Shown here: piece by piece, positions 1 to 64,000 of the stretch
Numbering within the stretch: the stretch's first letter is position 1
Layout of the letters: each line of letters opens with the position of its first letter
Source of the DNA: Mizuhopecten yessoensis
Lineage: Eukaryota
NCBI RefSeq assembly: GCF_002113885.1
Contig: NW_018404943.1
Coordinates: 1,425,236-1,489,235 of the forward strand
Direction of reading: 5' to 3'
DNA length: 64,000 nucleotides
Translations under genes and position numbers: made by a program
Notes under the pieces: generated by a model
The model's database searches: none
What the model saw: the letters and a program-made list of their open reading frames with translations, nothing else
Told to the model about the DNA's origin: nothing

Positions 1-202
1 CCGCTGAGCTGGATATCAATCTCTCGCTATCCAATCATTAATATCGCACTACGGTGTATCAACACTTTACTGCTGATAACGGTAAATCGTGCCCGTAACA
101 TATCTCAGGTATAGATTAGAAAAAAACCGATTTTATATCTATATAGTTCAGTTAGTAAATTTATCCTAAACCAGTTATTATCGCGCCAACTTCCACACAG
201 AG

Positions 203-3200
203 ATGGGAAAACATATCTTAGGATGGAGACTTTTCTACTTGATATGTCTAGGTATGTTGTTCTTCACGTAATGTAGAGTGTACTTAGCTACACTGTAGTG
301 GTAACTATCTAATAAAACAGTTGTAAGAATATTCCTCTTAAATCAGCATTGATATGAATGTACTGGATACAACTTACATTATCAGGATCAATTTTAATGT
401 AAAGACTAAGTTTGTTTTTAACACAACCTGGAATTGAACATTATCGAAAACATTCACGCAAAACCTGAAAAACAACTCATTAAGCCACAGTTTGCTGAAA
501 AGTTAAAGTCAGCTGTTATGGTCGAGACAGCTGACTTTCCTAATTTTGTTTAAAACGCTCAGTCTTCACAATTCATACCAATCGGATGAATCTTATTTGG
601 ATATGTTTAAACATGGTTTGAGTCAATCATCGATACAGGAGGAAACATATTCCTAATTGCATTTATTAACTATACATGTGTTTTTAATGCATTTTAAAGT
701 AAAAATATTGATTGAGTTATTTACATGTATTACATAGTTGTTCATTATATTCGGTAAATATTCACTTAAATACGATGTAAGCATAAGCACTTATTTAGAG
801 ATTTAGTTTCTTGATGTTAAGCCAAACAAATGTTACGTCAGCGGATCTAAGGTCAAACGTATGAAAATCTATGTCCAAAGTGTTCCGAAATATGTTTAGG
901 AAAAACAGAAAACAGGAAAGGTGCCCATAACATTCTTATTACGTGACAAAGTTACAATGCTTAGCTACAACAGATACTTTATTCTGCAACTAGTATTTTA
1001 TGTAAATCTTGCGGTACAATATGTTAGAATGACCATAATTTCTATATTATCTGTATTCTTATTATATCTACTGGATGTGTGTACCATCGGGTCTGCACTA
1101 GTCGAGTAGACATTTCACCTTTTATACCTGGTCCGTTTTAACACGCACAATTGCACTTTTGAAATGTATCACCATCTCCTTTCATGTAGAGCGCGCTAAT
1201 TTAAAATCCGTTGAAAGACTTAAAGTAACAATAAAAATAATGATTTGATGAAAAAATAAAACGAAACGAAAACTTTGATGGTGCAAGTATCAAATTCATA
1301 GTAAAACATATTCTGTCACATTCTATTTGCTGGACACGTTAGTAGTGCTTGATAATTCTATCTAATCTTTAATTTGACATTGACATTCTCCACTGGCTTC
1401 TTTATCTTATTACATCATAGTGACTTAGCACAAAAGATAATGTATCAGTGAGGCAAAACAAGTTTGATAACAGCGCAAAACATCTATTCTGCATGCGTAT
1501 CATGTAAATTAATACATGAATCAAGGTCGTCAAATATACCTTTTTTGGAAATATAAAGAATGTTATTGTAATCAAACACGTTCGTTAAGATTATCCTTCA
1601 CCTAACAGCGGAAATATACTCATAAGCTATGTTTAAACAATATAACGTGCTATCACATATCAGGTACATGTAGTATCAACGAAACCTTTCAACAATAAAA
1701 CATGTTAAAATGCTGGGCTGACCATTCTAAATGACGTGACATTGAGAACGTTTGGGGTGTTCCTTAGTGACGCGTTAGTCGACATCAAAACCAGCCGTCT
1801 AACTTGCAGGAGCTACATGTAGCCCAATCGATAACTTATCAATGGGACAATATTATCGTTCACGTTATTCATTGTTCGGCAAAGTAATGTGACGACGCTG
1901 CAAAGCTGTTTTCTGTGCAAATGGTGATCCTACACGGTACCAAATATTTGAATGAAGAAATTCGGCTTATCTTGCTTTAACGTCTAGTTAAATAATATCA
2001 CCACGTATCTCAGTCAAGCTATGACTTTGTATTATGACGTCAAAACTCTTAACAGTGAAAACACTGTAACCTTGTTGATCGATTTGTAATTACATTGCCA
2101 AAGTATATTTTTGTTGTAAAATTTAAAAATACATGTATTTGTTATATGTGCGTACATATTACTAAGTCAAATAACAAGTATATATGTTACAAACAGATTC
2201 AATCAATCTTTTATTAACAAATTTCTTCTCTTCTACAGGATTCACAATTACAACATTCCATAGTACTGGTGCAAGATCAGTGGCCTCCACAAGACCGACT
2301 CATGTCCACGTTCTGTCTAACAGCAGTTGTTCCGATATCAATGTAACACCACTGAGCCAGAGCTGTGACTTCGACAGTGGATTCTGTAGCTTCAGTCATC
2401 CTACAGATAACCAAGACTTAGAGTGGAGGATAGCAACTTCGCCATTAACATTGTACTCAGGAGTACATTCTCTTCACGGTACAAGTTAGATTTACACCTA
2501 TTGTCATTTGAAATATTTGTCAGCTATTTGCATGAAAAACGATTCTTACCAATGCTGTGTGGTAAATAGAAAGTCAATTTACATCCTTAACGAAATGCCG
2601 GTTATAAACAAAGAAGAAAAAAAGATCTCTGATATTAACAAAGAAATCATCCCTGAACCCTTACTACATATTGTATTTTGAAAAGAAGATTACGAACTAA
2701 TTTGTCTCTAATTATAAATTTTTGATATTACAAAGTTCAAGCCTGTGTACTAATTGTTAGTTTTCAAAGTGGAGGGGCGGTCGGTGAGGAAGACGGTTCT
2801 GCCCTTGCTGACCTGTCAGTGTTCTAGAATAATAACTCTACCTGTAAGGACAAATATATATATATAATGTCCATATATCACTCATTCTCAACAAATTCAA
2901 GAATTAAATTGAACGCATCTTTGTTTATTATTTCTCTTTCGACGATGAACCACTATCCGGAAAAAGGTCGTTTTTATGAAATAAAATGGCGCTATTCGGC
3001 TTACCACGACAGGCAGAAAAAGTAACAAAACGCTGTTTAGAAATTTGTTGCGGCGACGACAAATTGCAGTTTGAGAACGTTAAAAAACCTTTTACGCTTT
3101 TTTGCAGCCAGAAAGTGAAAAAAGCAAATGGTGCCCTAAATAAATTCCATACGACCGTTATAACGAAGAGTGTAATTTACAAATTTCTTGAAAAAGTCTG

Positions 3201-5546
3201 TATATGACAATGATATAACCAAATGTTCTTTATATTAAAAGTGCATGTTTATTCATAAATGTTTCAAAGATTGCACAAGAACATACATTCAGATAAATCT
3301 TATTAGATATTACATTACCTTTGGACAATGTTTTGAACTATTTGTGGTGCTATTGTAGGAGGATCATATATTTACCCTTACACAATGTTTAAACCTAACG
3401 GCGCTAGTTCCTCTATCAACACCACAACAATCAATGGCGGGGCAGTTTGTATCCAGTTCTGGTACGCGATGACTGCATCTACCTCCAATCTGGAAATCCT
3501 TGTGGATACCAATGGTCAGGAAACGTCTGTATGGCAACAGACTGGTCGTCATGGAGATGATTGGAGGAAGGCGACAATGGCCGTTTCCAGTCAGGCTCCA
3601 TTTAAGGTATATATTTATTGCAATATAATATAATATTTACATACAAGTTTGCAAAATCGAATTTTTTCTCTTGATATGCATGCGTTCTTCGCTGTATCTG
3701 AGTTACTTGAACGCATATCAAGACTTGTCTCAGCTAGCATGCATATTGCATGAAGTGCGTTAATGACATTATAATATATGCATGCTTTGTGACGTTGTTA
3801 CATGTATGACATCACAGACCGTCTTTGCAACAATGTTATGTGGTACATCCTGTGTACGTGAATTAATTCATTGTAACTTAAGGATCCCGGTTCAACTCTA
3901 GGCAAAACATTGTAGTTAGTTTAACCTAAAAAAACTCCTCTAAGTTTGTTTCGGGTATAAATGTAGCGCAACTCGGTCAGGGTTCAACCGTTGATCGATA
4001 AGCTCAGTTGGTTACAACAACAGTTTGATAATCGTGGGGTCTAGGGTTCGAATCTTTGTCAGGCACCTTAGTATAATACATATAGAGCATTGCTGTTGAT
4101 GATTTTTTATTCAATTTTAATTATTTTTCCTCTCAAAACAGGTACAGTTATCTTTTCAGAAAAGTTAATATCAGCTATTGGATTATTTTGATATACTTGT
4201 CGTGTATATTATCTGAGAACTGATATAAAATTCACATCTTTTATTTATTTTTAAATTTGTTAATTATATCATGGCGCTCTTTGTTTTTCTTTTTGTCGTT
4301 TTACTTTACTTTCTATTTCCTTTTTTTGCAGATTCGGTTCAAATGTGTAAGAAAAAATCATGACACAAAACTAGGTTTAGACGACATAAAAATATGGAAA
4401 TTTCCATCGATTACAACGACTAAGCCAACCACTACTCCCACCACGACACCAACCACGGCATCTACCACTAAACCAACCACTACATCAGCAACTACACCTA
4501 CAACTACACTCGCAACTACACCAACCAAGAAACCAACTACTACACCATCTACAACACCAATTACTACACCCACGACTACACCAACTACTACACCCACCAC
4601 TACCCCAACCACTACACTAATCACGACACCAACAACTACACAAACAACTGCACTGACCAAGACACAAATCACTACACCAACCACGACACCGACCACTACG
4701 CAAACTTCAACACCGACCACTACGCCAACCATGACTGCAACAAGGATACCAACCACTTCACAAACCATTACCCCAAACTATACGTCAACTACTACAAGGA
4801 CAACACATACGACTTCAACAAAGATAACCACATCAGTGATATCAACAACAGCACAAACAACAACACCTACAAAAGTTTCAAATAAGATATCAACAACAAT
4901 AACATCATCACTTGCAGAAATAACACCCGATGAAACAACATCAGTGAACCACATCCATAAATTTGTCCAACACACAACAGCTAAGAAAACAAAGAAACCC
5001 TCAACGAAGCCAACGACCGAACAAGTGTCAGAAATCGTATCCAAAATAAAAAATAACATAGCATCTTCAACATCATCGGAACAATCGACAACGTCACATA
5101 AAACAACAGACCAATTGTTGGAAATATCAACAACATCGGAATTCAATACAACACAATTTATGAATACGGCGTCAATACAGAATTCGTCAATTTCTGTACC
5201 TACGTCTAGAATAAAATCATCTATTCCGACTGAAACATCGCCATATCGATCAACTACTTCCGGTCACAGAATACACCATATTACTCATGGTCCTGCGGTG
5301 ACCATGACTATTCCTGTTGGCAATATTGAGAACAAAGTCGCTCAAAATGACGGGTCGTTCACCAGCAGTCACAAAACTGGGATAATCGTTGGATCCGTTA
5401 TTGGGAGTTGTGCTGTGGTTCTGGCAGCCTTAATGGTCATAAAGAAAGCCCGGGCAGCGAAAATAAAATGTTATCAACTAGAGAAATCGTATACAAGTGA
5501 TGAATACATTCCTGGATATCTTAAAATGAAAGGAATGAAAAAGTAA
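203..5546 (+). CDS. Gene A1: membrane-tethered MAM-domain mucin-like protein (signal peptide-MAM-PTS tract-TM-cytoplasmic tail), ~583 aa
   Basis: Exons 203-251, 2239-2478, 3359-3606, 4332-5546 have GT-AG junctions and compatible phases (1,1,0). The N-terminus MGKHILGWRLFYLICLGFTITTFHSTGA looks like a signal peptide. MAM motifs: CDFDSGFC, W, G-x-Y, CIQFWYAM, W..TG..G..W, IRF, LGLDDIKI. PTTT repeats follow, then TM GIIVGSVIGSCAVVLAALMVI and basic KKARAAK. AATAAA at 5567-5572. Confidence 0.85.
3998..4068 (+). mobile_element. Degenerate tRNA-derived SINE head in intron 3 of A1 (counterpart at ~38455-38522 in A2)
   Basis: A-box-like AGCTCAGTTGGTT and B-box-like GGTTCGAATC at tRNA spacing, but no intact cloverleaf stems. 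Present in both A paralogs, so it predates the duplication. Confidence 0.5.
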
Positions 5547-5729
5547 CAAGTTTAAAAGTAGTATACAATAAAACTGTTCATGCGTGTACGAAATGAAGAA
5601 CAAACAAACTGTTGCCTTGAAAAAACGATAACTCACAGATTTTGATGGGTATTTTCAGCATTTTACAGCAAGGATATTTAACGGAAACTAAAAAAGGTTA
5701 ACAATGAAAATCAGATTAAGTTGTTTTTG

Positions 5730-5823
5730 TATGAGAATTTACAATGGTGTGTTATGAACATATGAGAATGTACAATGGTGTGTTATAAACATATGAGAAT
5801 TTACAATGGTGTGTTATTAACAC
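5730..5823. repeat. 3 x 31-bp tandem repeat
   Basis: ATGAGAATTTACAATGGTGTGTTATRAACAT units start at 5731, 5762 and 5793. Confidence 0.85.
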
Positions 5824-6269
5824 AATAGATATTCAGCAAAATGGACAATCAGAACATTAAAATATAAGCTGATTTTCTGTTGTTTTGAAATTCAATGAAA
5901 CCTTTGACATGTCACTCTCGTATCAATAATATGTAAAAAGTGTTCGCAATTCCTATATACGGGAACCACTTCCTTGACAGTCATGTAGTTAGGTGATGAT
6001 ACGACATGGCTGTTATGTCAGTAGTTAATGATAAGTACGGTGTATTTGCGTACCGCGGGTGCCATATAGATGATGTGTGATGATAGTGCATCACTAGTAT
6101 TGACCATGCTAAATTGCTATTTCCTTGACAGCCATGTAGCTATATACCTGATTATAAACCATGGTTGTTATCACAATAATTATTTATAAGTATTAACCAG
6201 TATAATTTACACTAAACTTATTCATTGGAAGCTATGTAGACGATTTCTTTGTGATATAGAGCGGATTTA

Positions 6270-6885
6270 TGTTTCCATTGTAAGATAATTCAGCATTTCT
6301 ATTGTACTGCTATTTGATGTTACATTTTACGGTAATTTAACGTTTCCATCGAAGGACACTTAACGTTTCCATTGTAGGCAAATGAAACGTTTCCATTTTA
6401 CTCTAATTTAACGTTTCAATTTTACGATTATTTAACGTAAACCTTACCATTTAATGGCTTTTTAGCGTTTTCATTTTATGCAAATCAAACGTTTCCATGT
6501 TACTGTAATTAATGTTACCATTGTAAGCAGATGAAACGATTCCATTTTACTCTAATTTAACGTTTCAATTTTACGATTATTTAACTTTAACTTTTCCATT
6601 TAGTGGTTATTTAACGTTTTCATTTTATGCAAATCAAACGTTTCAATTTTACTGTAATTAACGTTTCTGCTTTACAACTATTTAACGTTTCATTTAAAGG
6701 TGGCTAAACTTATCCATTGTACTGTATTTTAACCTTTCCAATGTTAACTTGCTTTACGTTTGCATTAAGAGGCAATGACACGTTTCCGTTTACTGTAACA
6801 CACCGTTTCAATTGTAGGGTAGTCATCATTGTAAAGTAAGTCAACATGTCCTTATAGAGTAATTAAAGTTTCCAATGTAGGTAAT
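6270..6885. repeat. Degenerate ~24-bp minisatellite (core AACGTTTCCATT)
   Basis: TTAACGTTTCCATTKTA recurs at ~23-24 bp spacing, with a ~150-bp higher-order duplication (6386 vs 6535). Confidence 0.75.
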
Positions 6886-8563
6886 TTTTTTACGCAAAGT
6901 TGTTGCCAATGACACAAATCTAACTCAATGTATTCAATCTGTTGTTTATATCTTCATTGTTGTAGTAGGACTGGTAATGTGGGTGTAGTGTTATTTCTTT
7001 CGTATAAACATGACACAAAAGCATATACATGTTCAAAATAAGTACAATGTATGTACTTGTATCATGCTACATGTTACTGCTGTAATTAAGTGCTAAGTAT
7101 TATTTAGAAAGCCGATATGAAACAATTTATACAATGTCCTAAGTATTCACAGCCTTGCAGAAAATAGAATGAATATTTTTAATGTTTATGCAATCTGAAT
7201 TATACAACAGCTAACCCTGGCCCATTACTTTAAACGTCACGGTGCCGTTTGACAATTTTAATGATTCATTCTAAAATACAGGTACTTTCAATAATATAAT
7301 AACAAATATCAGAGTTGAGAATAGTTCGAAATTTATTGAAGTCATATAGCACTAATTCGAAAAGTTATATTAAGATAAAATATCCAACGGTTTTTGTCCA
7401 GATTGCAAAACAATCAGGGAGTATATTTGCGATCGTTTGGGGAATACGTTATTTATGCGATGTATGTGAATGTAATTGAAATACACGCCTTCCCATGTGA
7501 TATGGATGAAGTAAACATGTTTTTAATTTCACTAACCACTTTTGATATTGTTATAAATGTATGTGATGACCATACGACACTGACAACATTATGCTGAATG
7601 TTGTCGTTATAACTACATGAAGTTAGAAATATGGCAATCGTCTCCCTGATTCGTATTGCTAATCCTGCTAATCTTTACCGAAATTATGATAAGAGCTATC
7701 CTGCCTGCACACATGTAAAAACAAAACGTTAAATACATTTTTTTTTTTTGTATATTTCTTTACTCCGTCATAATCTACATTTTTTAATGTCATGTTCATG
7801 TAATCAAACTGTATTTAAACATTCAAACATAGTTCAATGTCGAAATTAACGTAAAACGTACATTGTAACAATAGCTAAACCAGATTGATTTGTTATATAC
7901 TGAGTACATATTTAAACAATTTCAATAAAATGCATATAATGTTATACGGAAGTAGGCGTGATTTCAAATGCCCTGATAGGATTTAGTTGGCATGTATATT
8001 TACAGGTATCATATATACTATTTTGAGATTACGGTACATTGTAGATACTTATGTGTCGTGCAAATTGGATCTAGGCACGAGGACAAATGCACAAATAAAG
8101 TCAAATATTGAATTTAAATTTCTGCAAGGGGTAAAATGACAATGAAAATAATAATGGGGCCGTGTGCTGAAACAACTCACATATGTGTCCAAAGTATATT
8201 GTATGGAACTAAATGTTATATTCCTGCTTTTTACCAGTATCATTGTTTTAGACTACGAATGTTTGTAATATAGTACTGCGGTTAGGGGTGGCGATATCAG
8301 GAGGCAGCGTTAAACTGAACTAGACGTTAAGAGATGAGATTGCTAGACAATTTTAACCAGAGACCACCGTGATCAAATGTAGCCACTTTTCTAAGTAATA
8401 AAGATAATTTAACAATCAACAAGAAAATTTAGCTTGCTTTTTATTGTTTATGTCTATACTCGTCAATTTTTTTGTTACTAATTTTAATGATATGCACTGT
8501 ACTATAATACTTGGGTGTTGGTTCATAAAGAGTAAACTGCTTAGCTTCAGATGCTTGTCTTCG

Positions 8564-9200
8564 TTTTTATGTCGTCTGCAACGCGGTGCGACATATAAGT
8601 ATTACTATGTCGTCGTCGGTTACGTCGTCTGAAACAAGGTTTCCTTGAGTTCCCTTTGGTTGATTAAACTAAAACTTCATACAGTGTTTTCTTACTGAAA
8701 GAGCTTGCTTGGAATTACTTTTTAGGCCCAAAGGTAAAAAATCATTGTCGCCGTTACTATGAATAGAAAAACTGTTTCCGTGCGCTAACTTGACTTTCTT
8801 CAAGTCAATTGAACTCAAACTTCATACAGTGCTCCCTTACTAAAGTGCTATGCTTTGGATTGCTTTTCAGGTTCGAAGGTCAAAGGTCAAGGCCACCGTA
8901 ACTAAAAATAGAAAATCTGTTTCCGTGCGATAACTTCAGTTTCTTTAGATCGAACGAGCTCAGACTTGATATAGTGCTTTCTTACTAAGGGTGCTTGCTT
9001 GGGATTGCATTTCAGGTTCGAAGGTCAAAGGTCAAGGCCACCGTAACTATAAATAGAAAATCTGTTCCCGTGCGATAACTTCAGTTTCTTTAGATCGATC
9101 GAGCTCAGACTTGATATAGTGCTTTCTTACTAAAAGTGCTTGCTTGGGATTACTTTCCAGGTCCGAAGGTCATAGGTCAAGGTCAACATTACTATAAATG
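8564..9200 (+). mobile_element. Helentron/HINE-like non-autonomous element with ~4 internal 145-bp tandem repeats, 3'-truncated
   Basis: Starts with a T-run and a subterminal hairpin (TATGTCG...CGACATA), then a GTC microsatellite, then 145-bp units (AATAGAAAA at 8762, 8907, 9052) containing AAGGTCAAAGGTCAAGG. Absent upstream of B2, where homology resumes at ~9199/47536. Family assignment is from architecture only. Confidence 0.65.
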
Positions 9201-9285
9201 GAAATACAAGGAATCATCTAGTCAAGTGATCACGAGAGGTCAGAAATAACCAGCCTATTTGAAACTACTGCGCATGTACACACGA

Positions 9286-9322
9286 TATAAAGGTTTTTAC
9301 GCTTAACCAAATGTTCTCAGTT
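9286..9322 (+). promoter_or_regulatory. Putative core promoter of B1 (TATA box + initiator)
   Basis: TATAAA at 9286-9291 and TCAGTT at 9317-9322, ~33 bp apart and ~160 bp upstream of the ATG, within a block conserved upstream of B2. Confidence 0.45.
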
Positions 9323-9479
9323 CTTAGATAAGGACGGAGAAGTGATCACTACCCTGCATATATAATCTATCATATCAACAGTGAAGTCTTAGGGGGAAAC
9401 ATATCATAGAGTACTTTGAGGAAGAAAGAAATGGCATAATAGTAAAGTTGAATTTTGACTATTTGAAGGAACTGTTATC

Positions 9480-12400
9480 ATGAAGCTGGCTTGGACTTTA
9501 GTTTTGCTACGTAAGTACAATTTATGATACGTTATTATCCATGTTCACTTTCAGTAATAATAATAACTATTATTTTTTTATTTAAAATCCTAAAGAGAGC
9601 TAGAAAAGAATATAAATATGTACCAATACATACCATGTGTAACTTTTAATTTTATGCTTGGTCAGTATCTTACAGTTAGTATTACCAGTAATATGACCTA
9701 AAACACATATTCTTAATTTGTTATTTTGTTATAAATGAGGAATGATCGACTATTGCAGACTTTCTTGTCGTAGAAATTAAATTTAAAAAGTGTAAAACAT
9801 CATAATGTTGAATATTACACATACACTGTTATCACAAAAGCATAAACAACCAAGTATTTAGTTTGGATTTTTAATGTTTATATCTTTAAGGAAGTACAAA
9901 CAGTCACCCAGGTAACAACAAAAATAACACACACCAATCAAACAATAGTTAAAATGGAAGCTTAGTTACCAGATTCATATTTCGTGGTTGTTGTTAATGA
10001 TTACGCGCGTTAGCTGTCCCAAAAGGTTTTATGTCGTAAACAGTCAATAAACAACTCTCCATGTGAACCACTGTTTTAGTTTCCAAGTCAGCCAATACAC
10101 CAGCTAATCAATTTTCAACTGTAATTCAATTCGTTAAGATTCTCACATATCATAGTTTGCAAATAACAAACTTTCAAAATCTTGAAACGCAAAATATGCC
10201 ATTCTACGAATCAATTGATGTCTATAGATACTCTAACGTAACGCAATAAAATGTGTTACAAAACACCGACATATATTACATGTACTCGATCGATTAGTAT
10301 TGGCCGATTCTTCTATTGCTTACTCAATGATGTCATGACCACGTGCAGTGGCTAGATTTCCTGAAATTCAAAACCGTAACCACAAACGTAGGTTTTGAAG
10401 CCGATTTCCTGTGTTTGCTTAATTACGTGGTGTTTAAAGGGAGCTAACCCGTCTTGACATAACGTTTTTTACTAGGACTGGTGGATAATTCTTTACACTG
10501 TTTTGCTCTAAAGAATCTTGAAATTTTGTATATTCTATATTTCCTATCTAATACATATTTTCATGTAAACGATTTATTTTGACAAAAAGAACAATCATCG
10601 TGATGTAACCACAGTTATAGAATATATATGTTATTTTAAGGATTGAGAAACATTATGATATTTAGCTTCATGAAATGGGAGCATAGGAAATACAAGAAAA
10701 ACTTGGTTCAGTGTAAATGTACTAGGTATACATGTACATGTTTCAACTAATGAAATTTCATAAGAGATGTTGAACTTACAACATTGTTCAGTTAATATAC
10801 ACTTTATATATACTGTGATTAACACACTTATGAACGTGTTTGAACTTGAATAAGTCAGTTCTATTCGCTATGACAATCACAATTGTCAATCCTGATGCCT
10901 ATGACATTTCTTTATCAAACCAGCGCCCTTAACAAAGTGAACATCTGTGTACACGTGGTATCGGGGTTTTAAGCGAGCAATCTTTATATCTTTCATATCG
11001 CAAGAAACGTATTAAAAACACTCTCAAGGCCTAAAACTCACCGAAATCAAATACCAGCAGATATGTGCATCCTCAGATAATCTCTCGACCTAATGGTATC
11101 TCTTGTAAAGTCGCGATCTGTGTTCACACTTCCTTCTCTGGGAGGCTCGAAAAACTTTATCAGTACGAATTTAGTTTCACGGGATACTATGGAATGTAAA
11201 TTCACAAAAGGATATAGAAAAGCAATGAATTAAAATGTCTGGTTTACCCTCATTCATAAGTATAAAGTATAAACAAAATTGATATCTGCCACTTATTATT
11301 CGCTAGAAAAGATTTCAATTTAAACGCATTTGAATGTATATTTAATGTACAATGCATTTATAATACAATAAAACAAGTTGTTAAAAGTCTCTCTGTATAC
11401 ATGAAGTACTGCTGGGCGAGCCAATTCGAGCGACATCGTGAAAATGTTAAAATAATAAGTTAGAAGTGATATACTGTGATAACTAAGTGATACTTTGTGT
11501 GTTGACAATGGTGAATTGTCCATCGTGGTTTTGTGTGTTGACAATGTCTAGGGTGTAGTGTGTTAACATACTTATTTTTAGTTGCAAGTTGGTTGATAAT
11601 TTCAAAAGGGTACTTTGACTCAATCCCAATTACGGAAGTGACAAACTCTGAGCAAATTTTCGCTTAAGGTCATCGGAGTGTATTGATAAACGGACTTAGG
11701 AAGTACATCCCTTGTTGAAAATCCAATGTAGGGAGACAGTATCACAATTTCCGCATATTCTAATGTTTAATATCAAACGGATGAATATTGTATGTTTATT
11801 ATTGACAGAACAGTGTGTTCTCGCAATATTAAAGTATTTCAAAGCAATCCAGGCATTAATGCAGGTTTTTATTTATCAATGAGTCACATGTGTCCATTTT
11901 TCTGTACTTTAAGAAACCGGCTACCTATTTCACTACTGTGAAGTTTTTCAAGAACGATAACTCTAACATGCAATTACTATGTGTATGGGTTTATTATAAA
12001 ATGTAAATTTTTAATCGTTTATAGATAAAAAAAAATTAATCAGTTTCAGAATTTATCAAATTGATATACATTAATGCAATACTAATCTATGGCAGTTTTT
12101 TTTTTTTGACATTATTTTGCAGACAATTGTGTCTTTAATTTTTTTTTCAAAATCCACTCCTTTTTACATAAATTTCCATTTAAAATCCTGAAAATTCCGA
12201 CAACCTATATTTTTTTGTTGCAATTTTTTTCTTTACTTCAAAGCAATATAACTACAAAATTTGAAGAAATTCTACTGAGAAATGGTGACACAAACCTACA
12301 TAAATGTCTTACCTTAAAAAGAAAGTTAAATAACATTAGTAAGGATCTTTAAGGAAAGAAATGTTATTGTATCTGCTAGGTCTGAATAAAAGTACATTAA

Positions 12401-15400
12401 TTATACATAACACGACACTTGAATTTTAAAACTGGACAATAGAAACACGTTTTTTATTTCTCAAATGCAAATCATGTTTTTAATATTTCACAGTTTTTGT
12501 CCTTGAATGTTGATAATGTGAAATACAGTCAAACCTGCTTGAGCGGTCACCTGAAATGAGCAGCCACCTCCCTAATGTGGTCAGTCTGTGGTCCGTCCGA
12601 TAGAAAAAAACTATATAATGAACCTGAAATAAGCAGCCACCTGTCTAATGCGGCCAGCGGCCACAAAACTCTGGCCCGAGACGTTATCTCCACCTTCAGC
12701 AGTCATTTTGTCCAGAAATTGACATCAAGAAAATCCCAATATATTAACAAGAACACATCCCAATAGAGCAAAGCTAATTACAATGTGTAATTAAAAACCA
12801 TAGGTAAGGTTTGACACGTTGAATTGACAAGTTGTTTACACAGCGATTTTCAGCTTGCAAATTGGGACAGGTCCTACCGACCCATCAACATTGTTTTACA
12901 AACAAAACAATAAATCCCACTTTGTGTACTCAATCAGCTTGTGATTTTTTAAAACAAGTATGATCTTTTGTGGTATCTGTACATACTGTATCCAAAGCTA
13001 CTCAGGCCTAATATATTATGTGATCAAAAAACTTGCCGCTATATTGCATGCGAAAACAGATCTGCTTCCGGTCTGCCAGTCACTATTTCTATATCAACGA
13101 AGCAGACATCATGTCAAAAGGATAAATTTCACAGCGCAGACGCTGAATCAGATTTTTGTTTTGATTAATTCGTCGTGATTTATTTCTATAATATAATAAT
13201 TTGGTTTTTAATAGCTGTGCGAGATCAGGACATTAGTGTTAGCCTTTCCATAAGGCGCGTGGGTGCTGTGAATAAACCGTTACGCTAAGTTGAAAGCTCA
13301 AAGATTCTTGCAAAGTACTAGATCTACTGAGTGATTTATTTATAAATGATGAATTAAGTTAATTATTTGATCCACATAGATCAGAATACATAGCAATGCA
13401 GATTTTCATTAAAATCAGATATACATGTAGATTTCATTACTGGTGGTTGTCTGCTAGCGCAAAACGTATGTGGAACACGTGTGTAGCCAAACAAAAATAA
13501 ATTCATCATTTCAAGAAATTAATCACCAAAACGCCTTTGTATTTCATTGATTATGCAAATTTATATTCAGGTATGAATTCGTACCCCTGTTGATGAAGGG
13601 AGAAAAATTCAAAATAACATAGCCGCCTATATTTCCGGTGAAATGTCATTATAACCCGTGGATGTATGGAAACTTGGTTGTGATTTTCGGGTGAGCCTGG
13701 TTTTAGCAGCCACCTGTCTTAAGCGGCAAATTTCTGCCGGTCCCTTGGGTGGCCTCTTAATACAGGTGTAATGTGTCCGTGCTTGGTGACACTTCACACT
13801 TTATTTTGGTTCTTTTTAATTTTTTGAATGATAATTTAATTTAATTTCTTTTATGTTTTGCAGATATCTTAACATCAGCGTGGCTATTTAGTGATGCAAG
13901 ATCAGTCGCCTCAGTTCCACCAACTAATGTCCAAGTTCTGTCTAACAGTAGTTGTTCCGATATCAATGTGAAATTACTTAGCCAGAGCTGTGACTTCAAC
14001 AGTGGTTACTGCAGCTTCAGTCACCCGACGGATTACCATGACTTACGGTGGAGGATAACATCTTCAACATATTACGCAGAAGTACATTCTCTTCATGGTA
14101 ATTTAACGTGTTATCATAAAAAAGATTTGTCTCAAAATTGGTTATTTATACAAGTTTGATTGCAATAGTATTTGTTGAGCTTATTGATGTTGAGCGATCT
14201 ATCTTTCAGAGAATTAATAACGATTTCTTTAAATTCTTATCATCAAAAATGTTTTATCTCTGAATGCAATAGAAATAACAAACATTACTTTTTCAAGCTG
14301 ATATCTCTGTTAATATTTTAAGACCTATCTGATTGTTTTTAAATTATGAAACTTATTCAGAAAAGAACTTTATATTCTTGTCCTTCTGCAGCTATTTATT
14401 GCTTCCATGGAAATATATTTACTCTCATTATTCACACTTATACGATCGACTTAATGTGACGGAGTACTATGTAATCGCCGCATAATGTATTACGATATCT
14501 CTTGTTTGACGTAGGTGTCTTTTAAATAGGTACATATTGCTTATAATCATATCACTGTAGCATAATTTTTGTATAATTACAGGAGGGTCATATATCTACC
14601 CATACATGTTGGGTAGACATGACGGCGCTAGTTCCTCTATCAACACCACAACAATCAATAGCGGGACTGTGTGTATCCAGTTCTGGTACGCCATGTCAGC
14701 ATCTACCTCCAATCTGGAAGTCCTGCTGGATACCAACGGTCAGGACACATCGCTATGGAAACTGACTGGTCGTTATGGAGATGGTTGGAGGAAGGCGACA
14801 TTGGCTGTGTTCAGTCAAAGTCCATTTAAGGTAATGATATTACATAGTAGCCAACTGCCTCACCTCCATGTGTTATAGATATCATACATATGACACGATG
14901 AAACAACATATTCATCATCATCTGCAGTAGGAACAGAAAAATGATGATATAAACCAAAAATATGGTGGCATATTTCTGCCATCCACTTGCGACTTACGAG
15001 TTACGTATGTCCACATAATTATTGAAAGATGTCAACATAATCTGAGAAGATGTCGACATATCTTTTAAATTATGTCGACAGATTATCACATTTGCCGAGA
15101 TAATTATCTCGTAAGTGGGTAACTCGGCTTTTTATCGTGTTAATGCTCGGGTGTGACATCGACTTGCCACTTACGACTTGCCAATTACGACTTATTTATG
15201 TCGACATCCTATTAGATTATTGCCGACTTACCAAAACGAGCCTTGTGCACGAGGACCGCGAAGGGGGGCTGATGGTGACTGAACAGTGGTGACTATACTG
15301 GTGAGTAACTTGGTAAAATCAATTTAAATATGGGAAATCAAAGATATGAATATTACAGTAGGTTACTATGATGTACAGAGTTTATCAATCAAAGAGGGAT

Positions 15401-18400
15401 TTTACATAAATAAGTCGTAAGTGGCAAGTCGTAAGTGGCAAGTCGTAAGTCGATGTCACACCCGAGCATTAACACGATAAAAAGCCGAGGTACCCACTTA
15501 CGAGATAATTATCTCGGCAAAATTATCTCGGCAAATGTGATAATCTGTCGACATAATTTAAAAATTATGTCGACATCTTCTTAGATTATGTCGACATCTT
15601 TCAATGATTATGTCGACATACGTAACTCGTAATTCGCAAGTGGATGGCAGAAATATGCCACCATACAAAAAGCTTCTGCTTAAATAAGATCATTAACTAT
15701 TTCTAGCGGAACGTTGTAATTAAAACAAAATGCGCTTTACAATATTATAAAAGTATTGAAATATCGGAATATGTTGGTTATGAACAGAGCATACTGTTAC
15801 AAGATAATACATATTTATATATATTATCTTATATTTCCATTTCCTTTGTACAGTCCTCATGTAAATCTACATTAATGTATCAACCAATGATTTTCCTATA
15901 ATCGAACAACAGCAAGACCCACTTAATGTTTCCAATCGGAACCTGTTCAGGTCTTACTGTCAAACTGTTTAAGGAATCGATCTCAAAATCATGACTTGGC
16001 GTGACGTACAATTCAAATTTATTCAGATTCATACAAATGTAGAAAACTCTTCGCCATATGCTTGACACTTCAATATTTTTATATCCATTATTGTGATAAT
16101 TCATGCTGATGAAAAAATAATACCGCAAAATACATACCAAAAAAGTAGAATTTTAACATTTTCTCACTTGCACTGTGTCGCCGTTCACGGACGAGATAGT
16201 AATGAATTCGAACCTGACACGTATTAAGACTCAGAAACAGTCCCTGCTGTTTTCTTCAAAGCAATGTTTAATACTCTTTTGTAATTTCGAACGAGTTCCC
16301 CTCAAAAACTGTAGATAAACTTGTTGTTATTGAAACATGCATGTCTTGTTTATCTAGTATTCCCTTTTTGTCATATTCTGGTATCTACGGAGCCTGGAAA
16401 GGGACATACAAACATTAACTGAGATTATGTTTAGTAATATGTAATCTCGGGTTATTTATCTTTTTTCCCCCACCATGTCCCATCCTAGGCTTCGTAGTAT
16501 GTAGATGTATAGACAGTAGAAAAATGAAAACATACATTTATGTTCATGTAACCAACTATATTATTACTATTTTGCAGATTCGATTCAAATCTGTAAGAAT
16601 CAACGTTCGCACAAAACTGGGATTAGATGATGTAAAGATTTGGAAATTTCCTTTCAATACGACAATATCAGCTAAAACGACGACACGAACGACAACACCG
16701 TCGCCATGGACAACACGAACAACAACAACATCGCCATGGACAACACAAACGGCATCATCAACGATAACACAAACGAGTACACCTTTGACAACAACAACAC
16801 TTTCATGGGCATATTCAACGACAACTATACCAACAACACAGAAAACACCAATGAAAACATTGAAGACAAAACATAGAATTTCACAGATCAAACCATGGGA
16901 AATGCTAACAAAAACATCAACAACAAAGCAAACGATTATTCCTGCAACAAAACCTTTTGCAACAGCCATGTCACCATGGCCAGCCTCTACGAAAATGCTA
17001 ACGACCAATCCAAGATATCCGTGGCTATCATCAACGAAACCACCAACACCAGCAAGGACAATTTCAACGGCGAAACCGTTGACAACTCAAACGATGATTA
17101 CAACAACTACACGAACCTATCAATGGACTACAGCAACACCACCATGGAGAACATCAACAACACCACCATGGGGAACATCAACGAAAACACCATGGAGAAC
17201 ATCAAGGACAACACCATGGAGAACAACGACACCACCACCATGGAGAACATCAAGGACAACACCATGGAGAACAACGACACCACCACCATGGAGAACATCA
17301 AGGACAACACCATGGAGAACAACGACACCACCACCATGGAGAACATCAAGGACAACACCATGGAGAATAGCAACAACACAACCATGGAGAACATCAACGA
17401 AAACACCATGGAGAACATCAAGGACAACACCATGGAGAATATCAACAACACAACCATGGAGAACATCAACGAAAACACCATGGAGAACATCAAGGACAAC
17501 ACCATGGAGAACAACGACACCACCACCATGGAGAACATCAAGGACAACACCATGGAGAACAACGACACCACCACCATGGAGAACATCAAGGACAACACCA
17601 TGGAGAACAACGACACCACCACCATGGAGAACATCAAGGACAACACCATGGAGAACAACGACACCACCACCATGGAGAACATCAAGGACAACACCATGGA
17701 GAATAGCAACAACACAACCATGGAGAACATCAACGAAAACACCATGGAGAACATCAAGGACAACACCATGGAGAACAACGACACCACCACCATGGAGAAC
17801 ATCAAGGACAACACCATGGAGAATAGCAACAACACAACCATGGAGAACATCAACGAAAACACCATGGAGAACATCAAGGACAACACCATGGAGAACAACG
17901 ACACCACCACCATGGAGAACATCAAGGACAACACCATGGAGAACAACGACACCACCACCATGGAGAACATCAAGGACAACACCATGGAGAATATCAACAA
18001 CACAACCATGGAGAACATGAAAGAAAACCCCATGGAGAATATCAACAACACCACCATGGAGAACATCAACACCACCCCCATGGAGAACATCAACAACACC
18101 ACCATGGAGAACGCCAACAACACCACCATGGAGAACATCAACAACACAACCATGGGGAACATCAACGAAAACACCATGGAGAACATCAAGGACAACACCA
18201 TGGAGAACAACGACACCACCACCATGGAGAACATCAAGGACAACACCATGGAGAACAACGACACCACCACCATGGAGAACATCAAGGACAACACCATGGA
18301 GAACAACGACACCACCACCATGGAGAACATCAAGGACAACACCATGGAGAATAGCAACAACACAACCATGGAGAACATCAACGAAAACACCATGGAGAAC

Positions 18401-21400
18401 ATCAACAACACCACCATGGGGAACATCAACGAAAACACCATGGAGAACATCAAGGACAACACCATGGAGAATATCAACAACACAACCATGGAGAACATCA
18501 ACGAAAACACCATGGAGAATATCAACAACACCACCATGGAGAACATCAACACCACCACAATGGAGAACATCAACAACACCACCATGGAGAACGTCAACAA
18601 CACCACCGTGGAGAACATTAACAACACCATCATTGAGAATATCAACAACACCACCATGGAGAACGTCAACAACACCACCATGGAGAACATTAACAACACC
18701 ATCATTGAGAATATCAACAACACCACCATGGAGAACATCAACACCACCACCATGGGGAACATCAACGAAAACACCATGGAGAATATCAACAAGACCACAA
18801 TGGGGAACATCAACGAAAACACCATGGAGAATATCAACAAGACCACCGTGGGGAACATCAACGAAAACACCATGGAGAACATCAACGAAAACACCATGGA
18901 GAACATCAACGAAAACACCATGGAGAACATCAACGAAAACACCATGGAGAATATCAACAAGACCACCAGGGGGAACATCAACGAAAACACCATGGAGAAT
19001 ATCAACAAGACCGCCATGGGGAACATCAACGAAAACACCATGGAGAAGATCAACACCACCACCATGGAGAACATCAACGAAAACACCATGGAGAATATCA
19101 ACAAGACCACCAGGGGGAACATCAACGAAAACACCATGGAGAACATCAACGAAAACACCATGGAGAATATCAACAAGACCACCAGGGGGAACATCAACGA
19201 AAACACCATGGAGAACATCAACACCACCACCATGGAGAACATCAACACCCCCACCATGGAGAACATCAACAACACCATCATGGGGAACATCCAACGAAAA
19301 CACCATGGAGAACATCAACAACACCACCATGGAGAACATCAACGACAACACCATGGAGAACATCAACAACACCACCATGGAGAACATCAACAACCCCACC
19401 ATGGGGAACATCAACGAAAACACCATGGAGAAGATCAACACCACCACCATGGAGAACATCAACGAAAACACCATGGAGAACATCAACGAAAACACCATGG
19501 AGAACATCAACGAAAACACCATGGAGAACATCAACAGCACCCCCATGGAGAACGTCAACAACACCACCATGGAGAACATTAACAACACCACCATTGAGAA
19601 TATCAACAACACCACCATGGAGAACATCAACGAAAACACCATGGAGAATATCAACAAGACCACAATGGGGAACATCAACGAAAACACCATGGAGAATACC
19701 AACAAGACCACCATGGAGAACATCAACGAAAACACCATGGAGAATATCAACAAAACCACCATGGAGAACGTCAACAACACCACCATGGAGAACATCAACA
19801 ACACCATCATGGGGAACATCAACGAAAACACCATGGAGAATATCAACAGAACCACCATGGAGAACGTCAACAACACCACCATGGAGAACATCAACAACAC
19901 CATCATGGAGAATATCAACAACACCACCATGGAGAACATCAACGAAAACACCATGGAGAACATCAACACCACCACCATGGAGAACATCAACACCACCACC
20001 ATGGAGATCATCAACACCACCATCATGGAGAACATCATCAAAACCATCATGGAGAATATCAACAACACCACCATGGGGAACATCAACGAAAACCCCATGG
20101 AGAACATCAACAACACCATCAACCATGGAGAACATCAACAACACGATCATGGAGAATATCAACAACCCCCCCATGGAGAACATCAACACCACCCCCATGG
20201 AGAACATCAACACCACCCCCATGGAGAACATCAACACCACCATCATGGAGAACATCAACAACACCATCAACCATGGAGAACATCAACACCACCCCCATGG
20301 AGAACATCAACAACACGATCATGGAGAATATCAACAACCCCCCCATGGAGAACATCAACAACACGATCATGGAGAATATCAACAACCCCCCCATGGAGAA
20401 CATCAACACCACCCCCATGGAGATCATCAACACCACCATCATGGGGAACATCAACGAAAACTCCATGGAGAACATCAACACCACCCCCATGGAGATCATC
20501 AACACCACCATCATGGAGAACATCAACAAAACCATCATGGAGAATATCAACACCTCCACCATGGAGAACATCAACGAAAACGCCATGGAGAACATCAACA
20601 CCACCATCATGGAGAATATCATCAAAACCATCATGGAGAATTTCAACAACACCACCCTGGGGAACATCAACGAAAACACAATGGAGAACATCAACGAAAA
20701 CGCCATGGAGAACATCAACACCACCCCCATGGAGAACATCAACACCACAACCATGGAGACCGTCAACACCACCACCATGGAGAAAATCAACAACACCATC
20801 ATGGAGAACATCAACAACACAACCATCATTGAGAATATCAACAACACCACCATGGAGACCATCAACGAAAACACCATGGAGAACATGAACACCACCACCA
20901 TGGAGAACGTCAACACAACCCCCATGGAGCACATCAACACCACCACCATGGAGAGCATCAACACCACCATCATGGAGAACGTCAACACCACCACCATGGA
21001 GATCGTAAACACCACCACCATGGAGAACGTCAACACAACCCCCATGGAGCACATCAACACCACCACCATGGGGAACACCAACAACAACACCATGGAGAAC
21101 AACGACACCACCACCATGGAGAACATCAAGGACAACACCATGGAGAACAACGACACCACCACCATGGGGAACATCAACGAAAACACCATGGAGAATATCA
21201 ACAACACCACCATGGAGAACATCAACACCACCACCATGGAGAACGTCAACACCACCACCATGGAGCACATCAACACCACCACCATGGGGAACACCAACAA
21301 CAACACCATGGAGAACAACGACACCACCACCATGGAGAACATCAACGAAAACACCATGGAGAACATCAACACCACCACCATGGAGAACGTCAACACCACC

Positions 21401-22277
21401 ACCATGGAGAACATCAACACCACCACCATGGAGAACCACAACACCACCACCATGGAGAACATCAACACCACCACCATGGAGAACATCAACAACTCCACCA
21501 TGGAAAACATTAACGACAACACCAACCAATCCACAGGCAACACCACCAACACGTGCAACAAAAACAGAAAAAACTCCTTGGAACATATCAAAGGCAATGA
21601 AAACAACGACAATACCAATACATATACAGGCAACAACAACGACAACACCAATGACAACAACAGCACTAACAGGGAAAACGACGCTACCAATAACAACACG
21701 AATTGACCAATGGCCATCATCAACAACACCACCGTGGAGAGCATCAACGAAACCAACTACAACACCAAGCAATGCAAGGGCAACACCAAAGATAACACCA
21801 ACAACGAACCAAACTATTATATTCACGACAAAACAAACGTCGAAAACAACAATGCCATGGACAACTTCAACATCATCACCAGCTACAACACACACGGCTA
21901 GACCAAAGACAACATTTAGGGATCCATGGACAACATCAACATCACCAACTACAACATGGTCGAAAACACCCATGTTAACACAACCGACAACATTTAAAAT
22001 AACATCACCGACACCCTCATGGACAACACAAACGACTAATCAACGGAGTACACCAACATCAACAACACCATCGACAGCATCAATGACAACTCCGATGTCA
22101 AAACACACAACATCAACAACACCGAAGCCACCGACGACATCTGCCTCTACGTTTGGTCTTAACCCGCAACCTTCTAACTCTGGGTTAGCGGCAACGAACC
22201 AGCAAAACGGAGCATCCGCCTCAAAAGCTCATAATACTGATATTATGTTTTTTTATTGGCGTTCTTCGTGGTCGTAA
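9480..22277 (+). CDS. Gene B1: secreted MAM-domain mucin-like protein with Trp/Arg-rich (PPWRTSTT)n tract; as assembled it stops at TGA 18018-18020 (~651 aa), while the ancestral frame ends at 22277
   Basis: Exons 9480-9510, 13864-14097, 14583-14830, 16578-(18020/22277). Signal peptide MKLAWTLVLLHILTSAWLFSDA; same MAM motifs and exon-3 size (248 nt) as the A genes. In-frame stops at 18018, 20886 and 21006; three +1 frameshifts at ~19291, ~20121 and ~20269. C-terminus HNTDIMFFYWRSSWS* matches B2. Confidence 0.8.
11668..12313. mobile_element. Non-autonomous DNA transposon with TTAA target duplication (Kolobok-like)
   Basis: TTAA|GGT...ACC|TTAA. The paralogous B2 intron has a single TTAA at 50089-50092 (empty site). 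Confidence 0.75.
12526..13768. mobile_element. Non-autonomous Tc1/mariner (pogo/Tigger-like) element with TA target duplication
   Basis: TA|CAGTCAAACCTG... left end and partly deleted right TIR ...CAGGTG|TA, with internal repeated GCAGCCACCTG motifs. Empty site GAAA-TA-ATGTGTCC at 50299-50300 in B2. Confidence 0.8.
14961..15665. mobile_element. Foldback-type MITE with ~230-bp TIRs and 6-bp TSD (IS3EU-like termini TAY..RTA)
   Basis: TATGGTGGCATATTTCTGCCATCCACTTGCG... and ...CGCAAGTGGATGGCAGAAATATGCCACCATA are inverted copies. CAAAAA is duplicated at 14955-14960 and 15666-15671. Absent from B2 intron 3 (~54375). Confidence 0.85.
16386..16496. mobile_element. Short internally deleted MITE remnant
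   Basis: Inverted ends TACGGAGCCTGGAAAGGGACAT / ATGTCCCATCCTAGGCTTCGTA. A degenerate copy sits at the same place in B2 intron 3 (~55150-55245). Confidence 0.55.
17130..21505 (+). repeat. Coding minisatellite, 24-bp unit (ACACCACCATGGAGAACATCAACA), roughly 180 copies
   Basis: CCATGGAGAAC recurs every 24 nt, with 48-bp dimeric higher-order units in 17200-18350. Confidence 0.95.
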
Positions 22278-22686
22278 ACAATCTATAAAGAGAGTAAGGA
22301 TGCCTCTTACAGTTTGTTTATAACAGAAAATCATGGATATATCATGAATATAAAATCATAAAATTGAAAAAAGTATACCAAAATACAATTTTACACTGCA
22401 ACATACATGTAATAAATATCAAAATTTGATCTGAATTTGATAGTCAGATTTCAAAGGCAATTAAAAATCATCAACACTGACAGATTTAACGTATCGCCAC
22501 CAGTGTGGATGGTATCATGTTTCAGACCGAGAATTGAGTTATTTGCCAGGGGCAGATATAACCGTGCACGTGTGATTTACATTGTATAATAGAGACTCAA
22601 CTTAAATGATTTGCTATTAATTGAATGATAGTTTTTTTTAACGATTTCGGACAATAAAATGTAAACAGCGAGAGATTAGCAACAAT

Positions 22687-22920
22687 GGGTGGTCGGGTGG
22701 TGCAGTGGATAGCGCACTTGCCTTTCACCAAGGCGGCCGGGGTTCGATTCCCCGATCGGACGTGAAAAGGTTGGCGTCACCTGCCCGACCACGAGGGTTT
22801 TCTCCGGGTACTCCGGTTTCGTCTCACACTAAGACCCCCAACGCGCTAACATCCGGGCAACAAGAGTGATTAATATAAGTTGAAATAAATTGTTTCATAA
22901 TTGTTGTAAAATAAATAAAT
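22687..22920 (+). mobile_element. tRNA-derived SINE (V-SINE type), near full length
   Basis: A box TGGTGCAGTGG, B box GGTTCGATTCC, central GGGTTTTCTCCGGGTACTCCGGTTTC (V-domain-like) and an (AAAT)n tail. Confidence 0.85.
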
Positions 22921-24829
22921 GTCCACAACAGGTAATTGGCGATTTAGTCAATAGAGCGAAATAAATACCAATGAATAATTAATTGTGATATACATATATA
23001 TGATCACTTTATGGCAGAAGTGGTAGTGTTTTGTTAATAAACCTTAATTGTTGATTAAATATAACTTTTGCGTATACGTTTGTAAGCGGAATAGTATATA
23101 TATCTATAAACATATACGTGATAAAAATGAAAATTAACTTGTAATGCACTTGTAGCAGTAGTTAAGCAAGGTCCAGTTCTCGATAAGGTACATGTATACA
23201 TGTATGAGTATATCGCTGGACTGATGACATTTAGATCATTTCTATTGATTACATTACCTATTGATGTATATAACAAATACATGTACATGTCTTAATCCCT
23301 GGTGATTTGCAAATAAAAAATTACCACAATACAGTTTTGTGTTATGCAACTAGTATATATGCCTTTTAAAATAAAACTTCCAGAAATCGAACTTCTCGAT
23401 GTGTCTTACGGCAAAGTCCAAAAGCTTTACCTTATAAAAAACAAGAAATATTTTTTCATTAATCGAACTTGTATGAGTCGAATTTTTTGCTGTTTTGAAA
23501 TTCAATTTAGGCCGGTTCGTTATGTGAAAACGTTGAAAATCACAGCTACAAGAATAATAAATCAAAGTGAAATATTCAATTGTTCGTGACCATCCAAATT
23601 ACCCGTGATTATTCTAAGAGTACATGTACGGGCTTCGGAAATTTAAGTGAAAAAAAATGTTGAATTTGATGAGAAATCCACTAGTTCTATTGTTAAAATC
23701 AAATGTCTAAGCCAGTGTTTCTTCACATATTTAAAGAATCACATTGTCTTGTTTTTATAGGATCTCGATGTTCAATATTCGTGAGTCAAAGTCCGACGTT
23801 CGGATTTTTCACGATGGTCCCGCAAAATTCGAAACACCGAAGTCTGTATGTAGTTAAAGTAAAGTCAGTACCATGCATGGATTTATCATAGTAGCCATGA
23901 TATTTAACAAATGACCGTTGTATTGATTTTGCATGTCTTTGAGCATCTTCCGAAAACTAAAATTATTCATTGGAAACTGTTTTTCGTCATGACTATAAAT
24001 TTAGCTAGAAATCATCTCTGTAACAGAAAAACATACCTTATGATACTGTACTTTGATGGAAAAAAGAAAAAAATACGAAATAAACGGAATATAATCAAGA
24101 ACACGACTACAAACATTCAGCAGTCCTAGAACAAGATTCGAACCCTGAACTTCAGATTGTTTTACTATCGTCCAAAATAAGTAGCGGATGTATCTGTGAA
24201 GCTAAAGAATAAGGAGATCGCTGTATATTCGAAAACTAATTGAACAGTGAGATAAGGGTCCCTTAGATGATCGTTTTGATCTGATAGAGTTAATTCTAGC
24301 GGTTACCATGGTTACTTGAAGAAGAATTTTCAATATTATTACAAAGTATTTTTGATATAAACCACCAAATAGAATAGCACCAACACATATGGGCCTTATC
24401 GATAACTAAAATTGACACAATGAATGTCCAAAAGAACAGAATGACACCGAAACGAAATCTAGCAGAGTTAATTTTCAAAAGTTACAGAAAGACACTCGCT
24501 TTGCACGGACCCTCGCTGGAAACTGGAATCAAAACTGGACACTGCTAAGAAATCGGGCCTTTCCTTTACCGCAACTGGTACACTTCGAAATATCTCCCGT
24601 CAAACCCAGGACAGTGTGCTAGTCTCGATAATGATATAAGACAGTATTTTTAATCGTAATAGACTTGATACGATAAAGCAATGAACTTGGTATTACTATG
24701 TACCGCTTAATGACTTTAATATTAGTGGCAACATTTTTGGTAGACAACTGTAGCTACATACTATCATAAAAATAAACAGAACTAAAATATATTTTTTCAA
24801 TATCAGACAAAAGGTTTCTCAGCAATATC

Positions 24830-25240
24830 AATAAATCTGTAGGACCATACATCAATGGAATCTGTTATGCCGTTCAATAAATCTGTATGGCACTAAATTG
24901 AAGCTGTTTGGGAGTACATTGAATATGTATGACCATAAATGTAGTCTGTTTGGACAAACATTGAATCTGTATGGCACTTAATTGAATCTGTTTGGCAGTA
25001 CATTAATTCTGTATGACCCTAAATTGAGTCTGTTTGGCCAAACATTGAATCTGTATGGCCCTATATTGATTCTGTTTGGCCATACATTGAATCTGTATGA
25101 CCCTCAAATGTCTGAACTTATATTGAATTTGTGTGGTCCCAAATTGAATCTGTTTGGCCAAACATTGAATCTATTAGGCCCTTAATAGAATGTTTGGCCA
25201 TACATTGACTTTGTGTTACCCGTATTCAATCTGTATCACT
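24830..25240. repeat. Degenerate 21-bp minisatellite (TTGAATCTGTWTGGC...)
   Basis: About 19 units of ATTGAATCTGTATGGCMCTAA / ATTGAATCTGTTTGGCCAAAC. Confidence 0.8.
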
Positions 25241-27618
25241 CTATTCACATTGCGTTAGAATGACCCAAAATTCAAATATTTGAACTTACTAACATGAAAC
25301 ATGTATAGAAAGACGTATGGTAACTTTCTAACTTTACTTTCCGGGGAGCGAACGAAAAGTTATTCGTTATTTGAGTAACGAATAATTAATTAATAGAGAT
25401 TGAAATAGGTCTTAACTCCAAACAAGGACCAGGAACATAAAATTTGAACAAGATCTCAATTTTGACAATTTTCGGGTATATGGTCCCAGGGGTCTAGATT
25501 TGGCACCCCCTGTATTCTTTTTGAACCCCCATTCTTGTGGTTTGGTTTGGTAAGGTTACTTATTGATACAATTTGGTTCTAACATGTATTTAGGCACAAA
25601 AAGGAAGAATTGTTTAGATAATTGAGCCAATATATAACAAGGTCACAGTGACCTACCTGTCAACTATGTGCAATGTACTGCCAAACTCTTTTCGGCCATT
25701 TTTAATATTTGCAGCTTTAGTGTTACGCAATACACCAAAATGATGAAGAAACTTAAAAAATAACATGCAGTTTTGTAAAAAAGCGTCCATTTGTGATTAT
25801 GGTCCCCCACTTTACCCCTCATATTTCGGAATGGTCAACAAGTTGGCCTTTATTTCATGTCATATCATTATTGCATAGTCCCAAGGTGCATTTGTACAAA
25901 AAATAAAACTTATCGGTGATAACCACCAAACGGCCCAAATTGGCATCCTTCCTTTGCCGGCCTAGCTTTCAAAAGAGTTCCAATGGTTTACTTTTATAAT
26001 ATAAATATAACTGTTGGCGTATAAGATATCTTATTTGGAGAATGGGGTATCTAGATGTATAACCTTATTGAATGCATGATATTTAACTTGTCAAAATGGA
26101 AACCAATTAAACCTAGAATCAAGAAATGCCAAATTAAGTGTATTGGATGTCCGCTTTCTGAATAATTCAATCTCATCAGCGACGCTGATAGCCAGGAAGA
26201 GTGTCAAGGTCGTAAAGGGTGTTATTTATATGGATACTGTTGGATTAACAAAAATATGAACGTATTTAATTTTTGTATGAGAAAAAAATCGCTCAATTGT
26301 AACATACTTCACGATACAAATCTCATAAAGTATTTCATTTTGTACCTTTACCGGTATATAATTCTGCGCTACCTTACTTGCATGTTAAAACCTTACTCTC
26401 TTGTTATTATTACAAGTACTCCTTACGCACACTCAAAAATCACAATTATCTATCTTGATACCTATGACACAGATTTTATCAAACCAGAGCCCTTAAAATT
26501 GTCCACAGGATATCAGGGTTATAAGCGAGCCAACATTATTTTTATTATCACGAGAAACATATTGAAAACACTTACTAAGGCCTAAATGTAACCGTAATCA
26601 AATATGAGCAGATAGGTGCATCCGTCTCAGATAATCTCTCGACCACGTGGTATCTCTTGTCAAGATGCGACCTGTGCTATTCAGATTTCCTTATCCTAGA
26701 TTCATAAAGAACGTCATTAAAATCGATTTTAGTTGCACATGATGGTATTGAATGCAAATCCAATTTTTTAATGTAACATTATTTAGTCAAAATGTCAGTA
26801 TTCCCTTCATTCCTTATTATTAAATCCAATTAAAACTGATACATGTAAATTAAAAGTTATTTAAATGCAAATTAACGAGAAAAGAAGGAAGCCAGGAAAA
26901 GATTTGTTTGTATATATGTAGTTAACAACAAAATCACCTGCTAACGGCACAGTCTTAATACATTGCTAGTAAAGTGTCCAAAGTTTTGGTGAATGTGGAT
27001 CTACCTAAAACCTCAGTACATTTGTATATATGTTATATCGATGTTTAAACTCTTCAACTGTTTAAGGGTGTTAGCAAGACAGATTTTCATTAAAGTGGGG
27101 GCCGACATTATTTTTCAAATCAGCTAAAAAAAATAATTTATAACTTTATAAAGGGTTTTATAGCCAGCTTTCTTTTATCTCTAAATGCCGCACTTATTAT
27201 GAGAATAATGAATTTTTTTTTGTTTCTTTCTTGCGACGTTAGTACCACTACATAGTAAGTCATGCTTGGACCAAACGACTCTCTGTTGCAATTACATAAC
27301 ATATTCTTTTTATTCTACATATGACACAGGGCACTTTGGACTTGGATTTATATATATATATTATTATTTTTATTGACTTTTTGTAAGTATGGTGCTATTT
27401 AATTCAATGCAATAATTGTTGTAGGGACAGTTTGGTCATGGATTTTTTTACTTAATTCATAAATAAATAAATCATTATTTTCTTATTTATTTACTTTAAG
27501 CCATGCCACTTTGGACATTTTTTTTATTTTAATTTAGTTAATGAATCAATTGTTTTTTTATTGATTGACTTTTAGTAAGTAAGGTGTTATTTAAATTGAT
27601 GTATTAATTGTTTTCAAG

Positions 27619-28946
27619 TTGCTTTATATTATCGTTGAGTGTTAGTGATGCAAGATCAGTGACCTCCCCAAGAGCGACTAATGTCCACGTTTTGTCTAAC
27701 AGCAGTTGTTCTGATATCAATGTAACACTACAGAGCTGTGACTTTGATATTGTAGCTTCAGTCACCCTACGGTGTACAGTGACTTCGGTGGAAGATTACA
27801 AGTGAACTGCGAGACTCAACCGTCAATTCTCTTCACGATGGTAATTAAACGTGCTATCTTAAACAAACCCTTTGTTTCAATTTAATTTCAATAACCTTTT
27901 AAGAATATTTATTGTCATAAAAGGATCGGGGACTAAATGGTCAAAGTAAACACAACATAGATGTTACGTGATCTCAATATAGCATAAAGCAGAATAAGAT
28001 TTACTTAGAATTGTCAATGGACCTGCACAATTATTGGATATCAAGTGAGCTATACAGGCACATTTTGCCTCTTGCTAAAGTTTTAAATTGTTGTTTTGTT
28101 CACGTTATAATGTCCGTACTTTCAACATGTATATAAATTGTGTTTTTTGGCATAAACTATTTACATTTGTACTTACTTAATAAACTGCAGATCGAATGTT
28201 TTTTAAATCTGCTTCATAATGACATTTCATTATGTATTGGTCTGAGTTCAATGGGAAGACTTTTTTATATTAAACATGACTTTGATGAGATTTTAGGCTA
28301 ATTTATTTTTTAAGTTTGTTGTCAAATCATCATGACTATATGGTTTGTGTGCAAATATTTCATTTTTTTCAATAGAAACGATTTATCTTTCTTACCCAAA
28401 CAAAAAAGGTCTACGAGATGTACTGTGATACAGTGTTATCGCCTTATCATGTACAAATGAATCTCGCTAAACATTGTAAGACGTTTGTGTGTCTTTCAGA
28501 GTTTCAAGTTGATCGCTATAGCCTCTGACCTCAACATCAGCGGTCGGACGGGATGTGGTATTAGTATACATGTGGCTTACACTTCTACTCAAAATTGATA
28601 AAGTCAGGACCATAAATATAGAATCGGAACGAAATTTCATTTGTTTTTTTTAATTTACGAGTCATAAGTGACCCAACAAGGTCTAGAACGGATGTAGGTG
28701 TCCAACATTTGAAAGTTTCTTCATACAGGAATTACTTCATACATAATTTACTGTCCAGCGTTATTTTGTTGAATTTACAGGAGGATTCTATATCTACCCA
28801 TACACGACTGGTAGATATGACAGTGGTAGTACATTTCAACACCTCAACAATCAATGGCGGGGCGGTGTGTATACAGCTCTTTTACATCATGACAGCATCT
28901 ACCTCCAATGTGGAAGTCCTGGGGGATATCAATGGTCAGGACACGT
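27619..28946 (+). pseudogene. Decayed B-type MAM-mucin paralog (exon 2 and partial exon 3 only)
   Basis: Exon-2 homolog 27619-27840 (SDARSVTSPRATNVHVLSNSSCSDINVTLQSCDFD, then a frameshifting deletion). Exon-3 homolog 28781-28946 (GFYIYPYT..., frameshift, TINGGAVCIQLFYIMTASTSNVEV, truncated). Intron-1 homology at ~26480-26780. No exon 4 found. Confidence 0.85.
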
Positions 28947-30229
28947 ACATATTTTTGCAGTAGCCTCATTTTAAGCGCTTTAGGAACAAGACTACATGAA
29001 TAACACGTCAAGTCCTTGTATATTGTTCTCTTTCGCATGATGTTTAGGTGCGCCAATTCATCAAGGCGCAGCTATGTTATAATTCGATAATGCGCTTAAA
29101 TTTGCTAGAATAAGTACGTTTACTGTATAAAGTTGTCAACTGTTTTACCAAACCAAACTTCAAATGGGTGACTTCTTCCCAATCTGTAGGGCTAACAGGT
29201 ACTTTAGAACAAACCATTTGTAACAAATCTGATCATAAACTATTTCAAGCATACTGTTTCAATTTAAACTATTCACATTTATTGTCGTAGACATGAAGAA
29301 TGAGCATTATATGTGTAATTATAAAATAGAACTGTGCACCAAAGTGTCATCAAAAAATGTAATTGGAACACAAAATCAATAAAGCTGGGGCAAAATAAGA
29401 ACACGGAGACCCTGAAAATGATAATTAAACAAGGTTCTTCGGAAAAGTAAGCGTCTTCTGCTTCATCGATAACCCCTGCCACGTAAACTTAGGTCACATC
29501 AGAGTTAAGTGACATTCTCATCGGGAAAACCAGGATAGTGACAACAACACAACAAGACACACTCATGAACACAATTTAAAAAGCGAATATATCTATCGAA
29601 CAACAAATTGGAATGCTTTCCCATGAGATTATAAGACTTGCCCATAAAATCTTAGCATCATCAACATGTATCTTTGGAAACCATGTGTTAGTTTAATGGT
29701 ACTATGTTTAAGGACGTACAAACAGTCAACCAATCAAAGTAGTTACTGAAATTACACACTGCAATCATGCAACAATTCAATCAAAACTTAGTTACCAGAT
29801 TCCTATTTCCAGCTTGTTGGTAATTATAATGAAGGTCAGCTATCCCGAAAAAAATATCTTGTCGTAAACATACAATACCCAATGTGAACCAATATTTCTT
29901 TCGTCACAAAATCACATGGCAATATTTCATTGGTCAATAAATCAAGAAACCAGCTAAAGATTTCCTAAAATTCAAACATAACCACAAAAGCAGGAAAAAC
30001 ATAGGTTTGCAATGGTTGTCGTGAATCTTGCATGTATCTTCAAAACTCAGTTCATATCTGATCAGTCTGATTGCTTGATACGTGTTTAAAGGGAGCTAAG
30101 TCTTCTTAACATACATTTTTCAATTTTTTCTTTGAAGAAACTTGAATTTTGGTATATTTATATACTTCGTTTTGACAAGAAAATAAAATTGTCGTAATGT
30201 TTATAAATATACTATATACTTTATTTCTT

Positions 30230-30442
30230 TTACAACAATTATCAAACAAATTATTCAACTTAGATAAGTTTCTCTTGTTTGCTCGGATGTAGATCGCAGG
30301 GGTATTAATGTGGGTGGAAACCGGAAGACTCGGAGAAACCCCACGTAGTAGGGCAGGTGACCCCATACCTGTTTACGTCAGGTCGTTGATTCGAACCCCT
30401 GCCGCCTGGTAGGAGGCAAGTGCGCTTTCCACTGCGCAACTC
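30230..30442 (-). mobile_element. V-SINE copy, minus strand
   Basis: Reverse complement of the 22687 family (GGAAACCGGAAGACTCGGAGAAACCCCACG...TTCGAACCCC...GGCAAGTGCGCTTTCCACTGCGC). Confidence 0.8.
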
Positions 30443-30529
30443 AATGTTGTGATGTTACCACAGTTATAGAATATATATCACTATTAGAAATGAGGTATAT
30501 AAACATGTTCATGTAAATATGCAACCATG

Positions 30530-30712
30530 GCTGTGGCTTGATTCCCTAATCGGACGTGAAAAGGTATGGGGTCATCTGTCCGACCACGTGGGTTTTTTCC
30601 GAGTATTCTGATTTCCTCCAACTTTAAGGCTCCCGTGTGTCAGCATCCAAGCCGATTAGAGTGACTTATTGAAATAAATGTCTCATATAATTGTTGTTAG
30701 ATTGAAACAAGT
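30530..30712 (+). mobile_element. V-SINE copy, 5'-truncated
   Basis: ATCGGACGTGAAAAGGTATGGGGTCATCTGTCCGACCACGTGGGTTTTTTCCGAGTA aligns to 22755-22815, and the tail aligns to 22880-22915. Confidence 0.8.
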
Positions 30713-31059
30713 TGACACATAACTAGGATTAGGATTTAGTAATATGATGGCTTCGTATTACTCCCTGCAATATTTGATACGTCCACAAAATATGACATCA
30801 AACTATATATTATTTTGTCGAAGTCACTGCCCCCGAGCTGATACAAATGTAATATATCTCTCGATATCCATTCATTAAGCTAGCAATACGTTGGAGAGGT
30901 TTGTATATACACTTTACTACCTATATATCAATAACTGATAACGTTAAATCGGGCACATACCATGTTTTCAGTGAATATTAGAAAAAAAATGATATCTATT
31001 TAGTTCAGTAAGTAAATTTATCCTAAACCAGTTATTATTGCACCAACTTCCTCTCAGAG

Positions 31060-34000
31060 ATGGGGACATTTATCTTAGGATGGAGACTTTTCTACTTAAC
31101 ATGTCTAGGTAAGATGTTCTACACGTAACGCATATTGTACTTAGCTATACTGTAGTGGTAAATATCTAATCAAACAAATGTAACTTAGCATTGATATGAA
31201 TGTACACCATACAATTACCAACATCAAAATTAATTTAAATGTAAAGGCTAAGTTTGTTTTGAACCAAACCCGGAATTAATAACTGATTTTGCGAGCTTTC
31301 GAAAACGTCTGTTTCCTTTGTCACTCAAAAAGTGTAAATGACCGGTGTCATGACTAAACCGCTGAAAACCAACTCATTAAGCCACAGTTTGCTGCATCAG
31401 TACAGTCAGCTGTCATGGTCCAGACAGCAGACTTTACTAATTGTGTTTAAAATACTTAGCCTTTATCACTCTTACCTAACTGATCGACCGCATTCCGATT
31501 AATAAAAATCAGTTTTGAAATCTATCATCGATACAGGAGGAAATGGATTCAGAATGGCATTACAATGCATGTGCATCTGATGACACGATATTTCGACTTA
31601 AATATAATATGTATAAAATATCTTTCATGTAGAGCCCTGTAACTTAAAAATCCGTTTACAATGAGTGTTAAAGTAACAATAAAAATAAGTATTTGATGAA
31701 CAAAATAAAACGAAACGAAAACTTTGATAGTGCAAGTATCAAATTCAAAGTAAACATATTCTGTCACATGCTTTTTTTTTGACACGTTGATAATTCTCTC
31801 TAATCTTTACCTTGGTACTACATCATACTAGACTTCGCACAGGATAGAATGTATCATTGAGGCAAAACAAGTAAGATAACGGCGCAAACATATAGTATGC
31901 ATGCACATCGTGTAAACTTAATACATAAATCACATTCGTCAAATATACCAACTCTAAATGATATTATTTTTGGTAATATAAATAATTTAATTGTAATATA
32001 ACATGTTTGTTAAGGTTACCCTTTACCTTAGATGAGAAATAAACTCATAAGTTTGAATTTTCAATTTTCCAATAATGAATTTTCCCTTTCTTATGAATAA
32101 TATCCATGTTTCCAAAAACTACGAAATTTTCGCAGTCGATTCGGTATTCAAGAACCTACTCCAAATGTCAAAATTGTGATACATGTAGATGTCGAAGGTT
32201 GACAGACAAATTACAACAAAGAATTAAGAGAGATGCAGTTTGATGAAAAAATAAAGGGAAGTTTTATGATCGCATTCATGTTCTGATTGGCATATATTTT
32301 TTGTTTTGGGTGAACTGAAAGTCGATGATTTTGATAATGCTCATTGTACCTTGTCGTTTCGTTGTACCCACCGTTGTTTCGCTGTGTGAAAATGACATTA
32401 CCCTAATTTGGCTAAAATTCAAACGGCAAGTATCGTCAATGAGGCAGGGGACGCCCCCGTAAAAACCTAACAACATTCTCCTGGTACTGTAAAACGTCTC
32501 CATATCTATATTATTTTTGTTTATATTTTGATGTTGTTTTATTGATTTTGAGTTCGAATTAAGGTTTGACCGACATTTCGCTATCCTCCTGTTGGTAGAA
32601 GAAAAATCAGAAAAAGTGGAATTCATAATCCTAGTAGTACTTTTTAAAAAACAAAAACTCGATGTAGTTTTAGCATTATCATAACGCAAGTTCCTTAATT
32701 ATCTGATAATCATTGATAATCTGATAAGTACATGTAGATCCTGTTTTTAATGTATATCTTATTTCTGATTATTGAAATGAGTTAATAATTTGCCTATTTA
32801 TTATTTAATGGTTGGTCTGAATGTCGTTGCTAGATAGGCCGATGCACACACAAGGTAATGAATGCATCTTTCATATAAAACAGTGCATGTTTTTTTTGTT
32901 TTTTTTTTAGCTTTTTGGATAGTTGTTTGTGTTTTGGAAAGTCTCAGACATATAAACATAACTTAATGTGATTGGTAAGAGAAGGTTGAAGGCGACAGTT
33001 GGTTTATGGTGAAATGGTGAAAACAGCGCTACTAAGTTCGCTGGGATATTTTGCACACGGTGATTGATACATTGGAGTCGGATCAACACCAGTACGATTT
33101 ATGTATAATGTGATATGGTGTGAGTGTGAAAGTGTGTAGTGTGCATTATGTACCTATAATTGTGTCAGGTTGTGACCCAGACATGGTGTGATCATTATCG
33201 AATCGTGTATTTGGATTTAATACAATTTTTTTTTTTATCACACTTACGATAACGTTCTTCTCTAATATTGATTTATAATCTTCATTTATACAACCAAACG
33301 TGACCACACGGAAAACGATGGGTTTCGTTATTTCAGGAATGGTTTGATTATTTAACCCATTAAGTCTTACTGCTGTGTCATCTATTTAGCTGGATAGAAA
33401 GTGATATTGCCAAGTATAGTGTTAAAGTATGTCTCCAACTTCTCCAGTAAATATAGTTATAATTTGCGTTGAGTTCCACTATTCTACAGTGTAATACCAG
33501 TAGCAGAATGGTAGAACTTCATATAATATATACTTGTTGATCATCAGTAAAAAACGTCATCTATAAATACTCATTGTGATGTGTCACTATATATTTCTGC
33601 AATTTTCGCACGCTGTTCTTACACGAACAACTACGCTTATATATGTTCTCACTAACTTTATTAACATTTATTTTCTATGAATTCTCTAGAGCTCACACCT
33701 ACAGTAAGATTTTTTTACCATAATTACACTTCGCTCAAAAGCTAACCGAGGGGATTATGTGATAACATCAGCGTATTTCATTTTTTTTATGTAAAATACA
33801 GTATCCATCAGCACCAGAAGTATTAAAACAAACCCGGCTGAAATGAAAAAGAGATGACGATTGTGTTTTGAAAACAAGCAAGAAAGAACAGAGAGACAAC
33901 AAGAATAAATGGATGGCAAACATAAGAAATCTAGAATATCGCGGATGATACCTGCCCAAATAATCCGAAACCGCTTGAAGGAGGTCCAATTGAAAGCGCG

Positions 34001-37000
34001 TCACCCTTGTACAGTGTCCCATCTTAGTGAGACGTCATTGTACAAATAGCTCTTATGGTAACTGTGCACACTGTAGTTGGATGGTACGCCAATGGAACAC
34101 TATTCATTTTACTGATGAATCACACTTCTTTTTGTCACATGATAGCAAGAGGCGTGAAATTTATAGAAGTCGGGACGAATGCTTCCTAAACTGCCGCGTC
34201 CTTTGACGTGACCTTGTCGGGGGTTGTAATGTACTAGGCAAGGGTGGTATTTGTGGTGGGATCCGCAACAGTGTTTATGATGTTTGAGAAATTGAACGGG
34301 GTATATTATCGAGTAAAAAGTTGAGTCTGGTGGTAATCTCATTTTTATAACGTCATGGCGAATGAGCTATTTTTCAACAAGGTACCGAGCTATCACATAT
34401 CAATTGTATCAACATTACGTTTCTACAGTTAAACATGTTAAAATGCTGGGCTGACCATTCTTAATTACGTGACATGTCGTTCATTCAGTAGGTTTGGGAT
34501 GTTGCATGGTGACGCGTTTGGCGACATCAAGAACTACCGTCTAACTAGCAGGAGCTAGTTCAAGCGATAACTGATACATGTAACATTACCGTTCACATTA
34601 GTTGTTGTTTTGCAAATTCAATGTACATGTAACGACGCTGCAACGCTGTTTTCTGCACAAATGGTGTTCATTCCTGGTACCAAATATTTTACTTACGTCT
34701 AATAAAATAATATAACAGCGGGATTGTTTTCATGATTTATTTAAGGCAAAGATATGAAAAGCCTTTATAATGAACAGATTAATAAAAGTTAAATACATTT
34801 GCAACAAGAAGATAAATTTATCTCAAATTAAAATGCGTTTTCTTTCTTTGCTGACTACAATAATGACGTCTCTCAGTCAAATTATGTCTTTTTATTATGA
34901 CGGCACAACTATTTACGAAGAAAATGCTGCTACCATTTTAATCGATTTTATTTGCACTGCCGAAGTATAAATTTTGTTGTTGTAAACTGTAGTAACATAT
35001 GTACTTGCTATATGTACGTACATATTACTAAGTTAAATTACTAACATACATGTATATGTTACATGAACAAACAGATTCAATCAATCTGCTATTTAACAAA
35101 TTTCTTTTCTGCCTGCAGGGTTCACAATTTCAACATTCCACATGACAGAGGCAAAATCAGTGGCCTCCACAGGAGCGACTCATGTCCAAGTTCTGTCTAA
35201 CAGCAGTTGTTCTGATATCAATGTAACACTACTGAGTCAGAGCTGTGACTTCAACAGTGACTACTGTAGCTTCAGTCATCCGACGGATTACCATGACATG
35301 CAGTGGAGGATAACATCTTCAACATCAACATTTTACGCTGGAGTACATTCTCTTCACGGTACTATTCAAATTTACACCTATTGACATTTGAAATATTTGT
35401 CTGCCGTATGCATGTGTGTTTCAGTCCTCATATCGGAATCGAAAAGACTGATTTTTTAAATTTGGCATGATGATAATATCAGTAACAATACTATTTGTAA
35501 TGATAATATACACATACCAATATAGCCTATGCATAATATCCATATATTTCTCATTCTCAACATATTCAAGAATTAAAGTGGACGCATCTTTTTGTTATCA
35601 TTTCTCTTCCGACAATATACCATCTTTGGGGAAAAAAAGGTCGGTTTGTAAAATAAAATGGCTCTCCACGAAATTTAGGATTTGCTTCGGCGACTATACG
35701 CAGTTTAGGAAAGTAAAAAACAACCGCTTTTACTTTTTTTTCGCCGCAAAGAAGCGAAAAAACTAATAACGAAGTGTACAATTAATAGGTAACTACTTAT
35801 GTTTCTTGAATAAGTATGTATATGTTATGCTCTACAGATTAAGTGCATGTGTATGCATATATGTATCCAGGATTGAACAAGAGCATACTTTAAGATCTTA
35901 TTGGATACATGTATTACATTACCATTTGATTATTTTTAAACTATTTGTGGTGCTATTGCAGAAGGACGCTATATTTACCCATACACTCTCGGAAAACCAG
36001 ATGGCGCGACTTCGTCAATCAACACCACAACAATCAATGGCGGGGCTGTGTGTATCCAGTTCTGGTACGCCATGACCCAATCTACATCCAATCTGGAAGT
36101 ATTGGTGGATACCAATGGTCAGGACACGTCGCTATGGAAACAAACTGGTCGTCTTGGAAAATATTGGATGAATGCGATATTGGCTGTTTCCAGCCAGAGT
36201 CCATTTAAGGTAGGCCTATGAAGTTATTGTAATATTATACAAAACTAACCAGTTGGTAAATGTAACGAAAGCATTCTGTCACATACACATGTACTAACAT
36301 TTCGTTAGTGTTAGGTCACAATCTACTTCTTTTAACAACATATCAAACAAATTATTCCAGTAATTCATTATTTACCAGTATACATATGACAATTTAGACC
36401 TAATACTAAACTATTCCTTGAAATTTATTTTGTTACCATATTCTGTTTTATTCTTCAACCACCATTTGCTACTGTAGTCTTTCTCATACTGTCAAAAGAC
36501 AATCCACTAATACGTTGCTTCAATACATTGCTTAATGTGTAAATGATTCGCCTAATTAGAAACTAAAAATTAACGCTAATTGTTAAAGGAAGGTATTCCC
36601 TTTTAATACACACTTAATGCAGAAATATTACACCGTTTCGTTTACTGATTGGATGACATTTTGACATTACAAAACAGGCCAGACGTTGAACCGAGAGCTA
36701 TTATTTAAAGCTTTGCGTTTGCGCCTGCTAACTAGCGTAGACTACATGAGCTCGTTTTATACGACCCGAGTTCACTCTATTTTATCATTGATAGATATAA
36801 TGAAATTTAATAGCATTTTTATCCAGGGATCCAGGGGTTTCACTGATTAAAAGAAATCAACTATTTTCTTAAGAACTGCTGTGACTTACATAAATATATA
36901 TTAGGTAGTTAACATGTAAAGTGTATAACCAAGATCATATCTTAATCCAACTTCTTCTATGATATTTGCGTTTTATTCGCCGTTTTTGAGTTATTTGAGC

Positions 37001-40000
37001 TCATATTAATATTGTCTCAGTTAACATGCATATTGCATGAATTGCGTTGATGACGTAATACTATATGTATGTTTTGTGACGTTGGTATCACGTCACAGAC
37101 CGTCTAGATGTTATGTGTTACAAATGAAGTATAGATAATTGATGACAACATTTAATTAATTGATATTTAAAGCTGACAGTACAAGTTAAAATGGCTTTCA
37201 ATCAAGATTCCGGCTACCGTCGTATCTAAGGAAGCGTCGACATTTTATAATGTAATTGCTTGATAACGAGTATGGGTTTCCCTGGGTAAAAAAGCGCATT
37301 ACATGTCAAACCGGTTAGCATTAGTTCAATATGTGCGTAAGGTGACACTTCAATAAATAGAACCTTTCACGAGTTTGAACCAACATTTTTTTATCAGATC
37401 AGTTAAAGAATGTAGTACATTGTAATGGAAGACATCAAATTTATCATTAATCTCAGAAGTATGCAAACATTAGTAATAGACGACAAATTAAATTATTCAA
37501 TGCACAATTCCTTTCCCCCTTTCGCCTTCCAAAATACGACACTAAAGAAATACACATACGACTAACGCTGATGCCTATCTTTTACATATCCCACTAGTAA
37601 CAACATCCTATGTGAATACAATAAATTATTTTCATGAGAACGGTTCCATGATCAAATTTCACATTGTTGACTACACACCGGGGATTGTGCATTTTGCACG
37701 TGTTTTGCTAGTAAAGTGTCTACACGATGAAAACTCAGAGTTCATAATGAAGTACACGAGTGTGGGTGCGGTTCTATGCACCCAAGAAATATAATATATA
37801 CGGGATGTATTAGACTGGCTACCAGCACCATTTTTTTTTTACTCATAGCTTATCTCCCCCTCGTTTAGAACTTAGGAATCAGACATCCAAGTGATAAACA
37901 TTTTTGAATTAAATATTTTTCTTAATAATTCATTATTCTATTGATGGGGGCCAGTCTAGGGATTTATCGGAGTGTTTTCAGTCATATTTCATTTGTTTTG
38001 GATATACAAATTCCTATTATGTCCAAGAGGTAACAAACCAGCTCCGCAGTGTTGCAGTCTTCTTTTTAGTTCGTTTGATTTTAATATTGGTTACCGATCA
38101 GGATGACCGGTATATTGAATTGCAAAACGGCCAGTTGTAGAATGATAGCCAGTTTGTCAGGTATTGCACTCTTTTTACCCAGAGAGACCCATACTCGTTA
38201 CTAAGTAAGGACAAACTGAAATGTCGACACTTTCTTAGAAACGATAGCTGAAAGGGAAAGTCATTTTAAAAATAAACAAAAAAATAAAACTTTGTTTTTC
38301 TTGATTGAAAGCTTTTTAACTTGCACTGTCAGCTTTTAGGATTCCTGTCCTACTGAAGGCAAACTACTGTACTTGTATTGACATCAAATACTCTGCTCTT
38401 AGTTTGTTTCTAGTATAACTGTAGCGCAACTGGGCAATGTTTCAACCGTTGATTGAATAGCTCAGATGGTTACAACAACAGTTTGATAATCGTGGGTCTA
38501 GGGTTCGAAACTTCGTCTGGCCCATTTGTTTATTTCATTTAGAACATTGTTCTTGATTATTTTCTATTCAATCACCATTACCTGTCCTCTCTTAACAGGT
38601 ACACTTTTCTTAAGATAACAGAAAATAACAAATGTTGATATATAATATTAGCTGTGGAACTCTTTTGATATACTTGTCGTATATATTTCATTTATTTTTC
38701 ATTTATACCTCCCTCCCTTCCATATACTTTACTTTACTTACAATTTCCTTTTTTGCAGATTCGGTTTAAATGTGTTAGAATAAATTTTAACACAAAACTA
38801 GGTTTAGACGACATAAAAGTATGGAAACTTCCATCGACTGCAATCACTAAACCAACTACTACTCCCACCACTACACCTATAACTACACTCACTACTACGC
38901 CTACCACTACACCTACAACTACACCTACAGCTACATTCACAACTACTCCCACCACTACACATACAGCTACACCCACCACTACTCCCACCACCACATCATC
39001 AACTACACCTACAACTACACCTACAATTACACCTACTACCACACCTACAACTACACCTACAACTACACCAACCACTACACCAACAACTACACCAACAACT
39101 ACCCCTAAAACCACACCTACAACTACACCCACAACTACACCCACAACTACACCCACAACTACACCTACAACTACACCCATCACTACACCTACAGCTACAC
39201 CTACAACTACACCTACAACTACACCTACAACTACACCAACCACTACACCAACAACTACACCAACAACTACACCTACAACTACACCTACAACTACACTCAC
39301 AACTACACCTAAAACCACACCTACAAATACACCTACAACTACACTCACAACTACACCTACAACTACACCTACAACTACACCCACAACTACACCCACTACC
39401 ACACCATCAACTACACCTACAACTACAACTACACCCACTACCACACATACAACGACACCAACAACTACACCTACAACAACACCAACCACCACACCTACAA
39501 CTACAGCTACAACTACACAAGCAACTACACCAATAACTACACCTACAACTACACCTGCTTACACCCCTACAACTACACCAACCACTACACCAGCCACCAT
39601 ACCTACAACTACACCAACCAGGACACCAACTAATACACCAACCACGACACCAACAACTATACCCACCACGACACCAACACCTACACCTACAACAACACCA
39701 ACCACCACACCTACAACTACACCTACAACTACACCCACAACTACACCTACAACAACACCAACCACCACACCTACAACTACAGCTACAACTACACAAACAA
39801 CTACACCAATAACTACACCTACAACTACACCAACCACTACACCAGCTACCACACCTACAACAACACCAACCACCACACCTACAACTACAGCTACAACTAC
39901 ACAAACAACTACACCAATAACTACACCTACAACTACACCAACCACTACACCAGCTACCACACCTACAACAACACCAACCACCACACCTACAACTACAGCT

Positions 40001-40534
40001 ACAACTACACAAACAACTACACCAATAACTACACCTACAACTACACCAACCACTACACCAGCTACCACACCTACAACAACACCAACCACCACACCTACAA
40101 CTACAGCTACAACTACACAAACAACTACACCAATAACTACACCTACAACTACATCAACCAATACACCAACCACGACACCAACAACTACTTCAACCACTAC
40201 ACAAACAACGAAACCGACAGCGACAACGACCACGACTCCGACCACTACGGCAACCAGTACGACAACCGCTTCGCTAACCAGTAGACCAACTACTACAGGG
40301 ACGAAACGTACGACTATACAAAAGCTAACATCATCAGAGATATCAACAACAGCACAAACATCAAACTGGATAATCGTTGGATCCAGCATTGGGGGATGTG
40401 CTGTAGTTCTGGCAGCCTTAATGGTCATAATGAAAGTCAAGACGGCGAAAAGAAAAAAAAATCAACTAAGGAAATTGTATATCGGCGATGAGTTTATTTC
40501 TGAACATCTTAATATGAAAAGAATGAAAACGTAA
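31060..40534 (+). CDS. Gene A2: membrane-tethered MAM-domain mucin-like protein, ~770 aa
   Basis: Exons 31060-31108, 35119-35358, 35962-36209, 38759-40534; exons 1-3 have the same sizes as in A1 (49/240/248). Signal peptide MGTFILGWRLFYLTCLGFTISTF, MAM motifs, uninterrupted (PTTT)n tract, TM WIIVGSSIGGCAVVLAALMVIM and a basic tail. Confidence 0.87.
32052..34362. other. ~2.3-kb insertion in A2 intron 1 relative to A1 (unclassified, probably mobile DNA)
   Basis: A1 reads CTCATAAG-CTATGTTTAAACAA contiguously (~1619-1640), but in A2 the two halves lie at ~32044 and ~34366. No clear TIR or coding signature. Confidence 0.5.
37171..38334. mobile_element. Non-autonomous DNA transposon with ~37-bp TIRs in a TTAA site (Kolobok-like)
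   Basis: TTAA|AGCTGACAGTACAAGTTAAAATGGCTTTCAATCAAGA ... TCTTGATTGAAAGCTTTTTAACTTGCACTGTCAGCT|TTTA. Empty site TTAA-GGATCC at 3878-3887 in A1. Confidence 0.82.
38845..40200 (+). repeat. Coding 12-bp repeat (ACACCTACAACT; PTTT) with 108-bp higher-order units
   Basis: Visible directly; higher-order units start at 39781, 39889, 39997 and 40105. Confidence 0.9.
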
Positions 40535-40948
40535 CGACTACAAAAGTAGGATATGTTGTAAACACATTGAAAGAGAAACAACTGTTGATGAGTGTACGAA
40601 TTGAAGAACATACTAACCGTTGCATTGAAAAAAACCAGGAATTATAACATTCGTGTCAGTCATGTTCATTAAAATAAAACTGCATTAAAACATTCAAACA
40701 TATTTCAATGCCGGAACTTAACGTACAATGTATAGTTTAACAGTAGCATCAAACCAATTTTATTTGGCATATACTGAGTACATGTTTAAACAATTGGAAT
40801 AAAAGACATAAAATGTAATACAAAAGAAGAATTTCAAGTTGACAAATAAGATTAAAAACGCTTTAAGTGTTGTAATAGTATAATCTGCAAGGAATAAAAT
40901 GGCAATGAAAATAATGATTCATGAGAGAGCATTGTGCTGAAAAAAAGG

Positions 40949-43548
40949 ACAAACTGTATATCAAATCACAAACTGTAGAACAAATCACAAACTGTAGAAC
41001 AAATTACAAGCTGTAGAACAAATTACAATCTGTATAACAAATCACAAACTGTAGAACAACTTACAAGCTGTAGAACAAATTACAAACTGTATATCAAATC
41101 ACAAACTGTAGAACAAATCCCAAACTGTAGAACAAATCACAAACTGTAGAACAAATTACAAGCTGTAGAACAAATTACAATCTGTATAACAAATCACAAA
41201 CTGTAGAACAAATTACAAGCTGTAGAACAAATTACAATCTGTATAACAAATCACAAACTGTAGAACAAATTACAAGCTGTAGAACAAATTACAATCTGTA
41301 TAACAAATCACAAACTGTAGAACAAATTACAAACTGTATAAAAGATTACAAACTGTATAACAAATTACAAACTGTAGAACAAATCCCAAACTGTAGAACA
41401 AATCACAAACTGTAGCAAACTGTATAACAAATCACAAACTGTAGAACAAATTACAAGCTGTAGAACAAATTACAATCTGTATAACAAATCACAAACTGTA
41501 GAACAAATTACAAGCTGTAGAACAAATTACAAACTGTATATCAAATCACAAACTGTAGAACAAATCCCAAACTGTAGAACAAATCACAAACTGTAGAACA
41601 AATCACAAACTATAGAACAAATTACAAACTGTAGAACAAATCACAAACTGTAGAACAAATCACAAACTGTAGAACAAATCACAGACTGTATAACAAATCA
41701 CAAACTGTATAAAAGATTCCAAACTGTATAACAAATTACAAACTGTAGAACAAGTCACAAACTGTAGAACAAATCACAAACTGTAGAACAAGTTACAAAC
41801 TGTAGAACAAATCACAAACTGTAGAACAAATTACAAGCTGTAGAACAAATTACAAACTGTATATCAAATCACAAACTGTAGAACAAAACACAAACTGTAG
41901 AACAAATCACAAACTGTAGAACAAATTACAAGCTGTAGAACAAATTACAATCTGTATAACAAATCACAAACTGTAGAACAAATTACAAACTGAATAACAA
42001 ATCACAAACTGTATAAAAGATTACAAACTGTATATCAAATTACAAACTGTAGAACAAATCACAAACTGTAGAACAAGTTACAAACTGTAGAACAAATCAC
42101 AAACTGTAGAACAAATCACAAAATGTATAACAAATCACAAACTGTATAAAAGATTACAAACTGTATTACAAATTACAAACTGTAGAACAAATCACAACTC
42201 GTAGAACAAATTACAAACTGTAGAACAAATCACAAACTGTATAAAAGATTACAAACTGTATAACAAATTACAAACTGTAGAACAAATCCCAAACTGTAGA
42301 ACAAATCACAAACTGTAGAACAAATTACAAGCTGTAGAACAAATTACAAACTGTATATCAAATCACAAACTGTAGAACAAATCCCAAACTGTAGAACAAA
42401 TCACAAACTGTAGAACAACTTACAAGCTGTAGAACAAATTACAAACTGTATAACAAATTACAAACTGTAGCAAACTGTAGAACAAATTACAAACTGTATA
42501 ACAAATTACAAACTGTAGAACAAATCACAACTTGTAGAACAAATCACAAACTGTAGAACAAATTACAAACTGTATAACAAATCACAAACTGTAGAACAAA
42601 TCACAAACTGTAGAACAAATTACAAACTGTATAACAAATCACAAACTGTAGAACAAATCACAAACTGTATAACAAATCACAAACTGTATAAAAGATTACA
42701 AACTGTATAACAAATTACAAACTGTAGAACAAATCACAAACTGTAGAACAAATTACAAACTGTATAACAAATCACAAACTGTAGAACAAATCACAAACTG
42801 TATAACAAATCACAAACTGTATGAAAGATTACAAACTGTATAACAAATTACAAACTGTATAACAAATCACAAACTGTAGAACAAATTACAAACTGTATAA
42901 CAAATCACAAACTGTATAAAAGATTACAAACTGTATAACAAATTACAAACTGTAGAACAAATCACAAACTGTAGAACAAATTACAAACTGTAGAACAAAT
43001 CACAAACTGTATAACAAATTACAAACTGTAGAACAAATCACAAACTGTACAACAAATCACAAACTGTATAACAAATCACAAACTGTATAACAAATCACAA
43101 ACTGTAGAACAAATTACAAACTGTAGAACAAATCACAAACTGTAGAACAAATTACAAACAGTAAAACAAATCACAAACTGTATAAAAAATTACAAACTGT
43201 ATAACAAATCACAAACTGTATAACAAATCACAAACTGTAGAACAAATTACAAACTGTAGAACAAATCACAAACTGTAGAACAAATTACAAACAGTAAAAC
43301 AAATCACAAACTGTATAAAAAATTACAAACTGTATAACAAATCACAAACTGTATAACAAATCACAAACTGTATAAAAAATTACAAACTGTAGAACAAATC
43401 ACAAACTGTACAACAAATCACAAACTGTATAACAAATCACAAACTGTAGAACAAATCACAAACTGTAAAACAAATCACAAACTGTATAAAAAATTACAAA
43501 CTGTATAACAAATCACAAACTGTAGAACAAATCACAAACTGTAGAACA
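40949..43548. repeat. 2.6-kb minisatellite, 19-bp unit (AAACTGTAGAACAAATCAC), ~135 copies
   Basis: AAACTG recurs at 19-bp spacing (e.g. 41103, 41122, 41141). Non-coding; absent at the paralogous site downstream of A1 (~8170). Confidence 0.95.
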
Positions 43549-44091
43549 TCACTTGTTATCAGTAAGTCCTGTATGTAATGTATATAAAGGTAAGTTTCAA
43601 ATATCGCGCAACAAACTTTAATTGTATTTTTTTCGGTAAGTAATGCATGCGCGAACGAGAGATTTACCGGGTGTTTTGACGGACATTACAGTGAGTCGTG
43701 CTAGGCTCATATTTGAAGCGCAAACTACAGATTGCGGTAAGTAAAATCATATTCTACGAAGTTTTTTTATGAATCATTAGTACTTTATAAACATATGTGT
43801 CATAAGCCTATATGGCTATAATTTGTATTTGCAGCATACTATGATGTCCCGCAATCGCAATTAATGTTATTGTTTAGATTAAGCTGGTGTTATGTAAACA
43901 AACACACATGTTCGAAGAGTTGTTTTCAGGCGAGTAGCACTCGATTACACGTGTAGATGTCTGAGATATACAATAGATAAGAGTATATATGCTTAGTTAT
44001 AATCGATAAACTATAACTACATGTATCAGCATTTTGCATATCGTTGTTATTTTATTATAATATATAGTATTGATAAGAATTATTGTATTAT

Positions 44092-44240
44092 TCAATAATA
44101 GCCTTTGCCTGGGGTCGATACCTGGACTTATCGACCCAAGAAAAGATATATTGACCGAGGACGCTGTCCGAGGTTAATATTTTTTTCTCGGGTCGATGAA
44201 TCCAGGTATTGACCGAAGATAAAGGCTACAATTGTTTTAT
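44092..44240. mobile_element. Imperfect ~150-bp palindrome, Crypton-like non-autonomous element
   Basis: TAGCCTTT..GGTCGATACCTGGA..TCGACCCAAGAAAA..ATATTGACC is mirrored by GGTTAATAT..TTTTCTCGGGTCGA..TCCAGGTATTGACC..AAAGGCTA. The family assignment is inference. Confidence 0.55.
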
Positions 44241-45364
44241 TATTTTACGAAACACTAATGTAAGCAATCTGAAAAAAAACACAACAAAAAAACTTCGAAA
44301 GTTGGACGGTGTATTGTTTGGAGACACGTTATAATTCTATTTTTAGAAACACCCAGTCCTTCAACAAAAATCACGCGCTCCAAGTCAATATCGGTTTTTA
44401 TCGGTGGACACGTGATGCACTCCTGGCCAATCACTTGTCGAGAATAATATGAAAAAATAATAAGAACGGTTATTGGTTTAATAGTATTTAAATGTAAACG
44501 AGGATAATTATATTGTACATTGTGATATAGAAACATTATAAAATAGAAACATTGTAGTATAGAAATCGTCTTTTAGACACATAAAGCTTTGTACTGTACT
44601 TATTTATGATAGTAATTAGGATAAATTTTATTATGTATTGTAGTTTAATGAGCTGTGAATCTACTAGCTCCAAATTGATCTTGTGACACGTTGGTCTAAT
44701 GTCTGTCGAAGGTGATGGCAAAACTCCTGCATATTCTTCATTGATGGGAGGCCAAATACCTACTATACCTGTGTGGTTGGAAAAAGGGTGACGTAATCCA
44801 TACTTACCCTGCAACTACAGTAAACTTTGGTTTATTGATATCAGCCTAGATATAGACTATCCATTATGCTGGGTCATAGCATTCCATCACTATAAAAACA
44901 TAAAGATCGGTATGATCTTGGATGCATCAGGATATAGACTATTCATTCTTTCTGCTGGGTCATAGTGAGCCATATATTGGCGACATGACGTTTCACTGCC
45001 AATTTGAACTGTTTGAAATGAGATCCATTGACAGGAGTATTGTGTTGGAACGGTGTGGGTATAACTTACAGTTGTATGTGTCAATCAACGAAGGCACATC
45101 AGTGGATATTGAAAGTCCTAGCTACAAAGACTGTAAATATTTACAGCTTTCTTTTGGAATTAGTAATAATTTTACCTGTACATTCATTCATTTCATTTGT
45201 CAGAAATTGATTAGTGAAAAATAATGTTATTTGGGAGAGAAAGAGGGAGTGATAGTGTTATGAAATGGTGTGAATAAATCGTACATATTGTAGGTTCAGT
45301 GTTTGTGTTGTGTATTGAAAAGTCTTGACAACTCCGATCGGTTCTCGTTACAAAGGGGATCAAA

Positions 45365-45552
45365 AGATATGTTAACAGTGAACGTTAGCCAGATATGTTA
45401 ACAGTGAACGTTAGCCAGATATATTAACAGTGAACGTTAGCCAGATATGTTAACAGTGACGTTAGCCAGATATGTTAACAGTGAACGTTAGCCAGATATG
45501 TTAACGATGAACGTTAGCCAAATATGTTAACAGTGAACGTTAGCCAGATATG
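45365..45552. repeat. 7 x 26-bp tandem repeat (AGATATGTTAACAGTGAACGTTAGCC)
   Basis: Near-identical head-to-tail units without spacers. Confidence 0.92.
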
Positions 45553-47815
45553 GGCCCAACTACGTTGTTTGAGATTATATCTTTTATAAGAGACAAAAAT
45601 TCTGGGCTTGGTATGCGAATAATGACTTGTCTTTTACCGAAACTAGAGCCACACTACAGTTTAAAGGTACAATATGTTACATGTGTAGTTACAAACATTA
45701 CCTTCTACAGTAAAATGCCTTCTATCGTTATTTAATTTTATTCGTCAATAGGATATCAAGACAAGTGCCCATTAGTGATAAATAATCGTCAATTGCGCAC
45801 ATATATACCAGAGTTGATTTAAGGTTATTTTATTGGGACATAAACACACTAGAGGGCACGGAAGCAGGACAACATAAAAATGATCTCAAACTTAAAACAT
45901 ATTTATCAACATAAATCTGTCTGCCAGTTCGTCCTTAGAACTGGCAATTAAGTGAATACATTTCTATCTACTTCGTACACTGTCAGTGTGCAAGGGACAA
46001 TGTAGTTGGAGCTATGCATTTTTGTATTTCGAGAATTTTTCACCCATTTAAGTGAAACAATAACATTGTCTGGACATTTTAAATAAAACTGTCAATGAAA
46101 CTCTCTACATATGGTTAGTAACTGACGTTATTGTACGCCAGAAGACACAGGTGGGGTATAAGACACCATGTGGCATACATTTGTAGCATTTTCTTCATTT
46201 CCATATATTACAGCAGAAATTTCCAGTGTTTTCTACAGTCAAACACAGTATTTACTGTTTATATTATTTTTATATTACAAAATCAACAGTTTTGCTTTTC
46301 AGATTAATAACTTTGATTGCGATCTTAAGCTATTGTGACGTTGATTAATTAATAAATTAATGACCTGTTATTAAATCCGTTAATGGTTAGTTATTAAATT
46401 TACTTGTTGAAGCCGCTAAAAAGAAAAAAAGGTAAAATCGCCTTTTGTCCTAGTTCAGTCTCCTCTTCAAAGTAATTTACTTCGTTCAGCTGAAATCGGA
46501 CTGATGTACTCTTATCGTAACGGCTGGGGTTTAAAACAATATGTTAACCGTATACCAAACAGATATAATAAAGCAATATATCTGTATCCAAAGAATTAGA
46601 CAGCATTCAATACTTATCTTTGTGTACGTTCAGCAGAAGATTTGGTTTGCTGTTGAAAATAGACATCATCTCTCGTAAGGCGTCACCAATCAAATGTATG
46701 TTATATGTTTGCTCGTGTAGAAGGTCAGTAAACAACAGTGCTGTCGTCTGGCAAAGCTCCAGAAAGGCCACACTCTTAGTATAAAACATACAACCGCGTC
46801 ATGTGTTACATGTATCATAATCATATTACGTAACAGTTGAAGTATAAATTTGCATTGAAATTACTCTAGAAGAAAACAATAAGAATGCAATCACATTCAC
46901 CTGTCACTTTGACGAGTTTAGTGTGACCAGACGGGGAGAGAAACTTTGTCTTCCCTAATACGAGCAGATGACTTCTTTATTGATGTAAAGTGCTACTGGA
47001 ATGGTACACTATCAACGTTGAAAACGCTATTTACACTGTATTTCTTCCGTATCCCAAATGTTAAGGAACATCCTGGTGTTACAGAACGTATGTGGTGTCT
47101 GAATGTTATAAGTTGTCAATGGAAACATCCGTTGTTGTTGTTTTGTTGTTGTTCTGTATTTATCAGGGTGTGCTACTCCTTTTAGGTGAACTAAACCTAA
47201 CACACGGGTAACCTTTCGTTTTTGTTTATTATCGCTTCTTAAAATTTCACATGTCAACTTCCAAATCAAGATGTAATTATAAAATATAAGGATATCTACA
47301 TGAACAAATGTACTTTGATAGTTTTAAAGCCACACATCACCTAAGACGAGCATTGAATCAATTAATCTAAAAACTGTTGGCCTTTGGTATTTAGTCAGAC
47401 TCACAAGAACAGATCAATTTCACACTAATGCAGAAAACGATACCAATGTTGATGTACTGTTACAATTTAGTACCAATGCATTTTTGACTACTTATCTTAA
47501 GCTGAGGTAACATACTTTTATTTTATGTTTCTATTTGGAAATATAACGAATCAACTAGTGAAGTGATCACGAGAAGTCAGAAATACCCAGCTTATTTGAA
47601 ACTACTCCGCATGTACACACGATATGAAGGTTTTTACGCTTAACCGGATGTTCTCAGTTCTGAGATAAGAACGGAGAAGTGAGCACTACCCTGCGTGATA
47701 ATCTATCATATCAACAGTGACCTCTGAGGGGGAAACATCTCATAGAGTACTTTGAAGAAGAAACAAATGGCATAATAATAAAGTTGAATTTTGACTAATT
47801 GAAGGAACTGTTAAC

Positions 47816-50800
47816 ATGAAGCTGGCATGGACTTCCGTTTTGCTACGTAAGTACAATTTATGATACATTATTATCAATGTTCACTTTCTGTAATAATTAT
47901 TAATTTCTTTAATTTCTTTTTTAATTTTTATGTACATGTACCGATATACACCATGTGTAACTTTTTTATTGTAATTCGAAATGGCAATATACCAAATATG
48001 ATTGGTCAGTATTTTATAGTTAGTATTGCCAGTAACATGAACTAAAACACGTATTCTTAATTTGTGATTGTGTTTTTAAATTTAGAAATATTTCCTGTAA
48101 AGCATGAAATGTAAAATGATCGACTATTACTGATATTCCTGTCGTAGAAATTAAGTTTTAAAACTGTTAAACACTATAATTTCGAATATTGCACAGACAC
48201 AGCTAGTTATCACCAAGGCATAAACAACCAAATATTTAGTATGGATATTAAATGTTTATATTATTAAGGATGTACAAACAGTCACCCAATTAACAGCAAT
48301 AAGTATACACTGCAATCAAACAATATTTCTATTAAAGCTTAGTTACCAGATCCCGATTTCCAGCTTGTTGTTAATGTAAGCTGCCCCAAAATGTTTTATG
48401 TCGTAAACAGTCAATATACATCTGTACATGTGAACTAATGTTTAAGTTTCCGAATCAGTCAATACACCAATTAATCAGTTTTTAACTGAAATTCAATTCG
48501 TTAAGTTTCTTTAATATGATAGTTTGCAAATAACAAACTTTCATAATCTTGAAACGCAAAATATGCCATTCTACGAATCAATTGGTGTCTATAGACACTG
48601 TAAAGTAACGCAATTACATATGTACATGTATTGGCCGATTCTTCTATTGCTTACTAAATGATGTCCTGACCACATGTGGTGGTACGTTTATTGGCTAGAT
48701 TTTCTTAAATTCAAAACCGTAACCACAAACGCAGATTTTGAAGCTGATTTCCTATGTTTGCTTAATTACGTGGTGAATAAAGGGAGCTAATCCTTCTTGA
48801 CATAACGTTTTTATACTTAGACTGGTGGATAATTCTTTACACTGTTTGCTCTAAAGAATCTTGAAATTTTGTACATTCTATATTTCCTATCTAATACATA
48901 TCTTCATGTATACGATTTATTTTGACAAACATAATAATCGTCGTGATGTAACCACAGTAATATATATTTTATTTTAAAGATTGAGAAACATAAATGTCAT
49001 TATGATATTTAGCTTCATGAAATGGGGGCATGGGAAATACAAAAAATACTAGGTTCAGTGTAAATGTACTAGGTATACATGTTTCAACTAATAAAATTTC
49101 ATAAGAGATGTTGAAGTTACAACATTGTTCAGTTAATATACACTTTATATATACTGTGATTAACACACTTATGAACGTGTTTGATTTATGAATGATGTTG
49201 AATAAGTCAGTTCTAATCGCTATGACAATCACATCCTGATGCCTATGACATTTCTTTATCAAACCAGCACCCTTAACAAAGTGGAAATCTGTGTACACGT
49301 GGTACATAATGTATCAGGATTTTTAAGCGAGCAATCTTTATATCTTTCATTTCGCAAGAAACGTATTGAAAACACTCTCAAAGCCTAAAACTCACCGAAA
49401 TCAAATACGAGCAGATAGGTGCACCCCAGACAATCTCTTGACAACCTGGTATCTCTTGTGAAGTCGCGATCTGTGTTCAGACTTCCTTCTCTGGGATGCT
49501 CGAAAAACTTGTTCAGTACGAATTTAGTTTCACATGATAATATGGAATGTAAATTCACATACAATAAAATGTAATGATATAGAAAAGCAATGAATCAAAA
49601 TGTTTGGTTTACCCTCATTCATTAGTATTAAGTATAAAACAAAATTTATATCAGCCACTTATTTTTCACTATAAATGATTTCAATTTAAACGCATTTGAA
49701 TGTATATTTAATGTACAATGTATTTATAATTCAATAAAACATGTTGTTTAAAGGTCTCAGTCTCTCTGTTTACATGTAGTACTGCTGCGCGAGTTAATTC
49801 AAGTGACGTCCGAAAAATGTTAAAATACTGAGTTAGAAGTAATATACTGTAATAACTAAGTGATATTTTGTGTGTTGACCATGGTGAATTGTTCATCGTG
49901 GTTTTGTGTGTTGACAATCTGGTATATTATATTCCTGACAGGTGACTCTAGGGTGAAGTGTGTTCACATAGGTATGCTGTATTATACTTAACATACTGAT
50001 TTTTAGTTGCAAGTTTGTTGATCATTTCAAAAGGGTACTTTGACTCAATCCCAATTACGAAAGTGACAAACTCTGAGCAAATCATCGCTTAAAAAGACTG
50101 TTAAATAACATTAGTAAGAATCTTTAAGTAAAGAAATGTTATTGTATCTGCTACATCTGAATAAAAGTACATTGATGATACATAACACGACACTTGACGT
50201 TTAAAACAGGACAATAGAAACATGTTTTACATTTCTCAAATGCTAATCATGTTTTTAATATTTCAAAGTTTTTGTCCTTGAATGGTGATGATGTGAAATA
50301 ATGTGTCCCTGCTTGGTGACACTTCACTTTATTTTTGTTCTTTTTAATTTTTATATAATGATTTACTTTGATTTTGTATTATGTTTTGCAGATTTTTTAA
50401 CATCAGCGTGGCTATTTAGTGATGCGGGATCAGTGGCCTCCACCAGAGCGACTAATGTCCACGTTTTGTCTAACAGCAGTTGTTCTAATATCAATGTAAC
50501 ACTACTGAGCCAGAGCTGTGACTTCGACAGTGGTTACTGTAGCTTCAGTCATCCGATGGGTTACCGTGACATAGAGTGGAGGATAACATCTACAACATTT
50601 TACGCTGGAGTACATTCTCCTCACGGTAATTTAACGTATTATCATAACAAAACCTTTGTCTCAAAATTGATTATGAATACAAGTTTGATTGCAATGGTAT
50701 TTGTTGAGCTCATTTGATGTTGAACGATCTAGATCTCTCTCTCAGAGAATTAATGACGATTTCTTTATGTTTTTATTATCTAACATGTTTAATCTCGCCT

Positions 50801-53800
50801 GGTCTGGTTTCAACAGAAATTCTTGCAAATATAAAACATTACTTTTTTAAGCTTATATCTTTGCTAATGTTTAAACACCTACATGTATCTGAATTTTTTG
50901 AATTGTGAAACTTACACAGAAAAGAATTGTCCTGTTCTTCTGCATACAGTTAATGTTTCCATGAAAAGATCTTTACTTTTATAATCGACACAAATACGAT
51001 CGTCTTTAAGTAACGTGGTTCAATGAAAACGCCTGATAATGTATATAAATGTATATTCATACACTCTGTATGACAAAGGTGTGACTTTTCAATTTGAATA
51101 TACATTTGTGGGATCGCACAACGTTACACGATGTGCGGTGTGCGCACGATGTGTGCACGAAGTGTTAACGATAACAAATGGACGACAATTGTTTGCGCAC
51201 ATTTGTGCGGACGATCGAAGAACGTTGTAGTGGCGGACCCAGGGGTGTTGCCTTAGTTGCCCGGGCAACACCCTTTCTTCTGTGTCCAAAAATAATCTGA
51301 CCTTAGGTTTTTGAAGATTTTCCTCTTTTTATATGGGATTTTCTTCTAATATCAACCATCCTGTGAACTATGATGTTCTATGTCAAGCAGCAGTTTGAAT
51401 ATCTATATATGCCTAAGGGTCCAGTTGCCCAAACAAGGAGTCCACTACTTATACTCTAAACAATAGGGGGTTAATCCTCTTTTGTTTATATATTAGTAGG
51501 ATCTCCAGTCAGGTCAGTGGTGAAGGCTCAACGGACTGTCTATCAAATATTGGTTGAAACTAATTAAATACGACAATTGTGTTCTTAAGTCAGTTTATGA
51601 AGATATGGATGAATGTAATCACAGAAACTGTAATTGGCGTTGTCAAGCTAGAAAATTATTATTGTCTTCTGGTTTTGGTAATGTCTGGTTAACTCATTAT
51701 GTTGATAATGAAAGGGTATTTTAACATTGTTTCAAGCAGCGTTTGACAGATGTTTTTTTTTCAAACAAGGAATGAATTTGCTGAAAGATCATCTAAATGT
51801 TATTTGTATAAATTCCTGATAGATAACTTTACGTTACAATTTTATCTAACAAAGTCTATTCCAGATGCGTATTTTAAACTTATTGCGAAATTACGACTTT
51901 CATCGCATCAGTTATATGTAGAAGAAGGTCGGTATCATAATATTCCGAGGGCAAATAGGTTATGTCGTTATTGTAATCAAAACCAGGTAGAGGACGAGTT
52001 CCATTTTGTTCTGATTTGTCCACTCTGTGTTGATATTCGTAAAAAGTTCATTAAAAAGTATTACTGGAGCCTCCCATCTTCATATAAACTTGTCCAGCGG
52101 GTATCTGTACGTAACAGAAAAGAGCTGTGTAATCTAGGAAAGTATATGCAATCAAGTTGGTTAGAACGGTCTAGATTCCAACCTTAGGTTATTGTGTTTT
52201 TTCTCACACTGACTGATAACATTTGAGTACTTGTTTATTTCCAGGTTAACACATATTATTTTGTCCATCCCCTGATCACTACACCAATGTATACAAATTG
52301 TATGCCTGTTTTTTTGTTTTTCTAATTAACATACTCTTTATTGAGCGCCGGTTGTTATTATGCGTAGAACATGTTGTCACCTCATCTGTTTTCCGATAGC
52401 CACAGTACACTTAGTTGAGGTAATTTTACAAGAGCTGTCCATCTTCCGATTAATTATTTATCTTGTACTTTAAAATAATTTAAAGAATTATACTATCCAT
52501 TTATAGGTACTATATATATATATATATGCGATGTACAAGATTATGCTTCATTCATGATGTTATAATTATTTGGTATTTCATATTACTGATGTATCAATTA
52601 TACGTTGCTGTGTGTGCTTATGAGCCGTAAGGCTTCGAGTTGAATAAACATTACAATACAATACAATACCTAATCGTATTGTTCTAATGTCACGGTGTGG
52701 TGATCACCCTGTCCGTTGAGAGAGGATAAAACCATCTGTTGGAATTAGGTATATATGTTAATTGTTATTTCAAAGGTAGAGTCCATTTCATGATAGCTAA
52801 ACCTGTATTTTCACCTGTGGTTTTATGTACACATGATCACCAGGAGCAATCTGATTAAAATCATATGTTAAAGGCTTCGTTAATCAGATTGCACCAGGAG
52901 TGTTTTATTATACCTGTTAAAAAATGTAAACTTCAAAAATTACAAAGCCAAAAAAGCATTCACCTTAGCAATCTAATTATATCTTCACATCGCTCCCGTT
53001 TTACGTTTTAAGTTTAGTATTACATCTTCAGAACAAAAAAGTCGTGCCAGAAAGTAGTATACATGTACAACCTACATGACAATTATAATTTGTTAGTTTT
53101 TTTGAGTGTTTTTCTGAGTTTAAAAAATAGGCAAAACCCAAAATTAATTCCTGGTNCCCCCCCACCCCCTGCGTTGTGCGATAACAATCGTGGTTGGTGT
53201 AAATTGAGGAATGACTTGAATAACAATATTTACGGTCGGTGTTTAAACATATAAACTTGATTGTTTAGTATGTTTCTATATTCTATCTTCATCTATAAGC
53301 TTATCTTTCTGTCTATACTTTCTTAAATTTAGAAATTGTGTTTTCGGTGTATTTTAAAAGACCTTAATCGACACATGTAAAATTACAACACAGTCTCGGC
53401 AACACAGGTAAACATAGCCACTTTGTACCTGGACCGTAGTTTTCCCCCGCCCGGGGCACTTACGTAACTCGCCAAGGTGTGAAAACCAGGCGATGGGAGC
53501 TATAGATGAGACCGAATGCAAATAACAAATGCTCAACGTCTAGTTGTGTTTTCATAACGGTCATGTCAGGCACAGGCCAGGTAAAACTCCGGTCACTCAT
53601 CAAATTGTTATTTACCTGTTCTGTTACCTAGCTAGGAGCAAAATCCATTCTTGACAGTCTAACGGTCACTGTATACTGTGTTACACGCATTGTAAAATTG
53701 TACGTAACCTTCATTATTGTGATGAAAAATGACAGTAATTTATACAGTGTACATTATTGCATACGAGCTTCCGGTTTTTTTCATTCCGTAATATTGATCA

Positions 53801-56800
53801 ACAAATTGTACCAAATCGCACAGTTGTGCTGGGAGAACGATGGTTAAATCGCCCAGTTGTGCGCACCATGTGTGGACGATGTGCGGACGGTGTGTGAACG
53901 ATGTACGCACGGTGTGCGCACGGTAGTTTTGGTGCGTTGTGCGGTCACACAACTGTATTGCATATAAACATATAACTGTAGCACACTATTTGTATAATTA
54001 CAGGAGGGTCCTATATTTACCCATACACTGTCGGTAAACATGACGGCGCTAGTTCCTCTATCAACACCACAACAATCAATGGCGGGGCTGTGTGTATCCA
54101 GTTCTGGTACGCCATGACACAATCTGCCTCCAATCTGGAAGTCTTGGTGGTTAACAACGGTCAGGAAATGTCGCTATGGAAACAGACTGGTCGTTATGGA
54201 AATGATTGGAGGAAGGCGACATTGGCTGTTTCCAGTCATGTTCCATTTAAGGTAATGATATTATATAGCAGCCAACTGCCTCACCTTCATGTGTTATAGA
54301 TATCATACATATGACACGATGGAACAACGTCTTTATCATCATCTGCAGTGGGAACAGAAAATGGTACTATAAACCAAACCACTTTTAACAAATCAGATCA
54401 TCAAATATTTCTATATCTTTGCAACAAAAAAAATCGCGCTTTACAATGTAATTTACATTTCCTTTGTACAGTCCACAGGTAGACCTAAATTAATGTATCA
54501 ACCAATGATTTTTCTTATAATCGAACAACAGCAGGAATCACTGAAAGTTTCGAATCGGAAACTGTTCGGGTCTTACCGTCAAACTGTTTGAGGAATCGAT
54601 CTCAATATCATGGCCTGACGTGACGTAAAATTTAAATTTACACGGCAAAACGTAAATTAAAAATCCGTGTCAGATTAAGACAGGTGTATTGGCTTCCTTA
54701 TTATTGTTACCCTAGAAACCGTCAGATTTTTACAAATGTAGAAAACTCTTCGTCAAATGAGGATATATCGAAGTATCTGTTATTTTACCAGAGGGACATA
54801 CATACTTGACACTTGCCGAGTCAATATCTTAATTCCATTATCTTAAGAATGCATACTGATAAAAAAAGCAATCACAAATTACATATAAAAAAGTAGGATT
54901 TTGAAATATCTCCACTTGCACTGTGTCGCCGCTCATGGAGAAGAAAGTAATACACTCGAACCTGACACGTATTAAGACTCAGACTCAGTACCAGTAACTA
55001 ATGTATTCTTCTTATAACTCAAAGCAATTTTTAATACGCTTTTGTAATTTCGAACGAGTTTGCCCCGTAGACCGCAGATACGCCTGTTGTTATTGAAACA
55101 TGCATGTTTTATTTATGTAGTATTTCCTTTTGTGTTGCATTCTGGTATCAAAGGACATTACATCGTTAACTGATATTATGGTTTAATAATACATGATCAC
55201 CGTTTATTTCTTTTTCTTTTCACATTGTCCAATTCCAAGCTCCGTAGTATGTAGATGTTTACACAGTAGAAAAAGATAATACATACAGTTATGTACATGT
55301 AACCATGTATATTATGTATATTTTTCAGATTCGATTCAAATCTGTCAGAATCAACTTTGACTCAAAACTTGGCTTAGATGATGTAAAGATTTGGAAATTT
55401 CCAAACACTACGACACTATCAATGACGTCTGAAACGACGACACAAACGACCAAAACGTTGCCATTGACAACACCAATATCATCAACAACAACACAAACAA
55501 GTAAACCTTCGACAACAACGCCAACGACAACAACACCCACTACAACACCACCAACGACAACAACACCAACGACAACCACACCAACGCCAACAACACCAAC
55601 GACAACAACAACAACGACAACAACAACAACGACAACAACACCAACGAAAACCACACCAACGAATACAACACCAACGACGACAACACCACCGACAACCACA
55701 CCAACATCGCCACCACCAACGACGACAACACCAACGTCGACAACACCAACGCCAACCACACCAACGACGACAACACTAACGACAACCACACCAACGTCAA
55801 CAACACCAACGACAACCACACAAACGACAACAACACCAACGACAACGACACCAACGACAACAACGCCAACGACAACCACACCAACGACCACAACCCCAAC
55901 GACAACCACACCAACCACAACAACACCAACGACAACCACACCACCGACAACCACACCAACGACAACAACTCCAACGACAACCACACCAACGAACACAACT
56001 CCAACGACAACCACAGCAACGACAACAACACCAACGACACCGACAACAACGACAACAACGACAACGAAAACAACGACAACGTTAACAACACCACCGACAA
56101 CAACACCAACGACAACCAAACCAACGACAACAACACCAACGAAAACAACACTAACACCACACCAACGACGACAACACCATCGACTACAACACCAACGACA
56201 ACCACACCCACGACGACAACACCAACGACAACCACACAAACGACAACAACACCAACGACAACAAAACCAACGATAACCACACCAACGACAACCACACCGA
56301 CGACAACAACACCAACGACAACCGCACCAACTACAACCACACCAACGACAACAACTCCAACGACTACAACACCAAGGACAACCACACCAACGACAACAAC
56401 CCCAACGACAACCACCCCAACGACAACAACACCAACGATAACCACACCAACGACAACCACACAAACGACAACAACACCAACGACAACACCCCCAACGACA
56501 ACCACTCCAACGACAACCACTCCAACGACAACCACTCCAACGACAACCACTCCAACGACAACCACTCCAACGACAACCACACCAACGAAAACCACACCAA
56601 CGACGTCAACACCAACGACGACCACACCAACGACAACCACACCGACGACAACAACACCAACGACAACCGCACCAACTACAACCACACCAACGACGACAAC
56701 TCCAACGACAACCACACCAACGACCACAACACCAACGAAAACCACACCAACGTCGACCACACCAACGACGACAACACCCTCGACGACAACACCAACGACA

Positions 56801-58953
56801 ACCATACCAACGACGACAACACCAACGACAACAAGACCAACGACAACCACACCAACGAAAACCACACCAACGAAGACAACACCAACGACAAACACACCAA
56901 CGACAACCACACCAACTCCAACAACACCAACGACAACACCACCAACGACAACCCCACCAACGACACCAACACCAACGACAACCACACCACCGACAACAAC
57001 ACCAACGACAACGACACCAACAACAACAACACCAACGACAACGACAACAACGACAACAACAACAACGACAACCACACCAACGACAACGACACCAACAACA
57101 ACAACACCAACGACAACAACCCCAACGACAACCACACCAACCACAACAACACCAACGACAACAACACAAACGACAACGACAACAACGACAACAACGACAA
57201 AGACAACAACGCCAACGTTAACAACACCAACGACACCAACACCACCGACAACAACACCAACGACAACGACACCAACAACAACAACACCAACAACAACAAC
57301 ACCAACAACAACAACACCAACGACAACCCCCCCAACGACAACCACACCAACGACCACAACACCAACGAAAACCACACCAACGACAACCACACCAAGGACA
57401 ACCACACCAACGACAACAAAACCAACGACAACCACACCAACGAAAACCACACCAACGACAACTACACCAACGACAACAACACCAACAACGACAACACCAA
57501 CGACAACCACACCAACAACGACAACACCAACGACAACCACACCCACGACAACAACACCAACGACAACAGTACTAACGACAACCACACCAACGTCGACAAC
57601 ACTAACGACGACAACACCAACGACAACCGCACCAACTACAACCACACCAACGACAACAACTCCAACGACTACAACACCAAGGACAACCACACCAACGACA
57701 ACAACCCCAACGACAACCACCCCAACGTCGACCCCACCAACGTCGACAACACCAACGACAACCACACCCACGACGACCACACCAACGACGACCACACCAA
57801 CGACAACCACACCGACGACAACAACACCAACGACAACCTCACCAACGACGACAACGCCAACGACAACCACACCAACGACAGCAACACCAACGACAACCAC
57901 ACCAGCGACAACAACACCAACGACAACACCCCCAACGACAACCACTCCAACGACAACCACACCAACGAACACAACTCCAACGACAACCACAGCAACGACA
58001 ACAACACAAACGACAACGACAACAACGACAACGCTAACAACACCAACGACAACAACACTAACGACAACCACACCAACGACGTCAACACCAACGACTACAA
58101 CACCAACGACAACCACACCCACGACGACAACACCAACGACAACATCACCAACGACAACAACACCAACGAAAACAACACTAACACCACACCAACGACGACA
58201 ACACAAACGACAACCACACCAACGACAACGACACCAACGACAACAACGACAACGACAACACCGACAACGTTAACAACACCAACGACAACAACACCCACTA
58301 CAACACCACCAACGACAACAACCCCAACGACAACCACACCAACGACAATAACACCAACGACAACAACACTAACGACAACCACACCAACGACGTCAACACC
58401 AACGACGACCACACCAACGACAACCACACCGACGACAACAACACCAACGACAACCTCACCAACGACGACAACGCCAACGACAACAACACCCACTACAACA
58501 CCACCAACGACAACAACCCCAACGACAACGACAACAACAACAACAACTACAACGACAACCACACCAACGACAATAACACCAACGACAACAACACTAACGA
58601 CAACCACACCAACGACAACGACACCAACGACAACAACGACAACGACAACAACGACAACAACGACAACGACAACAACGACAACGTTAACAACACCAACGAC
58701 AACAACACCAACGACAACGACACCAACAACAACAACACCAACGAAAACAACACTAACGACAACAACACCAACGACAACGCAAATGACAACGCAAACGATC
58801 ACTCAAACGATGAAACCAACAACTTCTACGTCGATCAAACCTCAACATCCAAACTCCGGTTTTTCGGCTATAAACCAGCAAAACGAAATATCCTCTGGAA
58901 AGGTTCATAACACTGATATCCTCATGTTTTATTTGCATTCGTCATGGTCGTAG
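47816..58953 (+). CDS. Gene B2: secreted MAM-domain mucin-like protein with (PTTTT)n tract; as assembled a frameshift at ~56157 gives a stop at 56276 (~486 aa), while the ancestral stop is TAG 58951-58953
   Basis: Exons 47816-47846, 50392-50625, 54004-54251, 55329-(56276/58953); exons 1-3 have the same sizes as in B1 (31/234/248). Signal peptide MKLAWTSVLLHFLTSAWLFSDA and MAM motifs. The same -1 frameshift motif occurs at ~56157 and ~58184. C-terminus HNTDILMFYLHSSWS*. Confidence 0.8.
51103..53955. mobile_element. TA-flanked DNA transposon remnant (Tc1/mariner-like TIRs) carrying nested insertions
   Basis: TA|CATTTGTGGGATCGCACAACG ... CGTTGTGCGGTCACACAACTG|TA, with subterminal GTGTGCGCACG repeats. 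Absent from B1 intron 2 (~14535). Confidence 0.7.
51540..52670 (+). mobile_element. 3' fragment of a non-LTR retrotransposon (ORF2 C-terminal CCHC region + 3'UTR)
   Basis: ORF 51750-52187 has KLRLSSHQLYVEEGRY...LCRYC....EDEFHFVLICP, typical of LINE ORF2 C-termini. Ends in AATAAA plus an (ACAAT)n tail at ~52643-52669. Confidence 0.75.
55505..58780 (+). repeat. Coding 15-bp repeat (CCAACGACAACCACA; PTTTT), ~3.3 kb
   Basis: Visible directly; internal block duplications. Confidence 0.93.
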
Positions 58954-60231
58954 AGAATCAATGGAGATCTCGCGAGAATACCTTTATGTCCTTTAGTATA
59001 ACATTACAAGAAATATTCTTGAGAACTGTATACGTACAATGTATGACTCCTGATCAGGCAAAAGTATGCAGGCTTTCCCAGCAAAACATATGTTATCAAT
59101 CCGACAATCATCGAATTGAATTTTAATGATCACTTATAAAACGCTGAAGCCGACTCTAAAATTCGATGTTGACAATACTTACTGTAAATATGTACACTCG
59201 TCTTTTATTCACCTAGTTGATTTTCTATAAACTTGCCGACAGTCGTTTTTTTTAACGTTTTCGACAATCACATGTAATTTGAGAACGAATTACAGCAATG
59301 AGTTATGTACATTTCCGATGACGTTCTGTCTGTAAAACTATTGATAGTGAGTTATTATAAGTATTAATTTAACCCGTATCAATGATCATTTTATCTTTGT
59401 TACCTTTGTTATATTTCTTTTTCAAACTTATGAATATGGGTACAATTATAAGAATGCAATGTAACCTGTACTTTAATGAACACCTGTAGGTGTAATTTGA
59501 TTTTTGATTTTTGAAAAGTTTTATTTGCGACAAAATGTTGTTTTCTGATGATTATGTAGATTATTTGTAATCAAATATACTACATTTTGTAAATAGTATA
59601 TCCTCATCAACGACGATTTGCTAATAAAACAATTATATGTACCACAGTACACTATTGTAGTTTTCCTTTACTTTTTGTTTTTTCTTGTATTACAATATTT
59701 GTAGATATATAACAAGTGAATTATGATTGTCTAAAACGTTTGACACTGTAAAGTAGCCTTTATATTTAACAAATGATCGTTGTAATGCTTTTATATTTTC
59801 TCAAGTTGATACTATTTCTGATATAAGTAAGTACTTACAGTTATCATATAATAATAGGCAACAGTATTACGCAGTTAGCACTAACAATAACATTGTTATT
59901 TCCCGTATTCGAGGAGAAGGCGTTGATGAGATGATATTACGAGTGTCTTCTTGCACAAAACATTGACAATAACTATGATTGAACTAAACATATATAGACT
60001 AGCGACAACACCAACGGACATAATGAACATGTCGGTATAAGTATCTGTAAGCAAAAACAAAGGTACACGTAATGCCAACACTATGTAAGCAACTATCATG
60101 GACCCTTCAAAACTGGAGTCCGAACTACACTAGCCCAAGCTGAAGGGTAAGTGTTTCCTGTGTCACACGTGGCTCCATCCAAAATGTCCCCCGTAAAATC
60201 TGGGACAGTGTATATTATTCTACAACTTTTT

Positions 60232-60585
60232 ACAGGTGTGTCTCCCTTTTAAGGGGAGATTGTATCAATCTTTTCCGGCTTGAAAGGAAGACATTCCTGT
60301 GAAAGAGCCGAGGGTTAGACAACTAAACAAACATCACCCGAGGGTTGGAGATTACTCTGTCACACCCTCCGGGAAGGGGATGATAATTTTTATCCCATAC
60401 CGACAGTAGTGAAAACAAAAACAAATGTGGGGCATGGGTATCGTCATCCACTTTTGATGACGTCACAATTACAGGTGACGCATTTAATGACGTCACAATT
60501 GAACACGTGCTAATCGGCACGAGGTTATCTTCCCCTAGGGGGTGATAAGCTGATCTTTCCCGGCTAAAACGAGAGACACACCTGT
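60232..60585. mobile_element. Inverted-repeat-bounded non-autonomous element (Crypton-like or unclassified)
   Basis: 13-bp inverted repeat ACAGGTGTGTCTC ... GAGACACACCTGT, with internal TGACGTCACAATT duplicates. Confidence 0.45.
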
Positions 60586-60989
60586 GAAGGGTGGGAGAAC
60601 AGCTTGTCGTCCTCTCGGGGGAGCCTCGTGCGGAATGGCGCGGTCTAAGTCAAAACAATAGTATGACGACATGTCAATAATGCATTGGCGTCACGTCAAT
60701 AGTAGCAGATCAAGGATGCTGGAAAACATGCAACCAACACTTATACTTCATGCAATCACCGCTAGTCGTGTGTGAGTGAAACAGGATGGGAGAAAACAAG
60801 CATCCCCTACCAATAAAGGAGTACGGCAAAGCCTCATGTACGTTAGACAATCAAGAATATCACCACTCCGGTTAAATATGTATCTGTCATACCCCAAAGG
60901 TAGAGGAAGATTATATTAGTCACCACACCGATCTAAGACAGTGCCATGATGTCTCTAATTGTGTTATATATGACTTAATTTAGCTAGGG

Positions 60990-63090
60990 AAGCTTATGCA
61001 TGAACTCAGTCTAAAGCAAAGCTTGCCATCTCCAAATATGTTAGTGATAAGAGATGAACATGTGTTTGAAAAAAGTAAAATAGCAAACCAGTTCAATGAA
61101 TATTTTACTGAGATTGCTGGTAAACTGACGTCTCAACTTGAACATGTTACGGCCTCTTTCCAGAAGTTGAAAGAGTATATATGTGATAAACTGAATGATA
61201 ATATCAACTTTGTCATTCCCAATGTGTCTCATGATTTTGTAATTCAGTTTTTTGAAAGGTTTGGACGAACATAAAGCTACTGGTGTTGGTGATGTTAGTG
61301 CTAAGCTGTTGAAAATGGTTCATGCTGAAATAGCACTTACCTATATTAAAAACCTAAGTATCCGGTCTGGTAAATTTCAAACTCAGTGGAAGATGGCAAG
61401 AGTTACCCCCCCCCCCCCCCTTCATAAAAGTGGTAGTACTGCTGATGTTAGCAACTACAGGCCAATATCGGTTTTGCCAGTACAGTCTAAAATTATTGAA
61501 AAACATGTGCACAGTACTTTTTACAAATACCTAACTGCTAATGATCTTATAGTATCATCGCAATCAGATTTCCGTGAAAGTCACTCATGTGAAACTGCAC
61601 TTTTTAATTTTGTCAACTCATGGGCAAAGAACATAGATGATGGTCTTAATTAATACAGAAGTCATACTTTTAGATTTTAAAAGGGCGTTTGATTTGGTAG
61701 ACCATGATGTTTTACTTAGAAAAATGGCTCTGTACGGAATCGAACAGAATTCATTGTCATGGTTTAAATCTTATCTAGACAACAGGACTCAAGTAGTATC
61801 TCTTGCAGGTCATATGTCAGAAGTCCGTACAATTACACATGGTGTGCCTCAAAGATTAATTCTTGGTCCCCCTATGTTTTTAATTTTTATAAATGACTTG
61901 CCCCTACATGTTGTATCTGACACTAATATGTATGCAGACGACTCTACCTTATCTGCTGTTGATAAGTCGTTAGATAACATCAACAGTATATTCCAATCTG
62001 ATTTAGACAATGTTAGTGAATGGTGTATCGAAAATAAAATGATGATAAATGTCAAGAAAACAAAATGTATGTCCATTGCCTCAAAACAAAAGCAAAAAAG
62101 AACCTGTTTAATTTAGAAATATTTATGTGCAATTACCCCTTGAACAAGTTTGCAGTGTTACATCTATTTTATCTAGAATAAGGCAAATGTTACGGTTATT
62201 GAGACGTATAAGCCCATATTTACCTACGGAAGAAAAGCTAAAAAGAAACAATTCTTGCGTTTTCCCACATTTTATGTATTGCAGTACGGTATGGTCAGAG
62301 TGTACCGCAAATTTAATGGGCAAGCTGCTTAAGACTCAGAAGCAAGCAGCTAGACTAATTTTAAATGTACCATTTGACACACCTTCAAGGCAAATGTTTG
62401 AACTTCTTAGATGGATGCCGATTGACAATATTATAAATACAGAAGGTTGTGCATGCTATATAAATGTCATCATCAGGTAGTGCCTGAATATTTATCAAAT
62501 AATGTGTCTCTAGCTAGTGCGAGATGGTCACTGTAGGAATACAAGATTTGTTATTGAAAATAATCTTAAAGTACCAAAACATAGAACTGTTTTTTATTCC
62601 AGACACTTTCTTATTTACAGTATTAACGACTGGAATGTTTTACCCAGTGACCTAAAGAAAATAGACTAGTTTACCACTTTCAAACGAAAACTTATTAACT
62701 ATTGTATAGCAATGTCTTAGATTTTAATTTGTTTCTCCATGTAACCAAAACTTGTCACTTTCTAAATAGACTTCTTATCTAAATTATATCAATATTTTAG
62801 ATTATGCTATGTAAGCGTATTTGATGAAATACCTTTGCATGAAACTTTATGTATTCTGTCATACTCTTAACTAAGATAACTGTGATATAACCTTGGATAT
62901 GTCGATTGCATCAATATATATGTAACTTTTAACTGGCACATGCATTTTGCTAGCAAGATTATCATGTTTATTTATAAATATGTTATTTTATCAAACACAT
63001 GTATTTTACTAACAAGAGGACCATGTGGAAGATTAGCCTTTGGCTAAACATGTATTTTATCCTCAATAAATAAAGTTTATTATAATTATT
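60990..63090 (+). mobile_element. 5'-truncated, frameshifted CR1/L2-group LINE (reverse transcriptase pseudogene)
   Basis: Consecutive broken ORFs carry the RT motifs NYRPISVLP, HSCETAL, LDFKRAFDLVDH, GVPQ, FLIFINDLP and YADDSTL. The 3' end is AATAAATAAAG plus a (TTA)-rich tail. Confidence 0.9.
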
Positions 63091-63173
63091 ATGTCTTAAT
63101 GATCTTCAGTAGATAAATCTGGCTACGTAATATATGAATTAACGGCGAATGCATTGAACCATAATAAAAACCA

Positions 63174-63401
63174 GACGGACACAGTGTTGGGGTGGCTGAT
63201 ACATGCATGTTACAAACTAAATATAACTATATAAAATATATATTTATATATAACTCATGTATAAACATAGCTATTGAATGTAAGGTGTACGAATAGTGAA
63301 AGACCACCTGCGAGTGGACACTTTATTGTTCGGGGGGCTGATTCCAGGGCTCCTCAACTCTGGCAGCCTTCANTTTTATTAAAAAAAAAAAAAAAAAAAA
63401 A
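63174..63401 (+). mobile_element. Short poly(A)-tailed retroelement 3' end flanked by an 83-bp direct repeat
   Basis: A-run at 63381-63402; 63091-63173 is repeated at 63402-63484 with one mismatch. Confidence 0.5.
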
Positions 63402-64000
63402 ATGTCTTAATGATCTTCAGTAGATAAATCTGGCTACGTAATATATGAATTAACGGCGAATGCATTAAACCATAATAAAAACCATAATCATCAACAGAAA
63501 TTGTATTAGATTGTAAAATCTTAAATCATATTTGATTTACCTTAAATTCAATCCTTTTGGCCCTACATTGAACCTCCGTGTTTTAACAATAATGTGAATG
63601 GCCTTAAAATGACTCTGTATAACCGTACTTATAGAGAATCTGTATTTACCTAAACTGAATATCTATGATCCTTCATTTTATTTGTACAAGACTACATTGA
63701 ACACGTATATCCTAACTTGTAAAACAGTTTTTCCATTCACATATTTCTCTGATCTGTAAAACAATCCTTGCAGGTTTTTCTTACAAAAAGCAATAGTTCT
63801 TTTATATCAAGCATCTGTAACCATATTTAAATGTTAGATTTCTAGATAGAATGCTGTCAATATTGAAAGAACTTTAAGTGATATCACCAATTAAAACTAT
63901 GTATCATAGCAAGATAAAGTAAGGCTTGTTGGAAATTTATCCTCTTAATAATTCATTTTTGAAAGTATTTCTGATCTTGTTTTATAAATTGATAGGACAT

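Follow-up and report, generated by a model that had tools for sequence, protein, structure and literature searches.

MAM domains of meprins and of RPTPmu oligomerise, and vertebrate tethered mucins carry SEA domains, not MAM. The nearest known architecture to the scallop genes described here is found in insects, in the class C scavenger receptors dSR-CI to dSR-CIV of Drosophila and SR-C of Spodoptera frugiperda. These are type I membrane proteins whose N-terminal head contains a MAM domain and is followed by a mucin-like stalk rich in Ser and Thr, one transmembrane (TM) segment and a short tail (PMC6191154); some members of the family are membrane-bound and others are predicted to be secreted (PMC8721182).

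Scallop A-type genes share the Ser/Thr-rich stalk, single TM segment and short tail of these receptors, and the MAM crystal structure of S. frugiperda SR-C (8yt7) was among the best matches to the head of the B-type gene B1 (TM 0.69/0.66, rmsd 2.9), whereas Pfam searches found neither a CCP (sushi) domain N-terminal to the scallop MAM nor a somatomedin B domain after it, ahead of the stalk. Scallop stalks are also far longer than those of insect SR-C and built of tandem repeats, and ligand binding is suggested here by analogy. Zonadhesin likewise joins MAM to a mucin-like tract, a TM segment and a short tail, but with multiple MAM domains and large arrays of VWD/TIL, while Pfam shows one MAM per scallop gene and neither VWD nor TIL. 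Neuropilin-1, meprin alpha/beta, enteropeptidase and RPTPmu/kappa have the same MAM fold and Pfam family, although their MAM domains are membrane-proximal or lie among other domains, with no PTS stalk. MUC1-type tethered mucins and MUC2 resemble the scallop genes in the tandem-repeat Thr/Pro-rich exon, to which the A-type adds a TM segment and short tail, but Pfam searches detected no SEA domain of the MUC1 type in the scallop genes and, in XP_021348435.1 or the last exons searched, no VWD/C8/TIL or cystine knot as in gel-forming MUC2.

We consider it reasonably probable that the locus is an array of scallop cell-surface receptors of recognition or scavenger type, each a MAM head on a mucin stalk, with the B-type genes as derivatives. 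The four intact A-type genes and a divergent C-type gene would encode type I membrane glycoproteins in which a signal peptide and one membrane-distal MAM domain precede a stalk rich in Thr and Pro, a single TM helix and, at the C terminus, a short cytoplasmic tail. The stalk would keep the head well away from the membrane, the head may bind ligand, self or foreign, and the conserved tail may provide a link to uptake or signalling. It is by analogy that the locus reads as a receptor family, the model being insect SR-C, which has CCP and somatomedin B domains that are missing here. If true, scallops made a family of recognition receptors by placing one MAM head on a mucin stalk, a minimal form that elsewhere is seen only as part of insect class C scavenger receptors, and the locus would bear on the mucosal immunity of a farmed species.

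Extent and gene structure of the array

The window, by which we mean the whole 64,000-nucleotide stretch analysed, contains A1, B1, a relic, A2 and B2, in that order; the four genes are collinear and have four exons each. Self-BLAST and exon alignments confirmed the four-exon plan and the alternation of types described in the initial annotation, which had also placed the outer limits correctly, at the A1 start ATG (203) and the end of the B2 stop (58953). In window coordinates, all on the + strand, A1 occupies 203..5546, B1 9480..22277, the B-like relic 27618..27837 and 28838..28960, A2 31060..40534 and B2 47816..58953. The window spans the central part of a longer tandem array of the Yesso scallop, Mizuhopecten yessoensis, in which at least seven genes and the relic share one strand over ~120 kb, with two intact A-type genes upstream (-40683..-27398 and -21336..-5863) and a divergent C-type MAM-mucin-TM gene downstream (+69094..+77800). 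A-type genes (A1, A2 and the upstream Am1 and Am2) number at least four and B-type genes two, and two of the former lack a neighbouring B. The array is apparently confined to scallops; the Argopecten irradians homologue, a truncated gene of two exons, lacks a PTS exon within 10 kb and is therefore uninformative on synteny. Single N letters occur in the window at 53156 and 63373.

Duplication of a two-gene cassette, as initially proposed, was not demonstrated, as A1 is no nearer to A2 (77.8% non-coding identity) than to the upstream copies Am2 (78.0%) and Am1 (79.9%); the corresponding value for B1 and B2 is 82.2%. Because gene-flank pieces are the only sequence common to the A-to-B spacers, and A1-A2 identity is not raised, the alternation of types is the sole support for a cassette duplication.

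Every one of the 12 introns runs from GT to AG, the phases in each gene being 1, 1 and 0. Each gene encodes a signal peptide, one MAM domain across exons 2-4 and a Thr/Pro-rich last exon, and the SP-MAM-PTS architecture first proposed is supported. Introns of like type (A-A, B-B) can be aligned over 47-91% of their length, with 73-91% identity, while A-B comparisons returned zero HSP even at word size 7, bearing out the earlier observation that introns are alignable within but mostly not between types. First exons and upstream regions also differ between A and B.

Exon 1 of A1 (203..251) supplies the start codon and the greater part of the signal peptide; it ends in phase 1 at the donor CTAG|GT and is conserved in A2 and both upstream A copies. 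Exon 2 (2239..2478; acceptor and donor mapped) carries the signal peptide end, an N-terminal Cys segment and the MAM start, with a weak Pfam MAM match at profile positions 1-30, and exon 3 (3359..3606) carries the MAM core (41.6 bits, profile positions 43-130). Exon 4 (4332..5546), with 404 open codons, encodes the MAM end, a Thr/Pro/Ser stalk, a TM segment at about 5382-5441 (TM score 2.61), a 33-residue tail and the stop. A2 follows the same plan, with exons at 31060..31108, 35119..35358, 35962..36209 (MAM core, 35.8 bits) and 38759..40534, the last with 591 open codons for the MAM end, a TTTP stalk, a TM segment at about 40370-40429 (TM score 2.36), the tail and the stop.

The first exon of B1 (9480..9510) encodes MKLAWTLVLL plus 1 nt before a GTAAGT donor, and was placed via the N-terminus of XP_021348435.1. 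Exon 2 (13864..14097) is identical to that protein and the junctions of exon 3 (14583..14830; MAM core, 35.7 bits) match it, while exon 4 (16578..22277) covers the MAM end, a repeat array, a conserved C-terminus lacking a TM segment and the stop at 22275-22277. In B2, exon 1 (47816..47846; MKLAWTSVLL plus 1 nt) is followed by exon 2 (50392..50625), exon 3 (54004..54251; MAM core, 39.2 bits) and exon 4 (55329..58953), which runs from the MAM end through a TTTTP repeat array to a stop at 58951-58953 in frame +1. An alternative B exon 1 at 12313-12525 / 50088-50300, a block of 91.5% identity between B1 and B2 that holds a short ATG...AG|GT frame, was dropped, as XP_021348435.1 places exon 1 at 9480 / 47816. 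The relic comprises a B-type exon 2 (27618..27837) with acceptor CAA, 6- and 7-nt deletions and a frameshift, and a partial exon 3 (28838..28960) containing TAG; its flanks resemble B introns and the acceptor is lost.

MAM head, stalk and anchor

Exon 3 alone matched Pfam MAM (PF00629) at 35.7-41.6 bits in all four genes, above the gathering score of 26.4 bits, so the MAM assignment held. A genes were searched exon by exon and the public B1 protein (XP_021348435.1) served as the spliced form for B1; its score was 63.1 bits, the match covering positions 1-152 of the 158 in the profile. The AlphaFold2 model of the B1 head (pLDDT 89.6, pTM 0.86) is a jelly-roll beta-sandwich MAM fold; Foldseek matches at ranks 1-23 in the PDB were all MAM-containing (E 2.5e-9 to 3e-6), with neuropilin-1, enteropeptidase, meprins, S. 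frugiperda SR-C and PTPRK/M at the top. A search of the ESM Atlas returned generic MAM clusters only, and identity to any non-scallop protein was 21-31% over the MAM domain. MAM cysteines C1, C2 and C3 are present in the family, but unlike other aligned MAM domains, in which the column is nearly invariant (at least 90% conserved in 41 domains), the scallop family lacks the C-terminal Cys. Exon 4 of three of the four A copies has an extra Cys (FKC), with Ser at the same place in B copies. About 30 residues precede the MAM domain, the PTS region starts at most about 5 residues past its end, and no domain other than MAM was found by Pfam in the last exons searched or in XP_021348435.1. Head dN/dS was 0.21-0.50 across all pairs, and at 0.50 for B1-B2 (Fisher P = 0.01) the B heads are kept under purifying selection. 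A complex prediction for two copies of the B1 head, run without controls, scored 0.00 and speaks neither for nor against binding.

Overall, Thr makes up 30-61% of the last exons and Pro 8-17%, with Thr at 49-58% in Am2, Am1 and A2, Pro at 15-17% in Am2, Am1, A2 and C, and 30% Thr and 8% Pro in A1. Tandem Repeats Finder (TRF) identified tandem repeats of 12, 15 and 24 bp, the A2 stalk being a 12-bp TTTP repeat, and repeat unit and copy number vary freely among copies. These long Thr/Ser/Pro-rich tandem repeats are of mucin type (PTS), and the stalk is presumably O-glycosylated. The last-exon ORFs of A copies are intact (404-999 codons) and that of the C gene reaches 2154 residues. A strong TM segment is present in A copies (Kyte-Doolittle 2.4-3.1 over 19 residues), followed by a tail of 33 residues that is conserved in all four and contains Tyr/acidic motifs; B copies have no TM segment (Kyte-Doolittle maximum 0.38), which upholds the distinction drawn initially between A genes with an anchor and tail and B genes with neither.

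Disrupted B exons, transcripts and public records

The B last exons are dominated by arrays of a 24-bp repeat in B1 (17134-21524, + strand, 182 copies) and a 15-bp TTTTP repeat in B2 (55510-58778, + strand, 218 copies). They are not clean ORFs. In B1, frame 0 is closed by a first stop at 18018-18020 and further stops at ~20886 and ~21006, and three +1 register shifts occur at ~19279, 20096 and 20244. In B2, register shifts at ~56154 and 58181 accompany a frame-0 stop at 56274-56276, after the first shift, and the conserved C-terminus is read only in frame +1. The C-terminus of B copies is homologous to the A juxtamembrane segment, with B1 and B2 agreeing in frame and stop position, and its alternative frame encodes hydrophobic residues followed by basic ones. 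B-type genes would be derivatives with a different first exon and signal peptide, whose anchor may have been lost by frame disruption in the TM-coding segment prior to the separation of B1 and B2. Since their heads are under purifying selection, the B products were probably once secreted MAM-mucins; at present the giant repeat exons appear interrupted and B1 seems silent where A1 is expressed. Read in this way, the locus would record a change from anchored to anchor-less form, marked by frameshifting of the TM segment, a new first exon and runaway growth of the repeat arrays.

Four runs presumed to be RNA (X1-X4), a type that is guessed, contained 0.32-0.33 of A1 words, against an A1 exon share of 0.32-0.35 and about 0.9 of A1 words in DNA runs. 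Judged from word share alone, a spliced A1 transcript appears in these four runs, which come from three studies. No contigs covered B1 exons 2 and 4 in the same runs, leaving the expected co-expression of A and B unsupported.

The spliced B1 model corresponds to XP_021348435.1, an automatic NCBI model of M. yessoensis named "mucin-2-like, partial", a mislabel that reflects composition only. In the protein collection, queries with A1 and one upstream copy (region 230-404 of A1 exon 4 and region 640-865 of Am1 exon 4) brought up none of the four A-type genes (two in the window, two upstream), so that no independent gene model stands behind the A genes; a B1 head query within 238-756 aa matched only B1 itself. 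The literature search returned no paper naming XP_021348435 and none joining MAM domain, mucin and scallop. One scallop MAM paper was rejected as a match, as it concerns a meprin-like cadmium binder of a different family. The initial view that this is not a named family stands for the architecture, but B1 already had a public record and insect class C scavenger receptors are a close analogue.

Alternative readings of the locus

The initial annotation had secreted B docking on tethered A through MAM-MAM contacts in a mucus or glycocalyx layer, or B acting as a decoy. A and B heads are 72-80% identical and, in exons 2-3, as alike between types as within them, which is compatible with such a pair, as are selection on B heads, the oligomerisation of meprin and RPTPmu MAM domains and the membrane-bound and secreted paralogues of insect SR-C. 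We nevertheless regard it as improbable, given four A-type versus two B-type genes with two A lacking a B neighbour, unlike first exons and upstream regions, interrupted B repeat exons, and B1 exons 2 and 4 without contigs where A1 appears to be present; the anchored and anchor-less types are distinct in sequence, but their functional coupling is unsupported. Exon-limited gene conversion could instead have kept the heads alike, giving one head in membrane and soluble forms as a paired receptor and decoy, with introns, first exons, stalk repeats and anchors type-specific. This would parallel dSR-CI/II versus dSR-CIII/IV and draws on the likeness of exons 2-3 between types though A-B introns have nothing in common. 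The best P value of a Sawyer-type run test for conversion tracts was 0.03 among 10 pairs, non-significant once corrected, and we judge this version unlikely.

It is quite unlikely that A and C are purely structural membrane mucins, forming a glycocalyx or lubricating barrier with MAM for cis-oligomerisation only and no part in recognition or signalling. Their long Thr/Pro-rich last exons, of 404-999 residues and 2154 in C, and the free variation of repeats as in vertebrate tethered mucins would suit this role, but the tail motifs are conserved across four paralogues, the head sits at the distal tip under purifying selection, and vertebrate tethered mucins use SEA in place of MAM. Decay of the B genes would be illusory if B1 and B2 were intact giant secreted mucins of ~2,070 and 1,380 residues and their stops and shifts short-read assembly errors. 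That explanation seems rather unlikely, even though the three B1 shifts sum to a multiple of three and return the conserved C-terminus to frame, the C-termini of B1 and B2 hold one frame with an in-frame 9-nt gap, and no other arrays of the locus are as homogeneous as those of B (82-83% matches across 3.3-4.4 kb). The B2 frame change is net, De Bruijn mis-joins would be expected to gain or lose whole units and not 1 or 4 nt, and B1 was unexpressed in the runs tested. Across 15 kb of comparable PTS exons on the same contig, one 6.5-kb ORF included, there were zero disruptions, while all eight of those in the array (five repeat-register shifts and three stops) fall in B last exons (P = 0.0005), and the two anchor-less B copies look partly decayed.

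Gene models and the MAM head

This window of eukaryotic DNA is AT-rich and contains two single Ns and four blocks with a strong A/C skew. Self-BLAST resolved two collinear gene pairs, the anchored MAM-mucin genes A1 (73-5625) and A2 (30935-40633) and their anchor-less counterparts B1 (9199-22286) and B2 (47536-58962), while similarity between A and B was confined to only three short blocks per gene, whose alignment gave the exact exon borders. The length of exon 2 depends on type (A, 240 nt; B, 234 nt), that of exon 3 is constant at 248 nt across the four genes, and exon 4, encoding the Thr/Pro/Ser (PTS) stalk, starts at 4332 (A1), 16578 (B1), 38759 (A2) and 55329 (B2). Exon 1 lies at 203-251 in A1 and 31060-31108 in A2, and at 9480 in B1 (MKLAWTLVLL) and 47816 in B2 (MKLAWTSVLL, one substitution), with GTAAGT directly after each B copy. 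All 12 introns are GT...AG with phases 1, 1 and 0, in agreement with the shared four-exon plan of the initial annotation. The A genes were analyzed exon by exon, and signal peptides and transmembrane (TM) segments were assigned by hydropathy and inspection.

A profile search with exon 3 against 1.84 billion representative proteins recovered P0008, a 432-residue protein that is identical letter for letter to B1 exons 2-4, matches the predicted junctions and begins with MKLAWTLVLL. It is XP_021348435.1 of Mizuhopecten yessoensis, titled “mucin-2-like, partial”, such that B1 already exists as an automatic NCBI model, under a misleading name. An alternative placement of B exon 1 in the conserved block at 12313-12525 was ruled out by the P0008 N-terminus, which is encoded at 9480.

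Exon 3 alone matched Pfam MAM at 35.7-41.6 bits in all four genes (gathering score 26.4) and the spliced B1 protein at 63.1 bits (profile positions 1-152 of 158), with no other Pfam domain found in the last exons searched or the spliced B1 protein. AlphaFold2, supplied with 41 other MAM domains, modeled residues 21-200 of B1 at a pLDDT of 89.6, and the best 23 PDB matches of the model were all MAM domains, including those of neuropilin-1, enteropeptidase, meprins, Spodoptera SR-C and PTPRK/M. The proposed MAM domain in each gene is thereby confirmed. The heads, the MAM-bearing mature N-termini, are only 21-31% identical to non-scallop MAM domains and lack the C-terminal Cys present in nearly all other MAM domains. 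Codon 5 of exon 4 (4344 and 38771 in A1 and A2; 16590 and 55341 in B1 and B2) encodes Cys (FKC) in three of four A copies vs. Ser in both B copies, giving five cysteines, an odd number, in A heads and four in B heads; the extra Cys is a possible site for an intermolecular disulfide.

The wider array and possible exchange between heads

We searched the whole genome (988-Mb assembly, 82,659 contigs) in six frames with the exon-3 profile and examined 70 kb of flanks. The search returned the four window genes, an exon-3 remnant (with a TAG) of the relic, a decayed B-like gene, and three further matches on the same contig. The flanks contain two intact A-type genes upstream of the window start (minus coordinates), at -40683 to -27398 and -21336 to -5863, with last exons of 999 and 865 codons, respectively, and the same TM and tail as A1 and A2. 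The nearer gene has a shortened, more divergent MAM domain (dN ~0.25-0.28 to others) and an exon 1 peptide identical to that of A1. A third type, gene C, lies downstream of the window (+69094 to +77800) and combines MAM exons with an undisrupted last exon of 2154 codons (82% Thr/Ser/Pro) that has a TM of its own and a tail of 55 residues; its MAM exons are divergent (exon 3 36% identical) and the tail is Tyr-rich.

The array thus reads A, A, A1, B1, relic, A2, B2, C. Across all pairs of the four A genes, non-coding identity falls within 76-80%: A1-A2, at 77.8%, is no closer than A1 to either upstream gene (78.0% for the farther, 79.9% for the nearer), while B1-B2 share 82.2%. What the two A-to-B spacers have in common is limited to the 3′ flank of every A gene and the 5′ flank of both B genes. 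These near-equal identities and flank-limited spacers are explained by a burst of tandem duplications. An A-B adjacency does occur twice, as the initial annotation recognized, but duplication of the cassette as a unit, though possible, is not needed to account for the array.

Introns of A and B yielded zero HSPs even with sensitive settings, in line with the initial annotation, where most were seen not to align, whereas in exons 2 and 3 between-type p-distances (0.10-0.18) equal those among copies of one type. Exon 2 has no informative site that unites B1 with B2, while the initial 78 nt of exon 4 fully separate the A copies from the B copies. Across the heads, 587 of 1035 informative-site pairs failed the four-gamete test, and a run test found no significant conversion tracts. 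Gene conversion of the heads limited to exons is a fair reading of these patterns, though not an established one.

Probable anchor loss, interrupted B exons and expression

The last exons of A1 and A2 are uninterrupted (404 and 591 codons), Thr- and Pro-rich, and terminate with a TM segment of 20 residues followed by a 33-residue tail conserved in all A copies, while no hydrophobic segment was found in B last exons (best 19-residue window 0.38), upholding, at the sequence level, the distinction between anchored and anchor-less types. B1 and B2 share a short C-terminus, in the same frame with an identically placed stop, the start of which resembles the A juxtamembrane segment; an alternative frame still encodes a hydrophobic stretch with basic residues after it. 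This fits loss of the anchor by frame disruption prior to the divergence of B1 and B2. Nei-Gojobori counts over the mature head, summed per exon, gave dN/dS of 0.21-0.50 in all 15 pairs, and the B1-B2 value of 0.50 (Fisher P = 0.01 against equality) shows that B heads remained constrained after anchor loss.

B stalks are built of a 24-bp unit in 182 copies (B1) and a 15-bp unit in 218 copies (B2). In B1, frame-0 stops occur at 18018 and twice near 20886-21008, and the repeat register shifts by +1 at ~19279, ~20096 and ~20244, passing through MENIN and HGEHQ readings and back into frame. In B2, the register shifts at ~56154 and ~58181, a stop closes frame 0 at 56276, and the conserved C-terminus is encoded in frame +1. 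Predicted products up to the first stop are ~651 (B1) and ~486 (B2) residues. All eight disruptions fall within 9.3 kb of B exons vs. none across 15 kb of PTS exons from the A- and C-type genes of this contig, among them a 6.5-kb ORF (P = 0.0005); the source would be either true decay or errors peculiar to the two most homogeneous arrays.

The A1 stretch 150-5700 was partly present in 13 same-organism runs guessed to be RNA. Its word share was 0.32-0.33 in four runs of one study, matching the exon share of 0.32-0.35, and 0.24-0.26 in three runs from two other studies, vs. ~0.9 in DNA runs. B1 (11100-17050, 5951 letters) was checked against contigs of four of these runs, from three studies, in which A1 appears to be expressed, and no contig covered exon 2 or the unique start of exon 4. 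Exon 3 was represented only by low-depth pieces of 44-86 nt over its most conserved core, which carry 14660 A>G, the letter of every other copy and not of B1, and so derive from paralogues. The only well-covered parts were intronic repeats (11697-12298 and 15122-15385), abundant in RNA-type contigs at a summed depth of up to 539; their 1-5% mismatches indicate that the contigs are probably transcripts of transposon copies located elsewhere. B1 is therefore without detectable expression where A1 appears to be expressed, A1 being judged by word share and B1 by contigs, which show presence better than absence, and these runs do not support co-expression of A1 and B1.

Known relatives, possible mode of action and interspersed repeats

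MAM folds and PTS stalks are each already known. Among described architectures, that of insect class C scavenger receptors (CCP, MAM, somatomedin B, Ser/Thr-rich stalk and TM) comes closest, but neither CCP nor somatomedin B occurs in the scallop proteins, which are thus not members of that class. Searches of the protein collection with A1 and one of the upstream copies recovered no A-type protein, and our literature search returned no paper on a scallop MAM-mucin family. Its description as unnamed holds for the architecture, although B1 exists as a database entry. In Argopecten irradians, XP_069138809.1 (CM084273.1:7151067-7172943), from a truncated two-exon gene with no PTS exon in the 10 kb downstream, has a 58% identical head.

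The MAM domain of an insect class C scavenger receptor directly binds ligand (PMC6191154), and the family has secreted members (PMC8721182). A and C have the layout of recognition receptors: a small globular head is carried on a long rod, presumably O-glycosylated, that leads to a single TM and a short tail, which is conserved and bears Tyr/acidic motifs. By analogy with the insect receptors, the heads probably bind ligand and the tail then drives uptake or signaling. B proteins, putative former soluble versions, may bind A, compete with it or simply be in decay.

Between A2 and B2 lies a 19-bp satellite (40949-43548, 138 copies, 88% matches), and a 145-bp tandem repeat of 3.7 copies (8667-9204) ends exactly where B1/B2 upstream homology starts (9199). 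On the forward strand, an ORF downstream of B2 (60996-62480) contains a YADD motif and is similar to LINE-type reverse transcriptases, and a reverse transcriptase C-terminus fragment lies inside B2 intron 2 (51750-52187).

What the first reader, a model, noticed from the sequence alone, without database searches (positions are those of the whole stretch)
17130..21505. Trp/Arg-rich cationic mucin repeat (PPWRTSTT)n
Seen: one Trp and usually one or two basic residues per 8 aa with almost no acidic residues, ~37 units before the first stop and ~180 in the full array. PW motifs are also scattered in the flanks. At one aligned flank site B2 has CCA TTG (PL) where B1 has CCA TGG (PW). Known: PTS mucin tracts are normally nearly free of aromatic residues, and Trp/Arg periodicity supports cation-pi cohesion, coacervation, carbohydrate stacking and membrane activity. 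Inference: a candidate self-assembling adhesive, gel-forming or antimicrobial mucin.
Basis: partly seen in the sequence, partly recalled or inferred. Interest (0 to 1): 0.8.

Follow-up and report, generated by a model that had tools for sequence, protein, structure and literature searches.

The report
Tryptophan-rich repeat in scallop mucin-like gene
A Yesso scallop gene that is transcribed and correctly spliced encodes a secreted protein whose sugar-bearing stalk is an eight-residue repeat with one tryptophan and about one arginine per unit, a make-up absent from its three sister genes and from every other protein searched, but its function is untested and in this assembly only the first 37 of 182 repeats are translatable.

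Summary
A 24-bp unit is repeated 182 times at 17134-21524. In one frame it reads xxPWRTSx, with Trp in 175 of 182 units and no acidic residues in the first 37.

That frame is the coding frame. The array lies in the last exon of a four-exon gene (NCBI XP_021348435, "mucin-2-like, partial", Mizuhopecten yessoensis). The gene encodes a signal peptide, one MAM domain and a Pro/Thr/Ser (PTS) stalk.

There are three limits:
- In this assembly the frame is closed by a TGA after 37 units, and further on by three frameshifts and two more stops. I could not check this stretch with reads.
- It is not a gel-forming mucin: it has no VWD or cystine-knot domains and no transmembrane segment.
- The adhesive, coacervating or antimicrobial roles are inference only.

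Three paralogues in the window (A1, A2, B2) have Trp-free stalks. Exhaustive protein searches found no other protein with this repeat. The closest analogue is the Trp-rich green-mussel coat protein Pvfp-1.

The scan had already noted this same stretch (s1-549971), but not on other DNA.

The parts
9480..9510 (+). B1 exon 1: ATG and the first 10 codons of the signal peptide (MKLAWTLVLL), followed by a gtaagt donor
   Evidence: Translation search, sequence, identical to the start of P0001
13864..14097 (+). B1 exon 2: the rest of the signal peptide and the N-terminal part of the MAM domain (SCDFNSGYCSF...)
   Evidence: GT..AG joint 14096>14582 in an RNA-run contig. P0001
14583..14830 (+). B1 exon 3: middle of the MAM domain
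   Evidence: Pfam MAM PF00629, E 8.5e-9, 35.9 bits against a cut-off of 26.4. RNA contigs lie on it
16578..16652 (+). Start of B1 exon 4: the last 25 residues of the MAM domain (IRFKSVRIN...KLGLDDVKIWKFP). This sets the reading frame of the whole exon
   Evidence: Acceptor ag at 16576-16577. Joint 14828>16576 in runs X15 and X17, and a loose end in X16. Aligns to the end of the enteropeptidase MAM domain
16653..17135 (+). 5' PTS flank, non-repeated, 161 aa, 7 Trp (5 as PW). Includes a 30-bp older repeat at 16679-16751 (TTRTTTTSPW)
   Evidence: RNA contigs 16659-17163, 16695-17137 and 16576-16950 with 0-2 mismatches
17136..18017 (+). The first 36.75 repeat units, in frame with the MAM domain. 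This is the part of the array that is translatable in this assembly
   Evidence: P0001 covers the first 10 or so units
18018..18020 (+). TGA in the PPWR frame (Ser TCA changed to TGA inside a unit that carries three substitutions)
   Evidence: Not checked against reads
18021..21524 (+). The remaining 145 units. They keep the local PWRTS register, but the frame is broken by +1 (unit at 19278), +4 (unit at 20095) and +4 (unit at 20243), and by stops at 20886-20888 and 21006-21008. This part is probably within the transcript
   Evidence: 31-mer accounting
21525..22277 (+). 3' PTS flank, 250 codons open in the same frame (9 Trp), ending ...MFFYWRSSWS and TAA. There is no transmembrane segment: the tail is a frameshifted relic of the A-type transmembrane segment

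Best explanation
The array is the coding tandem-repeat stalk in the last exon of an expressed Yesso scallop gene (B1; NCBI XP_021348435, 'mucin-2-like, partial').

The protein has a signal peptide, one MAM domain, about 160 residues of degenerate Pro/Thr/Ser sequence with scattered PW, and then (T/P/K)(T/P)PWRTS(T/R) units.

B1 is one of four tandem paralogues (A1, B1, A2, B2) that share the same MAM exons:
- The A genes end in a transmembrane segment and a cytoplasmic tail.
- The B genes lost that segment through a frameshift, so their products should be secreted.

The B1 stalk arose by repeated amplification of a PW-containing PTS unit: first an older 30-bp unit that survives in the flank, then the 24-bp unit. 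It is therefore a lineage-specific replacement of the plain TTTPT stalk kept by the paralogues.

Shown here:
- the frame;
- splicing and transcription;
- the composition;
- the absence of kin in the databases searched;
- purifying selection on the B1 MAM domain.

Inferred:
- The stalk is O-glycosylated on Thr and Ser. Both Ser4 and Thr5 of each unit have Pro at +3.
- It forms an extended polycationic rod or brush that presents the MAM domain.
- Its regular Trp and Arg let it stick to anionic glycans or surfaces, and to itself, through charge and cation-pi or CH-pi contacts.

In this assembly translation stops after 37 units. The rest of the array then lies after that stop in the message, which a secreted protein with no C-terminal anchor can tolerate.
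For: Frame:
- The MAM domain is split over exons 2-4. Its last 25 residues open exon 4 and run without a stop into the array as PPWRTSTT.
- Both non-repeat flanks (483 and 750 nt) are open only in this frame.

Expression:
- Contigs of runs X15, X16 and X17 (two studies) lie on exons 2-4 only. They are absent from the introns at 14192-14560 and 15545-16528, where DNA run X1 has contigs.
- GT..AG joints run 14096>14582 and 14828>16576.
- B1-specific flank contigs of 375-505 nt carry 0-2 mismatches.
- The RNA runs hold 0.32-0.37 of the exon's sampled words. The part up to the first stop can supply at most 0.35 of word positions (0.21 of distinct words), and DNA runs reach only 0.45. So the transcript runs beyond the TGA.

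Gene model: NCBI's model P0001 is 100% identical and uses the same frame.

Constraint: B1-lineage changes in the MAM exons are 13 synonymous against 15 non-synonymous (omega about 0.33). B1-B2 dS is 0.24 with both MAM domains intact.

Uniqueness:
- There are 0 Trp in 1012 residues of the A1, A2 and B2 stalks.
- phmmer against 1.84 billion representative proteins found only P0001 as kin. The other hits are unrelated 8-residue periodic proteins.
- Two word-index searches found nothing else.

History of the motif:
- PW recurs in the degenerate flanks (9 of 16 Trp, P about 2e-5).
- An older 30-bp SPW unit survives at 16679-16751.
Against: - A TGA at 18018, three frameshifts and two further stops break the frame in the assembly, so most of the array may not be translated.
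- Variation among units shows no third-codon-position excess in the PPWR register: 0.136, 0.101 and 0.088 for positions 1, 2 and 3. The array itself therefore gives no sign of selection on this frame.
- All three stops hit the Ser TCA codon, and they are 3 of the 7 non-consensus bases seen at that codon's middle position. That is about what random change would give.
- No orthologue with the repeat was found, so there is no evidence that Trp and Arg are conserved rather than merely tolerated.
- No protein, glycosylation, tissue or binding data exist.
- The runs are labelled RNA only as a guess, although exon-only cover and spliced joints argue strongly for RNA.
- Gene conversion among the paralogues could distort the dN/dS figures.
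Confidence: 0.6

Rival explanations
1. By-product of repeat turnover in a decaying secreted paralogue. The stalk only needs to be long and PTS-like. A unit that happened to hold PW and R was amplified by unequal crossing-over, and Trp and Arg are tolerated passengers. With the membrane anchor lost, B1 (like B2) accumulates stops and frameshifts from within the array, and most of the array is now untranslated message.
For: - Six frame-breaking changes in B1 and at least two in B2, against none in A1 and A2.
- The 28-nt variant unit occurs twice, 148 nt apart. The B2 shift occurs twice with the same local sequence. Both therefore look like real, duplicated variants rather than random errors.
- No codon-position signal in the array.
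- No relatives carry the repeat.
Against: - The B1 MAM exons are intact, with omega about 0.33 on the B1 lineage.
- The gene is transcribed and spliced.
- The 250-codon 3' flank is still open only in this frame.
- PW persists in otherwise scrambled flank units and through two generations of repeat unit.
Confidence: 0.25
2. The stops and frameshifts are artefacts of assembling a 4.4-kb array of 24-bp units, or belong to one allele. The real protein carries about 180 units and ends at 22274.
For: - The window is from GCA_002113885.2. From my own knowledge, not checked here, this is a mainly short-read assembly, which cannot order such an array reliably.
- The three indels sum to +9, so the frame is restored.
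- The 3' flank is open in the same frame for 250 codons.
- The transcript appears to span the array.
Against: - The 28-nt unit is present twice within a duplicated higher-order block.
- The TGA unit carries three substitutions, unlike a single read error.
- B2 shows the same kind of breaks.
- Read laying refuses the array itself, so nothing was tested directly.
Confidence: 0.3
3. Another register of the same DNA is the product: (MENINNTT)n or (HHHGEHQQ)n. Or the array is a non-coding minisatellite.
For: - All three registers of the unit lack stops.
- The MENINNTT register is open over 16877-19579.
- 133 of 182 units hold ACCATGG, a strong start context.
Against: - Splicing from the MAM exon fixes the PPWR register.
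- The other two registers have stops in both flanks.
- The stretch is exonic in RNA contigs.
Confidence: 0.03

Closest known systems
[quoted passage not shown]
   Same: A bivalve secreted protein made of short tandem repeats rich in Pro, Thr and a basic residue, with regularly spaced Trp. It is heavily O-glycosylated on Thr. Its Trp takes over the cohesive and adsorptive role that DOPA has in Mytilus (PMC4275877, PMC9418609, PMC8433626).
   Different: - Pvfp-1 units are decapeptides with two Trp in a W-x-x-W arrangement (from my memory of Zhao et al. 2009; that paper is not held here). B1 has one Trp per 8 residues and no W-x-x-W/C motif at all.
- Pvfp-1 has a collagen domain and no MAM domain. 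B1 is the reverse.
- There is no sequence kinship.
- Byssal location and Trp modification are unknown for B1.
Paralogues A1, A2 and B2 in the same window (single-MAM mucin-like proteins)
   Same: Same four-exon plan, MAM exons 76-79% identical in protein, and the same exon-4 start followed by a PTS array.
   Different: - Their stalks are TTTPT-type with 0 Trp in 1012 residues.
- A1 and A2 keep a transmembrane segment and a cytoplasmic tail.
- B2 uses a 15-bp unit.
Vertebrate proteins that combine MAM and mucin-like regions (zonadhesin, nephronectin) and other MAM proteins (enteropeptidase, RPTP kappa/mu, neuropilin, MDGA1)
   Same: An extracellular MAM domain. PDB matches: enteropeptidase 4e-6, RPTP kappa, neuropilin-1, MDGA1. 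Atlas structure TM 0.64. Zonadhesin and nephronectin also place a mucin-like spacer beside MAM (my own knowledge).
   Different: B1 has no VWD, EGF, CUB, Ig, FN3 or catalytic domains, only a single MAM domain. Identity is low. No orthology is shown.
Gel-forming mucins (MUC2 type), the name NCBI gave the model
   Same: A very large central exon of PTS tandem repeats.
   Different: No VWD-C8-TIL assemblies, CysD or C-terminal cystine knot. Pfam finds MAM only. The stalk is 12.6% Trp and 19% basic.
Trp/Arg/Pro-rich antimicrobial peptides (indolicidin, tritrpticin)
   Same: A Pro, Trp and Arg combination with a strong positive charge.
   Different: Those are 13-residue free peptides with 25-40% Trp and no Thr-rich glycosylation sites (my own knowledge). 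B1 is a repeat polymer with 36% Thr. Release of peptides is not shown.

Membership tests
MAM-domain proteins (Pfam PF00629) | Sequence match to the MAM profile above the curated cut-off | tested here: met
   Exon 3 alone scores 35.9 bits against a cut-off of 26.4, E 8.5e-9. P0001 carries PF00629. PDB MAM domains match at 4e-6 to 8.5e-5 over residues 31-186
MAM-domain proteins (Pfam PF00629) | MAM jelly-roll fold | tested here: met
   The ESM Atlas model of P0001 aligns to MAM domains of MAMDC2, enteropeptidase and neuropilin at TM 0.64 over residues 47-196. I made no model of my own
MAM-domain proteins (Pfam PF00629) | Extracellular location (signal peptide) | tested here: inconclusive
   The N-terminus MKLAWTLVLLHILTSAWLFSDA is hydrophobic and looks like a signal peptide. 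No predictor is available here
Mucin-like (PTS) domains | Tandem repeats dominated by Pro, Thr and Ser | tested here: met
   P+T+S is 63.6% in the 37 in-frame units. 182 tandem units
Mucin-like (PTS) domains | Near absence of aromatic and charged residues | tested here: not met
   W 12.6%, R+K 19.0%. The paralogue stalks have 0% W
Mucin-like (PTS) domains | Dense O-glycosylation | not testable with these tools
   The only support is sequence context: Ser4 and Thr5 of each unit have Pro at +3
Gel-forming mucins (MUC2 type) | N-terminal VWD-C8-TIL assemblies and a C-terminal cystine knot for polymerisation | tested here: not met
   Pfam on the exons, the flanks and P0001 finds MAM only. The 3' flank has no Cys-rich domain
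Transmembrane mucins | Transmembrane segment (and a SEA or NIDO-AMOP-VWD module) | tested here: not met
   B1 ends ...MFFYWRSSWS with no hydrophobic span. The A-type transmembrane segment is frameshifted in B1 and B2. There is no SEA hit
Pvfp-1-type Trp-based adhesive coat proteins | Repeats with a W-x-x-W/C motif, the acceptor for C-mannosylation | tested here: not met
   0 W-x-x-W/C motifs in the 480-residue open frame. Trp spacing is 8
Pvfp-1-type Trp-based adhesive coat proteins | Made in the foot gland, present in the byssus, Trp hydroxylated or mannosylated | not testable with these tools
   Run labels are coded. No proteomic data. The C. farreri byssus protein paper mentions neither MAM nor mucin
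Pvfp-1-type Trp-based adhesive coat proteins | Sequence kinship | tested here: not met
   The exhaustive phmmer search returns no mussel foot-protein-like hit. Only P0001 is kin

The most novel reading that the evidence does not exclude
B1 is a working DOPA-free 'sticky mucin'. It would be a secreted, O-glycosylated, polycationic Trp/Arg polymer that coacervates with or cross-links anionic mucus glycans, or coats surfaces and microbes. Its Trp might be modified as in Pvfp-1.

Alternatively, it could be cut at its 15 regularly spaced R-T-S-R sites into many copies of a 16-residue Pro/Trp/Arg peptide (TTPWRTTTPPPWRTSR).

Either way, the MAM head would give it a second, specific binding or oligomerising end.
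Probability: 0.15. Interest if true: 0.75.

Novelty: new variant of a known kind. Interest (0 to 1): 0.45.

Why it matters
Mucin stalks are usually treated as chemically bland sugar carriers. This one is expressed and has one Trp and about one Arg every eight residues, beside three sister genes with ordinary stalks. That makes it a natural experiment on what aromatic and cationic residues add to a glycosylated polymer.

If the residues matter, it would be a second, independent bivalve case, after green-mussel Pvfp-1, of tryptophan-based wet cohesion. It would also be a simple 8-residue template for biomaterials.

If they do not matter, the locus still shows how fast unequal crossing-over can rewrite the chemistry of a protein domain. 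It also shows how a secreted paralogue tolerates truncation inside its repeat.

Tried and rejected
- **Reads on the array.** I then laid the part beside it, as the tool advised.
- **Codon-position test.** A test of variability among the 178 units of 24 nt showed no signal of selection for any frame. Variation is dominated by amplified unit subtypes, so I dropped it as evidence.
- **Word-index protein searches.** I searched with exon 4 up to the stop, with the MAM part of P0001, and with a 193-residue piece after the stop. They found only P0001 or nothing. Even the paralogues are missing from that collection in the allowed length range, so these blanks are weak.
- **Exhaustive phmmer search.** It gave 243 hits, but on inspection they are unrelated 8-residue periodic proteins. 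The best is (TRTTPERx)n, with no Trp.
- **Literature.** There is no paper on XP_021348435. I found no link between MAM, mucin and scallop byssus. Zhao 2009 and Hwang 2012 on Pvfp-1 are not held.
- **Non-coding minisatellite and alternative registers.** I rejected these on the splicing evidence.
Full report
**What is in the sequence**

Tandem Repeats Finder reports one array at 17134-21524: period 24, 182.5 copies, 82% matches, no indels noted. Walking it unit by unit gives 182 units: 177 of 24 nt, one of 25, two of 28 and one of 27.

The consensus ACA CCA CCA TGG AGA ACA TCA ACA reads TPPWRTST. The other two registers read (N)TTMENIN and HHHGEHQQ, and neither has a stop within the unit.

In the PPWR register:
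- 175 of 182 units keep Trp and 159 keep Arg or Lys after it.
- There is one Glu in 1459 residues.

**Which frame, and what gene**

A self-comparison shows that the window holds a duplicated cassette of about 38 kb with four paralogous genes.

Blocks conserved upstream of all four genes translate into pieces of a MAM domain. Exon 3 alone passes Pfam's MAM threshold: 35.9 bits against 26.4.

The large exon of each gene begins, right after a ttttgcag acceptor, with IRFK(S/C)VR...KLGLDD(V/I)K(I/V)WK(F/L)P. This is the last strand region of MAM. In B1 it starts at 16578. From there the frame runs without a stop through 161 residues of degenerate PTS sequence into the array as PPWRTSTT. Both non-repeat flanks are open only in this frame.

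A protein search returned one database protein: XP_021348435, 'mucin-2-like, partial', from Mizuhopecten yessoensis. It is 100% identical and has a signal peptide, MAM, the PTS flank and the first ten or so units in this same frame.

The window is that same assembly, GCA_002113885.2 contig NEDP02001616.1. The old assembly is therefore not an independent check.

The MAM assignment is backed by PDB matches (enteropeptidase 4e-6, RPTP kappa, neuropilin-1, MDGA1). It is also backed by the Atlas model, TM 0.64 to MAM domains.

**Expression**

Twenty of the 23 listed public runs hold part of the exon. Three small ones (X15, X16, X17, from two studies) are flagged as probable RNA.

Laid on 13700-17370, their contigs cover exons 2, 3 and 4. 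They leave the introns at 14192-14560 and 15545-16528 empty, whereas DNA run X1 has contigs there.
- X17 carries a GT..AG joint 14096>14582.
- X15 and X17 carry the joint 14828>16576.
- X16 has a loose end at 14830 that reads the first 12 bases of exon 4.

Contigs of 505, 443 and 375 nt with 1, 2 and 0 mismatches lie on the B1-specific 5' flank and reach into the first units. So B1 is transcribed and spliced, MAM to stalk, in the PPWR frame.

Depth of array words relative to the flank is 51-112-fold in the RNA runs and 86-fold in the DNA run.

The RNA runs hold 0.32-0.37 of the sampled 31-mers. The part up to the first stop can supply at most 0.35 of positions, or 0.21 of distinct words, and DNA runs reach only 0.45. 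I infer that the message runs on past the TGA through most of the array. This is indirect.

**The breaks**

In the assembly the PPWR frame meets the following:
- TGA at 18018;
- a +1 unit at 19278;
- two identical 28-nt units at 20095 and 20243;
- TGA at 20886;
- TAA at 21006.

It is then open for the last 21 units and the 250-codon 3' flank, up to 22274.

The three indels sum to +9. All three stops are single changes of the Ser codon TCA.

The 28-nt unit occurs twice in a duplicated block, and the TGA unit carries three substitutions. That looks more like real variants than random errors. On the other hand, as far as I know an array like this cannot be assembled reliably from short reads, and read laying refuses the array.

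B2 shows two shifts with the same local sequence. A1 and A2 are unbroken.

My odds are about 65:35 that the breaks are real in the sequenced animal. If they are real, the product is a signal peptide, MAM, the flank and 37 units, about 660 residues, and the rest of the array follows the stop in the message. Because the stop is in the last exon, nonsense-mediated decay is not expected (established knowledge).

**Family context**

A1 and A2 end in a transmembrane segment and a Lys-rich tail with Tyr. In B1 and B2 the homologous DNA is read in a shifted frame and ends ...FYWRSSWS or ...FYLHSSWS. The B lineage therefore lost the anchor before B1 and B2 split, at dS 0.24.

The MAM exons are intact in all four genes. 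Pairwise omega is 0.2-0.5. B1-lineage changes are 13 synonymous against 15 non-synonymous, omega about 0.33. This fits a gene that has been under constraint, with the caveat that gene conversion among paralogues may blur it.

**How unusual is the stalk?**

The 37 in-frame units are T 35.7, P 20.1, R 17.3, W 12.6, S 7.8 and K 1.7 per cent, with no Asp or Glu and a net charge of +56. The stalks of A1, A2 and B2 have no Trp in 1012 residues.

The flanks of B1 hold 16 Trp, 9 of them as PW (P about 2e-5). A 30-bp older unit (TTRTTTTSPW) survives at 16679-16751. At one aligned site B1 has CCA TGG where B2 has CCA TTG. The PW theme is therefore older than the present 24-bp unit and has survived one round of unit replacement. 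That hints at retention but does not prove it.

Within the array, variation by codon position gives no sign of selection.

An exhaustive phmmer search of 1.84 billion representatives found only P0001 as kin. The remaining hits are unrelated 8-residue periodic proteins. Word-index searches found nothing more. No paper mentions the gene.

**Mechanism**

Shown: a secreted-type single-MAM protein gene with a Trp/Arg-periodic PTS stalk is expressed.

Inferred from general knowledge:
- Thr and Ser with Pro at +3 are good GalNAc-transferase sites, so the stalk is probably a stiff O-glycosylated rod.
- MAM domains mediate homophilic or oligomeric contacts in meprin and RPTP mu.
- Regularly spaced Arg and Trp can bind anionic glycans and give cation-pi cohesion.

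My best reading is that the stalk is a functional cationic spacer with a sticky character. I hold it at moderate confidence for the structural part and low confidence for the 'sticky' part. The main rival is that Trp and Arg are passengers of repeat turnover in a paralogue that is losing its 3' half.

**Comparison with known proteins**

The closest analogue is Pvfp-1 of Perna viridis. It is Trp-rich and O-glycosylated, and carries C-mannosyl-7-hydroxy-Trp (PMC4275877, PMC9418609, PMC8433626). But B1 lacks the W-x-x-W/C acceptor motif, has no collagen domain, and shows no sequence kinship.

It fails the defining features of gel-forming and transmembrane mucins.

I file it as a new variant of a known kind: a mucin-like tandem-repeat stalk on a MAM protein, with an unprecedented unit.

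**Earlier notes of this scan**

Notes s1-549952, s1-549978 and s1-549971 concern this same window and agree with what I derived. The scan has not reported this repeat on other DNA.

Noticed in passing
window 14657-14828 joined to 16576-16950 (run X17 contig): One RNA contig joins an exon 3 that matches paralogue B2 at all 15 listed differences to a B1 exon 4 with 0 mismatches over 375 nt. The reference B1 and B2 share only about 27 nt across this junction, so a de Bruijn chimera is not obvious. It may be a B1 allele whose MAM exon was converted by B2, which would fit highly polymorphic MAM exons.
   Followed up: partly
window 17136-18017: R-T-S-R, a minimal furin-type R-x-x-R site, recurs 15 times in the in-frame part. 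Ten times it delimits the same 16-residue piece, TTPWRTTTPPPWRTSR. The later part of the array mostly has RTST instead.
   Followed up: partly
window 16877-19579 and the whole array: 133 of 182 units contain ACCATGG, a strong start-codon context, in the +1 register that reads MENINNTT. That register is open for 901 codons. It is not linked to the MAM exons by splicing.
   Followed up: partly
window 55404-58950 (B2 array, 15-bp unit): The TTTPT frame of B2 shifts twice, at about 56180 and about 58170, each time at the same local sequence (PTKTTLTPHQRRQ). The shift is therefore part of a duplicated higher-order block. Read straight, the frame ends at 56273.
   Followed up: partly
window 22120-22330 and 58800-58960 versus 5330-5560 and 40320-40540: The C-terminus of B1 and B2 aligns to the transmembrane segment of A1 and A2 but is read in a shifted frame and stops early. 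The B genes are anchor-less derivatives.
   Followed up: yes
window 27642-27736 and 28764-28944: A fifth, broken copy of MAM exons 2 and 3, with a deletion and stops, lies between the two cassettes.
   Followed up: partly
window 14930-15670 (B1 intron 3): An inverted-repeat element (14961-15201 against 15665-15404, 88.6% identical) has a word depth of about 1000-7900 in the DNA run and also appears in RNA-run contigs. It is a high-copy transposon-like insert.
   Followed up: no
window 40949-43548: A 19-bp unit is repeated about 138 times just downstream of A2. The period is not a multiple of three, so it is presumably non-coding.
   Followed up: no

Follow-up and report, generated by a model that had tools for sequence, protein, structure and literature searches.

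Likely loss of the membrane anchor by an old frameshifting deletion in a tandem cluster of MAM-domain mucin-like genes of the scallop Mizuhopecten yessoensis

Have the two B-type genes of this scallop cluster, whose predicted proteins end in a few weakly hydrophobic residues, lost the membrane anchor of their A-type neighbors, and does the anchor-like sequence readable out of frame at their ends still serve the protein? The window, that is, the whole 64-kb stretch of DNA that was analysed (on G000:C1616), contains part of a tandem cluster of MAM-mucin genes. In each gene a signal exon and two MAM exons are followed by one large last exon, which completes the MAM domain and also encodes a Thr/Pro-rich stalk and the C-terminus. 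Two genes, A-2 and A-1 (L004/L005), lie upstream of the window and are followed in order by A1, B1, a degraded copy, A2, B2 and C; no third B copy is present in the assembly. PF00629 scored above the Pfam cut-off in the third exons of all four genes in the window (39-46 bits vs 26.4), the predicted fold compared with MAM domains gave a TM of 0.75, and the start of the last exon is homologous across all six genes. The degraded copy (27626-28960) carries frameshifts and stops, and no last exon was found for it.

The database model of B1 (P0001, Mizuhopecten yessoensis) is partial, ends inside the repeat and is labelled mucin-2-like. This MUC2 label was assigned automatically; neither a von Willebrand D nor a CysD domain was seen, and B1 shares a signal peptide, a MAM domain and a Thr/Pro-rich stalk with MAM-domain (PF00629) mucin-like surface proteins. 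P0001 has two short close relatives, from Ylistrum and Argopecten; among the matches, close relatives were confined to three scallop species, every one of them a partial model. A literature search covering few subscription journals returned no description of a scallop MAM-domain mucin cluster, and PMC12357810 was rejected as a source on it, the available part of that paper dealing with a meprin-like protein.

The A copies provide the reference state. All four have an open last exon and end in a spacer or the stalk, a 20-residue transmembrane segment and a basic cytoplasmic tail, as in the two that lie inside the window:

5343 to 5546, plus strand: A1 spacer, intact transmembrane segment (5382-5441) and cytoplasmic tail, in an open last exon; best 19-residue hydropathy mean 2.6
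40370 to 40534, plus strand: A2 intact transmembrane segment and cytoplasmic tail, without spacer

The transmembrane segment is also intact in C, a distant MAM paralogue (L013:6453-L014:3800; G000:C1616, about 1495700-1503035) with a mucin last exon open over 2154 codons and a Tyr-containing cytoplasmic tail. Some variation exists among the A copies themselves. The transmembrane segment of A-1 (L005) is one codon shorter, and a 1-nt insertion lengthens its tail by a few residues. Unlike the other A copies, A2 has no juxtamembrane spacer (40331-40370), the stalk joining the transmembrane segment directly; this would be a second independent deletion adjoining the anchor. A 19-bp satellite (137.8 copies, 40949-43548) lies immediately downstream of A2.

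The B copies have the same plan up to the stalk but a different end. The features of B1 are as follows:

9480 to 9510, plus strand: exon 1, signal peptide start; matches the N-terminus of P0001 and is followed by a GT donor
13864 to 14100, plus strand: exon 2, first MAM part (end approximate); tblastn of P0001, AG acceptor
14576 to 14833, plus strand: exon 3, core of the MAM domain with approximate bounds; PF00629 at 40.1 bits, above the Pfam cut-off
16578 to 22277, plus strand: last exon with the MAM end, a Thr/Pro/Trp/Arg-rich stalk and the tail; AG acceptor
17134 to 21524, plus strand: 24-bp tandem repeat, 182.5 copies
22203 to 22247, plus strand: spacer, putative homologue of the juxtamembrane segment in A-type genes (A1 5343-5387); profile p=0.002, bins test
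22248 to 22254, plus strand: T7 run at the putative deletion junction, of one length in all contigs aligned
22248 to 22277, plus strand: present-frame C-terminus FFYWRSSWS and stop (22275-22277), weakly hydrophobic; Kyte-Doolittle best 9-residue mean 0.41
22253 to 22288, plus strand: shifted frame, likely a relic of the A-type transmembrane segment's second half, ending in TAA; -25 nt register
22289 to 22371, plus strand: 3' UTR stretch that may hold a decayed remnant of the cytoplasmic tail of A; within the A1-B1 local alignment, p=0.004

Those of B2 are:

55329 to 58953, plus strand: last exon with a 15-bp Thr/Pro repeat; register shifted twice by 1 nt, near 56150 and near 58175
58879 to 58953, plus strand: spacer, then the T4 run (58927-58930) and, in the present frame, the C-terminus MFYLHSSWS with its stop (58951-58953); best 9-residue hydropathy mean 1.19
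58929 to 59126, plus strand: shifted frame, likely transmembrane relic followed by 57 further codons

The peptides on which the original prediction was built are all there: three spacers, the ends FYWRSSWS and FYLHSSWS before a stop, the T7 run of B1 and the hydrophobic shifted-frame peptides. Whether the A and B ends are homologous was examined in several ways. The ungapped alignment of the A1 spacer with those of B1 and B2, which had been proposed, is significant against shuffled controls when three A and two B spacers are pooled (p=0.002), but not for the single pairs (A1-B1 p=0.13, A1-B2 p=0.62). When 3276 six-frame bins are ranked by a profile of the B spacers, the spacers of A-2, A-1 and A1 fall in the top 7, 6 and 22, respectively. 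In the DNA comparison the best two ungapped A-B diagonals are adjacent, one at offset 0 in the spacer and one at -25 over the transmembrane segment's end, which places A1 5422-5446 over B1 22257-22281 and B2 58933-58957. The -25 offset has p=0.008 when unanchored and, anchored on the spacer, p=0.0003 when columns were shuffled, 0.0013 when present-frame codons were and 0.0007 when shifted-frame codons were; in this register the shifted frames of both B genes match VLAALMVIK codon for codon. In a two-block scan, in which the blocks were picked post hoc, B1 and B2 each independently chose 25 among 65 allowed offsets and were outranked by A loci alone among 327,600 positions. Of 19,338 comparable background blocks, 358 (1.9%) contain a 9-codon stretch as hydrophobic as the relic.

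Other comparisons gave a weaker signal. Pairwise A-B DNA alignments reached p<0.05 in two of eight cases, the other six not being significant, and the transmembrane-remnant peptide alone was equalled or beaten by 224-612 of 3276 bins. Run blind over 164 kb, a DNA profile built from B alone left the A tails within the background: of 1092 bins, that of A1 came in the top 2% and those of the remaining A copies at 11-35%. The remnant of the A cytoplasmic tail suspected behind B1 was not seen after the B2 tail (local alignment p=0.16). The nucleotides TTATTGG, taken at first as transmembrane sequence retained by the B genes, do match, but at an offset of -5 and in the other shifted frame; they would be homologous only given a double deletion of 5 and 20 nt, where a further loss of 20 nt between two TGG after the first five gives the net -25. 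The MAFFT register of the B tails against A was judged wrong, and the diagonal tests were used instead. An origin by a one-base deletion from a C-like transmembrane segment found no DNA support (p=0.78). Searches for the tail elsewhere were weak blanks: a B-tail alignment found orthologous tails in 0 of 836 candidates, the A1 region before and across the transmembrane segment found orthologues in 0 of 222, a representative search using P0002 had, among its 150 listed matches, just P0001 and P0005 as close relatives, with the tail in neither, and an Atlas search with the B1 tail returned no usable match. On the strength of the alignments we regard the homology of the A and B tails as probable, not overwhelming, a judgement in which the position at the end of the same exon also counts; the two blocks, collinear and with an anchored p<=0.0013, make it likely, as first proposed, that the B tail is a frameshifted relic of an A-type transmembrane segment.

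The shift is old, shared by both genes and real, not an assembly error, again in line with the original prediction. The length of the B1 T7 run is uniform in assembled contigs, one long contig per run spanning it with 0 gaps in four of four runs from four studies. These contigs represent three haplotypes (window/X1, X7=X13 and X15) and show no substitution across 22142-22301, a comparison that rests on per-record counts. For the T4 run of B2, which was aligned in three of the four runs, two records bridge the run and two more overlap it, without gaps. Contigs drop rare variants, and five runs were taken as RNA by guess. Over the last 39 codons of the present frame, B1 and B2 differ by 13 synonymous and 19 non-synonymous changes (pS 0.53, pN 0.21), and third positions hold 17 of these 32 differences (p=0.016). 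Past the T run the present frame has three synonymous and two non-synonymous changes, against one and eight over 12 codons in the shifted frame. This pattern suggests that the present frame is constrained. In the MAM DNA tree B1 and B2 are grouped (support 85/94); a protein tree with outgroups gave no resolved branching, so that polarity is taken from counts and one distant paralogue.

Contigs aligned around B2 hint at further copies. Between 58780 and 59650 several divergent B2-like contigs occur in X14 and X15, with up to 13 differences in 99 nt and carrying a 63-nt and a 12-nt deletion; their sequences point to additional B-type alleles or paralogues that the assembly lacks. In this divergent copy TGG is changed to TAG at 58962-58964, the same codon as the TAA of B1, and at 58944 its change is synonymous in the present frame. 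For the X14 record, five of its nine differences from B2 are among those listed.

Taken together, we consider it likely that an old frameshifting deletion of net 25 nt in the transmembrane coding sequence made a secreted subclass, of which the hydrophobic shifted frame is a fossil. B1 and B2 would be sister copies whose ancestor lost the 25 nt within the anchor-coding stretch, either as a single deletion or as 5 plus 20 nt between two TGG microhomologies, the transmembrane form being the presumed ancestral state. The remainder of the anchor would thereby have been thrown out of frame, the protein ending nine residues later, and the B products are predicted to be secreted. The shifted-frame peptide would be hydrophobic because it derives from the second half of the old transmembrane segment, and would likely be an untranslated fossil and no working GPI signal. 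As there would be no anchor left to reach, the stalk likely tolerates stops and frameshifts, which would yield secreted MAM heads whose stalks differ in length. The proposal that the secreted class arose by frameshift loss of the anchor thus appears likely, with the transmembrane segment intact in the siblings and the B tail shifted.

The state of the stalk bears on a second reading, compatible with this one, in which B1 and B2 of this haplotype are truncated or decaying and their tails are never translated. As assembled, the last exon is broken in both B copies, in contrast to the A copies: the repeat of B1 has in-frame stops at 18018, 20886 and 21006 and three register shifts (+1, +4, +4), besides the two shifts of B2, and the first stop falls at codon 481 of 1900 in B1 and 316 of 1208 in B2. 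In this assembly the B frames are therefore cut before the tail, and the constraint on the unreached tail would be historical or held by other alleles. Decay is also favored by the partial P0001 model ending in the repeat and by the B1 haplotype differences upstream of the tail, of which about 3 in 15 are synonymous. Long repeats, however, are prone to assembly error, the signal and MAM exons are intact, and none of the 15 listed haplotype differences creates an in-frame stop. We regard decay in this haplotype as possible, if doubtful; the broken repeats reflect either misassembly or a stalk freed, by the loss of the anchor, from staying open. If the stalk is truly broken, a tail untranslated in this haplotype leaves the prediction of secretion unchanged.

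Further observations concern the B1 repeat. One X7 contig extends 1846 nt upstream of 21700 (19854-21700), and in the assembly 746 of the 1817 31-mers of that interval are repeated; the repeat of the X7 allele may differ or be collapsed. The repeat is also open for 700-900 codons, at 16877-19582 and 19598-21706, in a second, Asn-rich and sequon-rich register of MENINNTT type. This register was rejected as the true repeat frame of B1, a synonymous bias being absent in every register.

The claim that the -1 frame looks like a GPI signal is partly borne out. A small-residue site (SAS in B1, SSG in B2) stands nine residues ahead of the hydrophobic stretch; in B1 this stretch is 12 residues long, with a best 9-residue hydropathy mean of 3.38, and the site lies 23 residues before the shifted-frame stop. 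This resembles the layout given in the available portion of PMC4136848, an omega site with a hydrophobic region from about omega+9. The stretch is C-terminal in B1 and in the X14/X15 copy, but the frame of the window's B2 runs on for 57 residues, to 59124, without a nearby stop. In the window and in every spanning contig, the shifted-frame signal is out of frame with the ectodomain. A GPI-like look is expected from any half of a transmembrane segment with a chance stop.

A shifted-frame stop shared by B1 and a B2-like copy is, nevertheless, not predicted by a neutral relic, and invites a history in three steps: an in-frame loss of 24 nt and a new stop made a GPI signal, and a later 1-nt loss turned the anchored protein into a secreted one, leaving the shifted frame as a fossil GPI signal. 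This would account for the spacing of the small-residue site, which follows the layout described in the accessible part of PMC4136848, for the common position of the stop codon in B1 (TAA) and in the divergent X14/X15 copy (TAG), and for the ungapped identity of B1 and B2 running just past that stop. It requires three events instead of one or two. In the transmembrane frame, codon positions 1/2/3 carry 5/1/3 of the A-to-B changes and pS is close to pN, the TTATTGG match favors 5+20 without an in-frame stage, and small residues stand at the site in A copies too. At the codon of the shared stop, A-1 and the window's B2 have TGG, a single transition from TAG, and two transitions in a neutral UTR suffice for the sharing. 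A GPI-anchored intermediate thus seems unlikely.

Less probable still is a case like that of MICA*008, in which the tail of the present frame would act as a GPI signal of a non-standard kind and B proteins with an intact stalk would be anchored at the surface. Such signals exist, with a precedent in what is available of PMC10316631; the tail length, the SSWS end and the stop position have been kept between B1 and B2 at a pS of about 0.5, and the small-residue site lies nine residues ahead of an IM/ILM stretch. The present-frame tails are, however, barely hydrophobic (means 0.41 and 1.19), with an Arg or His inside, and in this assembly the tail is not reached.

We also weighed whether the B tail is unrelated to the A transmembrane segment, the likeness being one of chance between AT-rich stretches that encode hydrophobic residues. 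The negative blind scan agrees with this, as does the A1 3' UTR near 5834-5887, which scores equally high against the B profile, and the B1 shifted peptide fits the transmembrane segment of C as well in protein alignment (score 22 vs 15). Against this, the two collinear blocks lie in the same exon and at the same position with an anchored p<=0.0013, and C is without DNA similarity to B (p=0.78), so that coincidence appears very improbable. The stretch of the A1 3' UTR (5834-5887) resembles the B spacer at background level.

Least credible is a minor GPI-anchored isoform of B1 made by polymerase or ribosome slippage at the T7 run, or anchored alleles, since, even though the shifted frame has a good GPI layout and low-level slippage would escape contigs that drop rare variants, the run is not conserved (T7 in B1, T4 in B2), no length variant was found in contigs of either gene, including three B1 haplotypes, no stimulatory fold was predicted, the region is rich in A/T runs of at least 7 (0.9 per kb) and, in this assembly, stops lie upstream. 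Fold predictions after the run gave z values from -0.6 to -1.6 in B1 and from -0.2 to +1.0 in B2 (mononucleotide shuffles, pseudoknots left out), and the predicted folds differ between the two genes. The U-UUU-UUA-type heptamer at the B1 run is presumably in the wrong phase for the present frame, which counts against slippage. A single B1 mRNA switching between a secreted and a GPI-anchored mucin by a one-base slip, with the old transmembrane segment recycled as GPI signal and its stop kept in two lineages, is accordingly hard to credit, and the anchored isoform first proposed found no support. For a ribosomal frameshift switching secreted and GPI-anchored isoforms, only a flavivirus protein case surfaced in the literature, in the portions available.

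The flanks of the B genes offered no shared alternative anchor exon downstream: hydrophobic 17-mers follow both B1 and B2, but none is common to both. Contig ends near AATAAA (X15 at 22662, X14 at 59646) were set aside, as each comes from a single study and X9 ends elsewhere. In the 3' flank of B1, at 22687-22919, there is a high-copy tRNA-derived SINE-like element with very high contig depth (Rfam tRNA 26.4 bits, below cut-off), and broken reverse-transcriptase (RVT_1) fragments from a retroelement occur at 61243-62113.

Returning to the anchor deletion, which we prefer, related cases are found in mammals. In the accounts available from PMC2832619 and PMC5856374, tandem duplicates of CEACAM transmembrane surface proteins have changed their anchorage repeatedly and independently by small deletions or stops in the transmembrane coding sequence, and primate CEACAMs gained GPI anchors from half a transmembrane segment and a stop. 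As far as these sources go, GPI-anchored CEACAM5-8 and the secreted PSG-like paralogues resemble B1 and B2 in that the anchor of duplicates was altered by a lesion in the transmembrane segment, but the residual segment of CEACAMs is in frame and serves as a GPI signal, while that of the B genes is out of frame. CEACAMs also have Ig domains and a separate transmembrane exon, whereas the scallop genes have one MAM domain and a single exon for stalk and transmembrane segment. In MICA*008, a frameshift inside the transmembrane stretch truncates the protein, and the new frame receives a GPI anchor (PMC10316631, from the part available). The position of the frameshift is alike, but MICA*008 is an allele and the B type a fixed paralogue class, and its new frame was found to carry a GPI anchor where that of the B genes is barely hydrophobic.

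In the scallop cluster, paralogues with an intact transmembrane segment exist (four A copies and C), and the lesion, of net -25 nt and weak in blind scans, lies within the transmembrane coding sequence. By comparison with CEACAM/PSG and MICA*008, the loss of the anchor would be a known kind of event, and its instance in this family appears to be new and undescribed. The finding would carry far more weight only if the hidden frame proved to yield an anchored product. As it stands, the cluster would provide an invertebrate example of a tandem family split into membrane-bound and soluble members by a small lesion of the anchor, with the old anchor still readable out of frame in the B copies, and the annotation of an undescribed group of scallop MAM-mucin genes is corrected.
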